From NCBI GenBank assembly GCA_002746255.1, contig NVWO01000001.1:97198-161197 (forward strand): 64,000 nt of DNA. The letters run 5' to 3'. Positions 1 through 64,000 of the stretch are shown one piece after another. The notes under the pieces were generated by a model that did not search any database, had not been told where the DNA came from, and was given only the letters and a program-made list of their open reading frames with translations. The DNA comes from Rhodospirillaceae bacterium (lineage in GTDB: Bacteria > Pseudomonadota > Alphaproteobacteria > GCA-2746255). How positions within the stretch are numbered: position 1 is the first letter of the stretch; each line of letters opens with the position of its first letter. The position numbers and the translations under genes were made by a program.

Positions 1-987
1 GATGGGCGGCTGCGGGTGGAATTTCGCCTCTGGGACGTTGTGGCGGAACAGCAGATGCAGGGGCTGGCCTATCACACGCAGCCGGAAAACTGGCGCCGCG
101 TTGCGCATAAAATTTCAGATTCAATCTATGAACGCATTACCGGCGAGAAAGGCTATTTCGATACGCGGATTGTTTATGTCGCCGAGAGCGGGCTGGCGAC
201 ACAGCGGATAAAGCGCCTTGCGATCATGGATCAGGACGGTGAAAACAATCGGTTTCTCACCGATGAACGAACGCTTATTCTGACGCCGCGTTTCTCGAAG
301 ACGGCGCAGAAGATCGTGTTTCTTTCTTACTATGGCGACGTTCCGCGCGTTTACCTTTTCGACATTGAAACCGGTGTGCAGGAACGCCTTGGTGATTTTT
401 CAGGCATGACGTTCGCGCCGCGCTTTTCGCCCGACGATTCGCAAGTTGTCATGAGTTATGCGAAGGACGGGAATTCCGACATTTATGTCATGGACCTGGA
501 CACGCGAAAGGCAAAACGCCTGACGACGAATTCGGGGATCGACACGTCGCCTTCTTTCTCGCCCCAAGGCGATCGGATTGTCTTTAACTCCGATCGTGGT
601 GGTTCGCCGCAGCTTTATGTCATGAGCAAGAACGGCAGAAACATCCACCGGACAAGTTTTGGGAAGGGACGGTACGGCACGCCGGTGTGGTCGCCGCGCG
701 GCGACCTGATCGCTTTTACGAAGATTTATAAAAACCGCTTCTTCATTGGCGTCATGAAACCGGACGGCAGTGGTGAGCGGTTGCTGACGGAGAGCTTCCG
801 CGACGAGGGCCCCACTTGGGCTCCGAACGGACGGGTCCTTATGTTTTTCCGGCAAATTCCAGGCGATGCGAACGGTTACGGTGATCGTGTGCGCCTTTAT
901 TCGATCGATCTCACAGGCCGCAACGAGCGTGAAGTGGTCACCCCGCTTGATGCGTCCGATCCGGCCTGGTCCCCCTTGATTCCGTGA
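1..987 (+). CDS. tolB: TolB periplasmic beta-propeller protein, N-terminus cut by window edge
   Basis: Frame is open from base 1. Translation shows TolB-like beta-propeller repeats (DGS.IVF.SDRGG.PQLYVM...). Position upstream of pal and cpoB matches the conserved tol-pal gene order. Confidence 0.9.
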
Positions 988-1166
988 TTTCGAGCAAGTA
1001 TGGTTAAAATTCCCGGGAAATAGCGGGAGAACGGTTGCTGGACGCCAGATTTTTCTGGAAGGCGGCGCACAGGTCACCGGGAGACAGGGTGGCGGAAGAT
1101 TCTTTAGATTTTGTAAACCACTCACGTGGTTTAAACACCCAGGTTCTCGATCAGGAGATTACGTCG

Positions 1167-1655
1167 ATGCGTCGGATTTTTGTTACCATTGCGGCATTGG
1201 TTCTTCTCACCGCCTGCGAAACGCAGACCGGTGGTGCAGGGGGGTCCAGAGGTGCTGGCGGCGCCGGAGGTTCCGGAGGTTCCGGCGGTTACAGCGGGAT
1301 GAGTTCCCAGCAGGAACTTGTCGCCAAGATTGGCGACCGGATCTTTTTTAATCTCAACAGTTATAAAATACGCGCAGACGCCCAGAAGATTCTGCAGGCG
1401 CAAGCCACATGGCTGAAGCAGCAATCGAGCCTTAACATTACAATTGAAGGCCATTGTGATGAGCGGGGCACGCGGGAATACAACCTGGCGCTTGGTGAAC
1501 GTCGTGCGAATGCGGTGAAAGATTATCTTGTTGCCCTTGGCGTACCGACAAGCCGGATTATGACGATCAGTTACGGCGAAGAGCGGCCGGTGGCCCTTGG
1601 CCATAATGATGCGGCCTGGACGCAGAACCGCCGCGGCGTGACGAAAGTCAACTAA
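1167..1655 (+). CDS. pal: Peptidoglycan-associated lipoprotein Pal (OmpA-like)
   Basis: Track ORF 1035-1655. The internal ATG at 1167 gives a lipoprotein signal peptide with lipobox LLTAC. A Gly-rich linker is followed by an OmpA-like C-terminal domain (NLALGERRANAV..YL). It sits immediately after tolB. Confidence 0.9.
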   Translation: MRRIFVTIAALVLLTACETQTGGAGGSRGAGGAGGSGGSGGYSGMSSQQELVAKIGDRIFFNLNSYKIRADAQKILQAQATWLKQQSSLNITIEGHCDERGTREYNLALGERRANAVKDYLVALGVPTSRIMTISYGEERPVALGHNDAAWTQNRRGVTKVN

Positions 1656-1759
1656 ACATCCTAGCCCAAGCGACGACGCCCTTTTTGAATTCACCGTCCG
1701 TCTGGCCTTCAGGTTCGATAAGAACCTTTTGGGCCTGGCGGACGACGTGTGTTTAAGGA

Positions 1760-2737
1760 ATGAAAATGCCGTTTCGGAAAACGGAGAAGGGGATAGCGCG
1801 GCATTTGTGCGGCGGGGCAGGATCGGCCCTTTTTTATGGCCGTCTTCTGGCGATGCTCGTTACCTTGCCGTTGCTTTTGGCGACGCCAGCCCTGGCCCAG
1901 GGTCTGGGGGCCGGTGCCCTTGTGGAACGGCTCGACCGTCTGGAACGTGACCTGCAAAATTTGCAGCGTGAGTTTTACCGCGATGGGGCGACGCCTTCTT
2001 CGCCAGTGATAGGTTCGCTGGTGAACGATACGGATGCGCCGCCGCCGGCGGCCCGCGCGGAACTTCGCTTTGCCGAAATTGAAACGCAAATTCGCGGCCT
2101 TACAGGCAAGGTCGAAGAAGTCCAATTCCGGCTCTCCGAACTTGGCGAGCGCCTCGACCTTTTAACCAGCGATCTTGAGCTTCGCCTTGCTGCCATCGAA
2201 GTCAGGCTCGCTGGCAGCAAACAAGACGGCACTGGCCAGGCGGGGGCCGTGATGGAAGGTTCGCCGACGTCTGAGACGTCAGCGTCCGAGACGTCCGCCG
2301 TTGCGGCGACGTCCGAGCCCGGCGGCGACGTGGCGGCAAAGGCGGTAAGCCTGCCGCCGAAAGAAGCCTATGCCCATGCCTTTTCACTGCTTGGCCGTCG
2401 CGAATATGTGGAGGCGGAACGTGAATTGAAGGCCTTTCTGGAGGCCTATCCTGAGGATCGGCTTGCACCGAACGCGACCTACTGGCTTGGCGAAACCTAT
2501 TATGTGCGGAACGATTTCCGCCAGGCAGCCGTGATTTTTCTTCAGGGTTATCAGAAGAACCCCAAAGGTTCCAAGGCACCGGACAATCTGTTTAAGCTGG
2601 CAAAATCCTTGGGAAATATCGGCGATAAGAAAGAAGCCTGCGCCACCTTGAGCCGGCTCAAAAAAGAATTCCCCAAACTTCCTTCGGCCGTTTTTCAGCG
2701 CGCCGAGGCAGAGCGCAAGCGGAACGGCTGCCCGTAA
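1760..2737 (+). CDS. cpoB: Tol-Pal system protein CpoB/YbgF (coiled-coil + TPR)
   Basis: N-terminal signal or anchor sequence, a coiled-coil segment (LERDLQNLQREF..), and a C-terminal TPR-like region (YWLGETYYVRNDFRQA). Located downstream of pal. The true start may be the internal ATG near 1853. Confidence 0.8.
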   Translation: MKMPFRKTEKGIARHLCGGAGSALFYGRLLAMLVTLPLLLATPALAQGLGAGALVERLDRLERDLQNLQREFYRDGATPSSPVIGSLVNDTDAPPPAARAELRFAEIETQIRGLTGKVEEVQFRLSELGERLDLLTSDLELRLAAIEVRLAGSKQDGTGQAGAVMEGSPTSETSASETSAVAATSEPGGDVAAKAVSLPPKEAYAHAFSLLGRREYVEAERELKAFLEAYPEDRLAPNATYWLGETYYVRNDFRQAAVIFLQGYQKNPKGSKAPDNLFKLAKSLGNIGDKKEACATLSRLKKEFPKLPSAVFQRAEAERKRNGCP

Positions 2738-2765
2738 GTATTTTTTCTGGATATCCGGCGGACGG

Positions 2766-4094
2766 ATGCCCATGGACATAGAAAAATTTTCAGAACGCAT
2801 GGGGGCGTTGGGGCCCTTCGAAGCGCAACCCCGGCTTGGTGTCGCCGTTTCCGGCGGCGCGGACAGCATGGCGCTTGTGCTGCTTGCAGACGCATGGGCG
2901 CGCGCGCGCGGCGGTGCGGTGCTGGCCTTGACGGTGGATCATGGCCTGCGCGCCGAGGCGGCAATGGAAGCGCGCCAGGTCGGCACCTGGCTTCGTTCGC
3001 ACCACATTGCGCATCGCATTCTTCGTTGGGAGGGTGCGAAGCCTAAAACCGGCATTCAGGCGGCGGCGCGCGATGCGCGTTATGCCCTGTTGATGGAACG
3101 CTGCCGGAAAGAGGGCATTTTGCATCTGCTGCTGGCCCATCAAAGGGAAGACCAGGCCGAGACATTTCTTTTTCGCCTGGCGCGGGGCAGCGGCCTCGAA
3201 GGCCTTGCCGGGATGGCGTCGATCTCTGAGCGGACGCATCTGCGCCTGCTTCGCCCCTTGCTGGACGTGCCGCGCGCGCGTCTTCGCAAGATTCTTGAGA
3301 CGGCAGATCAGCCGTGGATCGAAGATCCGTCCAACGAGGATCGCGCGTTTGCACGTGTGCGCATTCGGGCAGTTCTGCCGGTTCTGGGCCGAGAAGGGGT
3401 GACAGTGGAGCGGCTTGTCGAAATGACGCGGCAATTGGCGCATTCGCGCGCCGAACTTGAAGGGGCGACGGCGGCCCTTTTGGCGGAACAGGCAACGCTT
3501 TATCCGGAAGGCTACGCGCGTATAGCCAAGGCGGCCTTTCTGGCGGCATCGCCGGAATGTGCGCGCGCCGCCCTTGGCCGGCTGTTGCGCGTCGTTGGTG
3601 GCGGCGTTCATGTGCCACGCCGCGCGCGGATTGCGCGTCTTGCGACAGCCCTTGCGCAAGGGGAATTCCGATCTGGCCGTACGCTTGGCGGTTGCCGGGT
3701 GCTTGTCGAGGCGGAAAGCGTTCTTATTTGCCGCGAGATGCGGAAAGAAGTGCCCCAGCCCGTTCTTCCCGGGGCCTGTTTTCGCTGGGATGGGCGCTTT
3801 GTTGTCGAGACGGCACCGGCAAAGGCGGGAAGCCCCTGGGCGAAGCAGGCGAAGACCTGGCGTCTTCAGCGGCTTGGCGCGCAAGGCTGGGCCGAAATCG
3901 TGGCGGTTGAACCGGCCTTGCGACAAAGCCGCCTTCCTGTCGCCGTCCGGTCGACGCTGCCGGCGATCTGGGACCGCCGGGGCGTGTTTCTGGTTCCCCA
4001 TCTTGGCTACGATCGTGGGGGCGGAAAATTTTTGAAACGTCTGGATTTCGAGCCATTCGAGCCTTTGGCCGGCGCCACTTTTACGGTTGCGTAA
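2766..4094 (+). CDS. tilS: tRNA(Ile)-lysidine synthetase
   Basis: N-terminal PP-loop motif VSGGADSMAL. Size is about 440 aa. The position between the tol-pal genes and ftsH is typical of alphaproteobacteria. Confidence 0.85.
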   Translation: MPMDIEKFSERMGALGPFEAQPRLGVAVSGGADSMALVLLADAWARARGGAVLALTVDHGLRAEAAMEARQVGTWLRSHHIAHRILRWEGAKPKTGIQAAARDARYALLMERCRKEGILHLLLAHQREDQAETFLFRLARGSGLEGLAGMASISERTHLRLLRPLLDVPRARLRKILETADQPWIEDPSNEDRAFARVRIRAVLPVLGREGVTVERLVEMTRQLAHSRAELEGATAALLAEQATLYPEGYARIAKAAFLAASPECARAALGRLLRVVGGGVHVPRRARIARLATALAQGEFRSGRTLGGCRVLVEAESVLICREMRKEVPQPVLPGACFRWDGRFVVETAPAKAGSPWAKQAKTWRLQRLGAQGWAEIVAVEPALRQSRLPVAVRSTLPAIWDRRGVFLVPHLGYDRGGGKFLKRLDFEPFEPLAGATFTVA

Positions 4095-4258
4095 GCCGGG
4101 TCAGGCACTATCTTTACAACGGGTATGCCTTAATGTGGTTGGACAAGGTGGCCTGCGTGTTAGAATTTGCCTCTGGCGGTGCGCGTGTGCGTGCCGGGGG
4201 AGGGTAAGCAACCAGGCCTTAAGAAACCGGGCCGGCGCAACGGAGACGTGAAAAAGTC

Positions 4259-6205
4259 GTGAACATTTTCAGGAAGAATCTGATGCTTTGGGTCATCATC
4301 GTGCTGTTGGTGATAGCCCTGTTCAACCTGTTTCAGGCACCGAGTTCGAACGAAGCCGTTCCGGAAATCGCCTTCTCGGACTTCCTTGCGGAGGTTGATG
4401 GCGGACGGGTTCGCGATGTTACGATCCAGGGACACCAGATTAGTGGCCATTCTCAGGATGGCCGACCGTTCGCGACCTATGCGCCGGACGACCCCCAGCT
4501 TGTGAACCGGCTGACGCTGCACAATGTGCGGATTACCGCCGCACCGAGCGAAGAAGGTGTGCCGTCTCTCTTCAGCATCCTTATCTCCTGGTTCCCGATG
4601 CTGCTTTTGATCGGGGTCTGGATTTTTATCATGCGGCAGATGCAGGGCGGCGCCGGAAAGGCGATGGGGTTTGGCAAATCCCGTGCCCGCATGCTGACCA
4701 AGCATGGCGATCGCGTTACCTTCGACAATGTTGCCGGCATCGACGAGGCAAAACAGGAACTTGAAGAAGTTGTCGATTTTCTGAAAGACCCGCAGCGCTA
4801 CCAGCGTCTTGGCGGAAAAATTCCAAAGGGCGTTTTGCTGGTCGGGGCCCCCGGCACGGGCAAGACGTTGCTGGCTCGCGCCATTGCCGGCGAGGCGAAC
4901 GTGCCTTTCTTCTCGATCTCCGGTTCGGACTTTGTCGAGATGTTCGTCGGTGTCGGTGCCAGCCGTGTGCGCGACATGTTCGAACAGGGCAAGAAAAACG
5001 CGCCCTGTCTGATCTTCATCGATGAAATCGACGCCGTTGGCCGGCACCGGGGCGCGGGCGTTGGCGGCGGCAATGACGAGCGCGAACAGACCCTGAACCA
5101 GCTTTTGGTCGAGATGGACGGCTTTGAGGCGAATGAGGGTGTCATCATCATCGCGGCGACGAACCGCCCCGATGTGCTGGACCCGGCGTTGCTGCGCCCG
5201 GGGCGCTTTGACCGACAGGTGGTTGTGCCGGTTCCTGACGTCGTCGGCCGGGAGAAGATCCTGAAGGTTCACATGAAAAAGGTGGCGATTGCGCCGGATG
5301 CCAATGCGAGGATCATTGCGCGCGGGACGCCTGGATTTACGGGCGCGGACCTTGCGAACCTTGTGAACGAGGCGGCCCTTCTGGCGGCGCGCAAGATGAA
5401 GCGCTTTGTCACGATGGCGGAAATGGAGGAGGCCAAGGACAAGGTGATGATGGGGGCCGAACGCCGTTCCATGGTCATGACCGAAAAAGAAAAAAAGCTG
5501 ACCGCCTATCACGAATCGGGCCATGCGCTTGTCGCCGTCAACATGGAAGAATCCGACCCCATTCATAAGGCGACGATCATTCCGCGCGGCCGCTCGCTTG
5601 GCCTGGTTATGCGGCTGCCGGAGGGCGACCGGATTTCCATGTCGCGGGCGAAGCTGGAAGCGGATCTGGCCGTGGCGATGGGTGGCCGGGTGGCGGAAGA
5701 ACTTGTCTTCGGCCACGATCAGGTGACAACCGGCGCCTCTCAGGACATTGCCATGGCGACGCAGATGGCGCACCGCATGGTGACGGAATGGGGAATGAGC
5801 GACAAACTCGGCCCCCTTGCCTATAAGGCGAATGAACAAGAGGTTTTTCTGGGACATTCCGTGACGCAAACCCAGAACATTTCGGACGCGACGTCTGCGC
5901 TGATCGATTCGGAAGTTCGTAGAATTGTCGAGGAAGCATTGGCGCAAGCCAGGAAAATTCTCTCGGAACAGCGCGACAAGCTGGAAATTCTTGCCAAGGG
6001 GTTGCTGGAATATGAAACCCTTAGCGGCGACGAGATTGCAGCCCTTTTGAAGGGCGAGCCCATCCATCGTCCTGGTGAGGAGGCGGAGGATTCGGACGGG
6101 AATGCGCCGCAGTCTTCTGTGCCTTCGAGCGGGGATGAAAAGTCGGAAGAAGGTAAAGAGGGGCCGGAAGGCGGGTTGGCGCCGACGCCCCAGCCGGACG
6201 GCTAG
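4259..6205 (+). CDS. ftsH: ATP-dependent zinc metalloprotease FtsH
   Basis: N-terminal TM helices. AAA+ Walker A motif GAPGTGKT and second region of homology. HEXXH zinc motif HESGHAL. Acidic C-terminal tail. Confidence 0.95.
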
Positions 6206-6218
6206 TCTTTTTCATTCG

Positions 6219-7352
6219 ATGCCGGATTGGCAAGATGCTCCATGGCCTCCCGGACCGGATGTGGCCGCGCTGGGCAGGCTTTACCTGCGTCCGTGCGATC
6301 TGCTTGCCGGTGCCAGCGCCAGGGCCGCGATTGCGGCGGGGGCTGCTTTTCCCCTGGCCGGTGGCCCCATGGCCTTTCGTTGCTGTGAGTTGGTGGTTCG
6401 TGGCGAAGGGGGGCGGCCGACGCGCCGTTGGCGTGCGCCCTTGGCCGAGATTGAAGCTTGGGCGCATGAGTGCGGCGGCCAGGTGGCCGACAGGATTGCC
6501 GGGCTTGCCGCAAATGTAACGGCAACGCGTCCGGCCTTTGCTGGTTTCCCATTGGACCCGCCGCATCTTTTCGGTGTCCTCAACGTCACCCCCGATAGCT
6601 TCTCGGATGGTGGCGAGCATGCCGACCCGGACGCCGCCATTGCCTGGGGCCGTCTGCTTGGTGAGGGCGGTGCGGCGATTGTTGACGTTGGTGGCGAATC
6701 GACCCGGCCGGGCGCGCATGCCGTCGCCGTTGAAGAAGAATGCCGGCGTGTTCTTCCGGTTGTCCGCGACCTTGCCGCGCGTGGCGCTGTTGTTTCTCTC
6801 GACAGTCGCCATGCCGATGTCATGGCGCGCGCACTGGACGCGGGCGCGTGCGTGTTGAACGATGTGACGGCTTTGACCCATGAGGCGGCCTCGCTGCCCC
6901 TGGCATCCCGGCACCACGCCAAGGTCGTGCTGATGCATATGCAGGGCACCCCCCAGACAATGCAAAACGCGCCCATTTATGACGACGTTGTTCTTGATGT
7001 CTTTGATTACCTTGAGGGGCGCGTGGCGGCCTGTGAGGACGCGGGCATGCCGCGCGGCGATCTTTGCGTCGATCCCGGGATCGGTTTTGGTAAGACGCTG
7101 GCTCATAATCTGGCTCTTTTGGAGACGCTTTCTCTTTTTCACGGCCTTGGCACGGCGATCCTCGTCGGGGTTTCGCGCAAAAGCTTTCTTGCCGGGGGAC
7201 GCTCCGACATGTTGCCGCGTGCGCGCCTTGCGGCCTCCATCGCCGCCGGTCTTGCCGCCTTAAATCAGGGTGTGCAGTTTCTTCGGGTTCATGACGTGCC
7301 GGTTACGCGACAGGCGATCGATGTCTGGTTGTCTTTGCGCAGTGGCCGCTAA
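6219..7352 (+). CDS. folP: Dihydropteroate synthase with ~100-aa N-terminal extension
   Basis: Classic DHPS motif LFGVLNVTPDSFSDGG and a pterin-binding TIM-barrel region (VDVGGESTRPGA...ILVGVSRKSF). Track ORF begins at 6075 inside ftsH. The first ATG after the ftsH stop is at 6219. Confidence 0.75.
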   Translation: MPDWQDAPWPPGPDVAALGRLYLRPCDLLAGASARAAIAAGAAFPLAGGPMAFRCCELVVRGEGGRPTRRWRAPLAEIEAWAHECGGQVADRIAGLAANVTATRPAFAGFPLDPPHLFGVLNVTPDSFSDGGEHADPDAAIAWGRLLGEGGAAIVDVGGESTRPGAHAVAVEEECRRVLPVVRDLAARGAVVSLDSRHADVMARALDAGACVLNDVTALTHEAASLPLASRHHAKVVLMHMQGTPQTMQNAPIYDDVVLDVFDYLEGRVAACEDAGMPRGDLCVDPGIGFGKTLAHNLALLETLSLFHGLGTAILVGVSRKSFLAGGRSDMLPRARLAASIAAGLAALNQGVQFLRVHDVPVTRQAIDVWLSLRSGR

Positions 7353-7424
7353 ATTTTCTTTGCCATTCAGGGTCTTCTGTTGCAATTTCCATCTTGGGTT
7401 TAGGGCTTTTGTTTTTGGAAGGGT

Positions 7425-8774
7425 TTGGGGATGCGGAAACTTTTCGGGACGGACGGGGTTCGCGGGACAGCCAATCAAGAGCCGATGACGGCGGAAACCG
7501 CCCTGAAAATCGGCATGGCTGCCGGGCGTCAGTTTCTTCGTGGGGACCATCGCCACCGGGCTATTATTGGCAAGGACACGCGGCTTTCCGGCTATTTGCT
7601 TGAACCGGCGCTGACGGCGGGGTTCATCTCGATGGGCATGGACGTGATTCTCGTCGGCCCCATGCCGACGCCGGCCATTGCCATGCTGACGCGGTCCCTG
7701 CGTGCGGATATCGGCGTCATGATTTCGGCGTCTCACAACCCTTATCAGGACAATGGCATCAAGCTGTTTGGCCCGGACGGGCGCAAGCTTTCCGACGAAA
7801 TCGAGGCCGAGATCGAGTGCCGCATCGACAATGGCGCCAAGGAGGACCTTGTGCCTTCGGATGGGTTGGGCCGTGCGATGCGCCTGGAAGATGCGCTTGG
7901 GCGCTACACGGAACACGTCAAGACGACGTTTCCACGCGGACTGACGCTGGACGGGCTGCGCATCGTCGTTGATTGTGCAAATGGTGCCGCCTACAAGGTG
8001 GCCCCCACCGTTCTTTGGGAATTGGGCGCCGAGGTCATTCCGATCGGGGTTGCGCCGGACGGGCGGAACATCAACCGGGATTGCGGTTCGACGGCGCCGG
8101 CGGCGATGTGCGAGGCGGTTCGCGCCCACGGGGCGCATCTGGGCATTGCCCTTGACGGCGATGCGGACCGGATGGTGCTGGCGGACGAAACCGGCAGGCT
8201 TGTGGATGGCGATCAGGTGATGGCGTTGATTGCCCGGTCCTGGCAGGAAAGGGGCCGGCTTCGCGGCGGTGGCATCGTCGCCACCGTCATGTCTAATTTG
8301 GGCCTTGAACACTATTTGCAGAAGTACGAACTCTCGCTTGCCCGTGTGCAGGTGGGCGACCGTTACGTTGTTGAACATATGCACACCCATGGCTACAACG
8401 TCGGCGGCGAACAATCCGGCCATATTATCTTTGGGGATTTTGGGACAACCGGGGACGGCCTGATTGCGGCGCTTCAGGTGCTGGCGGAAATTGTGCGCGC
8501 CAAGCGGGCGACAAGCGAGGTTGTGCATTGTTTTGACCCCCTGCCTCAGCTTCTTCGCAGTGTCCGTTTTGATGAACCGACGTCCCTTGAAAAGGCGGAA
8601 GTCCGGCATGCAATTGCGCAGGGCGAGGCGAGCCTTGGCGAAGATGGGCGGTTGCTGATACGCAAATCCGGCACCGAACCCGTCATCCGTATCATGGCGG
8701 AGGGAAAAGACGAAGCGCTGATTGGCCGCGTTGTTGCGGACATCGCGACGGCCATCGCACGCAAATCTAAATAA
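7425..8774 (+). CDS. glmM: Phosphoglucosamine mutase
   Basis: N-terminus [12 protein letters not shown] and active-site Ser loop [13 protein letters not shown]. The folP-glmM linkage is conserved in many bacteria. Confidence 0.95.
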
Positions 8775-8808
8775 TTTTAATCCGGTGGTTTTGGAAAGGT
8801 AAGGCAGC

Positions 8809-9627
8809 ATGCGTGGGCGGGTTTTAGTGATTGCCGGGTCTGATTCCAGCGGCGGTGCCGGCATTCAGGCCGACATCAAGACGATCACGGCCCTTGGCGG
8901 TTATGCCGCGACGGCGGTGACGGCGGTGACGGCCCAAAATACGGAAGGCGTTGCCGGCGTTCATGGCATACCGCCGGATTTTGTTCGCCTGCAGATGGAT
9001 ATTGTGCTTTCCGATATTGGTGCGGATGTTTTGAAAACCGGCATGCTGCATACCGCCGGGACGGTTGAGGCCGTCTCTGATTTTATCGAAGCGAAGGCCA
9101 GGAATATTCCCCTTGTTGTGGACCCGGTGATGGTGGCAACGGGCGGTGCGCGGCTGCTTGAAGCGACAGCCATCAAGGCGATGAAGGACCGGCTTCTTCT
9201 GCTGGCGACGGTGATGACACCAAACGTGCCTGAGGCAGAGGCCCTGACCGGCATGAAGATCACCAGCCTTGATGATCTTGAACATGCAGCAGAAATTTTG
9301 CTCACCCTTGGGGCGGGCGCGGTTTTTCTTACCGGTGGCCATCTTATGGGGGCGAAGATTCGAGACGTGCTGGCGATCCCGGACGGCACCGAAACTTTCG
9401 ATGGGCCCCGGCTTGAGACTCGTCACACTCACGGGACGGGCTGCACACTCGCTTCGGCCCTGGCTACCGGCCTGGCACAGGGCCTTGGTCTGCGTGACGC
9501 GGTTCTTCGCGCACGCGCCTATGTTTTTGAGGCGATCCGCACGGCCCCTGGTTTTGGGCGCGGCCATGGGCCGCTTAACCATGGCTATCCGCTTGGGCTT
9601 GCGCTGAAAGCCGACGACGTCCTATAG
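8809..9627 (+). CDS. thiD: Hydroxymethylpyrimidine/phosphomethylpyrimidine kinase
   Basis: N-terminus VLVIAGSDSSGGAGIQADIKT and the ribokinase-like fold signature GTGCTLASALA. Confidence 0.85.
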   Translation: MRGRVLVIAGSDSSGGAGIQADIKTITALGGYAATAVTAVTAQNTEGVAGVHGIPPDFVRLQMDIVLSDIGADVLKTGMLHTAGTVEAVSDFIEAKARNIPLVVDPVMVATGGARLLEATAIKAMKDRLLLLATVMTPNVPEAEALTGMKITSLDDLEHAAEILLTLGAGAVFLTGGHLMGAKIRDVLAIPDGTETFDGPRLETRHTHGTGCTLASALATGLAQGLGLRDAVLRARAYVFEAIRTAPGFGRGHGPLNHGYPLGLALKADDVL

Positions 9628-11400
9628 CGGCCAGCAATACAGGATAAGCGGGACGCTGACGGCGATAATCAGGATGTCGAGCGGCAATCCCATCCGCCAG
9701 TAATCGCCGAATTTATAGCCGCCAGGCCCCATGACCAGCGTGTTCGACTGGTGGCCGATTGGCGTCAGGAAGGTCGAGGAGGCCCCGACCGCCACCGCCA
9801 TCAGGAAGGGGTCGATGTTCACGCCAAGGCCCATGGCGACGCTGGCGGCGATGGGTGCCATCAGAACCGCCGTCGCGGCGTTGTTCATGACGTCTGAAAG
9901 CAGCATGGTAACGATCATGACCAAGGCAAGAATGATCGGTGGGTCCAGATAGTTGGATGCGCCAACAAAAATTCCGCCGATAAGATCGGTGCCACCGGTT
10001 TCACGCAACGCCATTCCCACCGGAATCATGGCGGCGAGCAAAACAATGATCGGCCATTCGATGCTTTCATAGGCTTCGCGAAGCGACAGCAGATCGAAAA
10101 GCACAATGGCCAGGACGGCCCCCATGAAGGCAACGGCGGCCGGCAGGACACCGAAGGCGGTCAGCGCGATGGCGGTGGCGAAGATGCCGACGGGCAGCAA
10201 GGTCCGCTGTTTTTTGCCAAGGCGGATGTCGCGCCGGGCGAGGGGCAGGCAGCCAAGTTCGGACATGGCTTCGGCCAGGGCCGTTGTTTCCCCTTGCAGC
10301 AGCAGAACGTCCCCTGCCTGAAAGCGAATCCGGCTCAGCCTTTCCTTTACCGGAATGCCGTGCCGGGCGACACCCAGCATGTTGATCCCGAGGCGGGCAT
10401 GGAGCCGAAGGTTGCGCGAGGTCTGGCTTTCCATCGCTGAGCCGGGCGGAATGACGGCCTCCATCAGACTGACATCGTCCGAACGGATGGTTTCCATGCT
10501 CAGCCCTTCGCTGCCGATAAGTTCAAGCTTCGCCTGATCGACGAGGGTGCGCAGCGCATCTGGGTCGCCTTCAAGAATCAGAATGTCGCCTTCTTGCAAG
10601 CGTAGGAAGCTGGAGGGAGCCAGCAATTTCCGCTCGCCCCGGATGAGGCCAACGATGGCGACGTCCTCCTGGCCGATGGCTTCGAGTTCCTGCAGCGTGG
10701 CACCCACGAATTCCGAATCCGGTTCCAGGCGGGCCTCGGTGATGTAATCCTCGATCTGTTCGAAGGCCGTATCGGTATGAACGGCCCCTTTGCGTTGTGG
10801 CAACAGCCGCCAGCCAACGAGGACGATGAAACAGATGCCGACGATGGCCACGCCAATCCCGACGGGCGCAAAATCGAACATGGCGAATGGCACACCGCCA
10901 TATTCAGTGCGGTAATTGGCGATAATGATGTTCGGTGGGGTGCCGATCATCGTCATCAGGCCGCCCAGAAGCGACCCGAAGGAAAGCGGCATCAGAACGA
11001 CCGAGGACGGAAGGCCGGTCTTGTTGGCGATCTGGAGAGCAATCGGCATCATCAGGGCGAGTGCGCCGACATTGTTCATGAACGAGGAGAAGATGGCGAC
11101 CAGGATCGTGAGCGCTGCGATCTGCAACGTCGTGTGGCCGGCAAAGGGGCTCATGCAGGTAACCAGCAGGTCGGGGATCGCGGAATTGCGCAGCGCGCGC
11201 GTAATAATCAGAACGGCGGCGACGGTGATGACGGCCGGATGACCGAAGCCGGAAAAGGCGTTTTCAGCGGGGACGACGCCTGCGAAGACGGCGGCAAGCA
11301 AGGCGCCGATGGCGACGACGTCGTAGCGCCATTTTCCCCAGATAAACAAGGCTAACGCCGCCAGTAAAATGGCGAACAGAGCCGTTTGGTCAACCGTCAT
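9622..11400 (-). CDS. SLC13/DASS-family anion permease with two central TrkA-C (RCK_C) domains
   Basis: A 592-aa polytopic membrane protein. Hydrophobic N- and C-terminal halves are separated by two soluble RCK_C-like repeats (RLEPDSEFVGATLQEL... and LSMEAVIPPGSAMESQTSRNL...). This is the typical SLC13 architecture. Confidence 0.8.
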   Translation of the reverse strand: MTVDQTALFAILLAALALFIWGKWRYDVVAIGALLAAVFAGVVPAENAFSGFGHPAVITVAAVLIITRALRNSAIPDLLVTCMSPFAGHTTLQIAALTILVAIFSSFMNNVGALALMMPIALQIANKTGLPSSVVLMPLSFGSLLGGLMTMIGTPPNIIIANYRTEYGGVPFAMFDFAPVGIGVAIVGICFIVLVGWRLLPQRKGAVHTDTAFEQIEDYITEARLEPDSEFVGATLQELEAIGQEDVAIVGLIRGERKLLAPSSFLRLQEGDILILEGDPDALRTLVDQAKLELIGSEGLSMETIRSDDVSLMEAVIPPGSAMESQTSRNLRLHARLGINMLGVARHGIPVKERLSRIRFQAGDVLLLQGETTALAEAMSELGCLPLARRDIRLGKKQRTLLPVGIFATAIALTAFGVLPAAVAFMGAVLAIVLFDLLSLREAYESIEWPIIVLLAAMIPVGMALRETGGTDLIGGIFVGASNYLDPPIILALVMIVTMLLSDVMNNAATAVLMAPIAASVAMGLGVNIDPFLMAVAVGASSTFLTPIGHQSNTLVMGPGGYKFGDYWRMGLPLDILIIAVSVPLILYCWPL

Positions 11401-11616
11401 GCAGGCGTCTCCCTGGCCATATCTTCCGAGCCCCTCGGGCTTCTTGATTGGGAGAGATTACCCGGCGTTCGCGTTTGCGGCAAATTGCGAATATGTGCCC
11501 GATCCGGCGTTGACGCGCTGCACCACTCCCAATTAAACTCCGCGCAAATTTGCTGTTTTTAAAGAAGGCCGCATTCCTTCCGGCAATCTGCCTCAAAAAG
11601 GAAAACCAGGAAAACA

Positions 11617-12771
11617 ATGACAAAGCCGACGGCTCGACCGCAAAACGCCCGTTTTTCATCCGGTCCCTGCACGAAACGCCCGGGTTGGTCGCTCGACGCC
11701 TTGAGGGATGCGGCGCTTGGGCGCTCGCACCGTTCGAAGCCGGGGAAGGCAAAAATCGAAGAAGTGCTTGCCCGCAGCCGGGATTTGCTTGGCCTGCCGG
11801 AGGATTACCGGATCGGCATCGTGCCGGGTTCCGATAGCGGCGCTTTTGAAATGGCCATGTGGTCGATGCTGGGCGCGCGCGGCGTTGACGTGCTGGCCTG
11901 GGAAAGTTTTGGCAAGGGCTGGCTGACGGACATTGTGAAGCATCTGAAACTGGACGATGTGCGTTCCTTTGAGGCGGATTACGGAAAATTGCCGGATCTC
12001 ACCCAGGTGGATACGGACCGCGACGTTGTCTTTACCTGGAACGGGACGACGTCCGGTGTTTGCGTGCCAAACGGGGACTGGATTGCAGACGACCGCAAGG
12101 GGCTGACATTTTGCGACGCGACCTCGGCCGTTTTCGCGATGTCGCTGCCCTGGGAAAAAATCGATGTTGCGACCTATTCCTGGCAGAAAGTCATGGGCGG
12201 CGAAGCGGCCCACGGCATTCTTGTCTTAAGCCCGCGCGCCGTTGAGCGGCTGGAAAGTTATACGCCGGCCTGGCCGTTGCCGAAGGTTTTCCGGATGACG
12301 AAGGGCGGTAAATTAATTGAAGGAATTTTCAAGGGCGCGACCATCAACACGCCTTCCATGCTTTGCGTTGAAGATGCGCTTGACGCGCTTCGATGGATGG
12401 ACGGCCTTGGCGGCCGGGACGCGATTGTCGCGCGCAGCCGTGACAACCTTGCCTGTCTCGCCGCCTGGGTTGAAAAGACCCCGTGGGTTGGGTTTCTGGC
12501 GAAGGCGGCGGCAAGCCGTTCTTCGACGTCGGTGTGCTTTAAAATCGAAGACCCATGGTTTGTGTCCCTGGACCCGGACGGGAAGTCTGCGGCCCTGAAG
12601 AAATTAACCAGCGCCCTTGAAAAGGAAGGCGTTGCCTATGATATCGGAGGCTATCGCGATGCCCCGCCAGGCCTTCGGGTCTGGGCGGGAAGCACCGTCG
12701 AAAAGGCCGATCTTGAGGCGCTTCTTCCTTGGTTGGACTGGGCCTTCGCCGAAACAAAAGCAAACGCGTAA
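11617..12771 (+). CDS. serC: Phosphoserine aminotransferase (long alphaproteobacterial-type form)
   Basis: N-terminus RFSSGPC.KRPGWSL and the PLP-enzyme fold. Immediately upstream of serA. Confidence 0.85.
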
Positions 12772-12783
12772 AATGGATATGCC

Positions 12784-14361
12784 ATGCCCAAAGTTTTAAT
12801 TTCTGACAAAATGAGCCCACGCGCCGAGGAAATTTTCCGTGAGCGCGGCCTTGACGTCGATTTCAAGCCCGGGATGACGCCCGATGCGTTGAAGGCGTGT
12901 ATCGGCGAATATGACGGCCTTGCCATTCGTTCGGCAACGAAGGTCACGCCGGAGATTCTGGATGCTGCGTCGAATTTGAAGGCGGTTGGGCGTGCCGGGA
13001 TCGGTGTCGATAACGTTGATTTGCCGGCGGCGACCGCGCATGGCGTCGTCGTGATGAACACGCCCTTTGGCAATGCGATTACGACGGCCGAGCACGCAAT
13101 TGCGTTGCTGCTTGCGCTGGCGCGTCAAATTCCAGAAGCGAGCGCTTCGACGCACTCCGGGAAATGGGAAAAATCCCGTTTCATGGGGGTTGAGGTCACC
13201 GGCAAGACCCTTGGCATCATCGGTTGCGGGAACATTGGCGCAATCGTGGCGGATCGGGCGCTGGGCCTGAAGATGAAAGTGGTGGCCTATGATCCCTATC
13301 TTGGGTCAGACCGCGCGGCGGACCTTTGCATTGAGAAGGTGGAGCTTGACACGTTGCTTGCCCGTTCCGATTTCATCACGCTGCACACGCCGCTGAACGA
13401 TGCGACGCGGAACCTGATAAACGCTGAAGCCATCGCCAAGATGCGCGATGGGGTCCGGATTATCAATTGCGCAAGAGGCGGCCTGGTTAACGAGGTGGAT
13501 TTGAAGGCGGCGATTGAGGCCGGGAAGGTCGCGGGTGCCGCCGTTGACGTCTTTTCGGAAGAACCGGCCCGTGAAAACGTTCTCTTTGGAATGGAAAAGG
13601 TGATTGTCACGCCGCATCTTGGTGCCTCGACATCGGAAGCGCAGGAGAATGTGGCCATTCAGGTTGCCGAGCAGATTGCGGATTACCTTCTTACCGGGGC
13701 GGTGACGAATGCGATCAACATGCCGTCGGTTACGGCAGAGGAATCAGTGCGACTGCGCCCTTACATGAAACTCGCCCAGCAATTGGGAAGCTTTGCCGGG
13801 CAGATGATCCAGACGGGCCTTGAGGCGGTCACCATCGAATATGCCGGTCATGTGACGGAACTGAACACGCGGCCGCTGACAGCCCTCGTGCTTCAGGGAT
13901 TGCTGGCGCCGCTTATGGAATCGGTGAACATGGTGAACGCACCGACGATTGCGCGCGAGCGCGATATCGATGTGACCGAAATACGCCATGAGCGCGAGGC
14001 GGACTACCAGACTCTCATTCGCCTTGTCGTGAAGACCGAGAAGGAGACACGCAGCGTGGCCGGGACCCTCTTTGGTGGCAGCAAACCGCGTGTTGTCCAG
14101 GTTGACGACATTGCCGTTGAGGCCGAATTGGGCCCGCATATGCTTTTCGTGATAAATCAGGACAAGCCGGGCTTCATCGGCAATCTGGGCAGCGTGCTTG
14201 GGCGCAATGGGGTGAACATCGCAACCTTTCATCTTGGCCGTAAGGCACCGAATGGAAATGCGCTGGCGCTGATCCAGGTGGACGAAAAGATCGACAGCGC
14301 AACCCTTGAAGAAGTGCACGCGATCCCGGAAGTTCTCCAAGCCTATTCGCTTTCTTTCTAG
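12784..14361 (+). CDS. serA: D-3-phosphoglycerate dehydrogenase with C-terminal ACT domain
   Basis: N-terminus MPKVLISDK, NAD-binding motif GIIGCGNIGAIVA, catalytic HTPL, and a ~525-aa length that includes ACT and ASB domains. Confidence 0.9.
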   Translation: MPKVLISDKMSPRAEEIFRERGLDVDFKPGMTPDALKACIGEYDGLAIRSATKVTPEILDAASNLKAVGRAGIGVDNVDLPAATAHGVVVMNTPFGNAITTAEHAIALLLALARQIPEASASTHSGKWEKSRFMGVEVTGKTLGIIGCGNIGAIVADRALGLKMKVVAYDPYLGSDRAADLCIEKVELDTLLARSDFITLHTPLNDATRNLINAEAIAKMRDGVRIINCARGGLVNEVDLKAAIEAGKVAGAAVDVFSEEPARENVLFGMEKVIVTPHLGASTSEAQENVAIQVAEQIADYLLTGAVTNAINMPSVTAEESVRLRPYMKLAQQLGSFAGQMIQTGLEAVTIEYAGHVTELNTRPLTALVLQGLLAPLMESVNMVNAPTIARERDIDVTEIRHEREADYQTLIRLVVKTEKETRSVAGTLFGGSKPRVVQVDDIAVEAELGPHMLFVINQDKPGFIGNLGSVLGRNGVNIATFHLGRKAPNGNALALIQVDEKIDSATLEEVHAIPEVLQAYSLSF

Positions 14362-14510
14362 GGAAACTGGGCTAAATTTCTATTGGTTTCCGGTAGGATG
14401 GCACCAGGGTTTCCGTGGGTCTGGAAACCGGCTAGGACGAAACCGGCTCAAATTTTCCTGGCGTGGAAGGATCGCCTGGAAATGGGAGGATCCCTGAGGA
14501 TGGGGAGGCC

Positions 14511-17005
<2,495 letters not shown>

Positions 17006-17112
17006 TTCTCTAACCGCTTGAAATACCTAAAATTTTAGTCATTTTTACGAAGAAATTAACGGTTTCTTTTCCTTCCTGCTGCAAAATTTTCAGGACGCGT
17101 TCTGCTAGGACA

Positions 17113-19164
17113 ATGGAAGCGGAAATGACAGCGGTCGAGAGAGCGGAAAAGGAAGAGGCCACGGAAGCGGTGGCAGCTCCCCCATCCGGGGGTGAGATTT
17201 TGCTGAAAGGGCGGTATGGGCTTCTTTTGGACATGCCATTGCCTGCCTATGATTCACCCACCGCAAAGGCCTATGCCATCAAGGACAGAGTCAATCCGGC
17301 CCTGTCGCTTTTCGCCCATGTCTGCGCCGAAGGCCTGCCGTTGTACTGGTCGTTTCTTGAACAGCAGCGCCGGCAAAACATTGTCGGTGTCCTGCAGCTT
17401 GTCGAGGAAGGGGTCGTCACGTTGCCTTCCGTCGAGAACGCATGCCCGGTTTTTATTTATGTGCAACCGGGCGTGCCGCTTCGTTTCTCGATCACGGAGC
17501 CGATGACGGGGAAAGCGATTGAGACGACCGTTCTTGCGCCGGTGGTGGAAACCCTGAGGCGATTGGAGGCTCAGGACCTCACCCATCGTGGCATTCGACC
17601 GGACAATTTATTTGTGTCTAAAGACAAGGAAAGGTCGGGCATTGTGCTTGGCGACGGTGTTTCGTCGCCGGCGGCGTATAACCAGCCGGTCCTGTTCGAG
17701 CCGATCGAAAGCGCGCTGGCCAATCCAGCAGGCCGTGGAGGGGGGGCGGTTGCTGACGATATCTACGCGCTCGGCGTTACGGCGCTTACGCTTTTTTTAG
17801 GTGAACTTCCGGTGAAAGAGACGGACCCGGAAGCCATTCTGACGGGGAAAATCGAGAAGGGCTCCTACGACTTTTTAACGGGCAAGTTAGCCTCGGCACG
17901 GCTTTCGCTGCGCATGAAGGAATTCTTGAAAGGCACCCTTCACGACAAGGCGGACAAGCGATGGGGCCTCAAGCAACTCGAAGGCTGGCTGAATAGCTAT
18001 CAGGCGCAGAACATGCCAAGTGTTCCAAGTTCGGAGCAGCATGTTTTTACCTTTCTGAAAGAACAATATACAACGGGCCGCTCGCTGGCTCGCGCCTTTC
18101 TGAAACACCCCCAGGAGGCGAGCAAGGCGCTTCGCGAGCCCCGGTTTGAATCCTGGGCGGTGCGTAGTCTCGCGGACCAGAAGATTGCGCGCATTGTTAC
18201 GGAAGAGGTTACGAAAAACCGCGTTTCCCCGGTGCCGGCAGAGCAGCTGGTGGCGCGGATCGCCATTCTTCTCGATCCGGCGGCGCCCGTTCGCTACAAG
18301 GGTTTTTCGGCTTTGATTGACGGGTTTGGCGGCCTGCTTGCGAGCCAATATGCCGACGAGCAGATGCGGCGCGATTTTTCCGATGTCATCCGCCTTCATC
18401 TTCCCCAGCTTTGGCTTTCCGCCCGGGGTTTGGAGGTGGCAAAGAACCGCAAAACCCTGAAGCGCTTTCAACGGCTCCAGCATTTTCTTAATCGCCGCGG
18501 GTTTGGCTTCGGCCTCGCGCGTTACCTTTACGAGCTTATGCCGGGCCTGCGTTGTCAAAGCGCGCTTGTTCTTCCGGGATATTGCGCGAAAGTTTCCGAC
18601 CTGTTGCCGGCACTTGAGGCGACGGCAGGCAAGCTGGAGAAGTTTGTCGAGCCAATGGACGAACACATCGCCGCCTTCATTGCGAGTCGGTTCTCTGCCA
18701 AGGTCGAACCGTTTCTTTTTTCGCTTGCTTCGCCCGCAGGTTCTGCCGAGCGTGTGCTGGCGATCCTGGGCCTGTTGGCCAGTTTGCAGGATCGCTTTGG
18801 ACTGGCGCGGCTGACAAAGCTTACCGGCTGGGCGTGGAAACTTCTGCCGCCGGTTTTTGCGAGCTATCACAATCTGGCGCTTCGCAAGCAACTTGAACAG
18901 GACGCGGAAAAAATCGCCGCGAAGGGAAACCTTATTGAAATCTATAACCTGGTTGGCAGTCCGGCGAAGCGTCAGGCGGATCGCCGCGCCCACGCGATTG
19001 CGCGCAACCAATTCATGCGGTCGCTTGGCGAAACGGCGCAAATTGATCGCAAGCTGAAGGGGCTGTCAATAACATCGCTTGTGTTTGGGCATCTGTTTGC
19101 GGCCCGGGTTTCTCTTCTGATCGCGCTGGTTGCGATCAGTGTCGCGCTTTCAAAATATATTTAG
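17113..19164 (+). CDS. Protein-kinase-fold (likely pseudokinase) protein with C-terminal TM helix
   Basis: An AYAIKD segment resembles the VAIK lysine region. HRGIRPDN occupies the HRDLKPxN catalytic-loop position with the Asp replaced by Gly. LGDGV sits at the DFG position. DDIYALGVTALTLFLGELP resembles subdomain IX. A ~400-aa C-terminal region ends in a hydrophobic helix. Confidence 0.55.
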   Translation: MEAEMTAVERAEKEEATEAVAAPPSGGEILLKGRYGLLLDMPLPAYDSPTAKAYAIKDRVNPALSLFAHVCAEGLPLYWSFLEQQRRQNIVGVLQLVEEGVVTLPSVENACPVFIYVQPGVPLRFSITEPMTGKAIETTVLAPVVETLRRLEAQDLTHRGIRPDNLFVSKDKERSGIVLGDGVSSPAAYNQPVLFEPIESALANPAGRGGGAVADDIYALGVTALTLFLGELPVKETDPEAILTGKIEKGSYDFLTGKLASARLSLRMKEFLKGTLHDKADKRWGLKQLEGWLNSYQAQNMPSVPSSEQHVFTFLKEQYTTGRSLARAFLKHPQEASKALREPRFESWAVRSLADQKIARIVTEEVTKNRVSPVPAEQLVARIAILLDPAAPVRYKGFSALIDGFGGLLASQYADEQMRRDFSDVIRLHLPQLWLSARGLEVAKNRKTLKRFQRLQHFLNRRGFGFGLARYLYELMPGLRCQSALVLPGYCAKVSDLLPALEATAGKLEKFVEPMDEHIAAFIASRFSAKVEPFLFSLASPAGSAERVLAILGLLASLQDRFGLARLTKLTGWAWKLLPPVFASYHNLALRKQLEQDAEKIAAKGNLIEIYNLVGSPAKRQADRRAHAIARNQFMRSLGETAQIDRKLKGLSITSLVFGHLFAARVSLLIALVAISVALSKYI

Positions 19165-19173
19165 GATGGGCTC

Positions 19174-19668
19174 ATGACAAGGCGAGTGGCAGCTGCGCAC
19201 AGACAGAAAGCAAGCACGGGCATCGGACTCTGGTGGGTCCTTGGGTTGCTTGTGCTTGCGGCCATCTCGACTTTCGCGCTGCCGGTTGTTCTTCTTCTGA
19301 CGCTCGGCATGCTGCCGTCCTGGGTTGCCTTCATCGTTGATGGCCAGCCGGGCAGGGCCGCTGGAAAATGTGTCATGCCGCTGAACATCGCTGGCGTTGC
19401 CCCCTATCTTGTAAGCCTGTTGGCGGTGGCCGGACAGGGGGAAATGGATACGGCCTTTCTTCTTCTTACGGATCCCGTCACATGGCTTGTCATGTATGGC
19501 ACCGCCGCCATTGGCTGGCTGATCTATTTCGGGATGCCTTATCTTGTCGGCGCGGTGATCGAAATTCGCGCCGAGCATCGCAAGACGCAGCTTGTCGCTT
19601 TGCGAAAAGAATTAATCGAGGTGTGGGGCGAAGAAATCGGGCGCGCAGTAGCAAAACTAAACAAATGA
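19174..19668 (+). CDS. Hypothetical small integral membrane protein
   Basis: Starts 10 nt after the kinase-fold gene. Has 3-4 predicted TM helices and no recognizable motif. Confidence 0.45.
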   Translation: MTRRVAAAHRQKASTGIGLWWVLGLLVLAAISTFALPVVLLLTLGMLPSWVAFIVDGQPGRAAGKCVMPLNIAGVAPYLVSLLAVAGQGEMDTAFLLLTDPVTWLVMYGTAAIGWLIYFGMPYLVGAVIEIRAEHRKTQLVALRKELIEVWGEEIGRAVAKLNK

Positions 19669-19702
19669 GCGTGCCGGTCCTTTAGAAGCCTGCCGCCGCC
19701 GT

Positions 19703-20587
19703 TTAAGGGGCGACCCGCTGTTCAATGGCGGCGTTCTTTACGGCCTTTTGAATCTTTGCAAAGGCGCGGGCCTCGATCTGACGGACGCGTTCGCGTGAGA
19801 TGCCGTATTCCTGGCTTAACACCTCCAGGGTTGGCGGGTCGTCGCGCAGCTGACGTTCGGTCAGGATGTGGCGCTCGCGATCGTTCAGGCATGTCATCGC
19901 GTTGCGAAGCAGTTGCTGGCGGTTCGTCCGTTCTTCCTTTTCGGCGAACAGGCTTTCCTGATTGGGACTCTCGTCCTCAAGCCAGTCCATCCATTCCCCC
20001 TCGCTATCGGCGCGCAGGGGCGCGTTCAGGGAATAGTCCGGACCGCTCATCCGACCGTTCATCTCGATCACGTCTTTTTCGTTGACGTTGAGACGCTGGG
20101 CAATTTGCGCCACGATTTCCGGGCGAAGATTGCCGCCATCAATGGCCTGTAGCTGGCCTTTCAGACGCCGCAAATTAAAGAACAGCTTTTTCTGAGCCGC
20201 CGTCGTGCCCATTTTTACAAGCGACCAGGAACGCAGGATGTATTCCTGGATCGAGGCGCGAATCCACCACATTGCGTAAGTGGCCAGCCGGAAGCCGCGT
20301 TCCGGATCAAAACGCTTGACCGCCTGCATGATGCCAACATTGCCTTCGGAGATAAGATCCGCCAGCGGCAGGCCATAGCCGCGATAGCCCTTGGCGATTT
20401 TTGCCGCCAGGCGCAGATGGCTGGTTACCAGGCGATGGGCCGCCTCGGCGTCGCCATGTTCGGCAAAGCGTTTGGCCAGCATGTACTCCTCTTCCCGCTC
20501 CAGCATCGGAAATTTCCGGATTTCCTGAAGATAGCGGGTGAGGTTGTTTTCCGGTGAAAATGGAAGCACAACAGGAAGGCTTGTCAT
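19703..20587 (-). CDS. rpoH: RNA polymerase sigma-32 factor RpoH
   Basis: Sigma-70 regions 2-4 and the RpoH box QKKLFFNLRRLKG. The ATG at 20587 is preceded by a GGAGGA RBS. Track ORF start at 20680 is likely too long. Confidence 0.9.
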   Translation of the reverse strand: MTSLPVVLPFSPENNLTRYLQEIRKFPMLEREEEYMLAKRFAEHGDAEAAHRLVTSHLRLAAKIAKGYRGYGLPLADLISEGNVGIMQAVKRFDPERGFRLATYAMWWIRASIQEYILRSWSLVKMGTTAAQKKLFFNLRRLKGQLQAIDGGNLRPEIVAQIAQRLNVNEKDVIEMNGRMSGPDYSLNAPLRADSEGEWMDWLEDESPNQESLFAEKEERTNRQQLLRNAMTCLNDRERHILTERQLRDDPPTLEVLSQEYGISRERVRQIEARAFAKIQKAVKNAAIEQRVAP

Positions 20588-20713
20588 GATTGGATCCTCC
20601 CGGGCTTTTGCCCTTGCTTGCGATTTTAGCAATCTCATGTGCCGAGTGCTAAAATACGCGATTGCCACGGGATTTGTCAAGAAATATTGCTTTTCAAGAG
20701 GGTAAAAAAAATT

Positions 20714-21655
20714 TTAAATCAGTTCTAAATACTTTATTAACCTATTGAAATCATTTGGTAAATTGCTTTCAAAGCTTAGGGCCTTGCCGCTTTTGGGGTG
20801 GATAAACCCGATTCTATGGGCGTGCAGGGCTTGGCGGGAAAAGGCCTCGATGGCGGTGGCCACGGCAGGAGGAAGGCGGGCAGGGGGCCGCCTTCGCCCA
20901 TAGACGGGATCGCCCAGCAGCGGGTGGCCCAGATGGGCAAGATGGACACGGATCTGGTGGGTGCGACCGGTTTCAAGGCGGCATTCGATCAGGCTTGCCA
21001 CGTCGCCAAAGCGGGCGCGCAGCCGGTAATTGGTGGCGGCCGGGCGACCGCCCCGGGTCAGCACGGCCATCTTCTTGCGGTTCTTCGGGTTGCGTCCGAT
21101 GGCCGCTTCGATGCGGCCATGGATGGGCACCGGCACGCCCCAGACCAGGGCCAGGTAGATGCGTTTCAACTGCCGGCTTTGCAATTGTTCGGCCAGGCCC
21201 CGGTGGGCGGTGTCGTTCTTGGCGACGATGAGGAGGCCCGACGTGTCCTTGTCCAGCCGATGGACGATGCCGGGCCGCGCGACGCCGCCGATGCCGGAAA
21301 GGCTTTTCCCGCAATGGCGGATCAAGGCGTTGACAAGGGTGCGGTCCGGATTGCCGGGGGCGGGATGCACGACCAGGCCTGCGGGCTTGTCGATGACAAG
21401 AAGGTCGTTGTCCTCATAGGGAATGTCCAGGGGAATGGCCTGGCCTTGCGGTTTGGCAGGCACGACCGCCGGCACGGTAAGCACAAAGCGCTGCCCCGGT
21501 TTGACCCGCATGTTGGGGTCCGTTATCGTCCGCCCGTCCGAGACAAGATGCCCCGCTTCGATCAGGCGCTTGGCATGGCTTCGTGAGAGCTCCGGCCCAT
21601 GATCCGCCAGGAATTTGTCGAGGCGAACGCCTTTGTCCCGACCGTCGCCGGTCAT
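20714..21655 (-). CDS. rluD: 23S rRNA pseudouridine synthase, RluA/RluD family
   Basis: S4 domain (RLDKFLA) and catalytic motif HRLDKDTSGLL. Track ORF extends to 21748 through four TSPRx repeats. The internal ATG at 21655 gives a canonical RluD N-terminus. Confidence 0.8.
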   Translation of the reverse strand: MTGDGRDKGVRLDKFLADHGPELSRSHAKRLIEAGHLVSDGRTITDPNMRVKPGQRFVLTVPAVVPAKPQGQAIPLDIPYEDNDLLVIDKPAGLVVHPAPGNPDRTLVNALIRHCGKSLSGIGGVARPGIVHRLDKDTSGLLIVAKNDTAHRGLAEQLQSRQLKRIYLALVWGVPVPIHGRIEAAIGRNPKNRKKMAVLTRGGRPAATNYRLRARFGDVASLIECRLETGRTHQIRVHLAHLGHPLLGDPVYGRRRPPARLPPAVATAIEAFSRQALHAHRIGFIHPKSGKALSFESNLPNDFNRLIKYLELI

Positions 21656-21757
21656 CTGAAATTGGCGTGGTGATGTGTTGCGTGGCGACGTCTCGCGTGG
21701 CAGCGTGTCGCGTGGCGACGTGTCGCCGGGTTTGTTTTTTGTTGTCATGAAGGGAGA

Positions 21758-22078
21758 TTGGCCGAAACCATGCGAGGGCTCAAGTTTCTGGTGATTTTTC
21801 TTGGCGTTGTCATTCTGGGCGGCATGGTTGTCCTTGGGGTGACGATTGCCAAGCGTGCCTCGTCAAAACTGACGGTTGATTCAAATCCTCCGGCTTCTGC
21901 GTCCTTTGGCACGGCCACCCATGCCATCCCGAAAGGCGCGTATGTTGAGAAAAGCAGGGTCGAAGGGGAAAGGCTTTTTCTGCGCCTGGCCCTTGAAGAC
22001 GGTGCCGTGCGGATTTTGATCCTCAGCCTTAAGGACGGCTCCCTCCTGGGTACGATCGCGCTTGATCCCCAGCCATGA
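21758..22078 (+). CDS. Hypothetical small membrane-anchored protein
   Basis: One N-terminal TM helix followed by a ~70-aa soluble part. Divergent from rluD and overlaps the next ORF by 4 nt (ATGA). Confidence 0.45.
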   Translation: MAETMRGLKFLVIFLGVVILGGMVVLGVTIAKRASSKLTVDSNPPASASFGTATHAIPKGAYVEKSRVEGERLFLRLALEDGAVRILILSLKDGSLLGTIALDPQP

Positions 22079-22509
22079 TCCGCCTGCCGCGCAAAGGGTT
22101 GCGCGCGATCAAGGCGGCGGGCGAGGGCGCCTATCCCTTCGAGGCCTGCGGGCTGCTTGTTGGCCGCCTTGGGGCGGGCGGCGTCTATGACGTGACCCGC
22201 GTCGTACCCAGCGGCAACGTCGCCATCGACGCGACGGGGCGCAAAGACCGTTTCGAGATTGACCCGAAACTTCGCTTTGAAATCATGCGCGCCTGTGAGG
22301 GGACAGATGACGCCATCATCGGCCATTACCATTCCCACCCCGATCACCCGGCGGAACCGTCCCGGACCGACCTTGCCATGGCCTGGGACAAGGAATTTGT
22401 CTGGGTTATCGTCGCTGTCACAAAAGACGGGGCCGGCGCGGTCACGGCCCATATCGTGGCGGGGGATGGATTTTCGGCCATCCCCATAGAACTGCGCGAA
22501 GCCGATTGA
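22075..22509 (+). CDS. JAMM/MPN+ metalloprotease-domain protein (Mov34 family)
   Basis: JAMM zinc motif E...HYHSHPDHPAEPSRTD, of the form HxHx7Sx2D. About 140 aa. Confidence 0.7.
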   Translation: MIRLPRKGLRAIKAAGEGAYPFEACGLLVGRLGAGGVYDVTRVVPSGNVAIDATGRKDRFEIDPKLRFEIMRACEGTDDAIIGHYHSHPDHPAEPSRTDLAMAWDKEFVWVIVAVTKDGAGAVTAHIVAGDGFSAIPIELREAD

Positions 22510-22573
22510 CGGGCCAGGGGTCAAAGGCCTTGATTGCGAGCCTGGGATCGGGCAAGACTGCCGGGCCTTTCGG

Positions 22574-22649
22574 GTCCCCTTCGTCTAGCGGTCCAGGACA
22601 TCGCCCTCTCACGGCGAAAACAGGGGTTCGATTCCCCTAGGGGATACCA
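22574..22649 (+). tRNA. tRNA-Glu (anticodon CTC)
   Basis: GTCCCCTTCGTCTAGCGGTCCAGGACATCGCCCTCTCACGGCGAAAACAGGGGTTCGATTCCCCTAGGGGATACCA forms a cloverleaf. It has a 7-bp acceptor stem with G1:U72, T-loop TTCGATT, anticodon loop CTCTCAC and an encoded CCA. It is near-identical to enterobacterial tRNA-Glu. Confidence 0.85.
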
Positions 22650-22650
22650 A
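22633..22650. repeat. attL-like 18-bp direct repeat (TCCCCTAGGGGATACCAA) covering the tRNA-Glu 3' end
   Basis: An exact 18-bp copy recurs at 43803-43820. Confidence 0.7.
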
Positions 22651-22696
22651 TTTTCTTATTCGGCGCTTAAGTTCAGTGACTTAGCTATCCAAGACA

Positions 22697-24466
22697 TTGC
22701 CAGCTTCCTGCGTTGTAACAACAACGTGCTACAGCAAGGAGGTTGTCTTGTCCGTGCGAAGCCCTGCACATTTAAAGCACCGAAGTGGCGTCTTCTACTT
22801 TCGCAGAGCCGTTCCAGAGCCGTTCCGTGACATCGTAGGGCGGCGTGAACTCTGTCTTTCGCTGCGGACTCGCGACGTTGCGACCGCTAGACTCCTTTGT
22901 CGATTGTGTTCGAATCTATTCGAGCAATTGATGGAGGCGGTGGACAGGATGCCTGGGCTCGGCAAGAACAAGGTCGATGCGATGATTCGTAGCTACTTCG
23001 AGAGGCTACTCTCGAAGACGGAAGAGATCGTCTTTCTTACGCCACAGGACCCATCGATCGACCCAGAGTTCGAAGCGACCTTAGCTGAGGAGGATAGGCA
23101 GCGCCTCCAGGCTGAATTAGCCAAGGGAAAATTCGATAAAATCACTCTGCTAGAGGCCCAAGAACTAGCCGGCACGGGAGCGAACACGCCCCATAACGTT
23201 TCGGCAGACAAATTCAGGGCAATTTGCAACGGGGTCTTGCGTGCACGAATAGAACAGCGCCGCATATACGTGGCCATGTTGCGCGGTGCGTTTGATGAAG
23301 TGAAATCGAAGGACCCTTTGTTTGATGGCGTAACTTCGACGGGAATGCCGCCTCTTCCCGGGGACGAGCCGGAGCCCAAACAACTTACATTGGAAAACGT
23401 TATCGATAAGTTTTGTGCCATGAAGGAAGTTCAGGACTGGACGTCGAAAACAGCCGACGAGAACCGAAGAATACTGGGGTGGTTCCGCGAACAAATCGGT
23501 CCAACAAAAAACATTAACGATATAAATATCGAAGACGTTCGAGAGTTTAGGGACACGCTCTTCAAACTCCCAAAACACTTCACAAAAACAGTAGCGTTTG
23601 AGGGCATGGGGCTTGCTGAGATTGCGGCGGCCAAACCTGCGGGGGAGAAATTGGGTGCAAGCACATTGCAGAAATATTTTGGCTGTGTGCGCTGGTTTCT
23701 TAGTTGGTGTGGGGACGAGTACGACATTGACACGTCGAAGATGCTGAAGCTCAAGATTGGGCATAAAATCAATAGCTTTGACGCCAGGGAGCCATTTTCC
23801 CACGATCAACTAAAACGGCTTTTTAAATCCCCTCAGTTTACCGGCCATAACTCGCCATCTCACCGGGCAACGCCTGGCAGCCTCCTCATCAAGGACGGTA
23901 AGTTTTGGATACCCCTGATAGGTCTCTACACCGGGATGAGGCTGGGCGAGATTGTCCAACTTCTCGTAACCGATGTGCGCGAAGAAAAGGACGTGCTTCA
24001 CTTCGATGTTAACAAAGGAGAAGGTGACGCCAAGAAGACGCTGAAGACCAAGAGCAGTGTGCGCCGCATTCCTATTCACCCGGACTTAATACGCATGGGG
24101 TTTATGGATCATGTAGCGTTACAGCGACAAAAGAATCCGAAGGGCAGGGTATTTTCCGAGATTAAGACGGGAAAGAATGGCGACCATAGTCACAACATGA
24201 GCAAGTATTTTGGACGCTACCTTAAGCTGGTTGGGGTCAAGACGGGTAAAACGACCTTTCACAGTTTCCGTCACAACTTCGCTGATGCGCTGCGAAATGC
24301 TGAAGCCGAGGACTCGAGGATTAAAGCGCTGATTGGTCATGCCGAAAAAAGCACGACTGGTATCTACGGGGTTGGGGTTTTGCTTAAGGTATTAGCGAAG
24401 GACGTGGAGCGGATTAACTACGATCTCGACTTTTCCCACCTCTTTATCAATGCCAAAGACATTTGA
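22697..24466 (+). CDS. Tyrosine-type site-specific integrase (long N-terminal arm-binding region)
   Basis: N-terminal RSGVFYFRRAVP box typical of island integrases. Catalytic region contains R(LGEI), HSFRH and Y (TTGIYGVG). Adjacent to the tRNA. The exact start codon is uncertain. Confidence 0.85.
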   Translation: MPASCVVTTTCYSKEVVLSVRSPAHLKHRSGVFYFRRAVPEPFRDIVGRRELCLSLRTRDVATARLLCRLCSNLFEQLMEAVDRMPGLGKNKVDAMIRSYFERLLSKTEEIVFLTPQDPSIDPEFEATLAEEDRQRLQAELAKGKFDKITLLEAQELAGTGANTPHNVSADKFRAICNGVLRARIEQRRIYVAMLRGAFDEVKSKDPLFDGVTSTGMPPLPGDEPEPKQLTLENVIDKFCAMKEVQDWTSKTADENRRILGWFREQIGPTKNINDINIEDVREFRDTLFKLPKHFTKTVAFEGMGLAEIAAAKPAGEKLGASTLQKYFGCVRWFLSWCGDEYDIDTSKMLKLKIGHKINSFDAREPFSHDQLKRLFKSPQFTGHNSPSHRATPGSLLIKDGKFWIPLIGLYTGMRLGEIVQLLVTDVREEKDVLHFDVNKGEGDAKKTLKTKSSVRRIPIHPDLIRMGFMDHVALQRQKNPKGRVFSEIKTGKNGDHSHNMSKYFGRYLKLVGVKTGKTTFHSFRHNFADALRNAEAEDSRIKALIGHAEKSTTGIYGVGVLLKVLAKDVERINYDLDFSHLFINAKDI

Positions 24467-24481
24467 GGGATATGCACTTTC

Positions 24482-25570
24482 ATGCCGGTGATCTTCAATT
24501 ACAAAGGTACCCTTCACCCTAACAAGCCCCCCAAGGGAGGGAAGACAAAGTATAAGGTAGATATAAGCGATATAGGGAATAGCTATGAAAGACTGGATGG
24601 TTCCGATGTCCACTTGCTAAGACCCAAGATAGATTATCTAAGCGTAGTCTACGACGTGACTGACAAGGATGATCAGGAAGGCATCGTATCTAACCTCGTC
24701 GGCATTAAGAAAGATGCAGGTGTCCCCTATGCGAAGGACCCACCTAAGTCCTCAAATCTTTTTAAGGGTTACGAGATAGAACTTAGCTTGTTCCATGAGC
24801 CATCCGGGAGCTATATCGACGTTCAGGCTCGTCCTACCTCCAAGAAACAAAAAAAATTCATGCGCTTTCAGTTCATCCCATCGGTTCTGGGGAAGGAAGG
24901 ACTGTCTTTCATGAAAGATGAATTAACCAGTATTTTCAATGACGAGATGGCCTATGAGAAGATTGCGACTCAGGGAAAAGTCACCCGGGTTGATGTTGCC
25001 TGCGACATAATCAATGCTCAGATAAGTGAATTGCTGTTCCGACCGAGGAAGAAGGGTAAGAGGCATGCTTACTACTCTCAAGAAGGGGCCTTGGAGACGA
25101 TCTATATGGGGGTAAAGAAGAAGGACAAGAACAGCGACCTTTATGCCTATGACAAGGCTCTACAGCAGGAAGAGGATGAAATAGGGCAAACCTATCAAGG
25201 CGTCGTGCACACACGAGTAGAGTTCAGGGTCAAAACTCAGGTTCCGATAGTAAAATTGGCGTCGCTTGCCAGCCCACTAAGCAAGCTGGATGTGTTTGAT
25301 TGTGTTGCTGTCGCGCCCCCGGAGAAGGACCATAATTGGTGGCACTTCGTAGACAGTTGCCGTCATAGGGGTATAGACGGGGCGCTGGACATATTGCCGG
25401 ACGGAAAACGCAAACTCTACAAAGCCGCGTTAAATAAATCGCTTCATACGATGTGGAACCCGGAAAAGCTGTGGTCATATTGGCCGGACGTTCTTAAAAA
25501 ATCGGGGCTGCTGGACTTCAAGAAAGAAACTTCATCGTCAGGGCCCGATTGCAATCAATTGCAATATTAG
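24482..25570 (+). CDS. Putative rolling-circle replication-initiator-like protein (Rep_trans/RstA-like)
   Basis: 362 aa. Motifs VTRVDVACDI and TIYMGVKKKDKNSDLYAYDKALQQEED are reminiscent of the Rep_trans family (R.D.A.D ... Y.G.R.S....R.YDK..E). The match rests on remembered motifs only and was not checked by a database search. Confidence 0.4.
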   Translation: MPVIFNYKGTLHPNKPPKGGKTKYKVDISDIGNSYERLDGSDVHLLRPKIDYLSVVYDVTDKDDQEGIVSNLVGIKKDAGVPYAKDPPKSSNLFKGYEIELSLFHEPSGSYIDVQARPTSKKQKKFMRFQFIPSVLGKEGLSFMKDELTSIFNDEMAYEKIATQGKVTRVDVACDIINAQISELLFRPRKKGKRHAYYSQEGALETIYMGVKKKDKNSDLYAYDKALQQEEDEIGQTYQGVVHTRVEFRVKTQVPIVKLASLASPLSKLDVFDCVAVAPPEKDHNWWHFVDSCRHRGIDGALDILPDGKRKLYKAALNKSLHTMWNPEKLWSYWPDVLKKSGLLDFKKETSSSGPDCNQLQY

Positions 25571-25983
25571 AACCGTCCCAGGCTCTACAAACATCATACG
25601 CCATCCGGACACAGCCCCCTTCATGGGTTAGTGGCGAGGCTTTATCTTGCCTTAGAGACCCTATACCTTTGCCCGTGGAGCGGTACGCGCTGCTCTGGGG
25701 CTTTGTAACCCCGTCTATAGCGGTTGGTGCTGACCGTAACAGCGCCACAGTCCTTGACCTCTTTGGTCGGGGAGCCTGTGGCGTATGTCCAGGGCTTCTC
25801 GCCTAAAGGCCATAGGGGCCGCCTATAGACGGTTTACAAACTCCCCGATCACCAGGGATCAAGATGGGACCTACTTGCGGGGGCGTACCGCAAGCTTTGG
25901 TTTCGGGAGTGGTGGCGATGGGTAGAGACGGAACACCAATTTTGGTATCCGGGGGAGATTCAAGAACCCTCAGAAGGCTGCGC

Positions 25984-27114
25984 ATGGATGGCACGGAGAA
26001 CGCGCACAACGAGAAGTGGCTTCAGAAGCTAATTCACCGTCATCCTACATGCATCCCCATGGATCAGATCGAGCCTGGCCTATCGACGCTGGTCCCTGTT
26101 TGCATGGAACTTCCTTTGTCCTGTGGCTTTCTGGACAACCTGCTAATGACCCCCGATGGGGACATCGTAATCATCGAGGCTAAACTTTGGCGCAACCCGG
26201 AAGCTCGCCGTGAAGTCGTCGCGCAGGCTCTTGATTATGCCTCCAGCCTATTTGGCATGGACTACGATTCGCTTGAAAAAGCAGTGCTGAAGGCCGATTT
26301 CGATAACAAGGAGAAGCCTGCTCGCCTGTACGACATATTCAGCGACGCTGACACGCTCGATGAACCGGCCTTTGTCGATGCTGTGACCACCAATCTCAAG
26401 AATGGCCGTATCGTCGTCCTTGTGGCCGGAGACGGGATCAGAACAAGTATCGAGACCCTGATTGACGGGCTCCAGTTACATGCCGGTTTTCACTTCACCT
26501 TCGCCCTCGTCGAGTTGGCGGTATTTCGAGGCATGGATGATGATGATTTTCTCGTCGTGCCGCGCACACTGGCCAAGACATGCATGATCGAGAGGGGCAT
26601 CGTCCGCATAGACAACGGACAGGTTGAGATCGTTCCCGTTCAAGGAAAACCAGAAGTCGCGTCTTCCAGTCGCCTTCAATCTATTAGTTCCGAACAATTC
26701 TACGAAGCCATGAAAGAGAGAGCCTCTGGCCTGCCGGAAAGCTTGAAGGCCTTTGTGGACAAGCTATCGGCTCTGGGCGTCTATCCGGAATTCCAGCGTT
26801 CCCTGAACCTCAAATGGGACCCGCCATCAGGCAAGCCAATTAATCTTGGATACATCAAGCGGACCGGACAATTGTGGACCGATGCAGCCAGTTGGTCTCT
26901 TTCCGATAAAAAACTCGCTCGATCTTACATTGAGGACCTAGCTGAAATATTCGGGGGAGAAATTATGTATATCGGCAAGGACAAAATTCCATATGTCGCT
27001 GTGGAAGGGCATGCTCCGCGTATTGAAACGCTGGTGGACAAATTAGACGTCTGGCATGGGGCAATTGAAAAATTACAAGATCATGTCAGGCAAAATATTT
27101 CCACGGAGGGCTGA
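25984..27114 (+). CDS. NucS/Hjc-type PD-(D/E)xK nuclease-fold protein with ~250-aa C-terminal domain of unknown function
   Basis: GFLDNLLMTPDGDIVIIEAKLWRNPEARREVVAQALDYA matches the D...E.K...Q..Y core of the NucS/DUF91 restriction-endonuclease fold. Track ORF starts at 25864. ATG 25984 has an AGAAGG-like RBS. Confidence 0.5.
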   Translation: MDGTENAHNEKWLQKLIHRHPTCIPMDQIEPGLSTLVPVCMELPLSCGFLDNLLMTPDGDIVIIEAKLWRNPEARREVVAQALDYASSLFGMDYDSLEKAVLKADFDNKEKPARLYDIFSDADTLDEPAFVDAVTTNLKNGRIVVLVAGDGIRTSIETLIDGLQLHAGFHFTFALVELAVFRGMDDDDFLVVPRTLAKTCMIERGIVRIDNGQVEIVPVQGKPEVASSSRLQSISSEQFYEAMKERASGLPESLKAFVDKLSALGVYPEFQRSLNLKWDPPSGKPINLGYIKRTGQLWTDAASWSLSDKKLARSYIEDLAEIFGGEIMYIGKDKIPYVAVEGHAPRIETLVDKLDVWHGAIEKLQDHVRQNISTEG

Positions 27115-27127
27115 TCCAGCCGCAGCA

Positions 27128-27973
27128 ATGTCAATTAAAAAAAGCAGGACAGATGTGGTGAAAACAATTAGAGAGAAAAAAATCGGAAAAGTTACCCTGC
27201 GGCTGGTTGATGCCGGAAAGGCATATGCGGGCATTGTCCTTCAAGAGGGCAAGATAAGCTCGCATGTTGAAGGGGCTGATCCGGAAGATGTTTGGCAAAA
27301 ACTAGAAGCCAGCGCCGCAAGGAGCAGTCCAAACTACTTCGGGTTTGAAGCTGCAAAAAACCGCTTTCTGTCTTTCTTTCCAGACGGGTTTGCGTCTGAA
27401 CATTACCTGAGCAAGGAACGTCAATATAAGCTTCAAGCCAAAGAATTGCTGGATAACACAGTGCCTCTTGATGCGGCATTAAATAGCTCAGGTCATGGTG
27501 AGGCCATAAGGGCCGTTTTCAATAAAACAAACCTAATATCGCCATTCGAGAAGATGCGATTGAATGACGCTCTGCTTAGTGACCAGGCAGATCAATTTAT
27601 CAACGGTGCTGCCCGAATGGCATCGGGGGAGATAAAAAATGGTCTGCGTGAAATGGAGAAATCTCTGAAGCCACATGATGTAGCTAAATGGACTGTTGTC
27701 ACGTACCTGCCATTTTTATGGAATCCAACAAAACATATGTTTTTGAAACCGACAATCACCAAAGATTTTTCGGAACGGATAGGCCATCCTTTTTTCAATA
27801 ATTATGAAGCCAAGCTTGATATTGGGGTTTATGAGAGCTTGCTTGATTTGGTTGATAAGACCGAACAGAAAATTTCCGGCCTTGGTCCACAAGACCGAAT
27901 TGATACTCAGAGTTTTATTTGGATCGTTGGGGCATATGATATGGAAGTCGATGTGTCAGAGGTTCACGCATAA
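27128..27973 (+). CDS. Hypothetical protein (middle gene of the nuclease-ExoI operon)
   Basis: A 282-aa ORF starting 13 nt after the preceding stop. No motif recognised. Track ORF 27056 overlaps the previous gene, so the ATG at 27128 is preferred. Confidence 0.4.
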   Translation: MSIKKSRTDVVKTIREKKIGKVTLRLVDAGKAYAGIVLQEGKISSHVEGADPEDVWQKLEASAARSSPNYFGFEAAKNRFLSFFPDGFASEHYLSKERQYKLQAKELLDNTVPLDAALNSSGHGEAIRAVFNKTNLISPFEKMRLNDALLSDQADQFINGAARMASGEIKNGLREMEKSLKPHDVAKWTVVTYLPFLWNPTKHMFLKPTITKDFSERIGHPFFNNYEAKLDIGVYESLLDLVDKTEQKISGLGPQDRIDTQSFIWIVGAYDMEVDVSEVHA

Positions 27974-27979
27974 TCTGAT

Positions 27980-29350
27980 ATGACATTTATTTTCTACGAT
28001 ACGGAAACAACGGGGCTGTCGGCGGGCTTCGATCAAATTCTTCAATTCGCGGCGCTTGTAACCGATGACGATTTCAACGTTATCGAGGAAGTAAATCTGC
28101 GCTGCCGGTTGCAATCCCATGTAGTGCCATCGCCAGGGGCCCTCTTGGTTACGGGTGTGCGCCCGTCAGATATCCAAGGGGCCAATCTGTCCCACTATCA
28201 GATGGTCCGGAAAATTCGGAACGTGATTGAGCAGCACACGCCGGCCGTAATTGTTGGATACAACAGCATCAGTTACGACGAAAGCATGCTACGTCAGGCA
28301 TTTTACCAGACGCTCAATCCCGTCTACCTCACCAATATGAACGGCAACACCCGCATGGATATGTTGCGCGTCGCTCATGCCGTCTCAGAATATGCACCGG
28401 ACGTTTTGCAGATACCCTTGAACGATAAGGGGCGACCAAGTTTCAAGCTGGGTCTTCTTGCTGCCGCTAACGGCCTTGTTCACGAAGACGCCCATGAAGC
28501 CATGTCGGACACCTTGGTGACGCTTGGCCTGGCCAGGCTGGTGCGGGCAAAGGCACCAAAAATATGGGAGGCCATGTATGCGACGCGGGCCAAGCGCTCG
28601 GTACAGGGTTTTATGGCCGATACGGACGTCTTTTGTTTCACGGACAAGATGTTCAAGCAATCCTCGGTCCTTGCAACCCAGATAGCGCCCAGTCCGGAAA
28701 ATTCATCTCAAGTTGCAGTCTTCGATCTCTCCCACGATCCTGTCCACTATCTGGACATATCGAAAAAAGACATGGTGAGTTTGCTGCGAACAACTCCCCG
28801 CCCGATCCGCGTTGTTAAGGCCAACCAGCAACCCATCCTTGCTTCCTATGAGTTCAGCCATGTAGGGGTCGCGGGACATGACCTGCCAATTTACCAATTG
28901 CAAGAGAGGGCGCGTCAGGTAAAAGAGCACCCGACCTTCGCCGACAACGTGGCCCATGCCATTGCCAATCGTTATCCTGAGCGGGAGCCCTCCAAGCTTG
29001 TGGAAGAGCAGATTTACAATGCTTTTCCGAGTTGGTCGGATCAAAAACTGATGGAGCAATTTCACCAGCAGCCTTGGGAAGAGCGACTGGGGACCGTTTT
29101 ACAATTGACGGACGATCGATTGGGGGAGCTCGGGGAACGTCTGATCTATACGGAGCGTCCGGATGCATTGCCGGAGGACGTGATCCTTCGTCGTGATAGG
29201 TGGCGGCACGAACGAATTCATGCCGAACAGTCAGTGCAATGGGTGACTGCGGGGTCAGCGCTGGAAGAAGTCGAGTCACTCAGGACAAAGGGTTCAGGGA
29301 AGCACGAGGATTTGTTCCAAGACATTGAAATGTTCCTTGGAAAGTTGTGA
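27980..29350 (+). CDS. sbcB: Exonuclease I (SbcB) homolog, DEDDh 3'-5' ssDNA exonuclease
   Basis: Collinear with E. coli ExoI over the full length. FIFYDTETTG aligns to FLFHDYETFG (Exo I). QFAALVTDDDFNVI aligns to QFAAIRTDSEFNVI. GYNSISYDE is Exo II. RPSFKLGLLAAANGLVHEDAHEAMSD aligns to LPSFRLEHLTKANGIEHSNAHDAMAD (Exo III, H and D). Size 456 aa versus 475 aa. Confidence 0.8.
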   Translation: MTFIFYDTETTGLSAGFDQILQFAALVTDDDFNVIEEVNLRCRLQSHVVPSPGALLVTGVRPSDIQGANLSHYQMVRKIRNVIEQHTPAVIVGYNSISYDESMLRQAFYQTLNPVYLTNMNGNTRMDMLRVAHAVSEYAPDVLQIPLNDKGRPSFKLGLLAAANGLVHEDAHEAMSDTLVTLGLARLVRAKAPKIWEAMYATRAKRSVQGFMADTDVFCFTDKMFKQSSVLATQIAPSPENSSQVAVFDLSHDPVHYLDISKKDMVSLLRTTPRPIRVVKANQQPILASYEFSHVGVAGHDLPIYQLQERARQVKEHPTFADNVAHAIANRYPEREPSKLVEEQIYNAFPSWSDQKLMEQFHQQPWEERLGTVLQLTDDRLGELGERLIYTERPDALPEDVILRRDRWRHERIHAEQSVQWVTAGSALEEVESLRTKGSGKHEDLFQDIEMFLGKL

Positions 29351-29439
29351 TTGTCTGAGCTTTATTAGCCCATCCCCAGTCTCAAAAGGACTTATGGCGA
29401 CTAGAATTGGTAATTGTGTCAATTCATCAAAAAACATGC

Positions 29440-29650
29440 CGTTGACAAATATTTTGACAAATATTTCTGACAGCATGCAAACATTACGGCGATTGTCACA
29501 ATGTTAAATAAATGGCTAGAATCAAAGGCTTTTCACGAGTGCAATTGGTAATTTTAAATATAATTTGCGGGAAACAGACAGGGGCGGGTCCGCGTTGACC
29601 GCCTGTGACGTGGCGATCTTTGTGACAAAAATGCTGGTGTCAAAGTTAAA
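29440..29650. promoter_or_regulatory. AT-rich intergenic region dense in TGACA/TGTCA motifs
   Basis: TTGACAAATATTT occurs twice in tandem at 29442-29466. CTGACAGCA at 29467. Palindrome ATTGTCACAAT at 29492-29502. TGACA-N10-TGTCA at about 29612-29640. Lies between the ExoI gene and the next gene. Could be an operator or iteron array. Confidence 0.35.
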
Positions 29651-29908
29651 TCCTCCACATGTCTCCAAACTTGGGATCAAAAGAGTCGCCGGTCCATCGT
29701 TTGGCCCCCTTCATAAACTCACAAAGCCTATTCGTTTTTACTAAACTCAAGGCGTAGGGAGCGCCTTGATAAAGCGGGTAAATAACGTTTTGATTCTATT
29801 TTTATTATAGCGGTTATCACTTTACTCCTTCGTTCCCAAGCCTACGATAATGGTGGGACCTAAGATCTCAGTCCTCCCCTTGAAATTAATCTCAAGGAGG
29901 AGAAGACG

Positions 29909-31012
29909 ATGAACGGAACCCATATTCTTGATCACTATCGGTCCCAGCTTGCCGACCAAGTTCTGAAGCGCGGCACGGATATTCCCAACTTCAATCCATT
30001 GGAAATCTCTCCGTGGTTAGCGATGAGCCTGATGCAAAAAGCTATCCGCAGAGGTCGGGTGGATTTTGCCCTTCGGAGTGCTGCAACACTTCTTAAAATT
30101 TCACCTGAACGACTTTGGCGGAGACTTGGCGTCACTGCATTTGAAGACATCGGCGTTGGTAACTTGGAAGTTGTTTCGCTGGTTACAGTGGCTTTGGCAG
30201 GAAAGCGATACCGCGCCAAGATTGGTGGGGAGTGGGCTGTTGCCTCCTATCTGATCGGCATCATGTGCGAAGCAAACAAATGCAGGGCAGCGGATGATCT
30301 TGCCGTTGTTTGTGACTGGCACCCAGATTACGAACAACCGCGCCTGGAATTGACCTACAAGCCGATGCTGGAATTATTGAAGGTAGTAGAGGGTGCAGGC
30401 TCCATACCCGAAAAGTCTTTGGCAACATGGTATGCCCTGGGGACTGACCGTTGCCGCTCTCCCGTATTGCGGGAACGACGCGGCGACCCTCAAGCGGTGT
30501 TTAATTATTTATGTGAGGCTGGGTTCCCTGACACCGTGGTGGAAATCGCCCGAGAGGGTTTCAGAAAAGGTAGCGGTGTTCTGGCGGCATTCATGGTCTT
30601 GCTAGCGCAGGCATCGCAACAATCCGTTCATTATGCAAAATCGGATGATTTTCCAGAAGAGGGAATGATTGGAGACGTTCCTGGGTGGGCTTTCGACATG
30701 CATGTCCGCGAAGGCAATGCGGCCATGAGCCGGTTCCTCAAAACGGATTGCGAAACAGTCCGTTGGATTGACGACGTTTTGCCCCCTACCGGTCGGACGA
30801 AGTTTCTCGGCGGTGTCTTGTTCCGGATTGAGAGTGGGCTTGTTTCAAGCAGGCACCGTTGGAAAGTCGGGGACGATTTGCGCCGCATGTCTGATTTTGA
30901 ATGCGAGGCTCTGAGACACAAGAGGATCGGGGAAGTCATGACGCTGCTTCGTGCAGATATGCCTATTCTCAACGAAGCCCGGCGAATGGTCGTTTCCGGG
31001 ATGGGGAAATGA
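29909..31012 (+). CDS. Hypothetical protein translationally coupled to a tyrosine recombinase
   Basis: Strong RBS AGGAGGAGAAGACGATG. 367 aa. No recognised motif. Its stop overlaps the start of the next gene (ATGA). Confidence 0.5.
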   Translation: MNGTHILDHYRSQLADQVLKRGTDIPNFNPLEISPWLAMSLMQKAIRRGRVDFALRSAATLLKISPERLWRRLGVTAFEDIGVGNLEVVSLVTVALAGKRYRAKIGGEWAVASYLIGIMCEANKCRAADDLAVVCDWHPDYEQPRLELTYKPMLELLKVVEGAGSIPEKSLATWYALGTDRCRSPVLRERRGDPQAVFNYLCEAGFPDTVVEIAREGFRKGSGVLAAFMVLLAQASQQSVHYAKSDDFPEEGMIGDVPGWAFDMHVREGNAAMSRFLKTDCETVRWIDDVLPPTGRTKFLGGVLFRIESGLVSSRHRWKVGDDLRRMSDFECEALRHKRIGEVMTLLRADMPILNEARRMVVSGMGK

Positions 31013-32010
31013 CCATGTATGCGAACAAACGACAGGCAGCCAATGAGACGCCTCTAACCTCTGATAACACCCACTTATCGGAGCCCATAACAACCGCCCT
31101 GGATGGCGGTGCAATTAACTGCACACAAGCTACGTCAGGCTATGTGCGGGCGGCCATCGCTGATAATACGCGACGAGCCTATCGCGCCGACTTAAATCAC
31201 TTCCTGGAATGGGGAGGCGCTATACCTGCAACGGACGTGATGGTTGCCGATTACCTCGCTGTTCATGCGGGGGCGTTGGCAGTTTCAACCTTGTGCCGGC
31301 GTATTGCATCAATTGCAAAGGCACACAGGGCAAGGGGCCTGCAAAGCCCGACTGTCTCTGACCTGATCAAGGCCACCATGCGGGGCATCAAACGCACTCA
31401 CGGGGCTCCCCAGCGCGGCTCAGCGCCCCTTCTTATCGAGGACCTTCTCCGGATCATGAGCGTTCTTGGAGACGGCATGAAAGACACCCGGGACCGGGCG
31501 TTGTTGTTGCTCGGCTTTGCTGGTGGGTTCAGGCGGTCCGAACTCGTTGCGCTCGACGTTGAAGACATCCAGTCCGTTCGCCAGGGAATGATCGTCACCA
31601 TCAAACGATCCAAAACGGATCAGGCTGGTGTGGGGCGGCAGATAGGTGTTCCGTTTGCGCGCGGTCGGTTCTGCCCGGTTAAGTCTGTGGAGGCGTGGTT
31701 GCAAGTCGCGGGCATATCCGATGGCCCTGTTTTTCGTTCCGTGGACCGGTACGGGCGGGTTGGAACGCAAAGACTATCAAGTGAGGCCGTCGCCAATGTG
31801 ATCAAGGCCAGGGTCGAGCAAGTTGGCTTCGACCCAACGCTCTATTCTGGCCATAGCCTGCGGGCGGGCCTTGCTACCAGTGCGGCGATGGCAGGGGTTA
31901 GCTCCCTCGATATCCGAAAACAGACCGGCCATGCATCGGACGCAATGCTTGCGCGGTACGTACGGTCCGGAGAGTTGTTTGTGAATAATGCCTCTGGGGC
32001 TTTATTGTAA
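31009..32010 (+). CDS. Tyrosine recombinase/integrase (XerC/D-like, SAM-like N-domain)
   Basis: Catalytic motifs R (GFRRSELVAL), HSLRAG and RY (MLARYVRSG). Start ATG at 31009 overlaps the upstream stop. Track ORF 30901 is too long. Confidence 0.8.
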   Translation: MTMYANKRQAANETPLTSDNTHLSEPITTALDGGAINCTQATSGYVRAAIADNTRRAYRADLNHFLEWGGAIPATDVMVADYLAVHAGALAVSTLCRRIASIAKAHRARGLQSPTVSDLIKATMRGIKRTHGAPQRGSAPLLIEDLLRIMSVLGDGMKDTRDRALLLLGFAGGFRRSELVALDVEDIQSVRQGMIVTIKRSKTDQAGVGRQIGVPFARGRFCPVKSVEAWLQVAGISDGPVFRSVDRYGRVGTQRLSSEAVANVIKARVEQVGFDPTLYSGHSLRAGLATSAAMAGVSSLDIRKQTGHASDAMLARYVRSGELFVNNASGALL

Positions 32011-32103
32011 TCAGCCCAATATAAATTCTCTGCCTGGACATTAAAGGCAGGTCCTCGTCGACACTTTTTTGTATATGGATATGCTTACGTTTAGAGTATT
32101 GGC

Positions 32104-32154
32104 GTCAATAAATATATTGACATAAAACATCTTGTCGTCAATTAATATATTGAC
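32104..32154. promoter_or_regulatory. Two operator-like palindromes GTCAAT-N6-ATTGAC upstream of the XRE gene
   Basis: GTCAATAAATATATTGAC at 32104-32121 and GTCAATTAATATATTGAC at 32137-32154. The second overlaps a TTGACG -35-like hexamer followed by a TATATA-like element before the ATG at 32189. Confidence 0.5.
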
Positions 32155-32188
32155 GAAATGTCATTTAATGTAAATATATAGGTATACA

Positions 32189-32656
32189 ATGTCTCTCAAG
32201 AATGTCGTCGCAAGGCAATATCAGGAAAAGGTGGACCGGGCAGCGCAGGCTGCGCGCCAGGTCGGCATGCCCGCAGAGGGGTGGATATGCACGGTACGAA
32301 AAGCGCTGAATATGTCTGCCGCAGAGCTGGCGCGGCGGCTTGGTAAAAGTCGAGCGCTCGTATCCAAGACCGAAAAAGCCGAGCTTGATGGCGGCGTGAC
32401 GTTGAAAACCATGAAGGGCATGGCCGAGGCCATGGGGTGCCGGTTTGTCTACGCCATCGTGCCTGATAAGAGCATTGAGGACCTTCTAGCGGCGCAGGCC
32501 AGCAAGAAGGCGTGTCTGCTTGTCGAAAAATCAGGCCAACACATGGCGCTGGAAGCACAAAATCTGACGCCGGAACAAATGGACGCAGAGGAAAAGCGCA
32601 TCGCTCAAGAACTCATGCGCGATATGCCTTCGGATTTCTGGAGGGATAGATCATGA
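32189..32656 (+). CDS. XRE-family HTH protein (mobile mystery protein A-like, probable antitoxin/regulator of Fic)
   Basis: HTH_3-like segment MSAAELARRLGKSRALVSKTE. 155 aa. 4-nt overlap with the downstream Fic gene. Confidence 0.65.
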   Translation: MSLKNVVARQYQEKVDRAAQAARQVGMPAEGWICTVRKALNMSAAELARRLGKSRALVSKTEKAELDGGVTLKTMKGMAEAMGCRFVYAIVPDKSIEDLLAAQASKKACLLVEKSGQHMALEAQNLTPEQMDAEEKRIAQELMRDMPSDFWRDRS

Positions 32657-33240
32657 AAATGGATTATCCAGAAGGGGCGACGCCGCTTGATCCGGACGAA
32701 ATGGAAGGTCTGAAATTCAAGCACGTGACGACCAGGGGAGAGCTTGACCAATTGGAGCAGGCCAATATTCAGAACGGCCTCGTTTGGTTATCACACAGCC
32801 GGGAAAAAGATATCTTGAGCGAAGCGTTTGTTCGCAAGCTTCACGAGCAGCTCTTTGGCGAGGTCTGGAAATGGGCAGGCTCTTTCAGGCGCACCGGAAA
32901 GAATATCGGTGTTGATCCGCTGGCCATTAGCGTTGAGCTGCGGACACTTCTGGATGATATGCGCTATTGGGCTGAGCACGATACCTATCCGGAGATGGAA
33001 GCTGCTATTCGGTTCCATCACCGACTCGTTTTCATTCATCCGTTTCCCGACGGCAATGGCCGTCATGCCCGGATCATGACCGACGCTGTTTTGCAAAAGA
33101 TATTCGATAAAGAACCCATTGACTGGTCGGGTGGTCATGATCTTCAGGCCATGAACGAACGCCGAACCGAATACATTGTCGCTTTGAGGGCTGCTGATCG
33201 TGGTGACTATGTTCCAATCTTCAAGTTTGCAAGGTTGTAG
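32653..33240 (+). CDS. Fic/DOC family protein (mobile mystery protein B-like)
   Basis: Canonical Fic motif HPFPDGNGRHAR (HxFx(D/E)GNGRxxR). 195 aa. Confidence 0.85.
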   Translation: MKMDYPEGATPLDPDEMEGLKFKHVTTRGELDQLEQANIQNGLVWLSHSREKDILSEAFVRKLHEQLFGEVWKWAGSFRRTGKNIGVDPLAISVELRTLLDDMRYWAEHDTYPEMEAAIRFHHRLVFIHPFPDGNGRHARIMTDAVLQKIFDKEPIDWSGGHDLQAMNERRTEYIVALRAADRGDYVPIFKFARL

Positions 33241-33490
33241 ATTATTTTATGAGTGTGCTCAGGGCTTTGTGCCTGGCTGTCTTTTGATGAAGAAGGAAGC
33301 TTCTGCAAGCTGGCGAGACGGTCATCTATGGTTTGGGCTCGGGGAAAATCGTGATCAATAACGAATGACATAACAATATTTGCAATGAATCAGTCTGATC
33401 GAAATATAGAATTTGAGAATATGTCAGTTCCGCATTCTTGGTTTCTTGTAGCAAATGAGCTCCATGAACAAGCGATGGACTTGTCTGAAT

Positions 33491-33600
33491 AGATAGGCGC
33501 AAAACCGTTCGACCGCGCCCACCGAATGGCGTCATTTGGCGGCCTGTAAGCGGGGTTGCCTCGCATTTCTGAGCCTTGTTTCATTAGACTGACAGCACCT
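33491..33600. repeat. Left copy of ~100-bp imperfect direct repeat flanking the type I R-M cassette
   Basis: About 80-85% identity to 40948-41047. Shared core CCGAATGGCGTCAWTTGGCGGCCTG..AGCG.GGTTGCCT.GC.TTT.TGAG.CTTGTTT.ATTA...CTGACAGCA. Confidence 0.6.
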
Positions 33601-33696
33601 CAGCAGGCTATGGTTTTACCATCCACGGTGTAGGCCATATCCGGTCGCCATTTGTCGTTTCACAAGAACACCTGCAACAAGGAACCATTCGCACTC

Positions 33697-35439
33697 ATGA
33701 GCGACCCTAACCTTTCTGCCTTCATCTGGTCTGTCGCCGATCTTCTACGCGGGGATTACAAGCAATCGGAATACGGCAAGGTCATCCTGCCGTTTACCGT
33801 GCTCCGCCGTCTTGATTGCGTCCTGGAGCCGACCAAGGTCGACGTCCTGACCGAGTTGGCTAAACGCGAGAAGGCCGGGTTGAACCCAGAGCCGTTCCTG
33901 CTGCGTAAGGCGGGTGAACTTTTCTATAACACCTCACCGCTTGACCTGAAAAAACTGATGGGCGATCAGGACCACATCGGTGAGAACCTTCGCGCCTATA
34001 TGCAGGCCTTCTCGCCCGCCGTGCGTGACATCTTTGAGAGCTTCGAGTTTCATATCCAGATCGACCGGCTCGACAAGGCCAACCTGCTCTATCTGGTCAC
34101 GGAGAAGTTTGCCAATATCGACCTCCACCCGGACGTCGTCAGCAACGCCCAGATGGGCGCTGTGTTTGAGGAATTGATCCGCAAGTTCGCAGAGCTGTCC
34201 AACGAAACCGCCGGCGAGCACTTCACGCCCCGTGAGGTCATTCGCCTGATGGTCAATCTCCTGTTCATTGAGGATGACGACGCGCTGTCCAAGCCCGGTG
34301 TGGTCCGTTCGCTGTATGATCCCACCGCTGGCACCGGTGGCATGCTGAGCGTCGCCGAGGAGCACCTCGCCAGCCACAATCCGGATGCCCGGCTGGTTAT
34401 GTATGGGCAAGAGTTGAACCCAGAGTCCTACGCCATCTGCAAGGCTGACATGCTTATCAAGGGCCAGGACATTGCCAACATCATATTCGGCAACACCTTG
34501 TCCAACGACGGCCTGGGTGGACAGCATTTTGACTACATGCTGTCCAATCCGCCCTTTGGCGTGGAGTGGAAGAAGATCAAGCAGGAAATCGTCAAGGAAG
34601 CCGAGGAGAAGGGGTTCGATGGCCGCTTCGGCCCCGGCCTGCCGCGTATCAGTGACGGCTCGCTACTGTTCCTGCTCCATCTCGTCTCAAAGATGCGGCC
34701 CGCTGTCGATGGCGGCAGCCGCTTTGGCATCGTGCTCAATGGCTCGCCGCTGTTTACCGGTGGTGCGGGATCGGGCGAGAGCGAGATACGCCGTTACATG
34801 CTGGAGAACGACCTTGTCGAGGCCATCATCAGCCTGCCAAAGGACATGTTTTACAACACCGGCATCAGCACCTATATCTGGATCGTCAGCAACCGCAAGC
34901 CTGCCGCCCGCAAAGGCAAGCTACAGCTTATCGACGCCAGCAGCTTCTGGCATAAGATGCGCAAGAGCCTCGGCAGCAAGCGCAGGGAACTCGGCCCCGA
35001 GCATATCGAGGATATTACCCGCCTGTTCGGCGGTTTCGAGGAGTCTACCCGCGACGACGTCCCCATCAGCCGCATATTTGATAACGAGGACTTCGGCTAC
35101 CGCACGATCACTGTAGAGCGTCCCAAGCGCGATGAGGCAGGTGAGGTCGTGATTGGCCTTAAAGGCAAGGGCAAAGGCAAACCCGTTCCGGACACCAGCC
35201 TGCGTGATACCGAAAATGTGCCGCTTAGCGAGGAAGTGGAGACGTATTTTGAACGCGAGGTCCTGCCCCACGCCCCAGATGCGTGGATCGACGACGCCAA
35301 GAGCAAAATCGGTTACGAAATACCTTTCAACCGGCATTTCTATGTATTCAAGCCACCGCGTCCGCTTGATGAGATTGATGCCGAGCTAAAAGGCGTCACC
35401 GACAGAATTCTGACCATGATCAAAGGGCTGACGGCATGA
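33697..35439 (+). CDS. hsdM: Type I restriction-modification system methyltransferase subunit HsdM
   Basis: HsdM N-terminal domain ([11 protein letters not shown]), SAM-binding region, and N6-adenine MTase motif IV LSNPPFG. Track ORF starts at TTG 33652. ATG 33697 has an AAGGAA RBS. Confidence 0.9.
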
Positions 35440-36743
35440 GTTTTCCGCGTTACCCGGCCTACAAGGACAGCGGCGTGGAATGGCTGGGGGACGTGCCGGG
35501 GCAATGGGAGGTGGTGCCACTTAAGTATATTTCCACTCACAACGACGATGTGCTTGTTGAAAGCACTGACCCGAACAACGAGATTACCTATGTAGATATT
35601 TCCAGCGTGGACGGGGTGAACGGAATCGCTACGAAAGAAACAATGTCATTCTCAGCTGCTCCTTCAAGGGCACGGCGGCGCGTTAGGCATGGCGATGTGA
35701 TCGTCTCAACGGTTCGCACTTATCTCAAGGCAATTGCCGTAGTTCGTGACCCAGAAGACAGCCTCATTGTCTCGACTGGTTTTGCTGTAATACGACCGCG
35801 AGATGAACTTACACCTAACTATTTAGGTTTTTTGGTTTTCGCTAGTTACTTTGTCGAACAGATCATCGTCCGCTCAAAGGGCGTGAGTTACCCCGCAATC
35901 AACGCCGGTGAACTCGTCGCTATTTCGGTGCCACTTCCTTCACCCCCCGAACAAACCGCCATCGCTGCCTTCCTGGACCGCGAAACGGCAAAGATCGATG
36001 GGCTGGTGGCTGAGCAGCGGCGGCTGATTGACCTGCTGAAAGAAAAACGCCACACCGTCATCTCCCACGCCGTCACCAAAGGCCTGAACCCCGATGCCCC
36101 GATGAAGCCTTCCGGTATAGAATGGCTGGGGGACGTGCCGGAGCATTGGGAACTTCGAAAACTCTCGCAGTTATTTCGCGCAGGAAAAGGTAAGAACGGA
36201 CAAAAACTAACGAAGGAATATTGCGCCGCCAATGAAGGTGAATATCCGGTTTATAGTGGCCAGACTGAAAACGAAGGCGTCATGGGTACATGGGATCAGT
36301 TTGAATTTGACTTCGAAGATACGGGTGTTTTGTTTTCGACGACTGTTGGCGCGAAGGCCATGAATCTGCAGCAACTTTTTGGACGGTTCAGTCTGTCGCA
36401 AAACTGTATGATCATTTGGCCGACGTCGAGCCGATGCATTACGCGGTTTTTCTTTTACCACCTCCAGCCATTGTTTCGGTATCAGCGAGCCATGATTCCT
36501 GATCACATGCAGGCGTCTTTTAGGGTGGAAGATTTGTACGGATATTTCATTGCATTACCGCCAAGCGAAGAACAAACCGCCATCGCCGCCTTCCTCGACC
36601 GCGAAACGGCAAAGCTCGATGAGCTAATAGACGAAGCTCAACGCGCTGTGGATCTGCTGCAAGAACGCCGGACCGCGCTAATTTCTGCCGCCGTCACCGG
36701 CAAGATTGATGTTCGCGGGCTTGCCGATATGGAGGCCGCATGA
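35436..36743 (+). CDS. hsdS: Type I R-M specificity subunit HsdS (two TRDs)
   Basis: Two target-recognition domains separated by conserved repeats ([29 protein letters not shown] and [29 protein letters not shown]). ATGA overlaps on both sides. Confidence 0.85.
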
Positions 36744-37714
36744 TTGCCAAGCTTGAACGTGTGCCACTTCGGGAAGTCTGGAAGCATGAGGCTTATGACT
36801 TCACCCAGTGGCTTGAAGAAAACATCGACATTCTGAGCGAAGCGATAGACTTGACGCTTGTTAATGCCGAACGAGAAAAGAAAACAGAGAGTAGTTTCAG
36901 TGTTGATCTGGTCGCGGAAGATGAAAGCGGCGCGACCGTTATCATTGAGAACCAGCTAGAGAAGAGCAATCACGACCACCTCGGCAAGCTAATTACTTAT
37001 TTGACGGCGATGCAGGCTCGCACCGCGATTTGGATTGTCTCAGAACCTCGCCCGGAGCATGTGGCCGCAATCGTATGGCTGAACGAGTCTTCCAGTGCCG
37101 ATTTCTACTTACTAAAGATCGAGGCGATCCGTATCGGGGATTCGGCTCCCGCGCCTCTGCTGACGGTGATTGTAGGTCCGTCAGAAGAAGGTAAATCCGT
37201 GGGCCGTAGAAAGCAGGAGAGCGGCGAGCGTTATGACATCCGTCATCGATTCTGGTCACAACTGGTCCAGCACCCGAACGCCAAACTGCACAAACACATC
37301 ACACCGGGTAAGTACGCCTGGATCGGGCTCGGATCAGGAATGCGAGGGGTCGGGTTCAACTACGCAACCACCAAAGAACAATCGGGCGCCGAGGTCTACA
37401 TAGACCGGGGCAAGGAGTTGCGTGACGAAAATCTTGCGATCTTCGACCAGTTTCACGCGAAGAAAGACGAAATTGAGAAAGCTTTTGGCGGTCCATTGAG
37501 CTGGGAACGACTGGAAGGAAGACGAGCGTGCCAGATTCGTGCGCGTGTTGATGGCGGATACCGTAATCCAGAGGAACAGTGGAACGAAATCCACGGACGA
37601 ATGACGGATGCCATGAACAGGCTCGTTGACACGATCAGGCCGCAACTGAGGCACCTTCGAATTAAAAGTTCGTTGGAAAATGTTGGGTCCGAAGGTGCCA
37701 AACTATCGCCATGA
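36740..37714 (+). CDS. NucS-like PD-(D/E)xK / DUF4268-type protein embedded between hsdS and hsdR
   Basis: N-terminus LREVWKHEAYDFTQWL...VDLVAEDESGATVIIENQLEKSNHDHLGKLITY is the (D)...ENQ...HDHLG signature of a family often found inside type I R-M operons. ATGA-coupled to both neighbours. Confidence 0.6.
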   Translation: MIAKLERVPLREVWKHEAYDFTQWLEENIDILSEAIDLTLVNAEREKKTESSFSVDLVAEDESGATVIIENQLEKSNHDHLGKLITYLTAMQARTAIWIVSEPRPEHVAAIVWLNESSSADFYLLKIEAIRIGDSAPAPLLTVIVGPSEEGKSVGRRKQESGERYDIRHRFWSQLVQHPNAKLHKHITPGKYAWIGLGSGMRGVGFNYATTKEQSGAEVYIDRGKELRDENLAIFDQFHAKKDEIEKAFGGPLSWERLEGRRACQIRARVDGGYRNPEEQWNEIHGRMTDAMNRLVDTIRPQLRHLRIKSSLENVGSEGAKLSP

Positions 37715-40700
37715 ACCTGCACAAAGAAATCAGCTTCGAAGCGGAGATTTGTGAATATCTCGCCCAGCACGGCTGGCTCTATGCCGAGGGCGATGCGAAG
37801 GCCTACGACCGGGCGCGGGCGCTGTTCCCGGCGGATGTGCTTGCATGGGTGCAGGCAGCTCAACCCAAGGCCTGGGAAACCCTGACCAAGAACCACGGTG
37901 CGCAGGCCGGTGAGACGCTGTTGACGCGTTTACGGGATCAGCTCGACCAGCGCGGCACACTGGATGTGTTGCGCCACGGCATCGAATTGCTGGGCCTGCA
38001 GAAGCCATTGCTGGTAGCACAGTTCAAGCCCGCGCTGGCCATCAACCCAGATATCCTCAAACGTTACGCCGTCAATCGTCTGCGGGTGGTTCGCCAAGTG
38101 CGATATTCGCTACACAACGAGAACAGCATTGACTTCGTGCTGTTCCTAAACGGCCTGCCGATGGCGACAGTGGAACTGAAGACGGACTTCACCCAGAGCA
38201 TTCATGACGCAATCGATCAGTATCGCTTCGACCGCAACCCAAAACCCAAGGGGCAAGCTGCTGAGCCTCTGCTGTCCTTCCCGAATGGTGCGCTGGTGCA
38301 TTTCGCGGTGAGCAACAGCGAGGTCCACATGGTGACCAAGCTGGCTGGCCCCGCCACGGTGTTCCTGCCGTTCAACCAGGGGAACGAGGGGGCAGCAGGT
38401 AACCCAGTGAACCCGGCAGGTGGCCACCGCACGGCATATCTTTGGGAGCAAGTATGGGAACGCGATAGCTGGCTGGAAATCCTGGGCCGCTACATGGTCG
38501 CCGAACGGGATAAAAAGAAGAAGATCAACAAGATCATCTTCCCCCGGTTTCACCAGCTCGACGCAACACGCAAGATACAGGCCGCCGTATTGCAGGACGG
38601 CCCGGGGGGCAAATATCTGATTCAGCACTCGGCTGGCTCGGGCAAGACCAACTCCATCGCTTGGTCCGCGCACTTCCTCGCAGAACTGCACGACGCCGAG
38701 AACAAGAAGGTCTTTGACACTGTGGTTGTGGTCTCCGACCGCAATGTCATTGACGCCCAACTTCAGGACGCCCTTTTCGATTTCGAGAGGCAAACCGGCG
38801 TCGTGGCAAAGATCACGTCGGAGGAAAGCAGCAAGAGTGCCGCCCTGGCCGACGCCCTATCCGGGACCAAGAAGATCGTCGTCTGTACCATCCAGACCTT
38901 CCCCTTTGCCATGAATGCCGTGCACGAACTTTCGGCCACTCAGAACAAACGCTTTGCGGTGATTGCCGACGAGGCCCACAGCTCGCAAACCGGCGAAGCT
39001 GCGGCGAAGCTGAAGGCGGTGCTGACCGCAGAGGAGCTTGAGGAACTGGGCGACGGCGGAGAGGTCAGTACGGAGGATATCCTGGCGGCTGAAATGGCGG
39101 CGCGGGCCGATGATGATGGCATCACGTATGTAGCGTTCACGGCGACGCCGAAAAACAAGACCATTGAAATCTTCGGCACCCGGCCCGACCCCTCGCGCAA
39201 ACCGGCGAAGGATAATGTGCCGACGCCATTTCACGTCTACTCCATGCGCCAGGCCATAGAGGAAGGGTTCATCCTCGACGTGCTGCAGAACTACACCCCT
39301 TACAGCTTGGCGTTCAAGCTGGCCCAAGGGGGCAAGGAGATCGACGAGAAAGAGGTCGAACGCAGTACCGCACTTAAAAAGATTATGGGTTGGGTGAAGC
39401 TCCACCCGTACAACATCGCGCAGAAAGTACAAATCGTCGTCGAGCACTATCGCGAATACGTGGCCCCGATGCTGAACGGGCAGGCCAAGGCGATGGTCGT
39501 CGTCAGCAGTCGGCTGGAAGCGGTGCGTTGGAAACTGGCCATCGAGAAGTACATCAAGGAGCAGAGTTACCAGATCGGGACGCTGGTGGCCTTCTCTGGC
39601 GAGGTGAATGACAAGGAATCTGGACCAGATGGTTTCAAAGAGAACGGCAAGATTTTGAATCCCAACCTGAAGGGACGCGACATCCGCGAGGCGTTCAAAG
39701 GCAGCGAGTATCAAATCCTGCTTGTGGCAAACAAGTTCCAGACGGGCTTCGACCAACCGTTGTTATGTGCGATGTACGTCGATAAACGGTTGGCGGGCAT
39801 CCAGGCCGTGCAGACCTTATCGCGCTTGAACCGCGCCTATCCCGATAAAGACAAGACCTACGTGCTGGACTTTGTGAACGATACAGATGAGGTCCTGGAG
39901 GCCTTCAAGGCGTATCACACCACGGCAGAACTCTCGGCAACGACCGACCCAAACCTCGTCTTTAACCTTCGTGCCAAGCTCGATGCCGCTGGGCACTACG
40001 ACAGCTTCGAGGTCGACCGCGTTGTTGAAGTGGAACTCGACCCTAACGCGAAGCAAAGCCAATTGGTTGCTGCGCTGGAGCCAGTACAAGACCGCCTGAT
40101 GAAGCGCTACAAGGCCGCTCAGCAAGCCTTGCAGGTTGCCAGGGAAAGTGGGGATGACGCAGCCATCACGGTCGCTCAGGACGAACAGAACGCGCTGATC
40201 CTGTTCAAGGCGGACATGGGCGCTTACTTGAGGCTATACACTTTCCTGTCGCAAATCTTTGACTACGGAAATACCGATATTGAAAAACGCGCCATCTTTT
40301 ACAAGCGCCTGATCCCGCTGCTGGAGTTTGGCCGAGAGCGCGAGGGTATTGACCTCTCTAAAGTCACCTTGACCCATCATCACCTGAAAGACCTCGGTAA
40401 GCGAAACTTACCTTTGTCCGATGGCAAGACGCCCAAACTTGACCCGATCACCGAAGCAGGCAGCGGCAGTGTTCAGGAAAAAGAGAAAGCTCTCCTCAAC
40501 GAGATCATCGAGAAGGTGAACGACCTCTTCGAGGGCGAGCTGACAGACCAAGACAAACTGATTTATGTGAACGATGTGATCAAAGGGAAGTTGCTGGAGT
40601 CGAATACGTTGAGGCAACAGGCGACAAACAACACGAAAGAACAGTTCGCCAACTCACCGGACCTCCAAACCGAGCTGATGAACGCAATCATGGGTGCACT

Positions 40701-40824
40701 GGACGCACATAATTCAATGAGCACGCAGGCTCTAAACTCCGATAAGGTCCAGCGCGGACTGAAGGACGTATTGTTGAACACCGTTGGGCTTTACGAGTCG
40801 CTGCGCGATCAGTCTGCAAGTTAA
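37711..40824 (+). CDS. hsdR: Type I restriction endonuclease subunit HsdR
   Basis: HSDR_N nuclease region. SF2 helicase Walker A HSAGSGKT and DEAH box VIADEAHSSQ. Helicase C domain. 1037 aa. Confidence 0.9.
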   Translation: MNLHKEISFEAEICEYLAQHGWLYAEGDAKAYDRARALFPADVLAWVQAAQPKAWETLTKNHGAQAGETLLTRLRDQLDQRGTLDVLRHGIELLGLQKPLLVAQFKPALAINPDILKRYAVNRLRVVRQVRYSLHNENSIDFVLFLNGLPMATVELKTDFTQSIHDAIDQYRFDRNPKPKGQAAEPLLSFPNGALVHFAVSNSEVHMVTKLAGPATVFLPFNQGNEGAAGNPVNPAGGHRTAYLWEQVWERDSWLEILGRYMVAERDKKKKINKIIFPRFHQLDATRKIQAAVLQDGPGGKYLIQHSAGSGKTNSIAWSAHFLAELHDAENKKVFDTVVVVSDRNVIDAQLQDALFDFERQTGVVAKITSEESSKSAALADALSGTKKIVVCTIQTFPFAMNAVHELSATQNKRFAVIADEAHSSQTGEAAAKLKAVLTAEELEELGDGGEVSTEDILAAEMAARADDDGITYVAFTATPKNKTIEIFGTRPDPSRKPAKDNVPTPFHVYSMRQAIEEGFILDVLQNYTPYSLAFKLAQGGKEIDEKEVERSTALKKIMGWVKLHPYNIAQKVQIVVEHYREYVAPMLNGQAKAMVVVSSRLEAVRWKLAIEKYIKEQSYQIGTLVAFSGEVNDKESGPDGFKENGKILNPNLKGRDIREAFKGSEYQILLVANKFQTGFDQPLLCAMYVDKRLAGIQAVQTLSRLNRAYPDKDKTYVLDFVNDTDEVLEAFKAYHTTAELSATTDPNLVFNLRAKLDAAGHYDSFEVDRVVEVELDPNAKQSQLVAALEPVQDRLMKRYKAAQQALQVARESGDDAAITVAQDEQNALILFKADMGAYLRLYTFLSQIFDYGNTDIEKRAIFYKRLIPLLEFGREREGIDLSKVTLTHHHLKDLGKRNLPLSDGKTPKLDPITEAGSGSVQEKEKALLNEIIEKVNDLFEGELTDQDKLIYVNDVIKGKLLESNTLRQQATNNTKEQFANSPDLQTELMNAIMGALDAHNSMSTQALNSDKVQRGLKDVLLNTVGLYESLRDQSAS

Positions 40825-40947
40825 CCTGTCTGACGCCCGGTATTCCAAGTCTATGAAAAAGACCCTGCAAAAGTTCGCAGCCGCTCATGCCTTGATCCAC
40901 AATCATTTCAACCACGACTGCTGCCTCAACCGCCGCGATATTTTCAA

Positions 40948-41047
40948 GCAGAACCGTTCTGCCGCTCTGGCCGAATGGCGTCAATTGGCGGCCTGAAAGC
41001 GAGGTTGCCTGGCGTTTATGAGGCTTGTTTAATTATGCTGACAGCAT
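40948..41047. repeat. Right copy of ~100-bp imperfect direct repeat flanking the type I R-M cassette
   Basis: See 33491-33600. Begins inside the last codons of hsdR and extends about 220 nt into the downstream intergenic region. Confidence 0.6.
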
Positions 41048-41243
41048 CCTTTAGCTAGCTAAAGCTCCATAAGCCATTCAAAATGGGCGTTGGCTCTTGA
41101 TCACAGAGGAGGCGCGGCGCTGGATGACAGGAGACAATATCGAGCCCCATTAATATCTATTTTTCCGGAGCATCGGGCTATATTTGTAGGAAAATAATGC
41201 GCCAATCTTCCACTGACTAAAATACGGATAACTCAGAAGCCCA

Positions 41244-42344
41244 ATGAAATTTTTCACGAAAGACGAAATGGCGAAGTCTGAAAGACTTCGCCTAAAGCAA
41301 GAACGGAAGGGCTTTCTCCGGAAGCTAACTGTTGAAGAGCATGAAAATCTAAAGAACCAACTGATACTACGCTCGCATCATCAAATTTCTGCCAGCTTGG
41401 TGCCACAGAAAAACCGAGTGTCTATTGAGTTGCCGAAGGAAATCTCACTGGCAAACAACTACGAACCTACAATCAAATTTATAAACCAACTGCGGAATAC
41501 TGTCTTGACCAAGCGGCTTCCAGTTTTTCTGCATTTTGATAATGTTGCATCAGTTAGTCCAGCCGCGGCACTTCTTATGACCGCTGAAATATATAGGTGT
41601 AGAAATCTGCGACCCGGCCGTGCAGGATTGGTGCCCGTTAACGGAAATTGGCCTTCAGACAAAAAGGCTCGCAAAGTCCTTAGTGATATGGGCTTTTACA
41701 AGCTCATGCAGCTGCCAAACAACCTTTCTGTTCTGAATGCAAAAGAGATGGACAATACAATCCATTTAGGCTTTGCCACATTTAACCACGTAGATGCAGA
41801 ACAAATAGCCTTTTTTCATCACAATCTATTAGAAAAAATCGATTTCAATCTAACAAATATGGAAAGCAAAAGGCTTCAAGGTGCAATAATTGAAGCCATC
41901 GGGAATGCATCGGAGCACGCCTATAAAATTAAAACAGAGCATCAATTTTTAAGTAATAGGTCGTGGATATCAGGATACGTTGATGTTCCAAATAAAGAGC
42001 TTATGTTCATGGTGTTAGATCAAGGCGTAGGTATCCCGAAGACACTTGATCCCACCCTTATTGAACGAGCGTTATCGATCGGAAAGTTTCGTGGCTCGAC
42101 GCCAACAGATTCTGAATTGATTGAACGTGCAGCTGAGTTTCGACGGACATCAACAGGGAATAGCGGTAGAGGAAAAGGTGTTGAGACGATGAAGCGTTTT
42201 ATTCGCACCATCGACGATGGCGAACTCAAGATATTTAGCAATCGTGGCCTTTATAGATATTCGTCTGCTGGAGCCGAGACTAGGGATGATCACGATGGAT
42301 CAATTGGCGGAACGTTAGTACAATGGCGACTGCATCAGCAATAA
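41244..42344 (+). CDS. GHKL-superfamily ATPase (histidine-kinase-like ATPase domain without HisKA), unknown N-terminal domain
   Basis: C-terminal Bergerat-fold motifs: N-box EAIGNASEHAY, G1 VLDQGVGIP, G2 GNSGRGKGV. No phospho-acceptor His box was recognised. 366 aa. Confidence 0.6.
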   Translation: MKFFTKDEMAKSERLRLKQERKGFLRKLTVEEHENLKNQLILRSHHQISASLVPQKNRVSIELPKEISLANNYEPTIKFINQLRNTVLTKRLPVFLHFDNVASVSPAAALLMTAEIYRCRNLRPGRAGLVPVNGNWPSDKKARKVLSDMGFYKLMQLPNNLSVLNAKEMDNTIHLGFATFNHVDAEQIAFFHHNLLEKIDFNLTNMESKRLQGAIIEAIGNASEHAYKIKTEHQFLSNRSWISGYVDVPNKELMFMVLDQGVGIPKTLDPTLIERALSIGKFRGSTPTDSELIERAAEFRRTSTGNSGRGKGVETMKRFIRTIDDGELKIFSNRGLYRYSSAGAETRDDHDGSIGGTLVQWRLHQQ

Positions 42345-42379
42345 TGAATTCTGATAGACTCTAAGTTGGATGTGAACGG

Positions 42380-42709
42380 GTGGATAGCAATAGACATTTG
42401 ATATCGGTGCCCAAAGATTTTTCAAAAACGCCGGGCACAAGATATATTAAGCAAGGGCCGTGCAGCGGTGAAAAATTCAGGACGTCTTGTCTGATTCCTG
42501 CGCTTGAAAAATACGACTTGTTGATTGTCGATCTAGACGGCACTGCCGGCTACGGTTCATCTTTCATTGATGAAGCATTTGGGGGGCTGATCCGAAGAGA
42601 AGGATTCAATGCTGAAGATTTATTGCGCCGTATAAAAATCAAATCGGACGAGGAAATCGAACTCATAGCCGATGTGAAAAAGGCTTTCCGTGATGCTCGG
42701 CCGAATTAG
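42380..42709 (+). CDS. STAS-like (DUF4325-type, anti-sigma-antagonist-like) small protein
   Basis: 109 aa. The segment KYDLLIVDLDGTAGYGSSFIDEAFGGLI resembles STAS/SpoIIAA-like DUF4325 proteins that pair with GHKL ATPases. This is a similarity judgement, not a search result. Confidence 0.45.
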   Translation: MDSNRHLISVPKDFSKTPGTRYIKQGPCSGEKFRTSCLIPALEKYDLLIVDLDGTAGYGSSFIDEAFGGLIRREGFNAEDLLRRIKIKSDEEIELIADVKKAFRDARPN

Positions 42710-42714
42710 ACGAT

Positions 42715-43263
42715 ATGCACAGGTCATCTGTTAGAAAACCAGAAGAACGTGTTCAGAATGTTTATAAGTGCTGTAGCGGCAAGTCGGATGGCGGCGATAT
42801 CTGGGGGGCAATTCTGCCAACGGCAATGGCGGGTGTTGGATTCTACGTTTTCCATAAATTAGCCATGCGTAGACAAAAACGGGCCGAAGTTTTCGATACT
42901 TTTCGTGACCTAAAAATGATCATTGACGATATAGACCACTTGGCGACCATTGCATGGCGAAAAACAGGGGGCGACGCGGTAAAAGATGGTGGAGTTGTGG
43001 AAATTCGCCGGAAAATTGCGCGTTGTCGAGAAGATCTCAGGCTACTAACTATGTTGGATGAGAAATTTGAAGTAGTAGCTAATCCGCTGAATGATTATAG
43101 AAGGGCGATTGACGAAGAATTAGACGATTCAGGAAACGCATTGTCCACTATCGATGACATCAATCGGTTGGGCCGGCTTGATTGGGCTATAGAAGGGATA
43201 ATGCCAAAAGCAACGGCCCTAAGGCTTAATTTAAATAAAGCCATCGCTAATATTTATGGCTGA
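42715..43263 (+). CDS. Hypothetical protein with one TM helix (third gene of the GHKL operon)
   Basis: Starts 6 nt after the STAS-like ORF. Predicted helix ILPTAMAGVGFYVFHKLAM. No motif recognised. Confidence 0.4.
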   Translation: MHRSSVRKPEERVQNVYKCCSGKSDGGDIWGAILPTAMAGVGFYVFHKLAMRRQKRAEVFDTFRDLKMIIDDIDHLATIAWRKTGGDAVKDGGVVEIRRKIARCREDLRLLTMLDEKFEVVANPLNDYRRAIDEELDDSGNALSTIDDINRLGRLDWAIEGIMPKATALRLNLNKAIANIYG

Positions 43264-43332
43264 AGGTATATAGGGCCGGTTCCAAGTGGGTGTTACGCCG
43301 TTCGGGATAGTGTCCCAGGTTTTCATAATGGA

Positions 43333-43563
43333 TCAGGCAGAGAAGCAAGATGAGCGGAGTGGGTGACCCGAGTGCGATGATTCAAGGCACCCGCTCTTGC
43401 TGTGCATGAAGCTTAAACTTCGGGTCACCTCATCTATCCTCGGATAATTTCTGCGAACTCTCATGCGGGCCAGTTGGCATTTCACATTAACCGGATAGCC
43501 CCGGTCGGTGATCTGAAGAACCGCGTCCCGTTTGAAATCGTCGCTGAAATGGACTTTGCCCAT
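43333..43563 (-). pseudogene. Fragment of an IS3-family transposase OrfA (N-terminal ~30 aa recognisable)
   Basis: KVHFSDDFKRDAVLQITDRGYPVNV resembles the IS3/IS911 OrfA N-terminus (FSxEFKREAV..V...GYSV). Similarity is lost after about 30 aa. Lies about 240 nt inside the island right end. Confidence 0.3.
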
Positions 43564-43802
43564 GATGGCCTGCTTGCTTCAAATTTAGGGAAGAAGGCAT
43601 CTAACAATCTAGGGGCTATTCATAGATAGGTGCAGAACCAGCCTGCTCCGCTGAACCTTGTCTATTTTTGGAGAAAACCTAAGAGGCTCAGGTCACTGGT
43701 CTAGCGACTGTTACATAAAACTGTTACAGTAGACGCACCGCATGGAAGCGGCATGGGTGCTAACCATCTGTATTCATTGTGTCATGAAAGCTGGTGTTCT
43801 TC

Positions 43803-43820
43803 TCCCCTAGGGGATACCAA
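43803..43820. repeat. attR-like 18-bp direct repeat TCCCCTAGGGGATACCAA
   Basis: Exact copy of the tRNA-Glu 3' end at 22633-22650. Confidence 0.7.
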
Positions 43821-43986
43821 GCATTTCAACGTGCTAGCCCACCAACCGGCGGGCTTTTTTCATTTGTACGGAAATTATACGGAAAAGGTGGCGCGGAAAA
43901 ATGTTGAAACCGCCCCTTTAGAGGCGTTTTACATTATCTATCGCCCTTGGCCTGCTTAAACTTAGTGGCGCTGTTTGCACTGCAGC

Positions 43987-44292
43987 TTAGTTTGCGAATT
44001 CGCCAAGCTCCTTCCGAACTTGCTCAGTCGCCTGTAGTGAACACGATGCCGAATCCTTAAAAACCTTAAATTCTTTCGGGGCTGGCAATTGCATCGTGAA
44101 ATCTGACATGCCATCACCAATGTTGAACCCTACCCATGGCCTATCCGCCAATGATAAAACGAATTGTGAAGATAGGTTTGGACTTCGGGTCATATCAGTC
44201 ATTGCGAGCCAACCATCGTTTTCTGGAGATGGCTCATTAAGATAGAAACTTGTCGTTGATAAATTTTGATATCGAAGAAATGCGTTCGTCAA
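43987..44292 (-). CDS. Hypothetical protein (possibly the 3' half of a disrupted gene)
   Basis: An ORF of 101 aa immediately downstream of, and co-directional with, the 44308-44586 ORF, with a 15-nt gap. Confidence 0.3.
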   Translation of the reverse strand: MTNAFLRYQNLSTTSFYLNEPSPENDGWLAMTDMTRSPNLSSQFVLSLADRPWVGFNIGDGMSDFTMQLPAPKEFKVFKDSASCSLQATEQVRKELGEFAN

Positions 44293-44307
44293 GTTATGTC
44301 TAGCTAC

Positions 44308-44586
44308 CTAGCCTTGCCGTGCTTCGGAGACTACAAGCTTGAACACAATAGATGGTATTTTATTTTTGAAATAAAATTCATTTACTGACCCTTGGATTCC
44401 AAAAACTCTCCCATCTTTTGTTGCTGCAATATTGAAATGAACGCCACAACCATCGATGCGCCCATCCTTGGTTTGCATGAGCGGCCTATAAGTAGCCTCT
44501 ATTATATCCATCACACCCCCGGCAAAACTGTAGGCTGGCGTAAATAATGCTGCCAAAACGGCAATAGAATAAATTGCGACCCTCAT
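44308..44586 (-). CDS. Hypothetical secreted protein (signal peptide)
   Basis: N-terminus MRVAIYSIAVLAALFTPAYSFAGG is signal-peptide-like. 92 aa. Confidence 0.35.
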   Translation of the reverse strand: MRVAIYSIAVLAALFTPAYSFAGGVMDIIEATYRPLMQTKDGRIDGCGVHFNIAATKDGRVFGIQGSVNEFYFKNKIPSIVFKLVVSEARQG

Positions 44587-44728
44587 AACAAATCTCCCCT
44601 TGCAAGAATGTCAGCCTATTTTAGCCAGTGTCTTTCTTGCTGTCTTTATCATCTCGCCAACGCGCTTACGTTCCTTCCTGGCCTCATTCGTATAAAGTCC
44701 GTGTCTGCCCAAGGCTCGGGGAGTCCTT

Positions 44729-45568
44729 TTATCGCGCTTTAGCTAACGATGCGATTAAGGCGGGGGAGCGTCCGGCAATGGTAGTGCTTTGATTAAATGT
44801 CGCTTTATTGATTGCTCGAATGTGGCTGTCTTCTGTGATCTCAACCAACTTTTCTTTACCGCTAAATGAGTCGTGTGCAACTACTACGTCGTGAGCAATC
44901 GGAAACCATATCGAGTCAGCGGTGCGCGAGCGACTAGGAGACGTTGGCTTTACAATTGGGTTGCTTCCGATAACGAAGCTCTTTTCCGGCTTCTGGATTA
45001 TTGTAGTGACGAGTCCTTTGCTCTGAAACATTTGCAACACCTCTTCACCCAGTCTTGCAATGGCCTGCACCTTGGCATTCTGTATAAGCCTGTCTAGTGT
45101 TTTCTGGGAATGTAGCTTAGCGTGCTCGTCGATAGTGAGCGGCCTCGTTGCTTCGAAGTTTTCTAATTTAGTATGAATAAGTTTCTGGAATTGTTCAGGG
45201 CCAAAAACGTTGTTATGCATATCCGGCACACGCTTCCACTGGTAGTAAAAAAACCGGTCCCAATTTGATTTTTCAATAGGTGTTAAATCAGGTAATTCTC
45301 GGGTTCGCGCCGCCCCCAATATTTTCCTGATTATCGTGTCCGCCGTTCCTTCAAGGTCAGCAAACATCTTTTCAAGGGAAGTGTCCTTATCTCCATCCTC
45401 ATAGTGCTGGGTGTAAAGATTACCTACGACAAAAATATTCTTTGGGGTGACAGGTTGAACCCCTTTTTCCGGGAAGCGCTTGTCAAAAAAGTATAGTTTC
45501 CCATTTTCATCCGTGAACCGGCGTGACAGCATTTGCGCAATAAAATGGTTGCGTTTTGGCTCATTCAT
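44729..45568 (-). CDS. DUF4238-like protein
   Basis: N-terminus KRNHFIAQMLSRRFTDENGKLYFFDK resembles the DUF4238 signature (K.HH.VPQ.YL..F....G.lyvyDK). The family is common in accessory and defence islands. 279 aa. Confidence 0.5.
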   Translation of the reverse strand: MNEPKRNHFIAQMLSRRFTDENGKLYFFDKRFPEKGVQPVTPKNIFVVGNLYTQHYEDGDKDTSLEKMFADLEGTADTIIRKILGAARTRELPDLTPIEKSNWDRFFYYQWKRVPDMHNNVFGPEQFQKLIHTKLENFEATRPLTIDEHAKLHSQKTLDRLIQNAKVQAIARLGEEVLQMFQSKGLVTTIIQKPEKSFVIGSNPIVKPTSPSRSRTADSIWFPIAHDVVVAHDSFSGKEKLVEITEDSHIRAINKATFNQSTTIAGRSPALIASLAKAR

Positions 45569-45936
45569 AAAACTTCCTTTATAGGAAAGAGAAAAGCCGC
45601 AAAAAAAGGCAAAGTAATAATGTTGCGTGCCAATAGCTAGCTACCGCTGCGTTATTTCCACAACCAATCTAGGAAACAAATATCACCATAATCTATTGAT
45701 ATAACTGCTTAGTTGGCAATCAAGAGAATCAACCAAGCGTAGCTATTGGGCTGGTTTTCTTCCCTATAGAGACACCAAAACCGCGCCGCCTACCCGCCGA
45801 CCGTCGCCTTGCCCTTGCCGCTATAGCGGGTCGTGAAACAGCCGATGCCAGACCGAAATCGGCGCGATCAGCCGAGGACCAGGTTGTTCTGGTCCGTGTG
45901 TTCAAAAACTTTTCCGTAGATATCGACCGTCGTTGT

Positions 45937-46434
45937 TTAGAAATAGGACAGCTGGCCATTTCCAACGACGATTTTTTGCCGGAAGGCGGTCGTGGAGGCG
46001 TTCTTCTGCATGAAGGGGGACTGGATGATTGTCCAATTGGCATCGTCAGCCGTTGCCGCGACTTCGATGATGGTGCGGCCGTCTGAGTCTTTTTCCCCGG
46101 CATATTTGCCACCTGCAAGCACGCAGACCGCGCGGGGAATAACCAAAGAATGCATGACAATGCCCGCATCCTGGTCCCACATCCAATAGCCGGTCTCGTC
46201 GTGAAAGACCTCGCCATCCGATTTTCGGCGAACGATTTGACGGTAGTGGACGACCGCAAGGTTTTGCTGTTCGGCATTCGTCACGTCGCCAACGGCCGAA
46301 TAGGTAATGGTCTCAAAATAGGGATTGGTTTCTGTGCCATCGGGTTCCGGTGCCACATCGACGCCATCCTCCCCCTTCCAGACCCCAATCAGGTTCGTTA
46401 GCGGACCAAAGTCTATCGCGTTCTTCTTGCCCAT
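45937..46434 (-). CDS. Nitrobindin/THAP4-like (FABP-like beta-barrel, DUF1794-type) protein
   Basis: N-terminus GPLTNLIGVWKGEDGVD resembles the nitrobindin motif GPL..L.G.W.GEG. 165 aa. Confidence 0.4.
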   Translation of the reverse strand: MGKKNAIDFGPLTNLIGVWKGEDGVDVAPEPDGTETNPYFETITYSAVGDVTNAEQQNLAVVHYRQIVRRKSDGEVFHDETGYWMWDQDAGIVMHSLVIPRAVCVLAGGKYAGEKDSDGRTIIEVAATADDANWTIIQSPFMQKNASTTAFRQKIVVGNGQLSYF

Positions 46435-46505
46435 TTGGACCTCGCCGTTTTTTTGAAAGTCACTGAGTAGGGATCACTATGGCAGCCGCAACCGCCGCTG
46501 CCCAC

Positions 46506-47813
46506 CTAGCGATACAAATCCGCCCGTGTCGGGGCCATGGCGGACGGGCCCTTGGCTTTCTGTTTGGTGGCGAGGATCTGATAAAGCCGAAGCGCGCCAT
46601 CGTTAAACCCGAACGCCACGCCAGCAAGATAGGCGATCCACATGCGATATTTTTCCAGCCCGATCTGGGCGATGGCCTTGTCGCTGTTGGCGACCAGGCG
46701 CTGGTGCCACAGCCGGCAGGTCTGGGCGTAATGTTCGCGCCAGCCTTCCACATCGTGGATTTCAAAACCCTCGGTTTCCATGGCTTCGAGGGTATGGCCG
46801 AGGTGGTCCAGTTCCGAGCCCGGGAAAATATGTTTCAGCAATAGCTTCTTTTCCGGCGGGGTTTTGTGCCCCTTGCGGTGGCCGCGCTTGGCGCGCCGGG
46901 TGATGCCGTGGTTCAGGAGAAGCCCCCGGTCGCGAAGCAGGCGGTTCAGCTTGCCGAAATAGGCCGGGTAATTGGCGATGCCGACATGTTCGACCATGCC
47001 GATTGAGGAAATCTTGTCATATTCGCCGTCGAGGTTTTCATAATTGCGCAGTTCCACCGTCACCCGGTCTTCCAGACCGAGGCGGCGGATTTTCTCTGCT
47101 GTGTAATCGTGCTGGGCCTGGGAAAGTGTGACGCCATGGGCCGTGACGCCGTGATGCGTCGCCGCGTGGCACAGCAACCCGCCCCAGCCGCAGCCGATGT
47201 CGAGGAAGCGGTCGCCCGGTTGCAGGCGCAGTTTTCGGCAGATCATTTCCAGCTTGTCGGTCTGGGCCTGTTCCAGCGAATTGCCCCAATCTGTGAAATA
47301 GGCGCAGGAATACTGCATCTCCGCATCCAGGAAGAGGGCATAGAAATCATTGCCGATGTCATAGTGAAACTGAATGAAGCCGGTTTCCTCGCCGTGGGTC
47401 CGTTGCCGGCCGGTTTCGTCACCGGCATAGGCATGGGCCAGACGGCGGTTGTCTTCGAAGGCAAAGAACAGCGGCAGGGCGTGTTTCAGCAGGAAGCCTT
47501 TGCGCAGATGCTGCCACTTGATCTTGATTTTCTTCTCGCGCGCCAGGGTGATGAAGGTGAGCAAATCGCCACCCTCGAAATCGATGCGACCGGTGGCGTA
47601 GTGGCGCAGCAGGGTTTCCAGCGTTGGCCGCCGCAGCAGCGAGCCCAGCACGCCCGGTCCGCGAATGGCGATGCAACGGGCCGGGTCGGCGTGGCGGCCA
47701 AGGGGCACGATGGAGCCGTCCCATAGCCGTATGGAAAGGCGCGTGTCGAGCTGTTCGGCCAGATGTTCAAAAATATTCCTGGCGGCGCGTAAGTGTGTTT
47801 GGTCAGAAAACAT
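46506..47813 (-). CDS. cfa: Cyclopropane-fatty-acyl-phospholipid synthase family SAM-dependent methyltransferase
   Basis: SAM motif LDIGCGWGGL, the CFA synthase N-terminal region, and ~435-aa length. Confidence 0.85.
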   Translation of the reverse strand: MFSDQTHLRAARNIFEHLAEQLDTRLSIRLWDGSIVPLGRHADPARCIAIRGPGVLGSLLRRPTLETLLRHYATGRIDFEGGDLLTFITLAREKKIKIKWQHLRKGFLLKHALPLFFAFEDNRRLAHAYAGDETGRQRTHGEETGFIQFHYDIGNDFYALFLDAEMQYSCAYFTDWGNSLEQAQTDKLEMICRKLRLQPGDRFLDIGCGWGGLLCHAATHHGVTAHGVTLSQAQHDYTAEKIRRLGLEDRVTVELRNYENLDGEYDKISSIGMVEHVGIANYPAYFGKLNRLLRDRGLLLNHGITRRAKRGHRKGHKTPPEKKLLLKHIFPGSELDHLGHTLEAMETEGFEIHDVEGWREHYAQTCRLWHQRLVANSDKAIAQIGLEKYRMWIAYLAGVAFGFNDGALRLYQILATKQKAKGPSAMAPTRADLYR

Positions 47814-47827
47814 GGTGGCTTTAAACC

Positions 47828-48883
47828 TTACATCCCGCTGTTGTCGGATAGATGACCCGGCAGGCGATCAAGGACAATTTGAGTGAAGGCGTCGGTCGTT
47901 AGCGAACCGCCAAGGTCGCGGGTGCATTCGCCGGCCTCGATTGCGCCCAGCAGGGACAGGCGCAACGCGTGGGCAAGGTCATGGCGGTTGACATGGTCCA
48001 GCAACATTGCAAAAGCCAGCAGGATCGCGGCCGGGTTGCATAGATTCTTGCCTGCAATGTCGGGCGCAGTACCGCCGGCCGGATCGAACATGGCGATGTC
48101 GATCTTTTGATTTTTATCGAAGGAATAATTGCCGCTGGCGCCCGTGCCCAGGCTGCCCACCAGACCGGCGGCCATGTCCGATAGAAAGTCGCCATATTCG
48201 TTGAGCACCAGGACCACTTCAAAGTCTTTCGGTTTCATGATGATCTTGGCCAGAAGTGCGTCGAACAATTCCAGCTTATGCGGCACGTCGGAATATTCCT
48301 GTGCAATGTCGGCGACCACGGATTCAAACAGGCCGTCGGTGACTTTCTGGATGGTGTGCTTGGACGCGGACGTGACCGTGCAGGGCTTGTTTCCGTTGGT
48401 GGCACTTTGTGTGCGCGCAAGTTCAAAGGCAAAACGCGCCGCCTGTTCGCAGGGTTCCCGTTCAACCATGCGAAGGGAAACGGCGGCATTTTTACCAACC
48501 AGCTGACCCGGGTCGTCATAGGTTCCGCCCGTCGCGATCCGCACGATGTGCAAATTGATGTTTTCCTTAAAGTTTGAATCAATGCCCTTGATTGAAATTG
48601 TCGGCCGATAGATGACGCTGAAATTACAGCGGCGCCGGATCATCTGATTCGGACTGCGGGTGCGCGTGACGGTCGGATATTTGAGCGCCAGGCGGGTTTC
48701 TTTCATCGAGGCTTCGGCACGGTCGATGGCGGCATCCCCATCGCGTTCGCGGGTTTCCAGCGACCAGTCGATCTGGTGAAAGTTAAAATCAGTCGGCAAA
48801 GCATCGGCGACGCGGTGGATGGATTGGGCCAGTTCCGGCCCAATCCCGTCCCCCAACAGTTCTGTAATTTCGATGGTCTTCAT
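47828..48883 (-). CDS. Isocitrate/isopropylmalate dehydrogenase family protein
   Basis: N-terminus IEITELLGDGIGPEL and the Iso_dh fold motifs. 351 aa. Confidence 0.7.
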   Translation of the reverse strand: MKTIEITELLGDGIGPELAQSIHRVADALPTDFNFHQIDWSLETRERDGDAAIDRAEASMKETRLALKYPTVTRTRSPNQMIRRRCNFSVIYRPTISIKGIDSNFKENINLHIVRIATGGTYDDPGQLVGKNAAVSLRMVEREPCEQAARFAFELARTQSATNGNKPCTVTSASKHTIQKVTDGLFESVVADIAQEYSDVPHKLELFDALLAKIIMKPKDFEVVLVLNEYGDFLSDMAAGLVGSLGTGASGNYSFDKNQKIDIAMFDPAGGTAPDIAGKNLCNPAAILLAFAMLLDHVNRHDLAHALRLSLLGAIEAGECTRDLGGSLTTDAFTQIVLDRLPGHLSDNSGM

Positions 48884-49134
48884 TTCGAGATCTCCGAATG
48901 GTGTCGTGAAATTTTATGCGCTGGGTTGTGTGTCCTGCCGGGTGGGCTGAAAAACGCGTGTAAGGGTAACATCCTTCAGAAAATTGCGCCTTCAAAGTAG
49001 CTTTTTGGTTAAAATATTGCAGGTTGTCCTGCCGTCGGCTATCCGGCATCCGCATATCATCGTCGGCAGTTTTCTGATAAACCTGATCAAGTTATAAATA
49101 TTCTCTGGAATTCTTCTTTAGAGGAGCGGGACCG

Positions 49135-49440
49135 ATGTTTCTCCTTTGTATAGTGATCTTTGCCACTCTGGCCATGTTGGCTGGTTATTTTGTTCTTGTC
49201 GTCGCTGGAAAGGCAGAAGGGGGCTTGCAGAAATTCGGCAAGGTTCTGGCCATCTGGCTTTTTGTACTGGCAGCCCTGCCGGTGCTTGCCGGTGGGTACA
49301 TGGTCGTCTCTGGTCATGGGACGGGCATGATGCGTGGGCATATGGGCGGCTGGATGCATGGCCAGCATGGCGATAAGTTGTGCGCGCATCACGGTAAAGG
49401 CGTGGTTACGCCTATGGAAGAGGGGCATCCTTCCAAATAA
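49135..49440 (+). CDS. Hypothetical small membrane protein with His/Met-rich tail
   Basis: Two TM helices followed by HGTGMMRGHMGGWMHGQHGDKLCAHHGKG. 101 aa. Weak support. Confidence 0.3.
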   Translation: MFLLCIVIFATLAMLAGYFVLVVAGKAEGGLQKFGKVLAIWLFVLAALPVLAGGYMVVSGHGTGMMRGHMGGWMHGQHGDKLCAHHGKGVVTPMEEGHPSK

Positions 49441-49530
49441 GCTGCCGGGGTTTTTGGCCTTGGCGCATAAAAAACTGGCGGGGCCCGAAAGCCCCGCCAG
49501 CGTTCTTTTCGTCACCCAAAACGTTTGGGT

Positions 49531-50844
49531 TCAGTCGCCGCCCTTCTCAAGACGCGCAACCGAGATGTCGTTCTCTTTAACCCCAAGCGGATTAAAGCGA
49601 ATGCCTTCGTTCATGTAGAACCCCGTGCAATGCAGGTTCTGCACGTCACAGAAATGGCCAACCATCGAAGACATCACATATTCGCCATCCTCACCCGGGA
49701 TGTTGCCGAGATGGTAGTCCGAGAACTTCCACCATTCACCCTTGCGGTCATAGGCCTCGACAAACTGGGCACGCGGGAAAGCAACCGGTGCGTACCATTT
49801 CATCCGGCTGTAAGGATGATCTTCGTAAGAAATCGCCTCGACGACGTAGGATTCATACGGCGCATAGAGATCCATGCCCGGCATGCCGGTCGAGAAATCC
49901 CATGGCGGCGTATTCGCCAGTGCGAAATAAGGGAAATGTTCAAACCGCGTTCCCGACTGGTTCAGCTTCCAGCTACCAAGCGCATTACTATGAATGACCT
50001 GGATGATCTGCTGACGCTTCAACAGTTTGTACGATTTGTACCAGGACGGATGCACGTTGATGTTTTCCGCATCGCTGTTCAGCCAGTCGGAACCACCAAT
50101 CGGGTCCATCCACGCACCACCAGAAAGACGACGGACACGACGCGCCGAGCGAATGTACGCATAGGTGTCATCGTATTTGCCGTTCTGGTCGTAACGGACG
50201 AAGTAAACGCCCGTTCCCTTCACGTCTTTCGGAAAGCGTGAGTTGATGATCGTCTTGTACCGGATGTTGCCACGTGGAATGGCAAGACCGTCAAACCGGC
50301 CAGAGCTGTACCAACGAAGCCACTGCCAATGCTGAATACGCTCAACGCCTTTGTTGTTCATCCAGATGAAGGCGAATTTGTTGTAATAAGTGATGTTGCC
50401 GCTGGGCTCACCAAGATAAATGTTCCAGATGAACTTCTCCCCGCCATTGGGGTCATCCAGCTTGATGTCCGAGAAAGGCATGCCACCCTTCCACTCTTCA
50501 ACGCAGTTGCAGTCCTTGCCGTAAACATCCTTCGCAGACGCATCATATTTCAGCACGTCCTTGTTGCGAGCCGTCTCCGCAACCCAGCCCTTGTCAAACC
50601 GCATCTCAAGCGGCTTACCAAGCGGATAGGTCATCGAATACGTCTTGATCATGTCCGGCATGCGCTCCGTCAGCATGTCCTTGATCGGGACGCCATTGAA
50701 CGTGCCGCTTTTCATCAACTTCGTGATGTTTGACGCGTTCAGGACCGTCCCCTCAGGAACTTCCTCCGCAAACGCTGCGCCGCCCACAAAACCAAGCGCA
50801 ACAACAAATGCGCCAGCCTGTAGAACCTTGCTTAATTTCAACAT
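49531..50844 (-). CDS. DUF1329-family periplasmic protein
   Basis: Signal peptide MLKLSKVLQAGAFVVALGFVGGAAFA. The ATG at 50844 is preceded by a GAGAGGA RBS. The mature protein has conserved DUF1329-like blocks and is paralogous to 53589-54878. Confidence 0.65.
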   Translation of the reverse strand: MLKLSKVLQAGAFVVALGFVGGAAFAEEVPEGTVLNASNITKLMKSGTFNGVPIKDMLTERMPDMIKTYSMTYPLGKPLEMRFDKGWVAETARNKDVLKYDASAKDVYGKDCNCVEEWKGGMPFSDIKLDDPNGGEKFIWNIYLGEPSGNITYYNKFAFIWMNNKGVERIQHWQWLRWYSSGRFDGLAIPRGNIRYKTIINSRFPKDVKGTGVYFVRYDQNGKYDDTYAYIRSARRVRRLSGGAWMDPIGGSDWLNSDAENINVHPSWYKSYKLLKRQQIIQVIHSNALGSWKLNQSGTRFEHFPYFALANTPPWDFSTGMPGMDLYAPYESYVVEAISYEDHPYSRMKWYAPVAFPRAQFVEAYDRKGEWWKFSDYHLGNIPGEDGEYVMSSMVGHFCDVQNLHCTGFYMNEGIRFNPLGVKENDISVARLEKGGD

Positions 50845-51080
50845 TCCAAATCCTCTCAAAAAGCCCTTGGTGGGGGTATACGAGTCGCGGCAATCGACCG
50901 GCAGCGATGGGCAAAGCCTGGCCCGGCTAGAAACAGGAAGACCGGAAGAGATGCCTGAACCATAATCTGGGCGCAATTATCCGGTTATGCGAATAACAAC
51001 GGGTCACAACTCGGTGAAGAAGCCGGGGGTGTGTGCGTGCCGGGAAAAGGTGCCATTTTACCGCGATTAAGGAGGCAAAC

Positions 51081-51437
51081 ATGTCGGGTATGAAGTTTTT
51101 TTGCAAAGGCGAAGGCACATGGCAGGCATGGCGAGGCCTGAAGGGAACCCGCATCCGCCGTCTGGTGGGGACGCGGGAAAGCGAGACCATCGGGGCCGGG
51201 GTACTGACGATGGAAAAACAGACCATTGTCTCGTCGAATGATTTCGACGAAGTGATCGTTGTGCTGGACGGGCAGTATCGGTCCCGTTCGGAGGGTGTGG
51301 AATATGAGGCAAATCCGGGGGACGTCTTTTGGGTGCCTGCCGGCACAGAATTCGAGTTGGAAACGGAAACGACGGCAACGATTTTTTACGCGCGCTATCC
51401 GATGGACCCGAAAATCGGGGGCGAGGACGAGGCCTGA
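51081..51437 (+). CDS. Cupin-domain protein (EutQ-like)
   Basis: RBS AAGGAGG before the ATG at 51081. Cupin beta-barrel signature (GDVFWVPAGTEFELE). Confidence 0.55.
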   Translation: MSGMKFFCKGEGTWQAWRGLKGTRIRRLVGTRESETIGAGVLTMEKQTIVSSNDFDEVIVVLDGQYRSRSEGVEYEANPGDVFWVPAGTEFELETETTATIFYARYPMDPKIGGEDEA

Positions 51438-51479
51438 AATTCAGGCTGATTTTCTCTGTCTTTTGTTTTTCTGAATTTC
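51436..51479. terminator. Possible bidirectional stem-loop between convergent genes
   Basis: GAAATTCAG (51436-51444) pairs with CTGAATTTC (51471-51479) around a T-rich 26-nt loop. It overlaps the stop codons of the cupin (+) and SprT-like (-) genes. The loop is long for an intrinsic terminator. Confidence 0.3.
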
Positions 51480-52046
51480 GGGCGCGACCGGAAAGCCAAG
51501 ATCGAGTTGCACCGGCACCTCGACGACGCGAAGGCGGCCCCGGCGTGGCCCGCAATAGCGGCAACAGCAATCCTGGGGGCGTCGGCGCGGCTTGCGGACA
51601 TAATGGTATTCCTGGCCGCATGCCATGCAGGCCCAGGTGACGCGGGCGTGCAGTTTTGGCGAAAGATAGGCAAGGTCGTGATTGACCAGCGGTTCTTCGC
51701 CCAAAAGTTCCATCACCTGTTTCCACCGTTTGCCGTGCCGGCAATTTTGGCGGTGGGCGAGGTCGGCAAGAATATGGGCGCATTCGTGCAGCAGGGTCGC
51801 GTTCCGGTCCGCTTCGCGACCGGGTTCAAGCAGGGCAAGATTCAAGGTGATTTTTCGAAGGGCGGTGTTGGCGGACCCTGCCTGCACCTTTGACCTCGGG
51901 CTTGTTGCAACCGTGGCGGCCAGGCAGGCCACATAGGCCTTGCCTAAAGGAAGGGCCTGGGCAAGCCGTTCCTTTACGCCCCAACGGGCCGCCATTTCTT
52001 CGACGGTGCCAAGTATTTGCGTCTTTTTTTCCCGTGTTTTGCCCAT
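51441..52046 (-). CDS. SprT-like zinc-metallopeptidase-domain protein
   Basis: HExxH motif in LLHECAHIL plus a C-terminal Cys-rich zinc ribbon (CMACGQEY...CCCRYCG). Confidence 0.6.
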   Translation of the reverse strand: MGKTREKKTQILGTVEEMAARWGVKERLAQALPLGKAYVACLAATVATSPRSKVQAGSANTALRKITLNLALLEPGREADRNATLLHECAHILADLAHRQNCRHGKRWKQVMELLGEEPLVNHDLAYLSPKLHARVTWACMACGQEYHYVRKPRRRPQDCCCRYCGPRRGRLRVVEVPVQLDLGFPVAPEIQKNKRQRKSA

Positions 52047-52054
52047 GCCAATCG

Positions 52055-52837
52055 TTAAAAGAGACTTTCGAGCGCATCGCCGATGCCCTCGGCACCGCCT
52101 TCAAGGATGTCGCCAACGCCTTTCAGGCTTTCCTCGGCCGCATCCTGGACCGCTTTGAGGCCGAGACCGGCGGTGGCCACAACGACTTGTTGGGTCACGG
52201 CTTCAAGAAGTTTTGCCGCGACGTCGCCTGGCGTCGCGCCGTCTTTTTCCTTGCCGATGTTCTTGAATTCCAGATTGGGCAGGGGCACCTCGGTCGTTCC
52301 GCTCTGGAGGCTGGACGCGCGGACACCGATGGTGCCGTTCTGTATCGTCAGTTTTTCAATGATGAGTTTTCGCGCATCTTCCTCGTCCGAGCCGCCTTTG
52401 GCCGCTGCGGTGTCCTTGGATGTGCCGCCACCGGTATAGGCGGCGATGTTTTTCTGAAGGGCTTCCAGATTGTTGCCGTTTTCATTCACCTCATAGGTCA
52501 GCTGGGGAGCGATCACGCGGATTTCTTTGATGACGATCGGGTTCCCTGTGACCGTGCCGAGGTCAAGCGTGATCGTGACCTCGCCGAGTTCGAAGGCGCT
52601 TTCCGTCTCGAACCCATCGGGATTGCCAATAAACACACCGCGCAAGGTGCCTTTGCCGTTTTGTGGTGATATTTCAACCGAGTCCACCCGCACGCGGGCT
52701 TTTAAAATCTCCGAACCATATTTTTCGATGCCGCTTTCGACGATGGAATCGATCGACCCACCGATGTAAATGACGACAATGGTTAAAATGGCCAATGTAG
52801 CGAAAACGCCGCCCGCGATTTTCAATCCCCGTCCCAT
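52055..52837 (-). CDS. Hypothetical membrane-anchored protein (DUF748/AsmA-like?)
   Basis: One N-terminal TM helix followed by a beta-rich soluble domain. Family assignment is uncertain. Confidence 0.35.
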   Translation of the reverse strand: MGRGLKIAGGVFATLAILTIVVIYIGGSIDSIVESGIEKYGSEILKARVRVDSVEISPQNGKGTLRGVFIGNPDGFETESAFELGEVTITLDLGTVTGNPIVIKEIRVIAPQLTYEVNENGNNLEALQKNIAAYTGGGTSKDTAAAKGGSDEEDARKLIIEKLTIQNGTIGVRASSLQSGTTEVPLPNLEFKNIGKEKDGATPGDVAAKLLEAVTQQVVVATAGLGLKAVQDAAEESLKGVGDILEGGAEGIGDALESLF

Positions 52838-52974
52838 GGAAGCCCCCTCTATTAAATGTGTGGGGCCATGATAGCGGATGGGCGCGTGCGTGCCAGTCCG
52901 GAAACGGGTTTAGGCTTCCAAGGAGGGGGCGCTTTTCGTTAGGCTTGGGTACGGGTGCAAGAAGGGGGCGGATC

Positions 52975-53592
52975 ATGGGCTTTTATGCGAAATACATTCT
53001 GCCGTGGGGCATTCATTTTGCCTGCGGGGTGAAGCCCATTCGCTATCAGCGGAAGAAGGTTGTGCCGCTGGCCCATGGGCGCGTGCTTGAAATCGGGATC
53101 GGCAGCGGCCTGAACCTGCCGTTTTACGACCCACGGAAGGTTGCGCGGGTCATCGGGCTTGATCCCTCTGCCGAAATGCGCCGCATCGCCGAGAAAGCTG
53201 CGCGTGCGATGCCTTTCCCGGTTGAGTTCATCGGTCTTTCCGGGGAAGACATTCCCCTGGAAAACGCAAGCGTCGATACGGTTGTCATGACCTATACGCT
53301 GTGCACGATCCCCGATCCGGTCAAAGCGTTGCGGGAAATGCGGCGCGTTCTGAAGCCCGGCGGTGCCCTGGTCTTTAGCGAGCATGGCCTGGCGCCCGAT
53401 GAAAATGTGCGGCGCACACAAGCCCGTGTTGAGCCCTATTGGAAACGGCTTGCCGGGGGGTGCCACCTGACCCGGAAAATTCCGGAACTGATTGCCGAGG
53501 GCGGGTTCCATATGACGCATCTGGACCGCATGTACATTCCCGGGTGGAAGCCGGTCAGCTTCAATTATTGGGGAACGGCGGCGGGCGCATGA
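52975..53592 (+). CDS. Class I SAM-dependent methyltransferase
   Basis: Motif I VLEIGIGSGLN and post-I motifs. The ATG at 52975 is preferred over the GTG at 52858. Its stop overlaps the downstream start (ATGA). Confidence 0.7.
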   Translation: MGFYAKYILPWGIHFACGVKPIRYQRKKVVPLAHGRVLEIGIGSGLNLPFYDPRKVARVIGLDPSAEMRRIAEKAARAMPFPVEFIGLSGEDIPLENASVDTVVMTYTLCTIPDPVKALREMRRVLKPGGALVFSEHGLAPDENVRRTQARVEPYWKRLAGGCHLTRKIPELIAEGGFHMTHLDRMYIPGWKPVSFNYWGTAAGA

Positions 53593-54878
53593 ACCGGATG
53601 GTGGCAGCGATCAGCCTGCTGGCGGTTCTTTCCTGGCCAGCGGCGGCCGCAGACCTGGCGGCGGGCATGGTTTTAGATGCGGCCAATCTGGAAAAACATC
53701 TTGAAGACCGCTTCGAGGGGACGGCTATTTCGAGCCTTCTGCCCGAACGTTTCCAATGGCAGATCCGCGAGAAAGGCCTTCGTATCAAGCTCGCCCATAG
53801 CAAAGCCCATCCCAGAGACGTGCGATTGATGGCGGCGACGGCGCGCGCGCGCGGGCGTCTTGCCATCGACCCGGAAAGTGGCCTGGTTTTCGGCTGGCAG
53901 GCGGGTGTGCCGTTCCCAGATGTGGAACGCGGCGATGCCAAGGCCGCCTGGAAGGTGATGTGGAACCTGACCTATGGACGGCCACGCGGCGATTCCCAGT
54001 TTTTTCCGATGGTGGCGACGGCGCGCATTCATGGCGAACGGGGATTTGAGACGCTAAGCCGGCAAAAGATTTTCCGGGTCTTCCTGAAAGGACGCCTGAC
54101 CGGTAAAGATGCGCCGGTGTTGGGGAGCGGGCGACTTTTTGAGAAAAGCCTCATCCTTGCCAATGGGCCGGATGATGTTCCTGGGACCGGCGCGCCCGGC
54201 AGCGGGGCCGTTCTTATCCGTTACGACACGGGTGAGGATGAATTCCTCACCACCTATTCCCATGAGGCAAAAAAAGTCGTCCGCTGGAAGGGCGGCTACT
54301 GGATGGATCAGCTCGGCATGACGGATTTTGTCGGCGATGACGTGTTTTTGTTCAATGCCTACCCAACCTGGTATGCGAATTTTAAAATTCTTGCGAAGAA
54401 AAAAGTTCTGGTTGTTGCGAACAGCGTGCATCCCTTCTGGAACCCGGACGGGAAGACGGCTCGCGAAAAGTTTCCCGGCACCGATCTTGAAAATCCGCCT
54501 CACTGGAACCCGGTCGATGAATGGGAACCGCGCGAGGTCTTTGTCATTGAAGCGACGCCGCCGGCGCTTCACCCGTATGGGCGAAAAATCCTCTACATCG
54601 ACGCGAAAAGCTGGATTCCCTATCTCGGCGAGTTCTATGCCCGAAGTGGGACGTTCTGGAAGGCAAGCGTGTTGGGGTATCGCGCCTTTCCTGTGAAGGG
54701 TGACCCGGAACGGGCCATTGTCTGGCCGACATGGCAGACGATCATCGATTTTCGGCGCAATCACGCGACGGTCTTTATCACCGACAATCGGTTGCGCTTC
54801 AACCTTGCGATTGACCCGGCGAAGCTGAACCTTGATTCAATCAAGGACCGCTGTGCGTCCTGCCTGCCTGTTGAGTAG
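53589..54878 (+). CDS. DUF1329-family periplasmic protein (second paralog)
   Basis: Signal peptide MNRMVAAISLLAVLSWPAAAA. Block-wise similarity to 49531-50844 (W...Y..SG.F, PR..Y). Confidence 0.65.
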   Translation: MNRMVAAISLLAVLSWPAAAADLAAGMVLDAANLEKHLEDRFEGTAISSLLPERFQWQIREKGLRIKLAHSKAHPRDVRLMAATARARGRLAIDPESGLVFGWQAGVPFPDVERGDAKAAWKVMWNLTYGRPRGDSQFFPMVATARIHGERGFETLSRQKIFRVFLKGRLTGKDAPVLGSGRLFEKSLILANGPDDVPGTGAPGSGAVLIRYDTGEDEFLTTYSHEAKKVVRWKGGYWMDQLGMTDFVGDDVFLFNAYPTWYANFKILAKKKVLVVANSVHPFWNPDGKTAREKFPGTDLENPPHWNPVDEWEPREVFVIEATPPALHPYGRKILYIDAKSWIPYLGEFYARSGTFWKASVLGYRAFPVKGDPERAIVWPTWQTIIDFRRNHATVFITDNRLRFNLAIDPAKLNLDSIKDRCASCLPVE

Positions 54879-54917
54879 AGGCTTTTCTTATTCCGCCGTC
54901 TTTTGTTCCGGCCCCGA

Positions 54918-55379
54918 CTAATTTTTCAGGCTTGGGAACCAGATACGCATCTCGCTGTCATCGAAGAGAAGCTGTTGACGGTCCACCTTCCAGACGCCGT
55001 CTTCTTTGACAAGGTGGTAAAGCTCATGCTCGATGCTGCTGTCCTTGTTGAAGATGTCCCGGGCGTTCAGAATGTTCGGAACGATGGCTTTGTCCCCTTT
55101 GATTTTTGCAGGGTAAAGGGTGAATTTGATGACCTTGACGCTGGCGCTGGAATAAAGCTCGCGGGTGGTGTCGGCCCATTCCTGCCTGGTTTTGCCGTCT
55201 ATAAAATCCTTTGAGATGTAATCGAAGGCCTCTTCAAAGAGATAATCCTGCAACGCCGTGAGATGTTTCTCGACGGTCGCCTTCGGTCCCAACGGTTCGG
55301 CCTGGGCTGTTGATATTTCGAGCAAGCCTCCAAGCATAAGGGCGAGTGTAACGATCATGACGCGTGCGATACGGTTCAT
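54918..55379 (-). CDS. Hypothetical secreted protein (NTF2-like?)
   Basis: Signal peptide MNRIARVMIVTLALMLGGLLEISTAQA. 153 aa. Confidence 0.35.
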   Translation of the reverse strand: MNRIARVMIVTLALMLGGLLEISTAQAEPLGPKATVEKHLTALQDYLFEEAFDYISKDFIDGKTRQEWADTTRELYSSASVKVIKFTLYPAKIKGDKAIVPNILNARDIFNKDSSIEHELYHLVKEDGVWKVDRQQLLFDDSEMRIWFPSLKN

Positions 55380-55498
55380 GGCCTTTCCTTCCTCTGGAAA
55401 TGTGGACTTTCACTGAAATTCTAGGCCAATTGGCAGGGGCCTGAAAAGCCCATCTTGATGCATGCACGGCCTGGTTCCAGGACGGGTCCGGTCGTGGC

Positions 55499-57781
55499 TT
55501 AGGCGCTTTTCCGTCGTTTCTCTGGCAGGGCCACGACGTTTTCGCCTTTGATGGCCCGCTCCTTCGGCAGCGTTATCGTCACGGTCGTGCCGTTGCCAAG
55601 GCGGCTTTGAATGTCGATCGTTCCGCCAAGCATCCCGATGAACTTTTTGACAAGGTGCAGGCCAAGTCCTGTTCCCTCATGGTTGCGGTCGAGCGCCCCA
55701 TCCGCCTGATAGAACGCTTCTGTCAGATGGGGGATTGCTTCTTCCGGAATGCCGATTCCGGTGTCGATGATGCGAATGACCGGCGCACCGTTCGCGTCCA
55801 GTTTTGCCTCGGCGGTAATCGTTCCGCCGGGCTCCGTAAATTTAACGGCATTGCCCAGCAGGTTGATGAGAATTTGCCGGAAAACGCGCATATCGATCAT
55901 CAGTTCCGGGAAGTCCGGTGCAATGACTTTTTCGATGGTCAGTTTGTCTGATTCCTCACGGCGACCGACGATCTTCAGAGAACTGTTCAGGATCGGGAGA
56001 AGCGAGCATGCCTGCTCGCGAAGCTCGAATTGGTTTGATTCAATTTTTGAGACATCCAGGATGTCGTTGATCAGGTCCAACAGATGTTCGCCGCTGCGGT
56101 AAATGTCGTCGGAATATTCCTTGTACTGGGAAACCTCGTGGGGGCCGAACATCTCGTTCTTGAGAATTTCTGAAAATCCGATGATGGCGTTTAATGGCGT
56201 GCGCAATTCGTGGCTCATATTCGCCAGGAATTCGGATTTTGCGCGGTTGGCGGAAAGGGCTTCCTCCATCGCCTGTTGCTGAGCCTCTTGTGTTTTCTTG
56301 CGTTCGCTAATGTCCCGGAAGGTGTAGACGTAAACTGCACGGGTTTCGCACGGACGTCCGAAAAGTGATGAATTGACTCTCAGGTTTGATTTGCTAACGA
56401 CGACTTCGACTTCGACCTGGGTGTCATCCTTGCGGCGAAGGGTCAGTTCGTAAGGTCCGGAGAGATGGTCGATGCTTAAAATCGCTCCCTGGAGATTTGT
56501 TTTTCCGCCCGTGATATCGATCGCTTTCAGCTCTGGAATGACCGAATAAATCTGTTGCTTCTGCATCGCATCGGCTTTGCAGCCGATCAACTTTGCCGCA
56601 CAGGAATTGAGCATCTCGATGCGTCCTTCCTTATCGACAATCACGATGCCGTCAAAACTGTCTTCGACGACGCATTTCATCATGGCGTTGCGTTGCAGGA
56701 TCGTCATGCGTTGTTCGAAAAGACGGAATGCCTGCTTGTCGAATTCCCGGAAGAAACTCACGAGGTAGGAAGCTATCGTTCCCAAAATGAGCGGCGTCGT
56801 GTCCAGGCTAAAGGGAAAATTTCCCTGTACGATTAGGGAAATCAGGAAGATCCCGCAACTTGACCCGACGACAACACCCAACCCTTGGCGCCAGGACCAC
56901 TTCGCCAGTTTCGGGCCCAGCAGGAGCACCAGCAGCAAGGTCAGGCCAAGGGCAAGCAGCGGTGTGCTGTGGTAAAGGGCCCGGCCCTGGACAATCGATT
57001 CGAAGGCGATCGCCTGAACGATGGGACCCGGCAGGGTCCGGTAAACCGGGGTCGGGATGAGGTCACCCAGTTGGATGGAGGTCGTGCCGATAATGATTTT
57101 CTTGCCGGCGACGGCTTTCGGGTCGAAATTTCCTTTGAGCACATCGGCAAAGTGAAGACGGGGCAAGGTCGCCGGCCGGATGCCGTAATCCAGGTAGTAC
57201 AGGCCGGTGGGCGATAGCGCTGCGCCTGCCAGAAGTGCCGGCATGGTTGCGAGGAACGAATCGTTCCACGGCTCGACGCTCGAATGGGTACGAACACGGC
57301 TATCGGAATCGGGGAACATGTTTACGGAGCCCAATCGGGCATGCCGCCGAAAGATTTCAAGCGGCATCGTTTGAAGAAGGTCGGCTTCTAAAATGCCTTG
57401 TGAGGCGGGCTGTTCGAAGACCGGCAGGATGACGCGATCCTTTGCCCGTTCCAGGGCGGCTGCAAGCGCCTTATCCCCCGCCGGGTCTGCGCTGGAGCTT
57501 AAATCGATATCGAGGGCGATTGTGCTTGCGCCGGCTTTGAACAGGCGATCAATGACCGTGGCATAATAGCTTCGCGGCCATGGCCAGGTGTCGAGCGTAG
57601 CCAGACTTTTGGCATCGATTTCGACGACGATGAGCTCGCCGCTCGCTTCTTTGGGGAGCATGCGAAACCGAAGGTCCATGAGGGCATTTTCAACCGGCGC
57701 GAGGGCGCCTATGAGATAGACGAGGGCCACCAGGGCAAAGACCAGAAGATGTGGCAGGCGTCGTTTCATCTGTGTTCTCAC
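55499..57781 (-). CDS. CHASE2-domain sensor histidine kinase (CHASE2-TM-PAS-HisKA-HATPase_c)
   Basis: N-terminal CHASE2-like periplasmic region (LIVVEIDAKSL...WPWPRS), TM helices, a PAS-like region, H-box SHELRTPLNAIIGFSEIL, and N/G1/G2 boxes (GNAVKFT, DTGIGIP, GTGLGL). Confidence 0.8.
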   Translation of the reverse strand: MRTQMKRRLPHLLVFALVALVYLIGALAPVENALMDLRFRMLPKEASGELIVVEIDAKSLATLDTWPWPRSYYATVIDRLFKAGASTIALDIDLSSSADPAGDKALAAALERAKDRVILPVFEQPASQGILEADLLQTMPLEIFRRHARLGSVNMFPDSDSRVRTHSSVEPWNDSFLATMPALLAGAALSPTGLYYLDYGIRPATLPRLHFADVLKGNFDPKAVAGKKIIIGTTSIQLGDLIPTPVYRTLPGPIVQAIAFESIVQGRALYHSTPLLALGLTLLLVLLLGPKLAKWSWRQGLGVVVGSSCGIFLISLIVQGNFPFSLDTTPLILGTIASYLVSFFREFDKQAFRLFEQRMTILQRNAMMKCVVEDSFDGIVIVDKEGRIEMLNSCAAKLIGCKADAMQKQQIYSVIPELKAIDITGGKTNLQGAILSIDHLSGPYELTLRRKDDTQVEVEVVVSKSNLRVNSSLFGRPCETRAVYVYTFRDISERKKTQEAQQQAMEEALSANRAKSEFLANMSHELRTPLNAIIGFSEILKNEMFGPHEVSQYKEYSDDIYRSGEHLLDLINDILDVSKIESNQFELREQACSLLPILNSSLKIVGRREESDKLTIEKVIAPDFPELMIDMRVFRQILINLLGNAVKFTEPGGTITAEAKLDANGAPVIRIIDTGIGIPEEAIPHLTEAFYQADGALDRNHEGTGLGLHLVKKFIGMLGGTIDIQSRLGNGTTVTITLPKERAIKGENVVALPEKRRKSA

Positions 57782-57898
57782 TTTTGCAAGTGCGTACGCA
57801 TGGATGTCAGGAAAAAAATCCGGAGGGGGTTTGGCGATGAAGGCCCCCTCCGGCTCTTAAGGGAAGATGGGTTGCCTGACGAGGCAACAGCGTAAAGT

Positions 57899-59011
57899 TT
57901 ATCCTTTGCCATTTCCGTTTCCGTTTCCACCACCAGCGTTTCCACCACCGGCATTTCCACCACCGGCATTTCCACCACCGGCATTTCCACCACCAGCGTT
58001 TCCACCACTGGGATTGCCGCCGCCGGGATTGCCACCGCCGGGATTGCCGCCGCCGGCATTGTTATTGCTGAGGCCGTTCTTGCCACTATTGACGTTGTTG
58101 CCTTTCCCTTTGCTGCCTTTGCTGGAGCGGCTATTTCCGGAGCCGCCCTTCGGGTTCCAATTGGCAACGAGTCCCGCGGTTACGAAAGCAGCGTCAATCC
58201 GTTTGGCCCCGAGCGTCGATTTAATTCGATGAATTTTGCCTTTGCCTTTTCCAACGGTAATCTGGCCACGGCCTTTTGAATCGACAGTCGCCCTTTGGCC
58301 GGGACGAATGATCGTGATATTGCCGCCTTTCAACGAGGCGACCTGTACGGCCCCTTCGTGCACGTCGACGGAACTACCCAGCGCGTCGACATTTACCGTA
58401 AAGATGGTGCCTTTGATGACGGCTGCGAGATAAGGGGTGCCGACGGAAAAACGCCGTTCCGGCCGCCGATCCATGTCGAACAGCACCTTGCCAAGGGATT
58501 GGAAAATGCTGTCGCTTCCCTTCGTCGGAATTTCGATTTCACTGTTCGACGAAACGGTGATCACGTCCTTGCCCTGTTTCAGGACAAACCGGCCATTGGC
58601 GCCGGTTTTCACCTGCATGCCGGGGGCGATGCGGGTTGTTGTTTTCGCCAGCGGTTTCCAGGTCGCGCCGGTGGCGATTCGAACCCGGACATCGCCGATG
58701 TAATTTGTGATCGACCAGGCTTTTGGCTGCGACGCGTTCGGATCACGGCGCGCATTCAGGGAGGCGAGCGTGATCTGCCCGGCCTTCTCGAGAGCCGCGT
58801 TCGCGGAGGATTTGAGATGTCCTTGCCAATTGCTTCCTGCCAAGCCGGCGATATTCTCCGCCTGGGTGGTGGGGGCGCCTTCACGATTTTCGGTGTTTTG
58901 ATCGCCAGCGGCAGCAATTCCCGACATGGCACCAAAACCGGCAAATACGAAGGCCGCCAAGAAGGCGAAGCGCGCGAATTTTTTGCCTGAATTTTGTCCC
59001 GGATTTTGCAT
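57899..59011 (-). CDS. FecR-domain secreted protein with C-terminal Gly/Asn-rich repeat tail
   Basis: Signal peptide, FecR-like beta-sandwich region, and a C-terminus of more than 8 GGNAG/GGNPG pentapeptides. Confidence 0.6.
   Translation of the reverse strand: MQNPGQNSGKKFARFAFLAAFVFAGFGAMSGIAAAGDQNTENREGAPTTQAENIAGLAGSNWQGHLKSSANAALEKAGQITLASLNARRDPNASQPKAWSITNYIGDVRVRIATGATWKPLAKTTTRIAPGMQVKTGANGRFVLKQGKDVITVSSNSEIEIPTKGSDSIFQSLGKVLFDMDRRPERRFSVGTPYLAAVIKGTIFTVNVDALGSSVDVHEGAVQVASLKGGNITIIRPGQRATVDSKGRGQITVGKGKGKIHRIKSTLGAKRIDAAFVTAGLVANWNPKGGSGNSRSSKGSKGKGNNVNSGKNGLSNNNAGGGNPGGGNPGGGNPSGGNAGGGNAGGGNAGGGNAGGGNAGGGNGNGNGKG
57912..58060. repeat. Tandem 15-bp coding repeats (TTTCCACCACCGGCA-type)
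   Basis: Visible array (gtttccaccaccagc / atttccaccaccggc / gattgccgccgccgg)n encoding the Gly-rich tail of the FecR-like protein on the minus strand. Confidence 0.8.
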
Positions 59012-59298
59012 CGTCCTATTCCTCTAAACTTCCATCTCTTTTACACTGGCTCCAATAACCGTCGAATTAAGAGAAAGTTTCAATAGGTTTCGTTTCGGAT
59101 TTATTTGTGTTTTTTCGCTAATTTATTTAAAAATGTTTCTATTAATGTTTTTTTAATTCTAGTTAATATCTAGTGACTGGAATTCATTGAAAAGTCTGCA
59201 AGGAGCGAACGCGTGTTAACCAAGCCGGGAAAAATGGGCGATGTTTCGTTAACAGAGAAAAATCATTTTTTTCTCGCTGCCTGATCGCTTTTTGCATT

Positions 59299-60948
59299 TT
59301 GGCAGTGCTGATTGCGCCTGTCGGGGCGCTGGCACAGCAGAGCCGGCCTTCCTCCGAGGTGGGCCAGATCGAAAAACGGCTGGTTCTGCCCAAACGGCTG
59401 CCGACTGAAATCGATGCGATCGAAACGCCGGAGATCGTGGTGGCACCTGCGCCTGCGGAGGGGGTGGACACCTTTGTTCTTGAAAAAATTGAAGTTACAG
59501 GCGCAACCGTGTTTGAGCCCTCGGAATTTGCGGAACTGTACGCGGACAGCCTGGCGCGCGCGATTTCGCTTGGCGATGTCGAAGCCCTTCTTGCGGCGAT
59601 TACGGAAAAATATCACAAGGCGGGCTATGTGCTTTCCCGGGCGGTGGCCCCTCCCCAAAGTCTGGATGAAGGTGTCCTGCGCGTCCGTATTATCGAAGGC
59701 TATGTCGAGCGCGTTGTCTTTGATGGAGACGCGCCGGGCGGCGAGGCCTTGCTTGCGCGCCATGCGGCGAACCTGACAGACGTTCGCCCCACGACCCTTT
59801 CGGCGCTTGAACGTACAATCCTTCTTCTGAACGATCTGCCGGGGTTGTGGATGCGTTCCGCCTTACGCCCGCTGGATGAGGAAGCGGGAACCTACGAACT
59901 CCACCTAACCCTTCACCACAACCCGGTGGAGGGCTATGCCGGTCTTGACAATCGAGGCACGCCAGATGTCGGGCGATTGCAGGGCTACGTCACCGTGGAT
60001 CTCAACTCGATTTTTGGTTTGCTCGAACGGACGCAGCTTACCTTTTATACGATTCCGGATACGCCGGAGGAGCTTCTTTATTTCGCGATCCGCCATGAAC
60101 AGTCGATTGGTTCCCAAGGGACGAAGGTCATTCTTTCGGGGTCGCAAAGTTTTGTTGATTCTGGTGCCGATCTTGAAATCTTTGGCCTGGAAAGCACCGG
60201 CACGCGCCTAAGCATCGAAGTGCAGCATCCCTTGATCCGTTCGCGGGCGGAAAGCCTCTATATTCATGGGCGGTTTGACTATCTGAACGCTGACGAGGAA
60301 CAGCTGGGCGTTGAGACCTTTGACGATCATCTTCGGGTGCTTCGACTTGGCGGGCGCTATTACTTTGGCGACACGCTTCTCGGGAGCGAACACGGGGGCA
60401 CGAACCAAATCGGTCTGGAGTTTAGCCAGGGGCTTAAAATCTTTGACGAATCGAAAGAAGGCGCGCTTAATCTTTCGCGGTTTCGCGGACGCAGTGATTT
60501 TACGAAGATAACGGCGGACATGTACCGTTATCAAAAAATCACGAACAGATGGGGCTTGAGCCTCTTCGTCGCTGGCCAGAAATCCGCCCATGCCCTTCTC
60601 TCAGCCGAAGAATTCCGCCTCGGCGGCACCCGTTTTGGCCGCGCCTATGATCCATCCGAATTGACCGGGGTTGATGGCGTGGGGGGCATCTTGGAGCTTC
60701 AATATGGCCGCTCCGTTGCGTGGAATATTGTGAAGAGATATCAGCTCTATGGCTTCTATGACCTTGGGGCGGTTTGGGACAATGATGGGCGCCAGCGTTC
60801 GCTGAGTTCGGCTGGGGCCGGGGTCCGGACATGGATTTATGAAACCATGACGGCGAATTTCGAGGTTGCGCTACCGCTGACGCGACGTGTCTTCACCGAG
60901 GGCGACAACAGCATGCGGTTTTTCTTCAGCCTTCAGACAAGCTTCTGA
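59299..60948 (+). CDS. ShlB/FhaC/HecB-family outer-membrane transporter (TpsB-like, POTRA + beta-barrel)
   Basis: POTRA-like region (VLRVRIIEGYVERVVFDG) and a C-terminal beta-barrel ending in an aromatic residue (SLQTSF). The start codon and signal peptide are uncertain; the track start is TTG. Confidence 0.7.
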   Translation: MAVLIAPVGALAQQSRPSSEVGQIEKRLVLPKRLPTEIDAIETPEIVVAPAPAEGVDTFVLEKIEVTGATVFEPSEFAELYADSLARAISLGDVEALLAAITEKYHKAGYVLSRAVAPPQSLDEGVLRVRIIEGYVERVVFDGDAPGGEALLARHAANLTDVRPTTLSALERTILLLNDLPGLWMRSALRPLDEEAGTYELHLTLHHNPVEGYAGLDNRGTPDVGRLQGYVTVDLNSIFGLLERTQLTFYTIPDTPEELLYFAIRHEQSIGSQGTKVILSGSQSFVDSGADLEIFGLESTGTRLSIEVQHPLIRSRAESLYIHGRFDYLNADEEQLGVETFDDHLRVLRLGGRYYFGDTLLGSEHGGTNQIGLEFSQGLKIFDESKEGALNLSRFRGRSDFTKITADMYRYQKITNRWGLSLFVAGQKSAHALLSAEEFRLGGTRFGRAYDPSELTGVDGVGGILELQYGRSVAWNIVKRYQLYGFYDLGAVWDNDGRQRSLSSAGAGVRTWIYETMTANFEVALPLTRRVFTEGDNSMRFFFSLQTSF

Positions 60949-61046
60949 GCCATTTTGGCAAGATAGGCCTTCCAAACGAGCAGCGAATTTTGACGCCACC
61001 ACCTGACGCTTAAGCGCAGGCGGTTTCCGCTAGATTGCGGCGAGGT

Positions 61047-61400
61047 TCAAGAAGCGGTGTGCGATTTCTGTTTTTTCGGGTTGTTTTTTTGCACATGGTC
61101 CTCCAATTGCCGGACCGCTGCGCTGAAGGCGTCCCGGATTGCGACATAAACGTCCTCATGCGCATGATTTTTTGGCCCATTATGATTGACGACAAGTTCC
61201 TTGCCGGGAATGGAGATATCGATTCGCACATTGTAGAGCTTGCCCTTTTGATGGTGGCGATGCGGCGCTTCGATGACGACGCGGCAGCTTGTAATGCGAT
61301 CGGATAAACGTTCGAGCTTTATGGCTTTTTCCCGGACGTTTGTTTCCACCGATTCCGATGGGTCCATGTTTCGAAAGGTAATCTGCAACGGAAGTTCCAT
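61047..61400 (-). CDS. hpf: Ribosome hibernation-promoting factor / RaiA-family (short form)
   Basis: MELPLQITFRNMDPSESVETNVREKAIKLERL...HRHHQKGKLYNVRIDISIPGKELVV matches the YfiA/HPF beta-alpha-beta-beta-beta-alpha signature. 117 aa. Confidence 0.6.
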   Translation of the reverse strand: MELPLQITFRNMDPSESVETNVREKAIKLERLSDRITSCRVVIEAPHRHHQKGKLYNVRIDISIPGKELVVNHNGPKNHAHEDVYVAIRDAFSAAVRQLEDHVQKNNPKKQKSHTAS

Positions 61401-61558
61401 GCGTTCTTTCCTCCAAAAAATGTCTTAACGAGACGGGGCCTGTTGTGTTGGGGCAGATTTAGATAATTGTACCACCTTCTATGAGAATACGGGATTGCTA
61501 AGGCATGCACCTTATATTTAGCGCGTGGAAACAGAAATAGTAGTGGCATCGACACATT

Positions 61559-62557
61559 TTAAAACGTCACCGAAAGGCTGATGGCGCCGAACCGGTCCGC
61601 CTGGGACTGGCCGTGAAACTCACGCGTGCGGAAGATTTGGCTGAAGGTAATGCGAGCCCTGCGAAAGGTAAGCGCCACCCCGATCTGGAAATCGCCGACC
61701 AGGGTTTTCTTGGAAACGTCGTGGCTGTTGGAAAAGCTGTTGCCATCAAGAAAGATGTTGCGCGCGATCAGGCGGGTTTCGGCACCAGCAAAAAGATACC
61801 AGCCGAACCCATCCTGGGGCACGAAGAAGCCGGTGCCGGGCAGGGAAGGGCGAATGCGGGGCGGGCCATAATCGCTTGGCAGGTTTTCGCCAAGGCGGAT
61901 CGCGAAGCCGCTGGCCAAATAGGTAAACACGTTGCCGACGCTTCCCCCAACATGGGGTGTTAGGTCGATGCCCAGGCCGTGGGCGGAAAATTCTTTCAGT
62001 TTCCGCCACTTGCGCTCGAAATAGAGGACGACGCCGGGTTCGTTGCCGAGTTGATTGTCCCAGCCATTCGAACGGCTGACGCCGATCAACTCGTGGAAGC
62101 TGTTTTGAACGTGCCGTCCCAGGGACGCCGGCCCTACCATGCCGAGGTCAAGTTCGATGCTGTCCAGCCGTTGACCCGTATCGGAGACGAGGGAGAGCGA
62201 GGCATAAAGCCAGCCCGCATAGGGGCGATCCCCCGGGATAAGCGATCGGGCGTTCGTGTCTTCGGGTGTAAAGATACTTTGTCCCAGCCCATAGCCGATG
62301 CGCAACGTGCCGGATGTGGCAAAAAGGGGCAGGTGTCCGGCGATTTTCCGCGACCATTCCGGAACGTCATTAGCGGGCGAAAGCCAGGAAAGGCGCGTGC
62401 CGTGCGTGTAATGCCGGTCCGTGTTTACGAAGCGGTCGTTTTCGATCAGAAGGTTGTAAGTGCCGCGATCTTCCTCGGCGGTGGCGACGGAAGTTGCAAG
62501 CAAGAATGCGTAGCAGAGAAGAAAGACACCAGGCCCAATGCGCCGATTTTGCCTCAT
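61559..62557 (-). CDS. LpxR-like outer-membrane protein (DUF2219, lipid A deacylase family)
   Basis: Signal peptide followed by ENDRFVNTDRHYTHGTRLSW, typical of DUF2219/LpxR. 332 aa. Confidence 0.5.
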   Translation of the reverse strand: MRQNRRIGPGVFLLCYAFLLATSVATAEEDRGTYNLLIENDRFVNTDRHYTHGTRLSWLSPANDVPEWSRKIAGHLPLFATSGTLRIGYGLGQSIFTPEDTNARSLIPGDRPYAGWLYASLSLVSDTGQRLDSIELDLGMVGPASLGRHVQNSFHELIGVSRSNGWDNQLGNEPGVVLYFERKWRKLKEFSAHGLGIDLTPHVGGSVGNVFTYLASGFAIRLGENLPSDYGPPRIRPSLPGTGFFVPQDGFGWYLFAGAETRLIARNIFLDGNSFSNSHDVSKKTLVGDFQIGVALTFRRARITFSQIFRTREFHGQSQADRFGAISLSVTF

Positions 62558-62634
62558 CCGGTAATTTTAGACCATCCGACTGTCCGGGGGAAATCCCGTG
62601 TGGCTTTTCGCTGGCGTAGGGACGGCTTTCGTTT

Positions 62635-64000
62635 TTACTCCAGCACCCGGACGCTTGCCGGTTCACGAAAGGTCGGGCCAAGCAGTGGATGCGGCCCTGG
62701 TTTCAGGCAGAAGCCGACAAGGCTGCCCCGTGGCGGCAGGTCTTCTGTCTGCCAGGCGATCCAGGCGGAGCCGCTATGGCCTTTCCGCTGTTTTTCGTAG
62801 CCTTCAATGAGGATGGTTTCTGGTGGCAATTGCTTCAGCTTTTCCCAAAGGTGGACCTCGCGACGAAGCAGGGCTGTGAAATCCTGATGGCGTGGCTGTG
62901 GTGGAAAAAAGGTTAGGGGGGGATTGGCGCGCAGGGCAACAAGGGGAGATTCGCTGCCCAGGCGAAGCACGATCGGTATTTCCGCCTTGCCGCATGTCAG
63001 GCCCGGCAGGGCTTCGGCCTTCAGCTTTGGAAACAGGAAGGTGCCGGCAAGGGTGAGTGCCAGCAAGATGCCCGCCATGCCGATCAACTGGGCGGAAAGG
63101 CCGGGCGTTGCTGCTGGTATCGGGGGCGTTCTTTTTTGATTTCGCATCTGCCACGCGGCGATTGTCGAGAAGCCAAGGCAGACAAGAAACGCATCAAAAG
63201 GGATCGTTGCGGCATAGATACGGCTATCGACATCGGCAAGGAAGGGTGCCGATAGAACGGCACCTGCCGTTGCGGCAAGCAGGAAAAGCGCGTGGGGTTT
63301 CTGGCGATTGCGAAAAGCAGTCCATAGGCCGGTTAGCCAGAGGAGGATAAAAAATATGGCAAATGGCTTCGGCACGGGCAGGGAATAAGGCACAAAACCG
63401 AAAAGAACCTGGGCCATGTGCGGCAAGCCTTTTGCATAGCCGATGACGAAATCGAGGGGGTTTTCAACCATATGTTCGAAGGTAAGCATATAAATTTTCT
63501 GGGATACAATGCCTTCACCGCTCTGAAAAATGGCTGGGTAGTCGGTGTAGATCTGTTGCCAGCCTTTGCCGCCCACGGCAAGGCCATAGAGGGTATAGCT
63601 GAAATTCGAAAAGGGCATGGTTTCGTTGCTACCGGCATACCAATAAATTGCCTGGTTCAGGAGGATCGCGAGGAGAATGCCGACGAGAAATCCAAGCGCG
63701 CAGGTGATGGCCGTTCGGCGCTGGTGTCGAAAGGCAAAGCCGATCGCAAGGAAAAGAAACGGGATCACCAGAAAGGCGCCTGCCCGCGCCATCAGGCCTG
63801 TCATCAACAGCAGGCCCGCCGCCGCAAACCAGCCGGCATGCTTTTTTTCAATGGCCATCCAGAGAAAGGCAATTCCAAGAGCACCGAAAAGAAAGCCCGC
63901 GTTCTCGGTCATCGTGATTGGTGCATGCTCGTGGGCAAAGGAAAAGAGCAGGGCGAAAACAAGCAGGCCCGCGACGACGCCCATCTGGCGTGTGGCGACG
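62635..64000 (-). CDS. Polytopic membrane protein (glycosyltransferase-39/ArnT-like?), probably continuing beyond window end
   Basis: At least 10 TM helices with large loops. The first in-frame ATG is at 63984, only 16 nt from the window edge, so the N-terminus may be missing. Confidence 0.4.
   Translation of the reverse strand, partial: VATRQMGVVAGLLVFALLFSFAHEHAPITMTENAGFLFGALGIAFLWMAIEKKHAGWFAAAGLLLMTGLMARAGAFLVIPFLFLAIGFAFRHQRRTAITCALGFLVGILLAILLNQAIYWYAGSNETMPFSNFSYTLYGLAVGGKGWQQIYTDYPAIFQSGEGIVSQKIYMLTFEHMVENPLDFVIGYAKGLPHMAQVLFGFVPYSLPVPKPFAIFFILLWLTGLWTAFRNRQKPHALFLLAATAGAVLSAPFLADVDSRIYAATIPFDAFLVCLGFSTIAAWQMRNQKRTPPIPAATPGLSAQLIGMAGILLALTLAGTFLFPKLKAEALPGLTCGKAEIPIVLRLGSESPLVALRANPPLTFFPPQPRHQDFTALLRREVHLWEKLKQLPPETILIEGYEKQRKGHSGSAWIAWQTEDLPPRGSLVGFCLKPGPHPLLGPTFREPASVRVLE

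Follow-up and report, generated by a model that had tools for sequence, protein, structure and literature searches.

The 64-kb stretch of DNA analysed here (the window, whose numbering is used throughout; features lie on the + strand unless stated otherwise) holds a single tRNA gene, a tRNA-Glu(CTC) at 22574–22649 (ARAGORN; Rfam tRNA, 60.6 bits), which, in this marine alphaproteobacterium that has not been cultured, is the integration target of a 21.2-kb island. The attL core, TCCCCTAGGGGATACCAA (22633–22650), comprises the 3' half of the T-arm and acceptor, the CCA and one further base, and recurs exactly as the attR core at 43803–43820. These are its only two exact copies on the + strand, and shuffled sequences gave a mean of 0.02 matches with three mismatches tolerated, in agreement with the original prediction of exact 18-bp att-like repeats at tRNA-Glu. 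The similarity reaches leftwards to 35 nt at 83% identity (22616–22650 versus 43786–43820), and the tRNA gene is still intact after integration. A blastn-short search across the 64 kb found no third copy of the core, exact or degenerate. The lower GC content claimed for the interval was likewise borne out, the element (22651–43802) having a GC of 0.516 and the flanks 0.594 (left) and 0.560 (right, from 45937). GC3 amounts to 0.64–0.75 in the flank genes and 0.40–0.64 in most element genes, with hsdM and hsdR (0.73–0.74) as the exceptions.

Downstream of the tRNA lies int1 (22748–24466), whose product, a tyrosine integrase of 572 aa, has a DUF6538 domain at its N terminus (Pfam, 1.6e-14), a Phage_integrase domain (3.1e-14) and a match to a PHROG integrase (4.6e-37). 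Its catalytic residues are intact: R398, K433, H505xxR508, H531 and Y540 are conserved in five family members, position 531 being W in L090. The predicted spacing of 47 nt between tRNA and integrase holds for the longest ORF, but the likely start is a TTG at 22748, 98 nt past the tRNA and 5 nt 3' of the Shine-Dalgarno sequence AAGGAGG (22736–22742). Between tRNA and int1, the P' arm (22651–22747) contains the paired 9-mers GTTGTAACA (22712–22720) and GTGCTACAG (22726–22734), candidate arm-type sites of the integrase, and a block TGTAACAG..CTACAGC is kept just 5' of int1 in four family members (alignment A1). At the right end, the P arm (43700–43802) carries related paired repeats, ACTGTTACAT (43707–43716) and ACTGTTACAG (43720–43729), as well as a degenerate tRNA-like stretch (43786–43802), and aligns with the right end of the related element L083 (CACTGTAACAT..GTGTTACAG). 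Both arms are thus conserved between the window and its relatives. The predicted attB junction reads GGTTCGATTCCCCTAGGGGATACCAA followed by GCATTTCAACG, and the predicted attP junction GTGTTCTTCTCCCCTAGGGGATACCAA followed by TTTTCTTATTCGG. A search for junctions in metagenomes gave zero matches, the source contig itself (sample SAMN07571245) being likewise unmatched, and neither an empty site nor an excised circle came to light.

The next gene, ORF2 (24482–25570), was predicted to be Rep_trans-like, and structure prediction concurs. Its AF2 model, of moderate confidence (pLDDT 58.6, pTM 0.62), matches RepDE (4cwc/4cwe; Foldseek E 2.7e-9, prob 1.0), and profile A4 matches 4cwc (E 1.2e-6) with VTRVDVACD aligned to FTRLDLAFD and YDK to YNK, which would make Y223 in the motif LYAYDK the putative catalytic tyrosine. 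Pfam Rep_trans matches are weak and below threshold in all four members compared (best 0.0031). The modelled fold suggests that ORF2 is a relative of rolling-circle replication initiators and MOB_T-type relaxases. Following ORF2, a structured non-coding sequence of ~225 nt (25677–25901), which we call the IG motif, is supported by covariation: pairing holds in 96% of cells over 45 distinct copies, compared with 82% after shuffling (0/500) and 34–53% when slid, and compensatory changes occur in 291 cells versus 90 in shuffles. It has no Rfam match at the gathering score, ends 17 nt before the start of ORF3 and is probably a transcribed leader RNA.

ORF3 (25918–27114; 398 aa) opens an operon with a variable middle gene and an ExoI-like gene. 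For its AF2 model (pLDDT 78), the best matches are NucS/EndoMS (2vld/5gke; prob 0.98–1.0, E 0.02) and SduA (8ps5), and its N-terminal part has a weak PADLOC match to PDC-S11; we predict from the model that this N-terminal domain is a NucS/Shedu-like PD-(D/E)xK nuclease. ORF3 has more than 2700 homologues, those in L082, L083, L089 and L090 being 56–65% identical. The middle gene ORF4 (27155–27973; 272 aa) could be placed in no family, having no match in Pfam, NCBIfam, PHROGs or PADLOC, and in L089 and L090 ORF3 is instead followed by unrelated small genes (147–151 aa), the one in L090 lying between ORF3 and ExoI. The third gene (27980–29350) encodes an ExoI/SbcB-like DEDDh 3'-5' exonuclease with RNase_T and Exonuc_X-T_C domains (Pfam) and a PADLOC RTasSbcB match of 7e-100; its NCBIfam exodeoxyribonuclease I match (1.5e-70) lies under the curated cutoff. 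It recurs in the larger relatives, with 64–70% identity in L089 and L090. ORF6 (29909–31012; 367 aa), whose only domain match is weakly MgsA_C-like (E 0.022), is translationally coupled to int2 by an ATGA overlap; homologues lie directly 5' of int2 in L093, L136, L149 and, with a 175-aa gene between, L090.

The second recombinase gene, int2 (31009–32010), encodes a 333-aa XerC/D-like tyrosine recombinase (Pfam Phage_integrase, 1.6e-17) whose homologues number more than 7600 at E<1e-40, with identities of 60–78% in many cases; identity is 72–74% in L082, L083, L085–L087 and L089. Its first codons contain the sequence CTAAC CTCTGATAA-N7-TTATCGGAG CC (31051–31085), a 25-bp inverted repeat made of two 9-bp arms around a 7-nt spacer. 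Across the 1.95 Mb of loci that were fetched, this pattern was never present without an int2 homologue (11/11), and in six independent loci its position is the 5' end of int2. In L082, L083, L087 and L089, a distal copy comes after the cargo; in L089, the site is present on both sides of it. L082 and L083 differ in a stretch of cargo whose limits are precisely the stop codon of int2 and this site. We infer that the repeat is a recombination site and that int2 and this site, which bracket variable cargo in relatives, probably mediate cargo exchange. Because int2 has its own unrelated 25-bp site and its homologues also turn up in islands with another integrase, of P4 type, at their head, it behaves as a nested module and not as a tRNA-Glu integrase.

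Behind int2, the cargo is mostly of defence type. An HTH_3 and Fic pair (32189–33240; Pfam), also known as mobile mystery proteins A and B, scores above the curated NCBIfam cutoffs (TIGR02612, 2.1e-45; TIGR02613, 9.9e-85). It is followed by a type I R-M operon (33652–40824; Pfam, PADLOC) consisting of hsdM (33652–35439; N6_Mtase/HsdM_N), hsdS (35436–36743; Methylase_S), an embedded DUF4268/PDC-S11 gene (36740–37714; PADLOC PDC-S11, 6e-137) and hsdR (37711–40824; HSDR_N/ResIII/SWI2_SNF2). A low-GC module (41244–43263; GC 0.43–0.45) then comprises a GHKL-ATPase-like gene (41244–42344; Pfam HATPase_c at 8e-5, below cutoff), a DUF4325 STAS-like gene (42380–42709; 2.7e-14) and an ORF of 182 aa (42715–43263). 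IS6-family remnants lie on either side of the R-M operon: the left one (33499–33597) retains the last ~15 transposase codons and the element end and is 83% identical to 40948–41046, part of the right one (40850–41046), which retains about 47 C-terminal codons and the element end and has a translation ending in FAAAHALIHNHFNHDCCLNRRDIFKQNRSAALAEWRQLAA and a stop codon that matches IS6 family transposase C-termini from seven alphaproteobacterial plasmids (tblastn). On the - strand, 43471–43563 encodes an N-terminal fragment of an IS3-family OrfA (tblastn against annotated IS3 transposases); it adjoins CTATCCTCGGATAA (43434–43447), a possible truncated distal int2 half-site that agrees with CTAACCTCTGATAA at 12/14 positions, for which we estimate about 0.13 chance matches in the island. 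The IS6 and IS3 remnants and the possibly truncated site amount to decay in the cargo half, so that this copy may no longer be mobile. The gene inventory of the original prediction (two Phage_integrase proteins, ExoI-like, HTH and Fic, hsdM/S/R, a weak HATPase_c, a DUF4325 STAS-like gene and an IS3 fragment) was recovered; its view that the interval holds only accessory functions does not stand, the ORF3 nuclease, ExoI, ORF6 and int2 being conserved backbone of an element family.

The flanks had been taken for core genes, which applies on the left but not on the right, where DNA of low GC (0.458) continues past attR for ~2.1 kb (43821 to about 45900) with two small ORFs and, on the - strand, a DUF4238 gene (Pfam). 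No distal att copy for this segment was found in the 64 kb; it is probably a remnant of another element. A hairpin and then two copies of TACGGAAA make up its first ~70 nt, which share homology with the post-attR sequence of L083 (alignment A2). A simple attP x attB model in which the tRNA flank is native does not predict this conservation, and the conservation counts against such a model. The linkage of RluD and tRNA-Glu(CTC) is kept in distant Alphaproteobacteria, the nearest genome in the species-representative collection having a RluD of only 61% identity. Among loci L002–L081, an int1 homologue is present at this linkage in L011 only, and the element appears, from these comparisons, not to be ancestral there.

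Five independent relatives occupy tRNA-Glu genes with a homologous integrase adjoining the tRNA, which supports the predicted integrative element at tRNA-Glu. Homologues of int1 and ORF2 adjoin tRNA-Glu(CTC) in L088 and L089 and tRNA-Glu(TTC) in L082 and L083; in L011, int1 alone adjoins tRNA-Glu(CTC), the contig ending inside int1. The 9.8-kb L083 element is bounded by two copies of TCCCGTAGGGGACGCCAA, an 18-bp repeat whose register is exactly that of the repeat in the window, and holds both recombinases, which also occur together in L082, L089 and L090. In these four loci, backbone genes are 34–74% identical to those of the window and the cargo differs. The island is thus a member of a previously undescribed alphaproteobacterial family, whose backbone, as judged by sequence comparison, is int1, a Rep_trans-fold protein, the structured RNA-like motif, a NucS/Shedu-like nuclease (often with an ExoI-like gene), and ORF6 and int2 with its site.

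We consider it likely that 22633–43820 is a single 21.2-kb element of this family inserted by int1, with excision, replication, mobilisation and int2-mediated cargo exchange as its presumed activities. As originally predicted, no T4SS or relaxase was recognised: scans against Pfam, NCBIfam, PHROGs and PADLOC found no T4SS, coupling protein, canonical relaxase or phage structural genes, and a mobilisable or replicative integrative element is therefore the best fit. No excisionase/RDF, oriT or double-strand origin was identified in the island. In the proposed cycle, int1 would recombine an element-borne attP with the last 18 bp of tRNA-Glu(CTC), an insertion that would regenerate the tRNA and duplicate the 18 bp. 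A circle excised by int1 would be nicked by the Rep_trans protein, either for rolling-circle replication or to deliver a single strand into a helper element's conjugation pore, invoked since the island itself lacks a T4SS, and the element would re-insert at a tRNA-Glu gene; int2 and its site would exchange the variable cargo. Rep_trans/MobT proteins of IMEs and ICEs are both relaxases and rolling-circle replication initiators (PMC5704250, PMC6499999, PMC7563843). The elements behind this precedent are from Firmicutes and involve TcpA-type coupling proteins. We know of no TcpA-type helper for the present element.

Tandem accretion is common at tRNA genes, and the original prediction had allowed for two elements in tandem, one per recombinase (int1 with the left genes; int2 with Fic, R-M and GHKL) and sharing the tRNA-Glu att. 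Two tyrosine recombinases 8 kb apart and a GC content that is heterogeneous along the interval would suit such a pair; against it, no third att core, exact or degenerate, lies between or beyond the two copies, both recombinases sit within the single repeat-bounded L083 element and co-occur in L082, L089 and L090, and int2 has a site of its own and a life in P4-type-integrase islands. A tandem pair sharing one att is largely refuted, and we hold this reading to be very improbable. A prophage remnant or phage satellite (PICI/P4-like) integrated at the tRNA is scarcely credible: P4-like satellites do combine a tRNA-adjacent integrase with defence cargo, and int1 and int2 match PHROG integrase families, yet these integrases and one ATPase match of 0.0048 were all that ten island proteins yielded against PHROGs, and Pfam, NCBIfam and PHROGs scans revealed no genes for capsid, terminase, portal, primase or packaging redirection.

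We give some weight, as an unlikely but serious prospect, to a fossil island, inserted once, now immobile and kept only for its defence cargo. The IS6 remnants around the R-M operon, the IS3 fragment with the possibly truncated site and the lack of a recognised excisionase or oriT all fit, and the similar identity of L082 and L083 in element (72–73%) and host flank (71%) suggests long residence. Conversely, the two 18-bp repeats have stayed identical, no backbone ORF is truncated, the int1 catalytic residues are intact, both arms keep their repeat motifs, and the window and L089 carry different family members at the same locus in different hosts, implying repeated integration. It is also conceivable, if rather improbable, that int2 is an atypical relaxase of the tyrosine-recombinase-like MpsA/TcpM/MobK type, with the 25-bp repeat as all or part of oriT and ORF2 serving replication only. 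MpsA of SGI1 is a tyrosine-recombinase-fold relaxase (catalytic Tyr predicted at residue 319) whose inverted-repeat-rich oriT adjoins its gene (PMC6414798), MobK is a similar case (PMC8152469), and int2 is small (321–333 aa), always site-linked and far more conserved than int1 (73% versus 53%). However, the distal site bounds variable cargo in four relatives and the L082/L083 swap ends exactly there, the pattern expected for site-specific recombination; moreover, no MpsB-like partner was recognised, and int2 has a full XerC/D-like layout, its homologues including matches to the SAM-like N-terminal domain.

Read as a single integrative element, the island resembles the Rep_trans (MobT) IMEs of Streptococcus and other Firmicutes, such as IME_Sag2603_tRNAlys and IMESag-rpsI (PMC5704250, PMC5357655, PMC7563843). 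These share a tyrosine integrase that inserts at the 3' end of a housekeeping gene, tRNA or other, and leaves a short direct repeat, a Rep_trans-family protein able there to act as replication initiator and/or relaxase, the absence of mating-pore genes, a size of 10–20 kb and R-M or TA-type passenger genes. Unlike them, the island resides in an alphaproteobacterium, its ORF2 is too divergent for the Pfam Rep_trans threshold, a TcpA-type coupling protein is absent, its integrase has a DUF6538 N-terminal domain, and it adds a second recombinase with its own site, the nuclease/ExoI operon and the structured RNA motif. SGI1/MGI-type islands of Gammaproteobacteria (PMC6414798, PMC8409611) are likewise site-specific, with a tyrosine integrase at one end, variable cargo, a replication-type gene and helper-dependent transfer (presumed for our island), and MpsA adjoining its inverted-repeat-rich site recalls int2 by layout; SGI1 differs in targeting trmE and in its Rep_3 (theta) replicase, helper-derived tra genes and AcaCD regulon. 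The island shares with integrons (IntI, attI, attC) a dedicated tyrosine recombinase whose gene has its linked site next to it; variable and often promoterless genes come after it, closed by another copy of the palindromic site, and cargo differs between otherwise collinear relatives. In contrast to integrons, int2 scores only 28 bits against an integron-integrase model cutoff of 265, its site, within the gene's 5' end, is a simple inverted repeat (9-7-9) and not a folded attC, and the cargo lies 3' of the co-oriented int2 gene in multi-gene blocks, with only one distal site seen per array. P4-like satellites and GMT islands with GmtY are also small integrase-headed islands with a conserved backbone and swappable anti-phage systems, but their backbone genes differ: Pfam, NCBIfam and PHROGs scans found no P4-type psu/delta/sid, primase or AlpA, and the GmtY model matches at only 21.6 bits against a cutoff of 340.

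In conclusion, the island, combining an integrase, a rolling-circle replication-type protein and anti-phage genes, is of a fairly ordinary kind with some unusual internal parts. If transfer through a helper's pore is true, it would be an integrative mobilisable element (IME).

The window carries a single tRNA gene according to ARAGORN, tRNA-Glu(CTC) at 22574-22649, on which Rfam concurs (60.6 bits). The 18-mer TCCCCTAGGGGATACCAA occurs in two exact + strand copies, the left repeat (attL core) at 22633-22650 and the right repeat (attR) at 43803-43820; in dinucleotide-preserving shuffles, chance yields a mean of 0.02 matches with up to 3 mismatches tolerated. Similarity between the repeats continues leftwards over 35 nt (83% identity), as expected for the leftover of an attP with a degenerate copy of the tRNA 3' half. 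A 3-mismatch scan and a blastn-short search with the whole tRNA revealed no third att copy, exact or degenerate, in the 64 kb. The target tRNA-Glu is intact beside the target-derived direct repeats that bound the element, and the predicted junctions read …GGGGTTCGATTCCCCTAGGGGATACCAA-GCATTTCAACGTGCTAGCCC… for attB and …AAGCTGGTGTTCTTCTCCCCTAGGGGATACCAA-TTTTCTTATTCGGCGCTTAAG… for attP. GC content drops from 0.594 in the left flank to 0.516 between the repeats and rises again to 0.560 from 45937 onwards. At third codon positions, the flank genes have a GC of 0.64-0.75 and most island genes 0.40-0.64, with hsdM and hsdR at 0.73-0.74.

The first gene 3' of the tRNA, int1 (22748-24466), encodes a tyrosine integrase matching Pfam Phage_integrase and DUF6538. 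Its most likely start is the TTG at 22748, 5 nt past an AAGGAGG; the N-terminal DUF6538 domain requires those residues. The catalytic residues R398, K433, H505xxR508 and Y540 are invariant in five family members, while position 531 is H in four of them and W in L090, a relative at another tRNA. Both arms are conserved between the window and its relatives: the tRNA-to-int1 spacer contains two 9-mers, GTTGTAACA and GTGCTACAG, and the right end bears CTGTTACAT and CTGTTACAG. Against the NCBIfam integron-integrase model TIGR02249, int1 scores 28.2 bits (cutoff 265) and the second recombinase, int2, is not matched, so that neither is an IntI-type integrase; the term 'DUF6538' is absent from the papers of the literature searched. 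Tool-based annotation, shuffling and composition (GC, GC3) thus bear out the original prediction of a tRNA-Glu island with exact 18-bp repeats and lower GC. The integrase does adjoin the tRNA, with its likely start 98 nt past it and not the 47 nt first proposed. Two further claims do not hold: the right flank is not immediately core, since low GC runs 2.1 kb past the right repeat, and the interval is not made up of accessory functions only, since part of its content is conserved element backbone.

That backbone emerged from homologues of ORF2, the Rep_trans-fold protein encoded behind int1. Only three others were detected among 5.8 billion proteins, on the contigs L082, L083/L084 and L088. L082 and L083/L084 share the order tRNA-Glu(TTC), int1, ORF2, a conserved intergenic block, a small ORF, int2, cargo and a homologue of the nuclease gene ORF3 (identity to the window: int1 53%, ORF2 49%, int2 73%, ORF3 56-60%), and L088 reads tRNA-Glu(CTC), int1, ORF2. 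L083 carries the 18-mer TCCCGTAGGGGACGCCAA at 8168-8185 and 17951-17968, in a tRNA register identical to that of the window, and these repeats bound a 9.8-kb element that holds both recombinases. Two more relatives were found through ORF3 homologues. L089 (GCA_054033635.1) shares the window's core locus of RluD, Prok-JAB and tRNA-Glu(CTC), with a different family member inserted there (int1 45%, ORF2 40%, ORF3 65%, int2 72% and ExoI 70% identical; cargo Vsr/Dcm); the fetched locus stops before any second att copy. In L090, a divergent int1 (28%) lies at tRNA-Met, and the backbone is the same, including a homologue of ORF6. The shared arms, the register in L083, the family backbone and the invariant int1 residues together identify the 18-bp repeat as the att core of this integrase family. 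This comparison shows the 21 kb to be, judging by sequence, one element.

An exact look-up of the flanking RluD protein in the assembly index returned the source scaffold only and hence no strain variants; the closest RluD in species-representative genomes is 61% identical. Many Alphaproteobacteria keep RluD linked to tRNA-Glu(CTC), which marks the tRNA and the left flank as native. The right flank (a nitrobindin-like gene, CFA synthase and IDH) is syntenic with none of the fetched RluD-tRNA-Glu(CTC) loci. Among the fetched loci L002-L081, an int1 homologue adjoins tRNA-Glu(CTC) in L011 only, which argues that the element is not ancestral at this locus. Seven distant RluD-tRNA-Glu(CTC) loci with at least 3 kb downstream are without an int1 homologue, and their right flanks are not syntenic. 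A degenerate pattern for attL, attR, attB and attP gave 0 matches in JGI metagenome contigs, a collection without the source contig. In L003, from an alphaproteobacterial MAG, a different integrase-like ORF (MWTTKRAPYLYQKRGWWYF...) appears to occupy 1-434 (- strand) downstream of tRNA-Glu(CTC), starting ~100 nt past the tRNA; the spacer bears a CTACAGC motif, and the contig ends at this point. Such a locus points to tRNA-Glu(CTC) as a hotspot of repeated integration. On the other side of the tRNA, just upstream, window positions 21758-22509 (+) hold a 102-aa ORF and the gene of a Prok-JAB protein, which hits the 'desampylase' model of NCBIfam at 1e-21, under its cutoff; a JAB gene adjoins tRNA-Glu(CTC) in L089, too. 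A longer - strand ORF (21745-22524) covering this DNA is probably spurious.

The low-GC stretch past attR (43821-45900; GC 0.458) contains two small ORFs and a DUF4238 gene, and DUF4238 is also cargo in the islands L085 and L086. Homology to the DNA past attR in L083 (17969-18036), an element at another tRNA-Glu gene and in another host, covers its first ~70 nt. These ~70 nt contain TTTCAA..TAGCCC, a hairpin, GGGCTTTT and then TACGGAAA twice, a layout that mimics a P' arm with different arm repeats. We read this segment as a probable remnant of another tRNA-Glu element displaced by the present one, and it may represent a second element family using the same tRNA. A blastn-short search of the 64 kb with the whole tRNA found no distal boundary for it.

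ORF2 (24482-25570) was assigned through an AF2 model and a profile match to RepD-type initiators. The model, of moderate confidence (pLDDT 58.6, pTM 0.62), matches the RepDE/RepD structures 4cwc, 4cwe and 4cij in Foldseek with E 2.7e-9 to 5e-6 (prob 1.0), and a profile of the four homologues matches 4cwc with E 1.2e-6. The profile alignment pairs VTRVDVACD with FTRLDLAFD, and LYAYDK with RIYNK, the catalytic-Tyr motif. Pfam Rep_trans (PF02486) stays under threshold in all four homologues (best E 0.0031; window protein 12.1 bits, cutoff 29.6). ORF2 is thus predicted to have a RepD-like fold with an acidic strand and a catalytic Tyr-x-Lys motif. For the MobT proteins of Tn916, ICEBs1 and streptococcal IMEs, nicking for rolling-circle maintenance and/or transfer is documented (PMC5704250, PMC6499999, PMC7563843). 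By analogy with MobT, ORF2 would nick DNA for rolling-circle maintenance and/or helper-dependent transfer, and int1 would excise and integrate the element.

A mobilisable or replicative integrative element is the best fit for the island, and the main reading of the original prediction was right in this verdict. Searches of Pfam, NCBIfam, PADLOC and PHROGs found no T4SS, coupling protein, canonical relaxase or phage structural gene in the island, and none of the 16 main ORFs between the repeats matches VirB4, VirD4, TcpA or MPF families in Pfam, NCBIfam or PADLOC. An ICE was rejected because no self-encoded T4SS or coupling protein lies between the repeats. A prophage or phage satellite, for which the backbone proteins have integrase families as their only PHROGs matches, was rejected as well, since Pfam shows no phage structural domains. 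The two recombinases had also been taken as a possible sign of two elements in tandem. With no third att copy, tandem elements sharing the same att are rejected, and both recombinases lie inside the single L083 element; a separate remnant does lie outside attR, where 43821-45900 is left without a distal boundary.

The second recombinase, int2 (31009-32010), is XerC/D-like, has more than 7600 close homologues and is joined by an ATGA overlap to ORF6 (29909-31012; function unassigned). Inside its first codons lies a 35-nt site (31051-31085), CTAAC CTCTGATAA-N7-TTATCGGAG CC, whose core is a 25-bp 9-7-9 inverted repeat, CTAACCTCTGATAA-N7-TTATCGGAGCC. Inverted arms around a short spacer are the classic layout of tyrosine-recombinase core sites. 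In L082 (19955-19989) and L083 (15437-15471), the site is not at int2 but at the far cargo end, just before the ORF3 homologue. These two contigs are ~72% identical throughout, in flanks and backbone; between the int2 stop codon and the site, they hold unrelated cargo (a type I R-M system in one, HipA_2/DUF3037 in the other), and to the right of the site, across the ORF3 homologue, L082 19958-21056 and L083 15440-16538 are 93% identical. This stretch, running rightwards from the site, points to a recent exchange with its breakpoint at the site. Both copies are present in L089, at the 5' end of int2 (12405-12429) and past Vsr-Dcm-375aa (16996-17020), and in L087, an island headed by a P4-type integrase, int2 is followed by cargo and then the site (14853-14877). 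The proximal copy is present in L090 (6603-6627) and in the metagenome loci L093/L153, L136 and L149. Across 1.95 Mb of fetched loci, every occurrence of the site pattern coincides with an int2 homologue (11/11), and the int2 family is also found inside islands headed by P4-type integrases (L085-L087). In the window, the sole trace of a distal site is a 12/14 half-site at 43434-43447, beside an IS3 fragment. We infer a nested recombination module, made up of int2 and its site, that would bracket the cargo and allow its exchange, with int2 mediating this turnover. The main alternative is that int2 acts as an MpsA-like relaxase with the site as its oriT (cf. PMC6414798). A role for int2 as an hsdS-shuffling recombinase was rejected, because the island has a single hsdS whose internal repeats are the usual conserved hsdS repeats. 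A palindrome-containing ~23-nt motif (TTGNCGTCAATNAATATATTGAC) occurs in three copies, one upstream of ORF6-int2 (29436-29458) and two upstream of the HTH-Fic pair (32099-32121 and 32132-32154). These copies resemble shared operators and would then point to co-regulation, perhaps through the HTH protein.

Among the remaining genes, ORF3 (25918-27114) encodes a protein with an N-terminal NucS/EndoMS- and Shedu-like PD-(D/E)xK domain and more than 2700 homologues. It is followed by ORF4 (27155-27973), unassigned in function and unmatched in any library, and by an ExoI/SbcB-like exonuclease gene (27980-29350) that hits PADLOC 'RTasSbcB' (RT-associated SbcB, DRT) at 7e-100; no reverse transcriptase is present near it. 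ORF4, a 182-aa ORF and the two small ORFs past attR gave no Pfam or NCBIfam match even at E<=1. The operon as a whole (25918-29350), with the nuclease, a variable small gene and the exonuclease, recurs in L090, L093 and L136, and in L089 the exonuclease stands apart from ORF3, behind a pair of different genes (354 and 149 aa). The operon could serve in defence or as the element's DNA-processing module. The cargo comprises an HTH-Fic pair ('mobile mystery protein A/B'), a type I R-M operon in which a DUF4268/PDC-S11 gene separates hsdS from hsdR, a group of low GC (0.43-0.45) with a GHKL-like gene, a DUF4325 gene and the 182-aa ORF, and an IS3 OrfA fragment. The DUF4268 gene (36740-37714) matches the PADLOC defence candidate PDC-S11 at 6e-137, and its start and stop codons overlap those of its neighbours hsdS and hsdR. 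Two direct 99-nt repeats, 83% identical, flank the R-M operon at 33499-33597 and 40948-41046 (the latter in a longer remnant from ~40850). They represent 3' ends of IS6-family transposase genes and were for this reason rejected as cassette sites; the operon therefore looks like a relic of an IS6/IS26-type composite or translocatable unit.

Between ORF2 and ORF3 lies a structured block of ~225 nt (25677-25901, +), here called the IG motif, that is far better conserved than the adjacent proteins. Copies occur in L082 (11261-11508), L083 (11259-11506), L089 (9763-10007) and L090 (9734-9982), and a strict search with an exact three-block pattern retrieved the motif from 66 marine and soil metagenome contigs (L091-L156). 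RNAalifold on five sequences gave 18 compensatory pairs. Over 45 distinct copies, 96% of cells are paired, compared to 82% in shuffles (0/500 reach the observed value) and 34-53% with slid partners; both sides are changed in 291 cells versus 90 in shuffles, and the covariation score is 0.455 versus 0.188. The + strand is the more likely RNA, judging by the G-U pairs in helix 5. Rfam 15 yielded no match at the gathering score; as a known RNA, E-value mode offered the integron-associated sRNA-Xcc1 alone, and this candidate was rejected at 21.7 bits (gathering score 53; E 0.27). The genes flanking the copies are highly variable, a promoter-like block lies upstream, and a Shine-Dalgarno sequence with a start codon follows ~15-35 nt downstream. 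A reading as the single- or double-strand origin of the Rep_trans protein was rejected, as most of the 66 copies are without a nearby ORF2, and L115 and L134 carry the motif in the orientation opposite to int1-ORF2. The IG motif looks rather like a portable leader RNA.

The analysis demonstrates the island's anatomy, att register, family, folds and intact catalytic residues. Among known kinds of element, the Rep_trans-encoding IMEs are the closest. The island differs from these in host phylum, in its DUF6538 integrase and in being without a TcpA-type coupling protein, and it adds the int2/site module, the nuclease/ExoI operon and the RNA motif. Since tRNA-integrated islands with defence genes are common, the island as such is ordinary; its family-level features set it apart, and the int2/site module and the IG motif are the parts most worth attention. 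It is possible, if somewhat less than probable, that they expose two widespread and seemingly undescribed modules: a nested XerD-like recombinase with a 25-bp site closing variable, mostly defence, genes, and a ~225-nt structured RNA. If so, the recombinase module would be an integron-like or mini-element system of cargo exchange riding in different tRNA-integrated islands, and the RNA could serve island cargo as a portable leader for expression or regulation. To our knowledge, descriptions of Rep_trans/MobT biology in integrative elements have until now concerned ICEs and IMEs of Firmicutes, and the present family adds a family-backed case of a Rep_trans/MobT-type protein in alphaproteobacterial integrative elements. 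The recombinase int2 with its 25-bp site offers a concrete candidate route for defence-cargo swapping inside islands, and in dozens of metagenome contigs from marine and soil samples, the variable island genes are preceded by a strongly covarying RNA motif without an Rfam family. Together, these features would help explain the replication, movement and cargo renewal of small non-conjugative islands in uncultured marine bacteria.

Follow-up and report, generated by a model that had tools for sequence, protein, structure and literature searches.

In each of the END nucleases, an EndoIII/Ogg1-like sensor shares a single polypeptide with its partner, which is a PLD nuclease in END-PaCF1, a NucS-like PD-DExK nuclease in END-Mag, or else a McrB-like GTPase (Yee et al. 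2025, PMC12191111). Phages with modified G are reported to be restricted by such a fusion of the EndoIII/Ogg-like sensor with a NucS-like nuclease (PMC12191111). In the 64,000-nt stretch of Rhodospirillaceae DNA analyzed here (the window; contig NVWO01000001.1, positions 97,198 to 161,197), we found a locus that likewise brings a NucS-type PD-(D/E)xK nuclease together with what appears to be an Ogg/EndoIII-like helical domain and, as is the case for the END nucleases, resides in a defence island. However, the nuclease (ORF1) and the sensor-like protein (ORF2) are encoded here by separate genes 13 nt apart rather than as one polypeptide, ORF2 has an extra N-terminal beta-sheet domain, and a gene encoding an exonuclease I (ExoI, SbcB) homologue (ORF3) is attached to the locus. 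All three ORFs are co-directional on the + strand, with ORF1 at 25918-27114 (its start options being 25864, 25918, and 25984), ORF2 at 27128-27973, and ORF3 at 27980-29350. These coordinates confirm a first-pass annotation of the locus, which had described three ORFs separated by 13 nt (27115-27127) and 6 nt (27974-27979), and no promoter-like or terminator-like sites were detected on the + strand within 25918-29350.

The start of ORF1 is most likely 25918, yielding a protein of 398 aa, rather than 25984, which is used in both the NCBI record and the first-pass annotation and yields 376 aa. This is because its ~400-aa homologues have in common a conserved N-terminal region with which MGRDGTPILVSGG of the window can be aligned, a GGGAG sequence sits 8 nt 5' of the ATG at 25918, and residues of the added N-terminal stretch form a beta-hairpin in the AF2 model. 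The nuclease domain, which had been correctly called as NucS-type, is N-terminal (residues ~30-205 in the 398-aa numbering), exhibits a NucS-like fold together with the conserved catalytic residues of the NucS C-terminal PD-(D/E)xK domain, and is followed by unrelated alpha/beta domains. Family searches of Pfam, NCBIfam, PHROGs, and PADLOC returned only a marginal match to the nuclease core (NucS_C in the case of Pfam), and unlike NucS/EndoMS, ORF1 has no NucS N-terminal domain detectable with Pfam. Its core type is the same as that of the PADLOC candidate PDC-S11, a NucS-like nuclease with a C-terminal domain that is often found in type I R-M operons, and the two-domain layouts are similar. 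However, the C-terminal half of ORF1 is unrelated at the sequence level and the PADLOC PDC-S11 model matches residues 47-105 only (~59 core residues, 1.3e-8) rather than the full length of the protein. A true PDC-S11 gene, matching the full-length model at 6e-137, is present elsewhere in the same island (36740-37714).

ORF2 encodes a 281-aa protein with a small beta-sheet domain (residues 12-66) followed by a helical domain (residues 72-281). It has no match in Pfam, NCBIfam, PADLOC, or PHROG, which agrees with its initial description as lacking any recognizable motif, but this description missed what is the most informative feature of the locus, an apparent glycosylase-like fold that ties it to the END nucleases. 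A confident structure model of ORF2 resembles Ogg/EndoIII (HhH-GPD) glycosylases, including MutY-like members; its SPFE motif can be aligned with the motif in helix B of EndoIII, and the spacing from there to an invariant Asp motif matches as well. Within this latter motif (P.D..ID.Q), D256 and D259 are invariant and occur at the spacing expected of the catalytic Asp. No conserved Lys is present at the position expected of the HhH Lys. Unlike the 'inactive EndoIII' of the END nucleases, ORF2 has kept invariant Asp residues and so may be catalytically active. It is a putative base-sensing accessory protein, or possibly a glycosylase. A search of the PDB with the ORF2 sequence profile returned only spurious HEAT/alphaRep repeats, and whereas END-PaCF1 matches the OGG-like Pfam family PF21790, ORF2 had no match to it at hmmscan E<=1. 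The architecture of END-PaCF1 is mirrored in the relative P0483, a single protein that combines a PLD (HxK) nuclease with the ORF2 domain (E 3e-36); a plasmid search with P0483 matched the PLD part alone and yielded no annotated fused END-like relative. Recognition of modified bases in phage DNA as a form of defence, if this is indeed the role of ORF2, would be a concept shared with Brig1 and Brig3, the latter of which detects such a base by flipping it. However, the Brig proteins stem from uracil-DNA glycosylases and not from the HhH-GPD fold, and no dedicated nuclease or exonuclease takes part in their action. The base composition of ORF2 (GC 0.436, GC3 0.415) is clearly unlike that of ORF1 and ORF3, and its GC was distinctly below that of its neighbours in four of four loci, which suggests that the gene was a later insertion between them.

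ORF3 proved to be a full-length ExoI homologue with an intact DEDDh site, just as originally proposed, and is of the island-borne or defence-associated kind. Pfam identified RNase_T and Exonuc_X-T_C, with ExoI_C also present among the precomputed matches, and the three-part architecture of DEDDh exonuclease, SH3-like, and C-terminal domains is complete, as in E. coli ExoI (PDB 1fxx/4jrp). Residues D7, E9, D100, H172, and D177 align with those of the E. coli enzyme (4jrp) and are invariant among homologues. Unlike E. coli ExoI, against which it scores 148 bits, ORF3 is island-borne, linked to PD-(D/E)xK genes, and falls below the cutoff of the NCBIfam ExoI equivalog NF008746 (238.2 vs. 260 bits), while scoring higher on the PADLOC model RTasSbcB (7.1e-100, 333 bits), which is filed under DRT and is matched end to end (model positions 2-429 of 436). 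The existence of this reverse transcriptase (RT)-associated SbcB model, as well as two related ORF1-ExoI loci that adjoin an RT, calls for some qualification of the earlier assertion that no named defence system is known to be built around ExoI. No published description of RTasSbcB was found in the literature searched, and the sole mention of SbcB in Mestre et al. 2022 is as a host gene that UG17 renders essential. In contrast to RTasSbcB/DRT, the window contains no RT by Pfam and PADLOC searches of the island ORFs or by tblastn with the RT of one of these related loci (L164).

The locus had also been placed in a tRNA-integrated island of lower GC with R-M and Fic/XRE genes nearby, and each of these features was borne out. 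A tRNA-Glu(CTC) gene on the + strand at 22574-22649 (ARAGORN; Rfam tRNA, 60.6 bits) marks the integration site on the attL side, and its 3' end (22616-22650) recurs on the + strand at 43786-43820 as an imperfect attR-like repeat (83% over 35 nt, with the final 19 nt identical) that marks the right island end. The resulting ~21.2-kb island has a GC of 0.516, compared with 0.594 and 0.560 for the left and right flanks, and carries an XRE/Fic pair and a type I R-M system downstream of ORF1-ORF3.

The three genes had been proposed to form a single candidate module, but a fixed, co-conserved trio could be rejected, as all three genes were found together only in the close relatives L082 and L083 (60-70% identity) and, in variant form, in L081. 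Of these, L082 has an extra 228-aa ORF between ORF2 and ExoI; L003, from the same clade, has ORF1 and ExoI without ORF2. ORF1 homologues mostly stand alone, several of them in prophage-like contexts, with 73 of 80 loci lacking both partners, and most ORF2 loci have neither an ORF1-like gene nor ExoI. The recurring units are instead pairs, either nuclease plus ExoI or nuclease plus ORF2, and each of the three possible pairings is seen repeatedly in divergent lineages, with the nuclease families swapped. The ORF1-ExoI pair, also found in L003 and L041, occurs in two deep clades and is kept down to ~42-48% identity; the identities of the two proteins co-vary (r = 0.94 for six loci, which belong to only two clades and are not phylogenetically independent). 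In five of 10 sampled loci, the ExoI-type gene is preceded by a PD-(D/E)xK gene from one of three families or by a remnant: ORF1 in L164 and L180, a half-length ORF1 remnant in L162, PDDEXK_4 in L181, and PDC-S11 (8e-38) in L161, where a 149-aa gene lies in between. The other five have no nuclease partner and are either alone or next to unrelated neighbours, with one appearing to be housekeeping. At least 13 ORF3 homologues come from contigs equal in size to one with an ORF1 homologue. Two further candidates for ORF1-like proteins, the N-terminal part of P0477 and the 348-aa neighbour of ExoI in L168, were both negative by hhalign. ORF2 homologues lie directly beside a PDC-S11/ORF1-type nuclease in eight of the 27 loci with sufficient flanking sequence, and in L140 the nuclease paired with an ORF2 homologue is a bona fide PDC-S11 (8e-156). 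In many loci, they are located between drmMI and drmA of DISARM class 1 operons (drmD-drmMI-drmA-drmB), even though ORF2 is not a described DISARM component and, unlike in those operons, no Drm gene was detected in the window by tblastn with the Drm proteins of related loci. ORF2 homologues are also found with GmrSD and an Eco57I-like MTase as neighbours. An RVT_1 gene faces the ORF1-ExoI pair convergently in both L164 and L041, with the encoded RTs being 66% identical to each other and matching UG17 weakly, and L167 has a fragment of an RT close to ExoI.

In the best explanation, to which we assign a probability of roughly 45%, the cargo of the tRNA-Glu integrative island includes a modular defence cassette that targets DNA and is built around a nuclease, with ORF1 as its core, ORF2 as a sensor acting in trans, and ExoI as an accessory. 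The cassette looks like a mix-and-match assembly with kinship to the END nucleases and not like a system in which the three genes are fixed. We infer that the three proteins cooperate physically or functionally against modified phage DNA in the following order. By analogy with the END nucleases, ORF2 would survey DNA for bases that are non-canonical or hypermodified, might also excise such bases, and would direct or license ORF1, the putative core effector, to nick or cut the DNA. If ORF2 does act upon ORF1 in trans, the two would constitute a split, two-gene counterpart of a NucS-like END nuclease. ORF3, as a predicted processive 3'-5' ssDNA exonuclease, would then degrade the target DNA from the resulting nicks or ends, leaving gaps that are beyond repair. 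The proposal of a defence module survives with respect to the ORF1 and ORF3 domains, the island context, and a plausible role in defence, the last of these being supported by the RTasSbcB match of ORF3, the distant relationship of ORF1 to PDC-S11, and the occurrence of ORF2 homologues in DISARM and beside GmrSD and PDC-S11, but not with respect to co-conservation of the trio. If this reading is true, the END-nuclease principle of using a repair-glycosylase fold to detect hypermodified phage DNA also has a split version. Its sensor would be a free-standing gene that pairs with various nucleases and is even embedded in DISARM, which would help explain how such systems recognize modified DNA. Likewise, a homologue of housekeeping ExoI would spread horizontally as a partner dedicated to defence nucleases and, in some loci, to RTs, which connects with recent findings that the threshold for activating RT-based immunity is set by host SbcB. 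The locus would then also supply concrete candidates for cloning and mutating three large uncharacterized families, with ORF1 relatives at 419 genome loci, ~1,500 cluster representatives (50% identity) for the ORF2 profile, and >1,500 ExoI-type homologues.

A somewhat unlikely alternative is that three independent single-gene cargo or defence genes were packed into an island hotspot, each working alone as a stand-alone type IV/PDC-S11-like nuclease, a stand-alone glycosylase or sensor, and an autonomous exonuclease, in which case the operon would be a recent mosaic. The predominance of solitary ORF1 loci, the usual occurrence of ORF2 without ORF1 or ExoI, the ExoI genes that are alone or have unrelated neighbours, the deviant GC and GC3 of ORF2, the ORF inserted in L082, and the missing ORF2 in L003 would all be expected from such a mosaic. 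It is harder to reconcile with the short gaps and the lack of internal + strand signals, the recurrence of all three pairs in divergent lineages with swapped nucleases, the retention of the ORF1-ExoI pair in two clades to such low identity, and the PLD-ORF2 fusion, which shows that the ORF2 domain can work with a nuclease. The pairings also permit a bolder and still less probable proposal, namely that island-type ExoI and a NucS-like nuclease form a conserved two-gene 'cut-and-chew' effector core with interchangeable sensors, these being ORF2, as a free-standing base-flipping protein, in the clade of the window and RT in the L041/L164 clade, while ORF2 would also serve DISARM, GmrSD-adjacent loci, and PDC-S11. 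If so, ORF2 would act in trans as a sensor of modified bases that different systems can share, and ExoI would be an exonuclease dedicated to immunity, neither of which is known to have been described. A mobile excision-repair or mutation-avoidance module, in which the glycosylase-like, NucS/EndoMS-like, and ExoI proteins perform consecutive base-excision or mismatch steps for host or island DNA, seems improbable. All three proteins do come from classical repair families (NucS, Ogg/EndoIII/MutY-like, and ExoI), and ORF2 has invariant Asp residues where glycosylases have their catalytic Asp. However, the genes are distributed patchily in island-, plasmid-, or prophage-like settings and turn over strongly, ORF2 homologues are found within DISARM and beside GmrSD and methylases, ORF1 lacks a detectable NucS N-terminal domain and matches NucS_C only marginally, and ORF3 falls under the ExoI equivalog cutoff while scoring best on a defence-associated PADLOC model. 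Least probable of all is a remnant or variant of an RT-linked system in which this ExoI type controls RT-made ssDNA, ORF1 is the effector, and the RT was lost or replaced here, since the ranking of RTasSbcB as the best PADLOC model for ORF3, the convergent RVT_1 genes in L164 and L041, the RT fragment in L167, and the parallel of host SbcB restraining DRT10 (bioRxiv 10.64898/2026.04.29.721553) are set against the lack of any RT or RT remnant in the window or in the available sequence of the other members of its clade (L003 and L081-L083, of which L003 and L083 end shortly after ExoI) and the occupation of the slot between ORF1 and ExoI by ORF2 in this clade.

The rarity of the three families in viral contigs, where we found only four ExoI-type matches, 10 ORF2-type matches, and one close ORF1-type match, makes a phage anti-defence role, which had been left as an option, unlikely. 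A role in replication or maintenance had been expected to reveal itself through a constant association of ExoI with Rep_trans genes, and this linkage was likewise rejected, with none noted among the called neighbours of ExoI-type genes. Nor was Rep_trans matched by ORF0, a 362-aa island backbone gene at 24482-25570 (+ strand) that belongs to no assigned family and has no match in Pfam, PADLOC, NCBIfam, or PHROG. The island integrase lies immediately upstream of ORF0 at 22697-24466 (+ strand; Pfam DUF6538 and Phage_integrase) and has a homologue in the related island L164. Homologues of ORF0 itself are present in L002, together with the second tyrosine recombinase of the island (~31006-32010, + strand; Pfam Phage_integrase), and in L057, together with both this recombinase and the adjacent 367-aa ORF4 (29909-31012, + strand). 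The ORF4-recombinase pair was also found near ORF1-family genes in L003, L057, and L164.

The most likely reading of ORF1, ORF2, and ORF3 is that they form a modular defence cassette, to which we assign a probability of roughly 45%. ORF1, a NucS-type PD-(D/E)xK nuclease, would be the core nuclease of this cassette, and ORF2, a small glycosylase-fold-like protein, would either sense non-canonical bases in trans or be a glycosylase, and would license or target the nuclease. ORF3, an ExoI (SbcB) homologue, would extend nicks or ends into gaps and destroy the DNA. We infer the cooperation of these proteins as well as their target and order of action. This gene combination was not found described in the literature and catalogues searched, and its parts touch several catalogued entities: the PADLOC model for RT-associated SbcB (RTasSbcB), the PADLOC candidate nuclease PDC-S11, and the END nucleases.

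The order and spacing of the three genes, which come from a Rhodospirillaceae MAG and encode NCBI proteins COA65_00625, COA65_00630, and COA65_00635, were directly observed. ORF1 (25918-27114, +, 398 aa with its most likely start) is followed after a 13-nt gap by ORF2 (27128-27973, +) and after a 6-nt gap by ORF3 (27980-29350, +), which confirmed the codirectional ORFs and gaps of the first-pass annotation. The ORF1 start it had placed at 25984 was replaced by 25918, because ORF1 homologues are ~400 aa with a conserved N-terminus that aligns with window residues MGRDGTPILVSGG, the ATG at 25918 has a GGGAG 8 nt upstream, and the structure model contains a beta-hairpin within these same N-terminal residues. 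No promoter-like or terminator-like sites were found on the + strand within the three genes (25918-29350), and a terminator-like hairpin is located downstream of the trio (29590-29613). Between the ExoI gene and the next gene are 558 bp of AT-rich (GC 0.42) non-coding DNA (29351-29908) with a promoter-like site at 29493-29522; neither an Rfam match nor a remnant of a reverse transcriptase (RT) was found in this gap.

Pairings of these genes recur elsewhere in recurrent contexts, as was directly observed from loci anchored on each gene in turn. ORF1 relatives are present in 419 species genomes, from which 80 loci were fetched. Neither ORF2 nor ExoI was found at 73 of these, two (L003 and L041) pair ORF1 with ExoI, two (L046 and L045) pair it with ORF2, and one (L047) has ORF1 together with an ExoI fragment. 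A ParB-domain methylase homologue is present at 14 of the 80 loci and type I R-M methylase (hsdM) genes adjoin four. For ORF2, 80 loci were fetched from at least 491 metagenome loci, and the whole trio occurs in the same order only at L082 and L083 (60-67% identity), while L081 has the ORF2-ExoI pair, followed downstream by a divergent, ORF1-like gene in the reverse orientation. Among the 27 ORF2 loci flanked on each side by at least 1.5 kb of sequence, to which the neighbour count was limited, 11 contain DISARM genes, eight an adjacent ORF1/PDC-S11-type nuclease, and one ExoI. Most ORF1 loci lack both partners, and the trio is not broadly co-conserved. Of the defence (or anti-defence) operon proposed by the first-pass annotation, a defence module remains plausible and its parts are linked by recurrent pairings, but a conserved trio does not stand, as the genes behave as a mix-and-match set. 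That they are simply three independent cargo genes is the strongest alternative, and we consider it somewhat less likely.

The ExoI anchor, for which ten distinct loci were sampled from more than 1,500 of this type, yielded ORF1 upstream of ExoI at L164 and L180 (frameshifted in the latter), the C-terminal half of ORF1 at L162, a PDC-S11 nuclease (8e-38) with an intervening 149-aa gene at L161, and a PDDEXK_4 nuclease at L181. At four of the ten, an upstream nuclease partner was not recognised, and L183 has a housekeeping-like context of QueC, radical SAM (QueE-like), and RmuC. Among the matches listed, at least 13 ORF3 homologues are on contigs of the same size as that of an ORF1 homologue. 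Pairwise identities of ORF1 and ExoI across six loci are correlated (r = 0.94) and form two deep clades, one comprising the window, L003, L082, and L083 and the other L041 and L164; this is evidence that the two genes are co-inherited, resting on few independent events. L162 is Magnetospirillum sp. ME-1 (CP015848), in which a 185-aa gene (7439-7996) matches only the ORF1 C-terminal half (37% identity to residues 206-398) and lies 4 nt upstream of an ExoI-type gene of 521 aa. This could be either a truncation or a sign that it is the C-terminal domain of ORF1 that works with ExoI. On viral contigs, the ORF1, ORF2, and ExoI-type families are all rare.

The nucleases adjoining ORF2 homologues are PDC-S11 members (8e-156 at L140 and 6e-14 at L100). 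Matches to DrmMI (E = 0), DrmA (6e-260), DrmD (4e-300), and DrmB (1e-84) make the DISARM assignment of ORF2-bearing loci firm, and in complete DISARM class 1 operons the ORF2 homologue lies between drmMI and drmA. The ORF2-family gene was found in DISARM class 1 loci or fragments at L090, L091, L093, L096, L106, L107, L110, L115, L119, L122, L125, L153, and L157, and its usual companions are either an HTH-peptidase M78 (RmrA-like) gene with a 172-aa unknown or a NOV_C (DUF3883) gene; these are undescribed DISARM accessories. Further ORF2 neighbours include GmrSD, an Eco57I-like methylase, and a C5 methylase, as well as terminase and ParB-methylase genes in prophage-like settings. ORF1-family genes lie beside a ParB-domain N6/N4 methylase at L016, L027, L029, L033, L036, L038, L042, L043, L046, L048, and L049, and ORF2 and PDC-S11 pairs lie beside such a methylase and a terminase large-subunit gene at L095, L100, and L109; these neighbourhoods look like a prophage cargo hotspot. 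The GC content of ORF2 is below that of its neighbours in all four loci compared, consistent with ORF2 having been inserted between ORF1 and ExoI at a later stage.

ORF2 had no family match in any sequence-family search made, including Pfam PF21790. Its confident structure model (pLDDT 89) consists of a four-stranded sheet plus helix (residues 12-66) and an all-helical domain (residues 72-281). The best Foldseek matches in the PDB were mostly MutY, EndoIII, SsOgg, and AlkA, all non-significant (E ≥0.27). An hhalign comparison with E. coli EndoIII was likewise non-significant, and its sole aligned stretch paired the invariant ORF2 motif TNLLSPFEK.RL with SPFELLIAVLL of EndoIII. From the Phe of this motif to the invariant P.D..ID.QSF.W is 119 residues, close to the 108 between EndoIII Phe30 and Asp138. 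Based on the Foldseek matches, the aligned motif, and the motif spacing, the modelled helical domain is likely HhH-GPD-derived. The homologue alignment has no conserved Lys at the bifunctional-glycosylase position. That the trio is instead a mobile excision-repair module seems improbable.

END nucleases are reported to defend against phages by sensing hypermodified bases through an inactivated EndoIII/Ogg1-like domain, whose fusion partner is a PLD nuclease, a 'NucS-like PD-DExK' nuclease, or an McrB-like GTPase; END-Mag, a NucS-like PD-DExK fusion, is active against modified-G phages (PMC12191111). A profile search of 1.84 billion representatives gave 1,526 ORF2 matches, mostly stand-alone proteins of ~270 aa with a few fusions. 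In one protein of 624 aa (P0483), an N-terminal PLDc_2 containing an HSK motif precedes the ORF2 domain (402-610; E 3e-36), so that the architecture of END-PaCF1 also makes use of this domain; other fusions have DUF3553/tudor-like or unknown N-terminal parts. In the window, ORF2 adjoins a NucS-like nuclease; it is a separate gene and, with no PF21790 match, is distinct from END domains at the HMM level.

The catalytic residues were directly observed, as were the domain identities of ORF1 and ORF3 and, for ORF2, a resemblance in fold. ORF3 matches Pfam RNase_T and Exonuc_X-T_C, aligns with E. coli ExoI at 148 bits (motifs FYDTETTG, GYNSISYDES, and HEAMSDT), and has D7, E9, D100, H172, and D177 invariant among 17 homologues, which bears out its annotation as an ExoI homologue with intact DEDDh motifs. 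It scores 238 bits against the NCBIfam ExoI equivalog, under the cutoff of 260, and aligns end to end with RTasSbcB (7e-100). In the second ORF1-ExoI clade, an RT gene is convergent with the pair (L164, 9412-11301, -; L041, 2880-4253, -). These unclassified RTs match RVT_1, weakly match UG17 or Drt9, and are 66% identical; an RT fragment also lies close to ExoI at L167. The L164/L041 setting may be the context behind the 'RT-associated SbcB' model. No RT was found in the window. The least probable alternative is that the trio derives from an RT-linked system, as its variant or its remnant. Next after the L164 RT comes an unknown gene of 165 aa.

The cassette lies in a real island, because an integrase (22697-24466) follows tRNA-Glu (22574-22649), the tRNA 3' end recurs as an imperfect, attR-like repeat (43786-43820), and GC is 0.516 compared to 0.594 and 0.560 in the left and right flanks. 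Also in the island are another recombinase gene, an XRE/Fic pair, and a true PDC-S11 gene within a type I R-M operon. The earlier description of a tRNA-integrated, lower-GC island with R-M and Fic/XRE genes was borne out. The PDC-S11 gene (36740-37714, +) and ORF1 together give the island two NucS-like nucleases. The hsdM-hsdS-PDC-S11-hsdR unit is bracketed by 99-nt direct repeats of 83% identity (33499-33597 and 40948-41046), which suggests that the R-M unit arrived through insertion or exchange of a whole cassette. Direct repeats within hsdS (35471-35509/36113-36151 and 35949-36004/36570-36625; 87-93% identity) are the usual duplicated conserved regions flanking two target-recognition domains. 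GC is still 0.45-0.47 for ~2.5 kb beyond the attR-like repeat (43820-46400), a region that includes an unannotated 279-aa gene (44729-45568, -) and could represent either another small islet or what is left of an older island. ORF0 (24482-25570) and ORF4 (29909-31012) had no family match. ORF0 homologues occur at L002 and L057 and ORF4 homologues next to an Int2-type (second tyrosine) recombinase at L003, L057, and L164, all islands with ORF1-family genes, and both genes probably belong to the backbone of this family of islands.

Follow-up and report, generated by a model that had tools for sequence, protein, structure and literature searches.

Why is a type I R-M operon in an environmental Rhodospirillaceae MAG bracketed by two similar sequences of about 100 bp? 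A preliminary description of this locus reported the repeats and suspected that they stem from mobile DNA, and both points were borne out. Comparison of the window, i.e., the whole 64-kb stretch of DNA analyzed here, with itself by blastn identified positions 33499-33597 and 40948-41046 as a gapless, direct, imperfect repeat of 99 nt (82 identical positions, 83%; E 2e-24), in which the longest stretch identical between the two copies comprises 13 nt. No other pair of long, dispersed repeats exists around the R-M genes, and neither self-comparison nor homology searches detected a third copy in the window. The previously quoted motifs CCGAATGGCGTCA(T/A)TTGGCGGCCTG and CTGACAGCA are present in the left as well as the right copy. 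With respect to the bounds, the right copy indeed pairs with the left one from position 40948 onward, but its homology to the parent element reaches back to 40858. Moreover, it does not begin in the last codons of hsdR, as had been proposed, since this gene terminates 124 bp before position 40948.

We conclude, with a probability of roughly 85%, that the repeats are what survives of the 3' ends of two insertion sequences (ISs) of the IS6 family (IS26-like), inert today, whose history we infer from what is left of them. They are a known kind of mobile-element debris and not a new regulatory or cassette-swapping element. The similarity between the copies was probably inherited from a common IS lineage. 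Coordinates of the relics and of the surrounding features are compiled in Table 1.

Table 1. Features of the R-M operon, its flanking IS relics, and the tRNA-Glu island (window positions)
Feature	Position	Strand	Basis
tRNA-Glu (CTC), island integration site	22574..22649	+	ARAGORN; Rfam tRNA 60.6 bits
attL, 18-nt TCCCCTAGGGGATACCAA, 3' end of tRNA-Glu	22633..22650	+	exact 18-mer repeated at 43803-43820
Island integrase (DUF6538 + Phage_integrase)	22697..24466	+	Pfam
HTH gene paired with the Fic-domain gene	32189-32656		
Fic-domain gene, last before the left relic	32653..33240	+	Pfam Fic 3e-14; PADLOC PDC-S04 / SoFic
Left IS6-family relic	33499..33599	+	blastn to 3' ends of IS6 relatives (33499-33599/33602), family alignment of ends, tblastn
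hsdM (580 aa)	33697..35439	+	Pfam HsdM_N + N6_Mtase; gene call
hsdS	35436..36743	+	Pfam Methylase_S, two stretches
DUF4268 gene between hsdS and hsdR	36740..37714	+	Pfam DUF4268 3.8e-25; PADLOC PDC-S11 6e-137
hsdR (1037 aa), stop 40822-40824	37711..40824	+	Pfam HSDR_N, SWI2_SNF2, ResIII, T1R_D3-like
Right IS6-family relic	40858..41049	+	blastn to annotated IS6 family transposase genes; blastn 40858-41048/41049; tblastn
Three-gene module after the right relic: HATPase-like, DUF4325 (STAS-like), 182-aa ORF	41244..43263	+	Pfam
attR, 18-nt copy of tRNA-Glu 3' end, right island border	43803..43820	+	exact repeat

Assignment to the IS6 family is based on both the encoded peptides and the element ends. 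The right copy matches annotated IS6 family transposase genes in blastn searches, and in tblastn it is 84% identical (E 2e-20) to residues 187-231 of the transposase of the full-length relative L015, with residues 217-231 of which the left relic aligns. The L015 protein comprises 231 aa, and its NF033587 ("IS6 family transposase") score of 177.9 bits exceeds the cut-off of 125. In both relics, the homology with intact elements ends exactly at the conserved IS tip ...CTGACAGCACC, which closes each of them. The left relic (101 bp, approximately nt 704-806 of an IS of ~806 bp) has kept the last 16 transposase codons, and the right relic (192 bp, approximately nt 614-806) the last 45 codons and the stop, within a 47-codon ORF at 40853-40996; in each, these are followed by an untranslated tail of ~50 nt and the right terminal inverted repeat. 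The core of the latter is the motif CTGACAGCA mentioned above. The left relic ends with ...ACTGACAGCACC at 33599, its inverted repeat tip being identical to that of the intact relative L036, and the right relic ends with ...GCTGACAGCATCC at 41049; in reverse complement, the inverted repeats read GGTGCTGTCAG (33589-33599) and GGATGCTGTCAG (41038-41049). Both relics are truncated at the 5' side and are oriented like each other and like the R-M operon. The right copy extends 90 bp further 5' (40858-40947), where the left copy has unrelated DNA.

The preliminary description held that the DNA rather than the protein is conserved, considering that the peptides differ. This apparent difference arose because the reading frame had not been the same for both copies. 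Read as transposase, the right copy encodes ...QNRSAALAEWRQLAA followed by the stop, and the left copy ...QNRSTAPTEWRHLAAC. Nor do both copies carry an in-frame stop after GGCGGCC: the right copy alone has one (TGA, 40994-40996), whereas the stop of the left relic is mutated from TGA to TGT (33545-33547), and the TAA noted there belongs to another frame. The relics encode the C-terminal tail of the transposase only, and no catalytic domain. No left inverted repeat or left IS end was detected anywhere in the window, and tblastn and related searches found neither a transposase nor a further IS6 piece in the window beyond the two relics. Plasmid records contained no match to the 258 bp to the left of the left relic or to the 97-bp spacer.

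A tblastn search of the genome collection detected 390 relatives. Intact relatives, found in many alphaproteobacterial MAGs, are 805 to 808 bp long and encode a 231-aa IS6-family transposase (NF033587) between inverted repeats of 16 nt, GGCATTGTCAGA(G/C)TAA, matching at 13 to 16 of the 16 positions. The IS26 terminal inverted repeat is GGCACTGTTGCAAA. Members of the IS6 family, such as IS26, IS257/IS431, IS1216, and IS6100, are about 700 to 890 bp long and are filled by a single ORF (PMC7986276). The parent elements resemble them in their size of ~806 bp with one 231-aa transposase, in short terminal inverted repeats featuring an initial GG and a CTGT motif (GGCATTGTCAGA...), and in being multicopy and often clustered in alphaproteobacterial genomes. 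They differ in that 8-bp target duplications were not seen: none of 27 intact relatives had identical flanking 8-mers, offsets of +/-3 nt included. Since the window retains only the last 101 and 192 bp of the elements, short of the family length range and devoid of transposase and left end, its copies are fragments and not complete members.

Searches with the 47-aa peptide retrieved best non-self matches of 89 to 91% identity, mostly 52-aa fragments. A preferred truncation point, considered in view of many such 52-aa ORFs, was rejected, because truncations in 80 loci are spread over residues 77-180 (tblastn); many truncated copies lie at contig ends, 5' fragments are present too, and the apparent bias resulted from searching with the transposase C terminus. 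IS6 fragments are common in the relatives' genomes, where they lie clustered, represent either end, and point either way. At locus L034, an unrelated gene is enclosed by two directly oriented copies of the same IS lineage, the only direct pair; the two copies at L078 are inverted (tblastn). Among 85 family 3' ends, the two relics are each other's best match, albeit narrowly (77% versus 75% and 73%), and share the tail features CTTGTTT-[C/A]ATTA, unseen in other family sequences. A 34-nt degenerate pattern fitting both relics had no match in a metagenome collection from which the source contig itself is absent. A looser pattern of tail plus inverted repeat gave 5 metagenome matches, all dismissed as 23-nt chance matches without transposase homology.

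The relics lie in intergenic spacers inside a defence-rich island of ~21.2 kb, which is bounded on one side by a tRNA-Glu gene with an adjacent integrase gene and on the other by a copy of the tRNA 3' end. Between them, the intact, co-oriented hsdM, hsdS, and hsdR genes, with the DUF4268 gene embedded, have reading frames overlapping by 4 nt; hsdM starts 97 bp past the left relic tip, and the right relic starts 33 bp past hsdR. Self-comparison of the window also revealed an internal repeat in hsdS. Among 8000 HsdR homologs, the best non-self match is 85% identical. The closest HsdR relatives (84-85%) belong to beta- and gammaproteobacteria, whereas the host is a Rhodospirillaceae MAG, indicating that the cassette was acquired horizontally. 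G+C content changes at the relics, from 50.6% in the left island DNA to 55.4% in the cassette and 44.9% in the right island DNA. Homology between the cassette and its relatives does not extend beyond the coding region (33690-40825), and no IS6 trace was detected beside six loci with related cassettes, which represent four different contexts. All four assemblies of the locus have the same arrangement, and exact look-ups of the HsdR, Fic, and HATPase proteins all returned this locus. No second occurrence of the IS-cargo unit emerged from exact-protein look-ups, related cassettes, and metagenome pattern scans. A circle or deletion junction between the relics was considered as a cause of assembly breaks and rejected (expected at 33522 and 40983, observed at 33529 and 40980/40999).

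Neither relic retains its left inverted repeat, its promoter, or anything of the catalytic part of its transposase gene, and today the relics probably do nothing. Given a single inverted repeat per relic, the missing transposase, an identity of 83%, and an identical run of at most 13 nt, neither relic should be able to transpose. Targeted cointegration of the IS26 type requires that both the transposases and the DNA at the reacting end be identical (PMC7885326); the relics would be unable to join such a reaction and would presumably not be usable as a substrate for homologous recombination. Predicted folds were no better than those of shuffled sequence (z-scores of +0.09, +0.20, -0.75, and -0.65) and differed between the copies, Rfam matched only the tRNA and nothing in the relics, and neither relic contains a promoter- or terminator-like site. 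Thus, the relics look inert, having neither transposase nor left end, structure, Rfam match, promoter, or terminator, and showing no further copies, no cargo variation, and no identical run beyond 13 nt.

Other explanations of the pair must be weighed against this background. The repeats bracket a defence operon in a defence-rich island, and the HATPase-DUF4325 gene triad next to them recurs at loci L093-L097, beside different type I R-M systems in other genomes, which might suggest active sites at which defence cassettes are exchanged. We regard such a recombination hotspot, put forward in the preliminary description, as extremely improbable. It fails by the yardstick proposed along with it, because neither a further copy in the window nor variation in cargo was found; the R-M neighbors of the related HATPase-DUF4325 modules vary without an IS6 remnant, and no homolog of hsdS, DUF4268, hsdR, or neighboring island genes flanks any of 80 related IS6 loci (tblastn with six queries). 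The uniform assemblies, the two short-matched copies, and the missing transposase and left end likewise speak against it, as does the need of IS26-type targeted recombination for identical ends and transposases. Highly improbable, too, is a functional RNA or DNA module kept by selection in two places, whether as terminator, regulatory hairpin, small RNA, or outward -35 box for hsdM. IS6-family ends commonly provide the -35 box of hybrid promoters (PMC7986276), and the relic tip indeed has CTGACA (TTGACA in L015), 5 nt from its end and 97 bp upstream of hsdM; however, no acceptable -10 was located 16 to 18 nt after CTGACA, and no sigma-70-like promoter was found in either relic. A 6-bp G/C stem follows the transposase stop in the left copy, but the reported G/C palindrome folds no better than shuffled sequence and is not conserved among related elements, the stem region being the most variable part of family members. 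In addition, what follows the right copy, 194 bp away, is a different and unrelated gene. R-M units flanked by ~100-bp direct target duplications were reportedly described by Furuta, Abe and Kobayashi in NAR in 2010, and the segment shared here is also ~100 bp long. A single pre-existing IS6 relic might therefore have been duplicated when the R-M unit inserted, or by circle recombination, making the pair a segmental duplication and not two ISs. This is very unlikely, considering that the upstream (left) copy should then have kept more 5' IS sequence, whereas the downstream (right) copy is the one that extends further, and considering the 17% divergence and unequal decay of the copies.

Regarding the history of two IS6-family relics, we lean slightly, at about even odds, toward separate insertions of related, already diverged IS copies at the operon borders, each later truncated. 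The right relic is near the family consensus, with 2 of 31 conserved residues changed (intact-control maximum, 2) and differences from intact copies by codon position of 5.3/3.2/17.1, against 4.7/2.4/18.5 between intact copies, although the codon-position argument is based on only 16 shared codons. In the left relic, 4 of 13 conserved residues are changed and the stop codon is lost. Flanking copies that arise from IS26-type events are identical (PMC7986276, PMC7885326); therefore, the 17% asymmetric divergence is more easily explained by different ages or isoforms, the two isoforms being our inference, as no intact parent was found for either relic (best non-self peptide match, 91%). The abundance of clustered IS6 fragments in the relatives' genomes also fits separate insertions. 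On the other hand, target duplications are not seen in intact relatives, and direct orientation tightly around one operon is the signature of an IS6-family pseudo-compound transposon. The relics might be two arms of one such former transposon or cointegrate product that delivered hsdM-hsdS-DUF4268-hsdR, with later 5' deletions locking the cassette. We consider this sub-hypothesis on history, compatible with the IS6-relic identity, tentative and somewhat less than probable. IS6-family members flank cargo "invariably as direct repeats" via a cointegrate mechanism (PMC7986276), which makes acquisition of the block as a unit, as previously suggested, a legitimate if unproven history. The mutual resemblance of the relics, the G+C steps, the horizontal acquisition of the cassette, and the direct pair at L034 point in the same direction, the first two also away from separate insertions. 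However, a single event would have yielded copies identical at birth, and here the right one has hardly decayed and the left one clearly; both ISs would require separate 5' truncations, no second instance of the unit came to light, related cassettes show no IS6 trace, and cassette homology is limited to the coding region. IS26-type pseudo-compound transposons (Tn4352, Tn6023, and Tn610; PMC7986276) likewise consist of cargo between two directly oriented IS6-family copies, but in the present pair the copies are truncated and share only 83% identity, a type I R-M operon takes the place of a resistance gene, and no recurrence of the unit was found. Lacking the defining complete, near-identical copies, the pair would at most be a decayed pseudo-compound transposon. 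Doubtful, in our view, is the fuller claim of an IS6-family (IS26-like) pseudo-compound transposon, now surviving as decayed arms, that captured a complete type I R-M operon with its embedded PDC-S11/DUF4268 gene and moved it into the tRNA-Glu defence island of an environmental alphaproteobacterium.

Truncated IS26 remnants with one inverted repeat are scars at module boundaries, left by successive IS-mediated rearrangements in the resistance regions that plasmids and genomic islands carry. The relics described here are likewise partial copies that keep one inverted repeat at module boundaries, but the defence island that holds them belongs to an environmental Rhodospirillaceae MAG and is not a clinical resistance region.

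Our analysis explains a feature resembling a new recombination or regulatory module by well-known mobile-element debris, and it corrects the annotation of the locus, in that hsdR ends at 40824 and the 47-codon ORF downstream is a transposase pseudogene fragment. As matters stand, the relics do no more than indicate where modules of a mosaic defence island meet. If the pseudo-compound history were true, the locus would be a modest example of IS26-type mobilization of a defence operon outside clinical bacteria, and IS26-style cointegrate mobilization, known mainly for antibiotic resistance genes, would extend to the shuttling of entire defence operons in uncultured lineages from the environment.

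The type I R-M operon hsdM-hsdS-DUF4268-hsdR is bracketed by a direct repeat, as the preliminary description had proposed. A repeat search of the window returned one family, the pair 33499-33597 and 40948-41046, which align in register and without gaps over 99 nt at 83% identity. A MAFFT alignment of the two copies agreed with this, and a blastn comparison of the left region with the entire window recovered the right copy at 82/99 positions (E 2e-24), every other match having an E value of 0.4 or worse. Other details of that description had to be revised. The right copy had been placed as starting in the last hsdR codons, but the hsdR stop lies at 40822-40824, outside the repeat, and the copy sits in a separate 47-codon ORF (40853-40996), which is also called as a gene. 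The apparent difference between the encoded peptides was an artefact of different reading frames; in the common frame, used here instead, the peptides are QNRSAALAEWRQLAA* for the right copy and QNRSTAPTEWRHLAAC for the left. The supposed conserved G/C palindrome is a short G/C stem, and the family alignment varies more there than anywhere else.

Both copies are fragments of IS6-family members. Plasmids of Ruegeria and Sulfitobacter carry 'IS6 family transposase' genes with 3' ends that match the right copy, and a back-translated search, taking one genome per species, yielded 390 relatives, the best 80 of which are mostly from alphaproteobacterial MAGs, e.g., of Methyloceanibacter, Hyphomicrobiales, Kiloniellaceae, and Micropepsaceae. 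In L015, an intact full-length relative, the matching segment forms the C-terminal end of a 231-aa ORF, which scores 177.9 bits against NCBIfam NF033587 'IS6 family transposase' (cut-off, 125 bits). Intact relatives are 805-808 bp long and end in 16-nt inverted repeats, GGCATTGTCAGA(G/C)TAA, with 13-16 of the 16 positions matching. In size and terminal inverted repeats they agree with the IS6 family, whose members are about 800 bp long with a single ORF and short conserved inverted repeats (PMC7986276). Among the retrieved loci L004-L083, 8-bp target duplications were found at 0 of 27 intact 805-808-bp relatives, although the IS6 family reputedly makes them, and about a fifth of the loci have a second IS6 piece at most 3 kb away in either orientation.

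When 85 3' ends of the family are aligned, the similarity of both copies to the family ends exactly at the conserved tip ...CTGACAGCACC; this makes the 'CTGACAGCA' motif noted earlier the core of the right inverted repeat. Neither other IS6 pieces nor a left inverted repeat or a transposase were found in the window, and the two copies qualify neither as complete ISs nor as parts of an intact pseudo-compound transposon. The repeat is real but has an ordinary explanation, with nothing beyond the known behaviour of the IS6 family.

Features of the IS6 relics, the R-M operon, and the surrounding island (window positions)
Feature	Position	Description	Evidence
Left relic	33499-33599	Transposase residues 217-231 onward	blastn + tblastn
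Right relic	40858-41049	Transposase residues 187-231, stop, ~53-nt tail, right inverted repeat	blastn + tblastn
DUF4268 gene	36740-37714	Between hsdS and hsdR, 4-nt overlaps	PADLOC candidate PDC-S11, 6e-137
tRNA-Glu	22574-22649	Island border, integrase adjoining	
Island border repeat	22633-22650 / 43803-43820	Exact 18-nt copy of tRNA-Glu 3' end	
SbcB-like exonuclease	27980-29350	Matches a model annotated DRT	PADLOC model 'RTasSbcB', 7e-100
HTH-Fic gene pair		PDC-S04 / SoFic, in the island	
HATPase triad	41244-43263	HATPase-like (366 aa), DUF4325 STAS-like (109 aa), unannotated ~180-200-aa ORF (182 aa here)	

A terminator, regulatory module, or small RNA, as had been considered for the repeat, found no backing. 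The folding energies of both copies are the same as those of shuffled sequence (z +0.09, +0.20, -0.75, -0.65) and their predicted structures differ, a tRNA was the sole Rfam match and lies outside the relics, and promoter and terminator consensus scans returned nothing in either relic. IS6 ends can donate -35 boxes (PMC7986276); a hybrid promoter formed from the outward, -35-like CTGACA at the relic tip, at 33589-33594 in the left relic, was rejected, there being no suitable -10 downstream. For targeted cointegration by the IS26 family, the transposases must be identical, and so must the DNA at the reacting end (PMC7885326). Because fold, promoter, and terminator signals are absent, and because each relic has one inverted repeat, no transposase, and a longest run of 13 bases identical to the other, our inference is that both are inert scars. 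A recombination hotspot for swapping defence cassettes, for which the preliminary description had looked to further copies and cargo variation, did not hold up either; neither was found.

Three other assemblies of the locus, 100% identical to the window, end contigs within the relics (33529-33583 and 40980-40999; L002, L003, L085, L088, and L089). Among the ENA contigs the overlap is exactly 55 nt (33529-33583), and among the Logan contigs it is 30 nt (33529-33558) and 20 nt (40980-40999). Therefore, another sequence in the sample has the same k-mer starting at 33529. The right relic was excluded as its source, and the break points are not those that a simple circle or deletion junction would give. 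From a second sample, one contig of this island (L090; JGI 3300033050) lacks 28 bp (window 29456-29483) and turns to unrelated sequence after window 34753, mid-hsdM; it reflects either chimerism in the assembly or a rearrangement at strain level.

The relics and the R-M operon lie inside an island of ~21.2 kb that looks defence-rich. None of the three ORFs upstream of the SbcB-like gene (24482-25570, 25864-27114, and 27056-27973) matched a Pfam family, nor was a reverse transcriptase recognised in this stretch (24482-29350). The HTH-Fic pair is preceded by two overlapping ORFs, about 367 and 333-369 aa long, at 29909-32010; the first is without a family match and the second is a tyrosine recombinase. 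The island thus contains a second recombinase module, which suggests that its origin is composite. The HATPase triad is conserved (also in L093, 10001-12094, and L094, 10001-12071) and occurs elsewhere in islands in Hwanghaeella and on TARA metagenome contigs, adjoining integrases and unrelated type I R-M systems, with no IS6 found beside them. PADLOC and NCBIfam searches with the triad gave no match, and it could represent a defence or anti-sigma-like module that has yet to be described. Just past attR, a stretch of roughly 1.9 kb with very low G+C (45%; 43821-45700) and a DUF4238 gene may be a remnant of an older adjacent island. Elsewhere in the window, at least 8 units of a 15-nt tandem repeat (TTTCCACCACCGGCA-like; 57909-58073) lie within a minus-strand ORF (57899-59011) and would encode a Gly-rich repeat protein.

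The source is a Rhodospirillaceae MAG, and the locus has the same arrangement in four assemblies. The closest relatives of its HsdR come from beta- and gammaproteobacteria and reach no more than 84-85% identity. With the related cassettes L091 and L092, homology at the nucleotide level is limited to the coding region (33690-40825). Neighbourhoods differ among six related cassette loci (L091, L092, and L103-L106; four distinct contexts), and no IS6 traces were found in any of the six. Their hsdS-hsdR interval is empty or holds either DUF4268 or Peptidase_M78 and DUF4411; since related cassettes have nothing or the latter pair there, this junction looks like a variable accessory-gene slot in this R-M family. 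The DUF4268 gene also showed a weak NucS-like match.

We consider it about an even bet (probability roughly 0.5) that the relics go back to related copies inserted in two separate events. The right relic is near consensus: of 31 conserved residues only 2 are changed, and by codon position it differs from intact copies (5.3/3.2/17.1) much as these differ from one another (4.7/2.4/18.5). The left relic has changes at 4 of 13 conserved residues and no longer has its stop codon. In the relatives' genomes, IS6 fragments are common and clustered, comprising both ends and both orientations. These observations count for separate insertions, albeit weakly, because the coding overlap of the relics is only 16 codons.

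Copies from one IS26-type event are identical at the start, and the 17% difference between the relics thus speaks against their being arms of one pseudo-compound transposon, an origin that we regard as possible though somewhat less probable. It would account for two relics in direct orientation tight around one operon, at distances of 97 bp and 33 bp, and for the stepwise change in G+C at the relics (50.6% left of the cassette, 55.4% inside, 44.9% right). The relics are also each other's best match, if marginally (77% versus 75% and 73%), and have tail features in common in the family alignment. Moreover, the IS6 family habitually flanks cargo as direct repeats (PMC7986276), and the direct IS pair at L034 exemplifies this in the relics' own IS lineage. 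A long target duplication is disfavoured as the source of both relics, because extra 5' IS sequence is held by the downstream and not the upstream copy.

That an IS26-style transposon formerly moved the whole R-M/PDC-S11 defence operon strikes us as possible but less likely than not; such a transfer, if true, would be of modest interest.

Follow-up and report, generated by a model that had tools for sequence, protein, structure and literature searches.

The three adjacent genes designated here K, S, and T form a conserved, mobile, self-contained three-gene cassette. A predicted STAS-GHKL kinase and a small STAS-like partner are followed in it by a single-pass membrane protein, and it resembles the CapKS and VapKSC anti-phage kinase modules closely enough to be a probable, so far undescribed relative with a membrane effector. 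By analogy with these modules, K-S-T is most likely a mobile module of the CapK/CapS-VapK/VapS kind that would act as an abortive-infection or exclusion system, a reading to which we give slightly less than even confidence.

The locus and its three proteins

The window, meaning the whole 64,000-nucleotide stretch of DNA analyzed here, is a defense island adjoining a tRNA-Glu gene, with PDC-S11, a Fic protein, a DRT-type SbcB, and a DUF4238 protein among its contents. The three open reading frames named in the preliminary description were recovered on one strand exactly where it had placed them, separated by gaps of 35 nt (K-S) and 5 nt (S-T). The features of the cassette and its boundaries are as follows.

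40847..40993, + strand: tail of an IS6-family transposase gene in the hsdR-K interval, upstream cassette boundary
41244..42344, + strand: ORF1, K, STAS-GHKL serine-kinase-like protein (366 aa)
41259..41384, + strand: K residues 6-47, long Arg/Lys-rich N-terminal helix in the structure model
41415..41783, + strand: K residues 58-180, internal STAS domain, mostly without a phosphorylatable serine
41796..42341, + strand: K residues 185-366, Bergerat-fold (GHKL) ATP-binding kinase domain with invariant motifs
42380..42709, + strand: ORF2, S, DUF4325 STAS-like protein (109 aa, GTG start)
42715..43263, + strand: ORF3, T, single-pass membrane protein of an unannotated family (182 aa)
42799..42867, + strand: T residues 29-51, predicted membrane helix followed by RRQKR, with the hydropathy maximum at residue 29
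43333..43563, - strand: IS3-family transposase fragment just 3' of T, downstream cassette boundary

The IS6 tail shares 58-63% identity with annotated IS6 transposase C-termini, and the IS3 fragment is 79% identical to IS3 family transposases over its first 24 aa (both by tblastn). The cassette had been described as lying immediately downstream of a type I restriction-modification (R-M) system; the R-M genes do lie upstream, but they do not share an operon with K, as a 419-nt gap containing the IS6 transposase tail separates it from hsdR. The GC content of the cassette is 42-46%, versus about 53-58% for the type I R-M genes. Promoter and terminator scans around the cassette returned nothing better than shuffled sequence.

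By its motifs and structure model, K is a predicted ATP-binding serine kinase of the SpoIIAB/RsbW type fused to a STAS domain. The motifs EAIGNASEHAY, LDQGVGIP, and GRGKG are all read in K, and ten residues are invariant in a 32-member family alignment, making up the N-box (E217, N221, H225), G1 (D259xGxG, with D259, G261, and G263), G2 (G310 and G312), and G3 (G356 and T357) boxes. No HisKA domain was detected in K by Pfam search, which agrees with the earlier account of Bergerat motifs without a histidine phospho-acceptor domain. The match to Pfam HATPase_c (E = 8e-5, 23.5 bits) falls below the gathering score of 26.4, while the K family profile matches SpoIIAB in the PDB (E = 0.002) and the model of the kinase domain is nearest in fold to SpoIIAB and RsbW. 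NCBIfam searches with the cassette proteins gave only sub-threshold SpoIIAB/RsbW hints, single-sequence PDB searches with K and S gave nothing useful, and a fold search of BFVD returned generic GHKL matches plus one unnamed protein of 233 aa. The N-terminal region of about 220 aa, previously considered to be of unknown nature, is confidently modeled as a basic helix followed by the STAS domain; helix 6-47 is predicted with block pLDDT values of 87-96, and its arginine-rich pattern is retained in the family consensus. The internal STAS domain of K had no significant similarity to the S family (1.9% probability in hhalign). The K family has more than 2000 representatives at E <= 1e-30.

The assignment of ORF2 as a STAS/DUF4325-type partner held up well. 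S matches Pfam DUF4325 at E = 2.7e-14, its 53 bits lying well above the gathering threshold of 23; the counterparts from phage AS1, Vibrio, and Deinococcus are DUF4325 proteins as well, and the S family profile aligns with VapS (PDB 9Z7O) and with another STAS protein. About 35 aa follow the STAS core, and S consists of the DUF4325 domain and a short tail without a winged helix-turn-helix (wHTH). S61, E65, and G69 do not vary across 42 family members, and S60 hardly does. Ser61 (codon 42560-42562) aligns in a profile search (E = 0.23) with Ser66 of chain 9z7o_A, which we take to be S48 of VapS, counting an 18-residue tag. The invariant serine of S is at the aligned position of the VapS phospho-acceptor, and phosphorylation of S is putative.

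T is predicted to be a membrane-anchored helical protein with its bulk facing the cytoplasm. ORF3 had been described as a small membrane protein, and this is consistent with the single hydrophobic helix at about aa 29-51; the basic RRQKR that follows it suggests a cytoplasmic C-terminal domain. The family is fast-evolving and unannotated, with one N-terminal membrane helix preceding a helical domain; the membrane-adjacent basic stretch is conserved, and at residue 42 of the helix (G42) 98 of 109 sequences have a small residue (G, A, or S). An AF2 model built from four sequences is all-alpha with low confidence (pLDDT 53). An iterative HMM seeded with T captured all 56 third-position ORFs and only four of roughly 1200 other ORFs. 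Word-indexed homolog searches found T itself only, and three relatives with a profile query. Searches of Pfam, the PDB, PADLOC, and PHROG were unable to identify a convincing match to T, its profile yielding noise only in Pfam and the PDB (e.g., cytochrome b562-like helices and Vpu), and neither PIN nor any other convincing Pfam match was found in ORF3 and 58 further third-position proteins. The hydrophobicity of T in the window is moderate (1.33); this value and the presence of Asp at a position usually occupied by Thr or Ser were counted against a K-S-T defense model.

That position, the most conserved in the family, lies inside an R-x-A-x-T motif and is occupied by Thr or Ser in 97 of the 109 sequences. 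It bears on the proposal, which we regard as quite improbable, that the kinase itself is the effector: K would phosphorylate proteins of the host or the phage, perhaps T as well at this Thr/Ser, with S a pseudo-substrate or regulator and T a membrane anchor or infection sensor. The invariance of all K catalytic motifs and the strong co-variation of K with T described below would fit such a role. However, all four members of the clade to which the window's T belongs carry Asp at the site, and since Thr, Ser, and Asp are classic helix N-cap residues, the pattern can be accounted for just as well by a structural role. In addition, what is known of SpoIIAB-type kinases is that they are dedicated STAS kinases, and the invariant Ser61 points to S as the substrate.

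Conservation and genomic neighborhood

The cassette is carried by phages, plasmids, and islands. S lies directly after K in 67 of 70 genome loci, the other three ending at contig edges, indicating that the arrangement is not due to chance, and in 64 of those 67 T comes next. In viral contigs S follows K in 49/50 and T follows S in 46/50, and the order is also kept in Vibrio islands, Marinobacter phage AS1, and the closest relatives. No conserved genes were found beyond T. Integrases, HTH/S24 repressors, and type I R-M genes recur as neighbors of the homologs, the surroundings being otherwise variable, and some loci have only housekeeping neighbors. Type I R-M genes are directly upstream in five of 71 loci and within 7 kb in both closest relatives; in other genomes R-M genes overlap or nearly abut the cassette.

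Very often, a prophage cI-like repressor gene is directly upstream of K-S-T. Among 85 upstream ORFs scanned in IMG/VR, at up to two ORFs per locus, 17 matched Peptidase_S24, 13 HTH_3, and six Phage_CI_repr. Small prophage-encoded inner-membrane Sie proteins block phage DNA entry or other envelope steps, and this placement, together with the prediction that T is a small inner-membrane protein, could be taken to mean that T excludes superinfecting phages at such a step without cell death, with K-S serving only to tune it. We consider this very unlikely, as known Sie proteins require no kinase, K-S-T is found just as often away from prophages (near R-M systems and in integrative islands), and T is predicted to be mostly cytoplasmic.

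Among 116 upstream and 120 downstream neighbor ORFs, no sigma-70/ECF family occurred in at least two loci. Likewise, no SpoIIE/PP2C family occurred in at least two loci among these 236 flanking ORFs, a survey that covered families found in two or more loci and in which a single PP2C may therefore occur. The rpoD gene near the Vibrio islands belongs to the housekeeping rpoD-dnaG operon at the island edge, and in one of these loci an integrase gene separates it from K-S-T. A reading of K-S-T as a sigma-factor partner switch was rejected on its domain content and on the lack of recurring sigma-70/ECF or RsbU/RsbP/SpoIIE-type PP2C neighbors. The preliminary description had proposed an RsbW/RsbV-like module carried as island cargo rather than beside a sigma factor, and the comparison of homolog contexts supports this view of its surroundings, the recurring neighbors being integrases, repressors, and R-M genes; partner switching in the classical sense is putative here.

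These surroundings also bear on whether K-S-T is a housekeeping partner-switching or stress module, or a CapKS-type regulator of neighboring genes, with no connection to phage defense. Its fold family is that of stress-response partner switches, the loci with housekeeping neighbors alone would suit it, and CapKS does regulate transcription (PMC13373217). Against it stand the lack of a conserved sigma factor, PP2C, or other neighbor, the small size of S (109 aa) without a wHTH DNA-binding domain, the occurrence of the module in phages, plasmids, and islands, and, at the window locus, low GC content with IS debris on both sides. We hold it to be highly improbable, the least probable of the readings considered.

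In PADLOC-DB v2.0.0, K and S had no match at E <= 1 and T had one spurious match (E = 0.007); redundant type I R-M models dominated the PADLOC results for neighboring genes, from which no figures were taken. The module had earlier been left without a named system, and indeed PADLOC has no model for it, but a named relative does exist in CapKS/VapKSC (PMC13373217).

A proposed mechanism and its alternatives

By analogy with VapKSC, unphosphorylated S would hold T inactive in the uninfected cell. A signal linked to infection, or DNA damage, would activate K, which would then phosphorylate S at Ser61 and free T from inhibition. T may then oligomerize or otherwise perturb the inner membrane, halting both cell growth and phage replication. 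As the module contains no phosphatase, a one-way trigger fits better than a reversible regulatory switch.

SpoIIAB and RsbW hold their sigma factor, and an anti-sigma-like wiring can be drawn on this pattern: K would sequester the cytoplasmic domain of T, unphosphorylated S would displace T, and K would phosphorylate and inactivate S, with T set free by a drop in ATP or by inhibition of K in the course of infection. The nearest folds to the K kinase domain are those of these same two proteins, and the extra helix and STAS domain of K could be docking surfaces. In a mirror-tree comparison of 107 triples, the divergence of T tracked that of K (r = 0.84) better than that of S (r = 0.67), and with K subsampled to the length of S the K-T value was still 0.78, with partial correlations of 0.27 for S-T given K versus 0.58 for K-T given S; this comparison is confounded by differences in evolutionary rate and by S being short and less divergent. 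It hints weakly that K, not S, may be the hub of the module. The anti-sigma-like wiring is nonetheless unlikely in our estimate, as there is no phosphatase to regenerate S and the only characterized homologs, CapKS and VapKSC, act via phosphorylation of S (PMC13373217).

Returning to the trigger model in its broadest form, K-S-T may be a widespread, undescribed anti-phage system of abortive infection or exclusion in which a signal-activated STAS-GHKL kinase gates a new single-pass membrane effector by phosphorylation, a proposal we put forward tentatively and consider somewhat short of an even chance. The phosphorylated substrate would then be the STAS partner, or possibly T at its conserved Thr. 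By analogy, the module would fill a rexAB-like slot behind cI in prophages, and beside R-M systems it would serve as a second line of defense triggered by DNA breakdown products. If true, this would bring to light a common exclusion system encoded by prophages together with a new membrane effector, offer a clean three-protein model for phosphorylation gating of a membrane toxin, and make it possible to test whether restriction hands off to abortive infection, as has been proposed.

Comparison with known systems

Literature searches turned up three incidental mentions of DUF4325 and no report linking partner switching with phage defense, and the DefensePredictor paper names HATPase only in a figure legend. 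Compared with SpoIIAB-SpoIIAA and RsbW-RsbV, K-S-T differs in having no recurring sigma factor or PP2C phosphatase neighbor, in the fusion of K to its own STAS domain, and in being a mobile module that includes a membrane protein. In phage lambda, rexAB follows cI, and in many prophages and in Marinobacter phage AS1 the K-S-T genes are likewise co-oriented and directly 3' of a repressor gene; in each system a membrane protein is paired with cytoplasmic components that sense or regulate. The resemblance is a functional and positional analogy only, as no sequence or fold similarity was found, and RexB has four membrane helices while T has one.

The closer comparison is with CapK-CapS, an ssDNA-activated kinase paired with a STAS-wHTH repressor of immune operons such as CBASS and Bub, and with VapKSC, which comprises the VapK kinase, the VapS STAS antitoxin, and the VapC PIN toxin and gives roughly 2-log protection against phage (Chambers et al., EMBO J 2026, PMC13373217). 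In both, phosphorylation of S changes its binding and releases its partner, without sequestration by the kinase (PMC13373217). As in CapKS, a STAS-GHKL kinase gene precedes a STAS substrate gene, with R-M genes upstream in some loci; capKS is immediately downstream of R-M systems in 88 of 443 loci (PMC13373217). Unlike CapK, which begins with an HTH (PMC13373217), K begins with a single long helix, and S lacks a wHTH, which means that S cannot act as a DNA-binding repressor of the CapS type. T almost always lies downstream of S here, in contrast to the variable immune operon of CapKS (CBASS, Bub, Thoeris, and others). A CapKS-type reading was rejected on domain content (no HTH or wHTH) and on neighborhood (T 3' of S in 64/67 and 46/50).

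With VapKSC, K-S-T shares three genes in identical order, a kinase with STAS and GHKL domains and without an N-terminal HTH, and a small DUF4325-type S that is briefly extended at its C-terminus and whose conserved serine falls in the matching alignment column; mobile elements and proximity to defense genes are common to both. A Deinococcus plasmid operon encoding HTH, ATP-binding, DUF4325, and PIN proteins has the vapKSC architecture, and in hhalign K matched its VapK-like protein at 95.1% probability and S its VapS-like protein at 91.7% (E = 8e-7), a remote homology given the low identity of 15-24%. K here has, in addition, a basic helix of about 45 aa at its N-terminus. CapK and VapK are activated by single-stranded DNA, through a conserved aromatic (W68 in CapK, F54 in VapK) in a groove between the STAS and GHKL domains (PMC13373217). 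The family alignment showed no conserved aromatic in K at the site aligned to W53 of the Deinococcus VapK-like protein, and the K-S-T trigger may therefore differ. The third gene encodes a membrane protein rather than a PIN nuclease, a variant of which PMC13373217 makes no mention, and because T is unrelated to VapC, an S-T contact would need to have evolved independently. CapKS and VapKSC have established an anti-sigma-type kinase with its STAS substrate as a portable DNA-damage sensor in bacterial immunity, with transcription or a nuclease toxin as output (PMC13373217). K-S-T would represent a third output of such a sensor, a membrane protein of a family without annotation.

The cassette and its island

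The three open reading frames previously placed at 41244-43263 are present with identical coordinates, separated by intergenic gaps of 35 nt between the first (K) and second (S) and 5 nt between S and the third (T). This K-S-T cassette sits inside a low-GC island of ~23 kb (window ~23-46 kb) that starts at a tRNA-Glu and appears to combine two or more integrative elements.

Features of the cassette and the island (window coordinates)
22574-24466: tRNA-Glu, then directly a DUF6538-type tyrosine integrase
24482-25570, 25864-27114, 27056-27973: three ORFs preceding the SbcB-like exonuclease
27980-29350: SbcB-like exonuclease (PADLOC DRT-associated "RTasSbcB" model, 7e-100)
30901-32010: second integrase, 6.4 kb further into the island
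32189-33240: HTH protein and Fic/DOC protein, overlapping genes, just upstream of the type I R-M operon
36740-37714: DUF4268 protein, encoded within the type I R-M operon between its hsdS and hsdR genes
40847-40993: tail of an IS6 transposase gene
41244-42344: K, 366 aa, co-directional with S and T
42380-42709: S, 109 aa, GTG start, co-directional with K and T
42715-43263: T, 182 aa, co-directional with K and S
43333-43563: IS3 transposase fragment
44729-45568, minus strand: DUF4238 protein (Pfam, 1.9e-23), 1.5 kb downstream of K-S-T

The IS6 tail and the IS3 fragment bracket the cassette on its two sides, and K-S-T was therefore acquired separately from the adjacent R-M system. The three ORFs before the SbcB-like exonuclease have no Pfam match, with one showing a weak N-terminal match to PDC-S11, and together with the exonuclease (24482-29350) they may form an uncharacterised defence operon just within the island boundary. 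The Fic protein matches PDC-S04 and SoFic, while the DUF4268 gene overlaps the neighbouring R-M genes at both its start and its stop, and its product matches the PADLOC candidate PDC-S11 (6e-137). Proteins with DUF4238 count among reported single-gene defence candidates; the one encoded here has no PADLOC v2 match.

The kinase-like and STAS-like proteins

The ATP-binding site of K is intact: the Bergerat motifs previously quoted for it are found in the sequence, and E217, N221, H225, D259, G261, G263, G310, G312, G356, and T357 are invariant in a 32-member alignment. The Pfam HATPase_c score (23.5 bits) falls below the threshold of 26.4; at the sequence level, the K family profile reaches SpoIIAB (E=0.002). 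A confident AF2 model (pLDDT 87, pTM 0.86) resolves the protein as follows.

K residues 6-47: long arginine/lysine-rich helix
K residues ~58-180: alpha/beta domain, an internal STAS
K residues ~185-366: GHKL domain

The N-terminal region noted in the preliminary description is thus present, and its nature, then given as unknown, can be assigned from this model as a basic helix and a STAS domain. In a short alignment that does not reach significance, the internal STAS has mostly Ala where S has a conserved serine; if this alignment holds, the domain probably does not serve as a substrate.

An R-W-W motif is conserved at K residues 239-241 (window 41958-41966), 18-20 residues past the N-box Asn, with W241 nearly invariant. 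The segment is absent from SpoIIAB and from a Deinococcus VapK-like protein. It may be the counterpart, judged by approximate position, of the predicted ssDNA-contacting lysines of CapK (N218; K237/K239; PMC13373217), the kinase of a published anti-phage module. The ssDNA-contacting aromatic residue of CapK/VapK was sought in K and not identified.

The assignment of S as a STAS/DUF4325-type partner is borne out by a clear match to Pfam DUF4325 "STAS-like" (E=2.7e-14). All 42 homologues aligned share S61, E65, G69, R34, and G30, S60 is almost invariant, and conserved residues lie within a GYGSSFxxEAFGG motif. The S family profile gives weak matches to PDB 9Z7O chain A ("Escherichia VapS", E=0.23) and to the STAS protein 3T6O (E=0.51). 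Ser61 aligns to Ser66 of the 9Z7O chain, which is native VapS Ser48 if the 134 residues of the chain are counted against the 116 of the protein, and Ser48 has been shown experimentally to be the phospho-acceptor (PMC13373217). The invariant Ser61 of S is in register with the VapS phospho-site. S also matches only the last ~100 positions of the 441-position profile phrog_5816 (function not assigned in PHROG), a sign that certain phages may have longer proteins with a DUF4325 domain at the C-terminal end, which could be kinase-STAS fusions.

Distribution and genomic context

A genome scan yielded 70 K loci, mostly from alpha-, beta-, and gammaproteobacteria. S directly follows K in 67, the remaining three being cut by contig ends, and T follows S in 64 of the 67. 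Linkage is also tight on viral contigs (IMG/VR), where 50 carry K, 49 of them followed by S and 46 by T. The two nearest relatives, in Hwanghaeella and on a TARA metagenome contig, carry all three genes and have type I R-M within 7 kb; Vibrio relatives, at ~29% identity over half the protein, also have the full set. Relatives of K were found on four plasmids, and the cassette is complete in Marinobacter phage AS1. At E<=1e-30 an exhaustive profile search returned 2085 cluster representatives, and at E<=1e-3 it returned 5846; the K family is therefore large.

Genes beyond the cassette vary between loci, the repeated neighbours being integrases, HTH/S24 repressors, and type I R-M genes; its contexts are those of mobile elements, defence, and prophage immunity. 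A co-oriented type I R-M system immediately precedes the cassette in the window and at four homologous loci (L013, L041, L044, L049), with overlapping genes in two of these. Among 85 ORFs upstream on viral contigs (up to two per locus), 17 are Peptidase_S24, 13 HTH_3, and 6 Phage_CI_repr. Phage AS1 has cro followed, divergently, by cI-K-S-T; in phage lambda, rexAB occupies the corresponding slot after cI. No sigma-70/ECF or PP2C family occurs among the neighbours in at least two loci, in agreement with the earlier observation that the cassette does not sit beside a sigma factor. In Vibrio (L071-L074), the islands that hold the cassette adjoin the housekeeping rpoD-dnaG operon, an integrase gene separating K-S-T from rpoD in L071; this proximity could be mistaken for a sigma-factor link.

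The membrane protein and a proposed mechanism

T, correctly recognised as a small membrane protein, is anchored by a single hydrophobic helix within its 182 aa. It has no Pfam match, BLAST finds few relatives, and searches of Pfam, PDB, and PHROG with the family found none. An HMM seeded with the window ORF nevertheless converges on 56 of 56 third-position ORFs of related loci, picking up 4 of ~1200 other ORFs. Family members have a short N-terminus, then the hydrophobic helix (with a conserved small residue: at position G42, 98 of 109 sequences have G, A, or S), an adjoining basic stretch (RRQKR in the window), and a domain of ~110 aa that is entirely helical and carries an R-x-A-x-T/S motif. 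The positive-inside rule predicts a cytoplasmic location for this domain, on the same side as K and S. The structural model is of low confidence (pLDDT 53). The most conserved residue is Thr/Ser in 97 of 109 sequences and Asp throughout the window's clade, comprising D133 (window 43111-43113) and the three nearest relatives (L128, L129, L004). This pattern fits a candidate phospho-site or a candidate helix N-cap equally; Asp133 could be a phosphomimetic replacement or merely an alternative N-cap residue.

The preliminary reading of K-S-T as partner-switching-like island cargo is supported, with refinements. We infer a mechanism in which an infection-linked signal would lead K to phosphorylate S on Ser61, which would free T to damage the membrane. 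The cassette has no phosphatase, which fits a one-way trigger. In a mirror-tree analysis of 107 distinct triples, T divergence tracks K (r=0.84) more closely than S (r=0.67), an advantage that persists with K subsampled to the length of S. The wiring may therefore differ: K might hold T in an anti-sigma-like way, or T might be a direct substrate of K. The test is weakened by the unequal evolutionary rates of S and K.

Comparison with CapKS and VapKSC

The nearest named relatives, CapKS and VapKSC, were both described by Chambers et al., EMBO J 2026 (PMC13373217). CapK comprises HTH, STAS, and GHKL domains and CapS STAS and wHTH domains; their action de-represses downstream immune operons, and an R-M system immediately precedes 88 of the 443 capKS loci. 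In VapKSC, VapK is STAS plus GHKL, VapS a STAS antitoxin, and VapC a PIN toxin; the phosphomimetic VapS S48E loses VapC binding and neutralisation, and, against one phage, the protection given by the operon amounts to ~2 logs. No membrane-protein variant is mentioned in that work (PMC13373217).

A search with a VapS fragment located a Deinococcus plasmid operon with the vapKSC architecture (HTH, ATP-binding, DUF4325, and PIN proteins). In profile comparisons, the K family matches its kinase at 95.1% probability (E=3e-8, 265 columns across both domains) and the S family its STAS protein at 91.7% (E=8e-7), which makes K-S a remote homologue of VapK-VapS. In contrast to VapKSC, which is defined by its third gene, K-S-T has an unrelated membrane protein swapped for the VapC PIN toxin, and unlike CapKS it lacks the HTH and wHTH domains. 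It should therefore be filed as neither, and no PADLOC v2 model matches K, S, or T. The best description of K-S-T is a kinase-STAS immune module variant that is new and widespread and carries a novel putative membrane effector.
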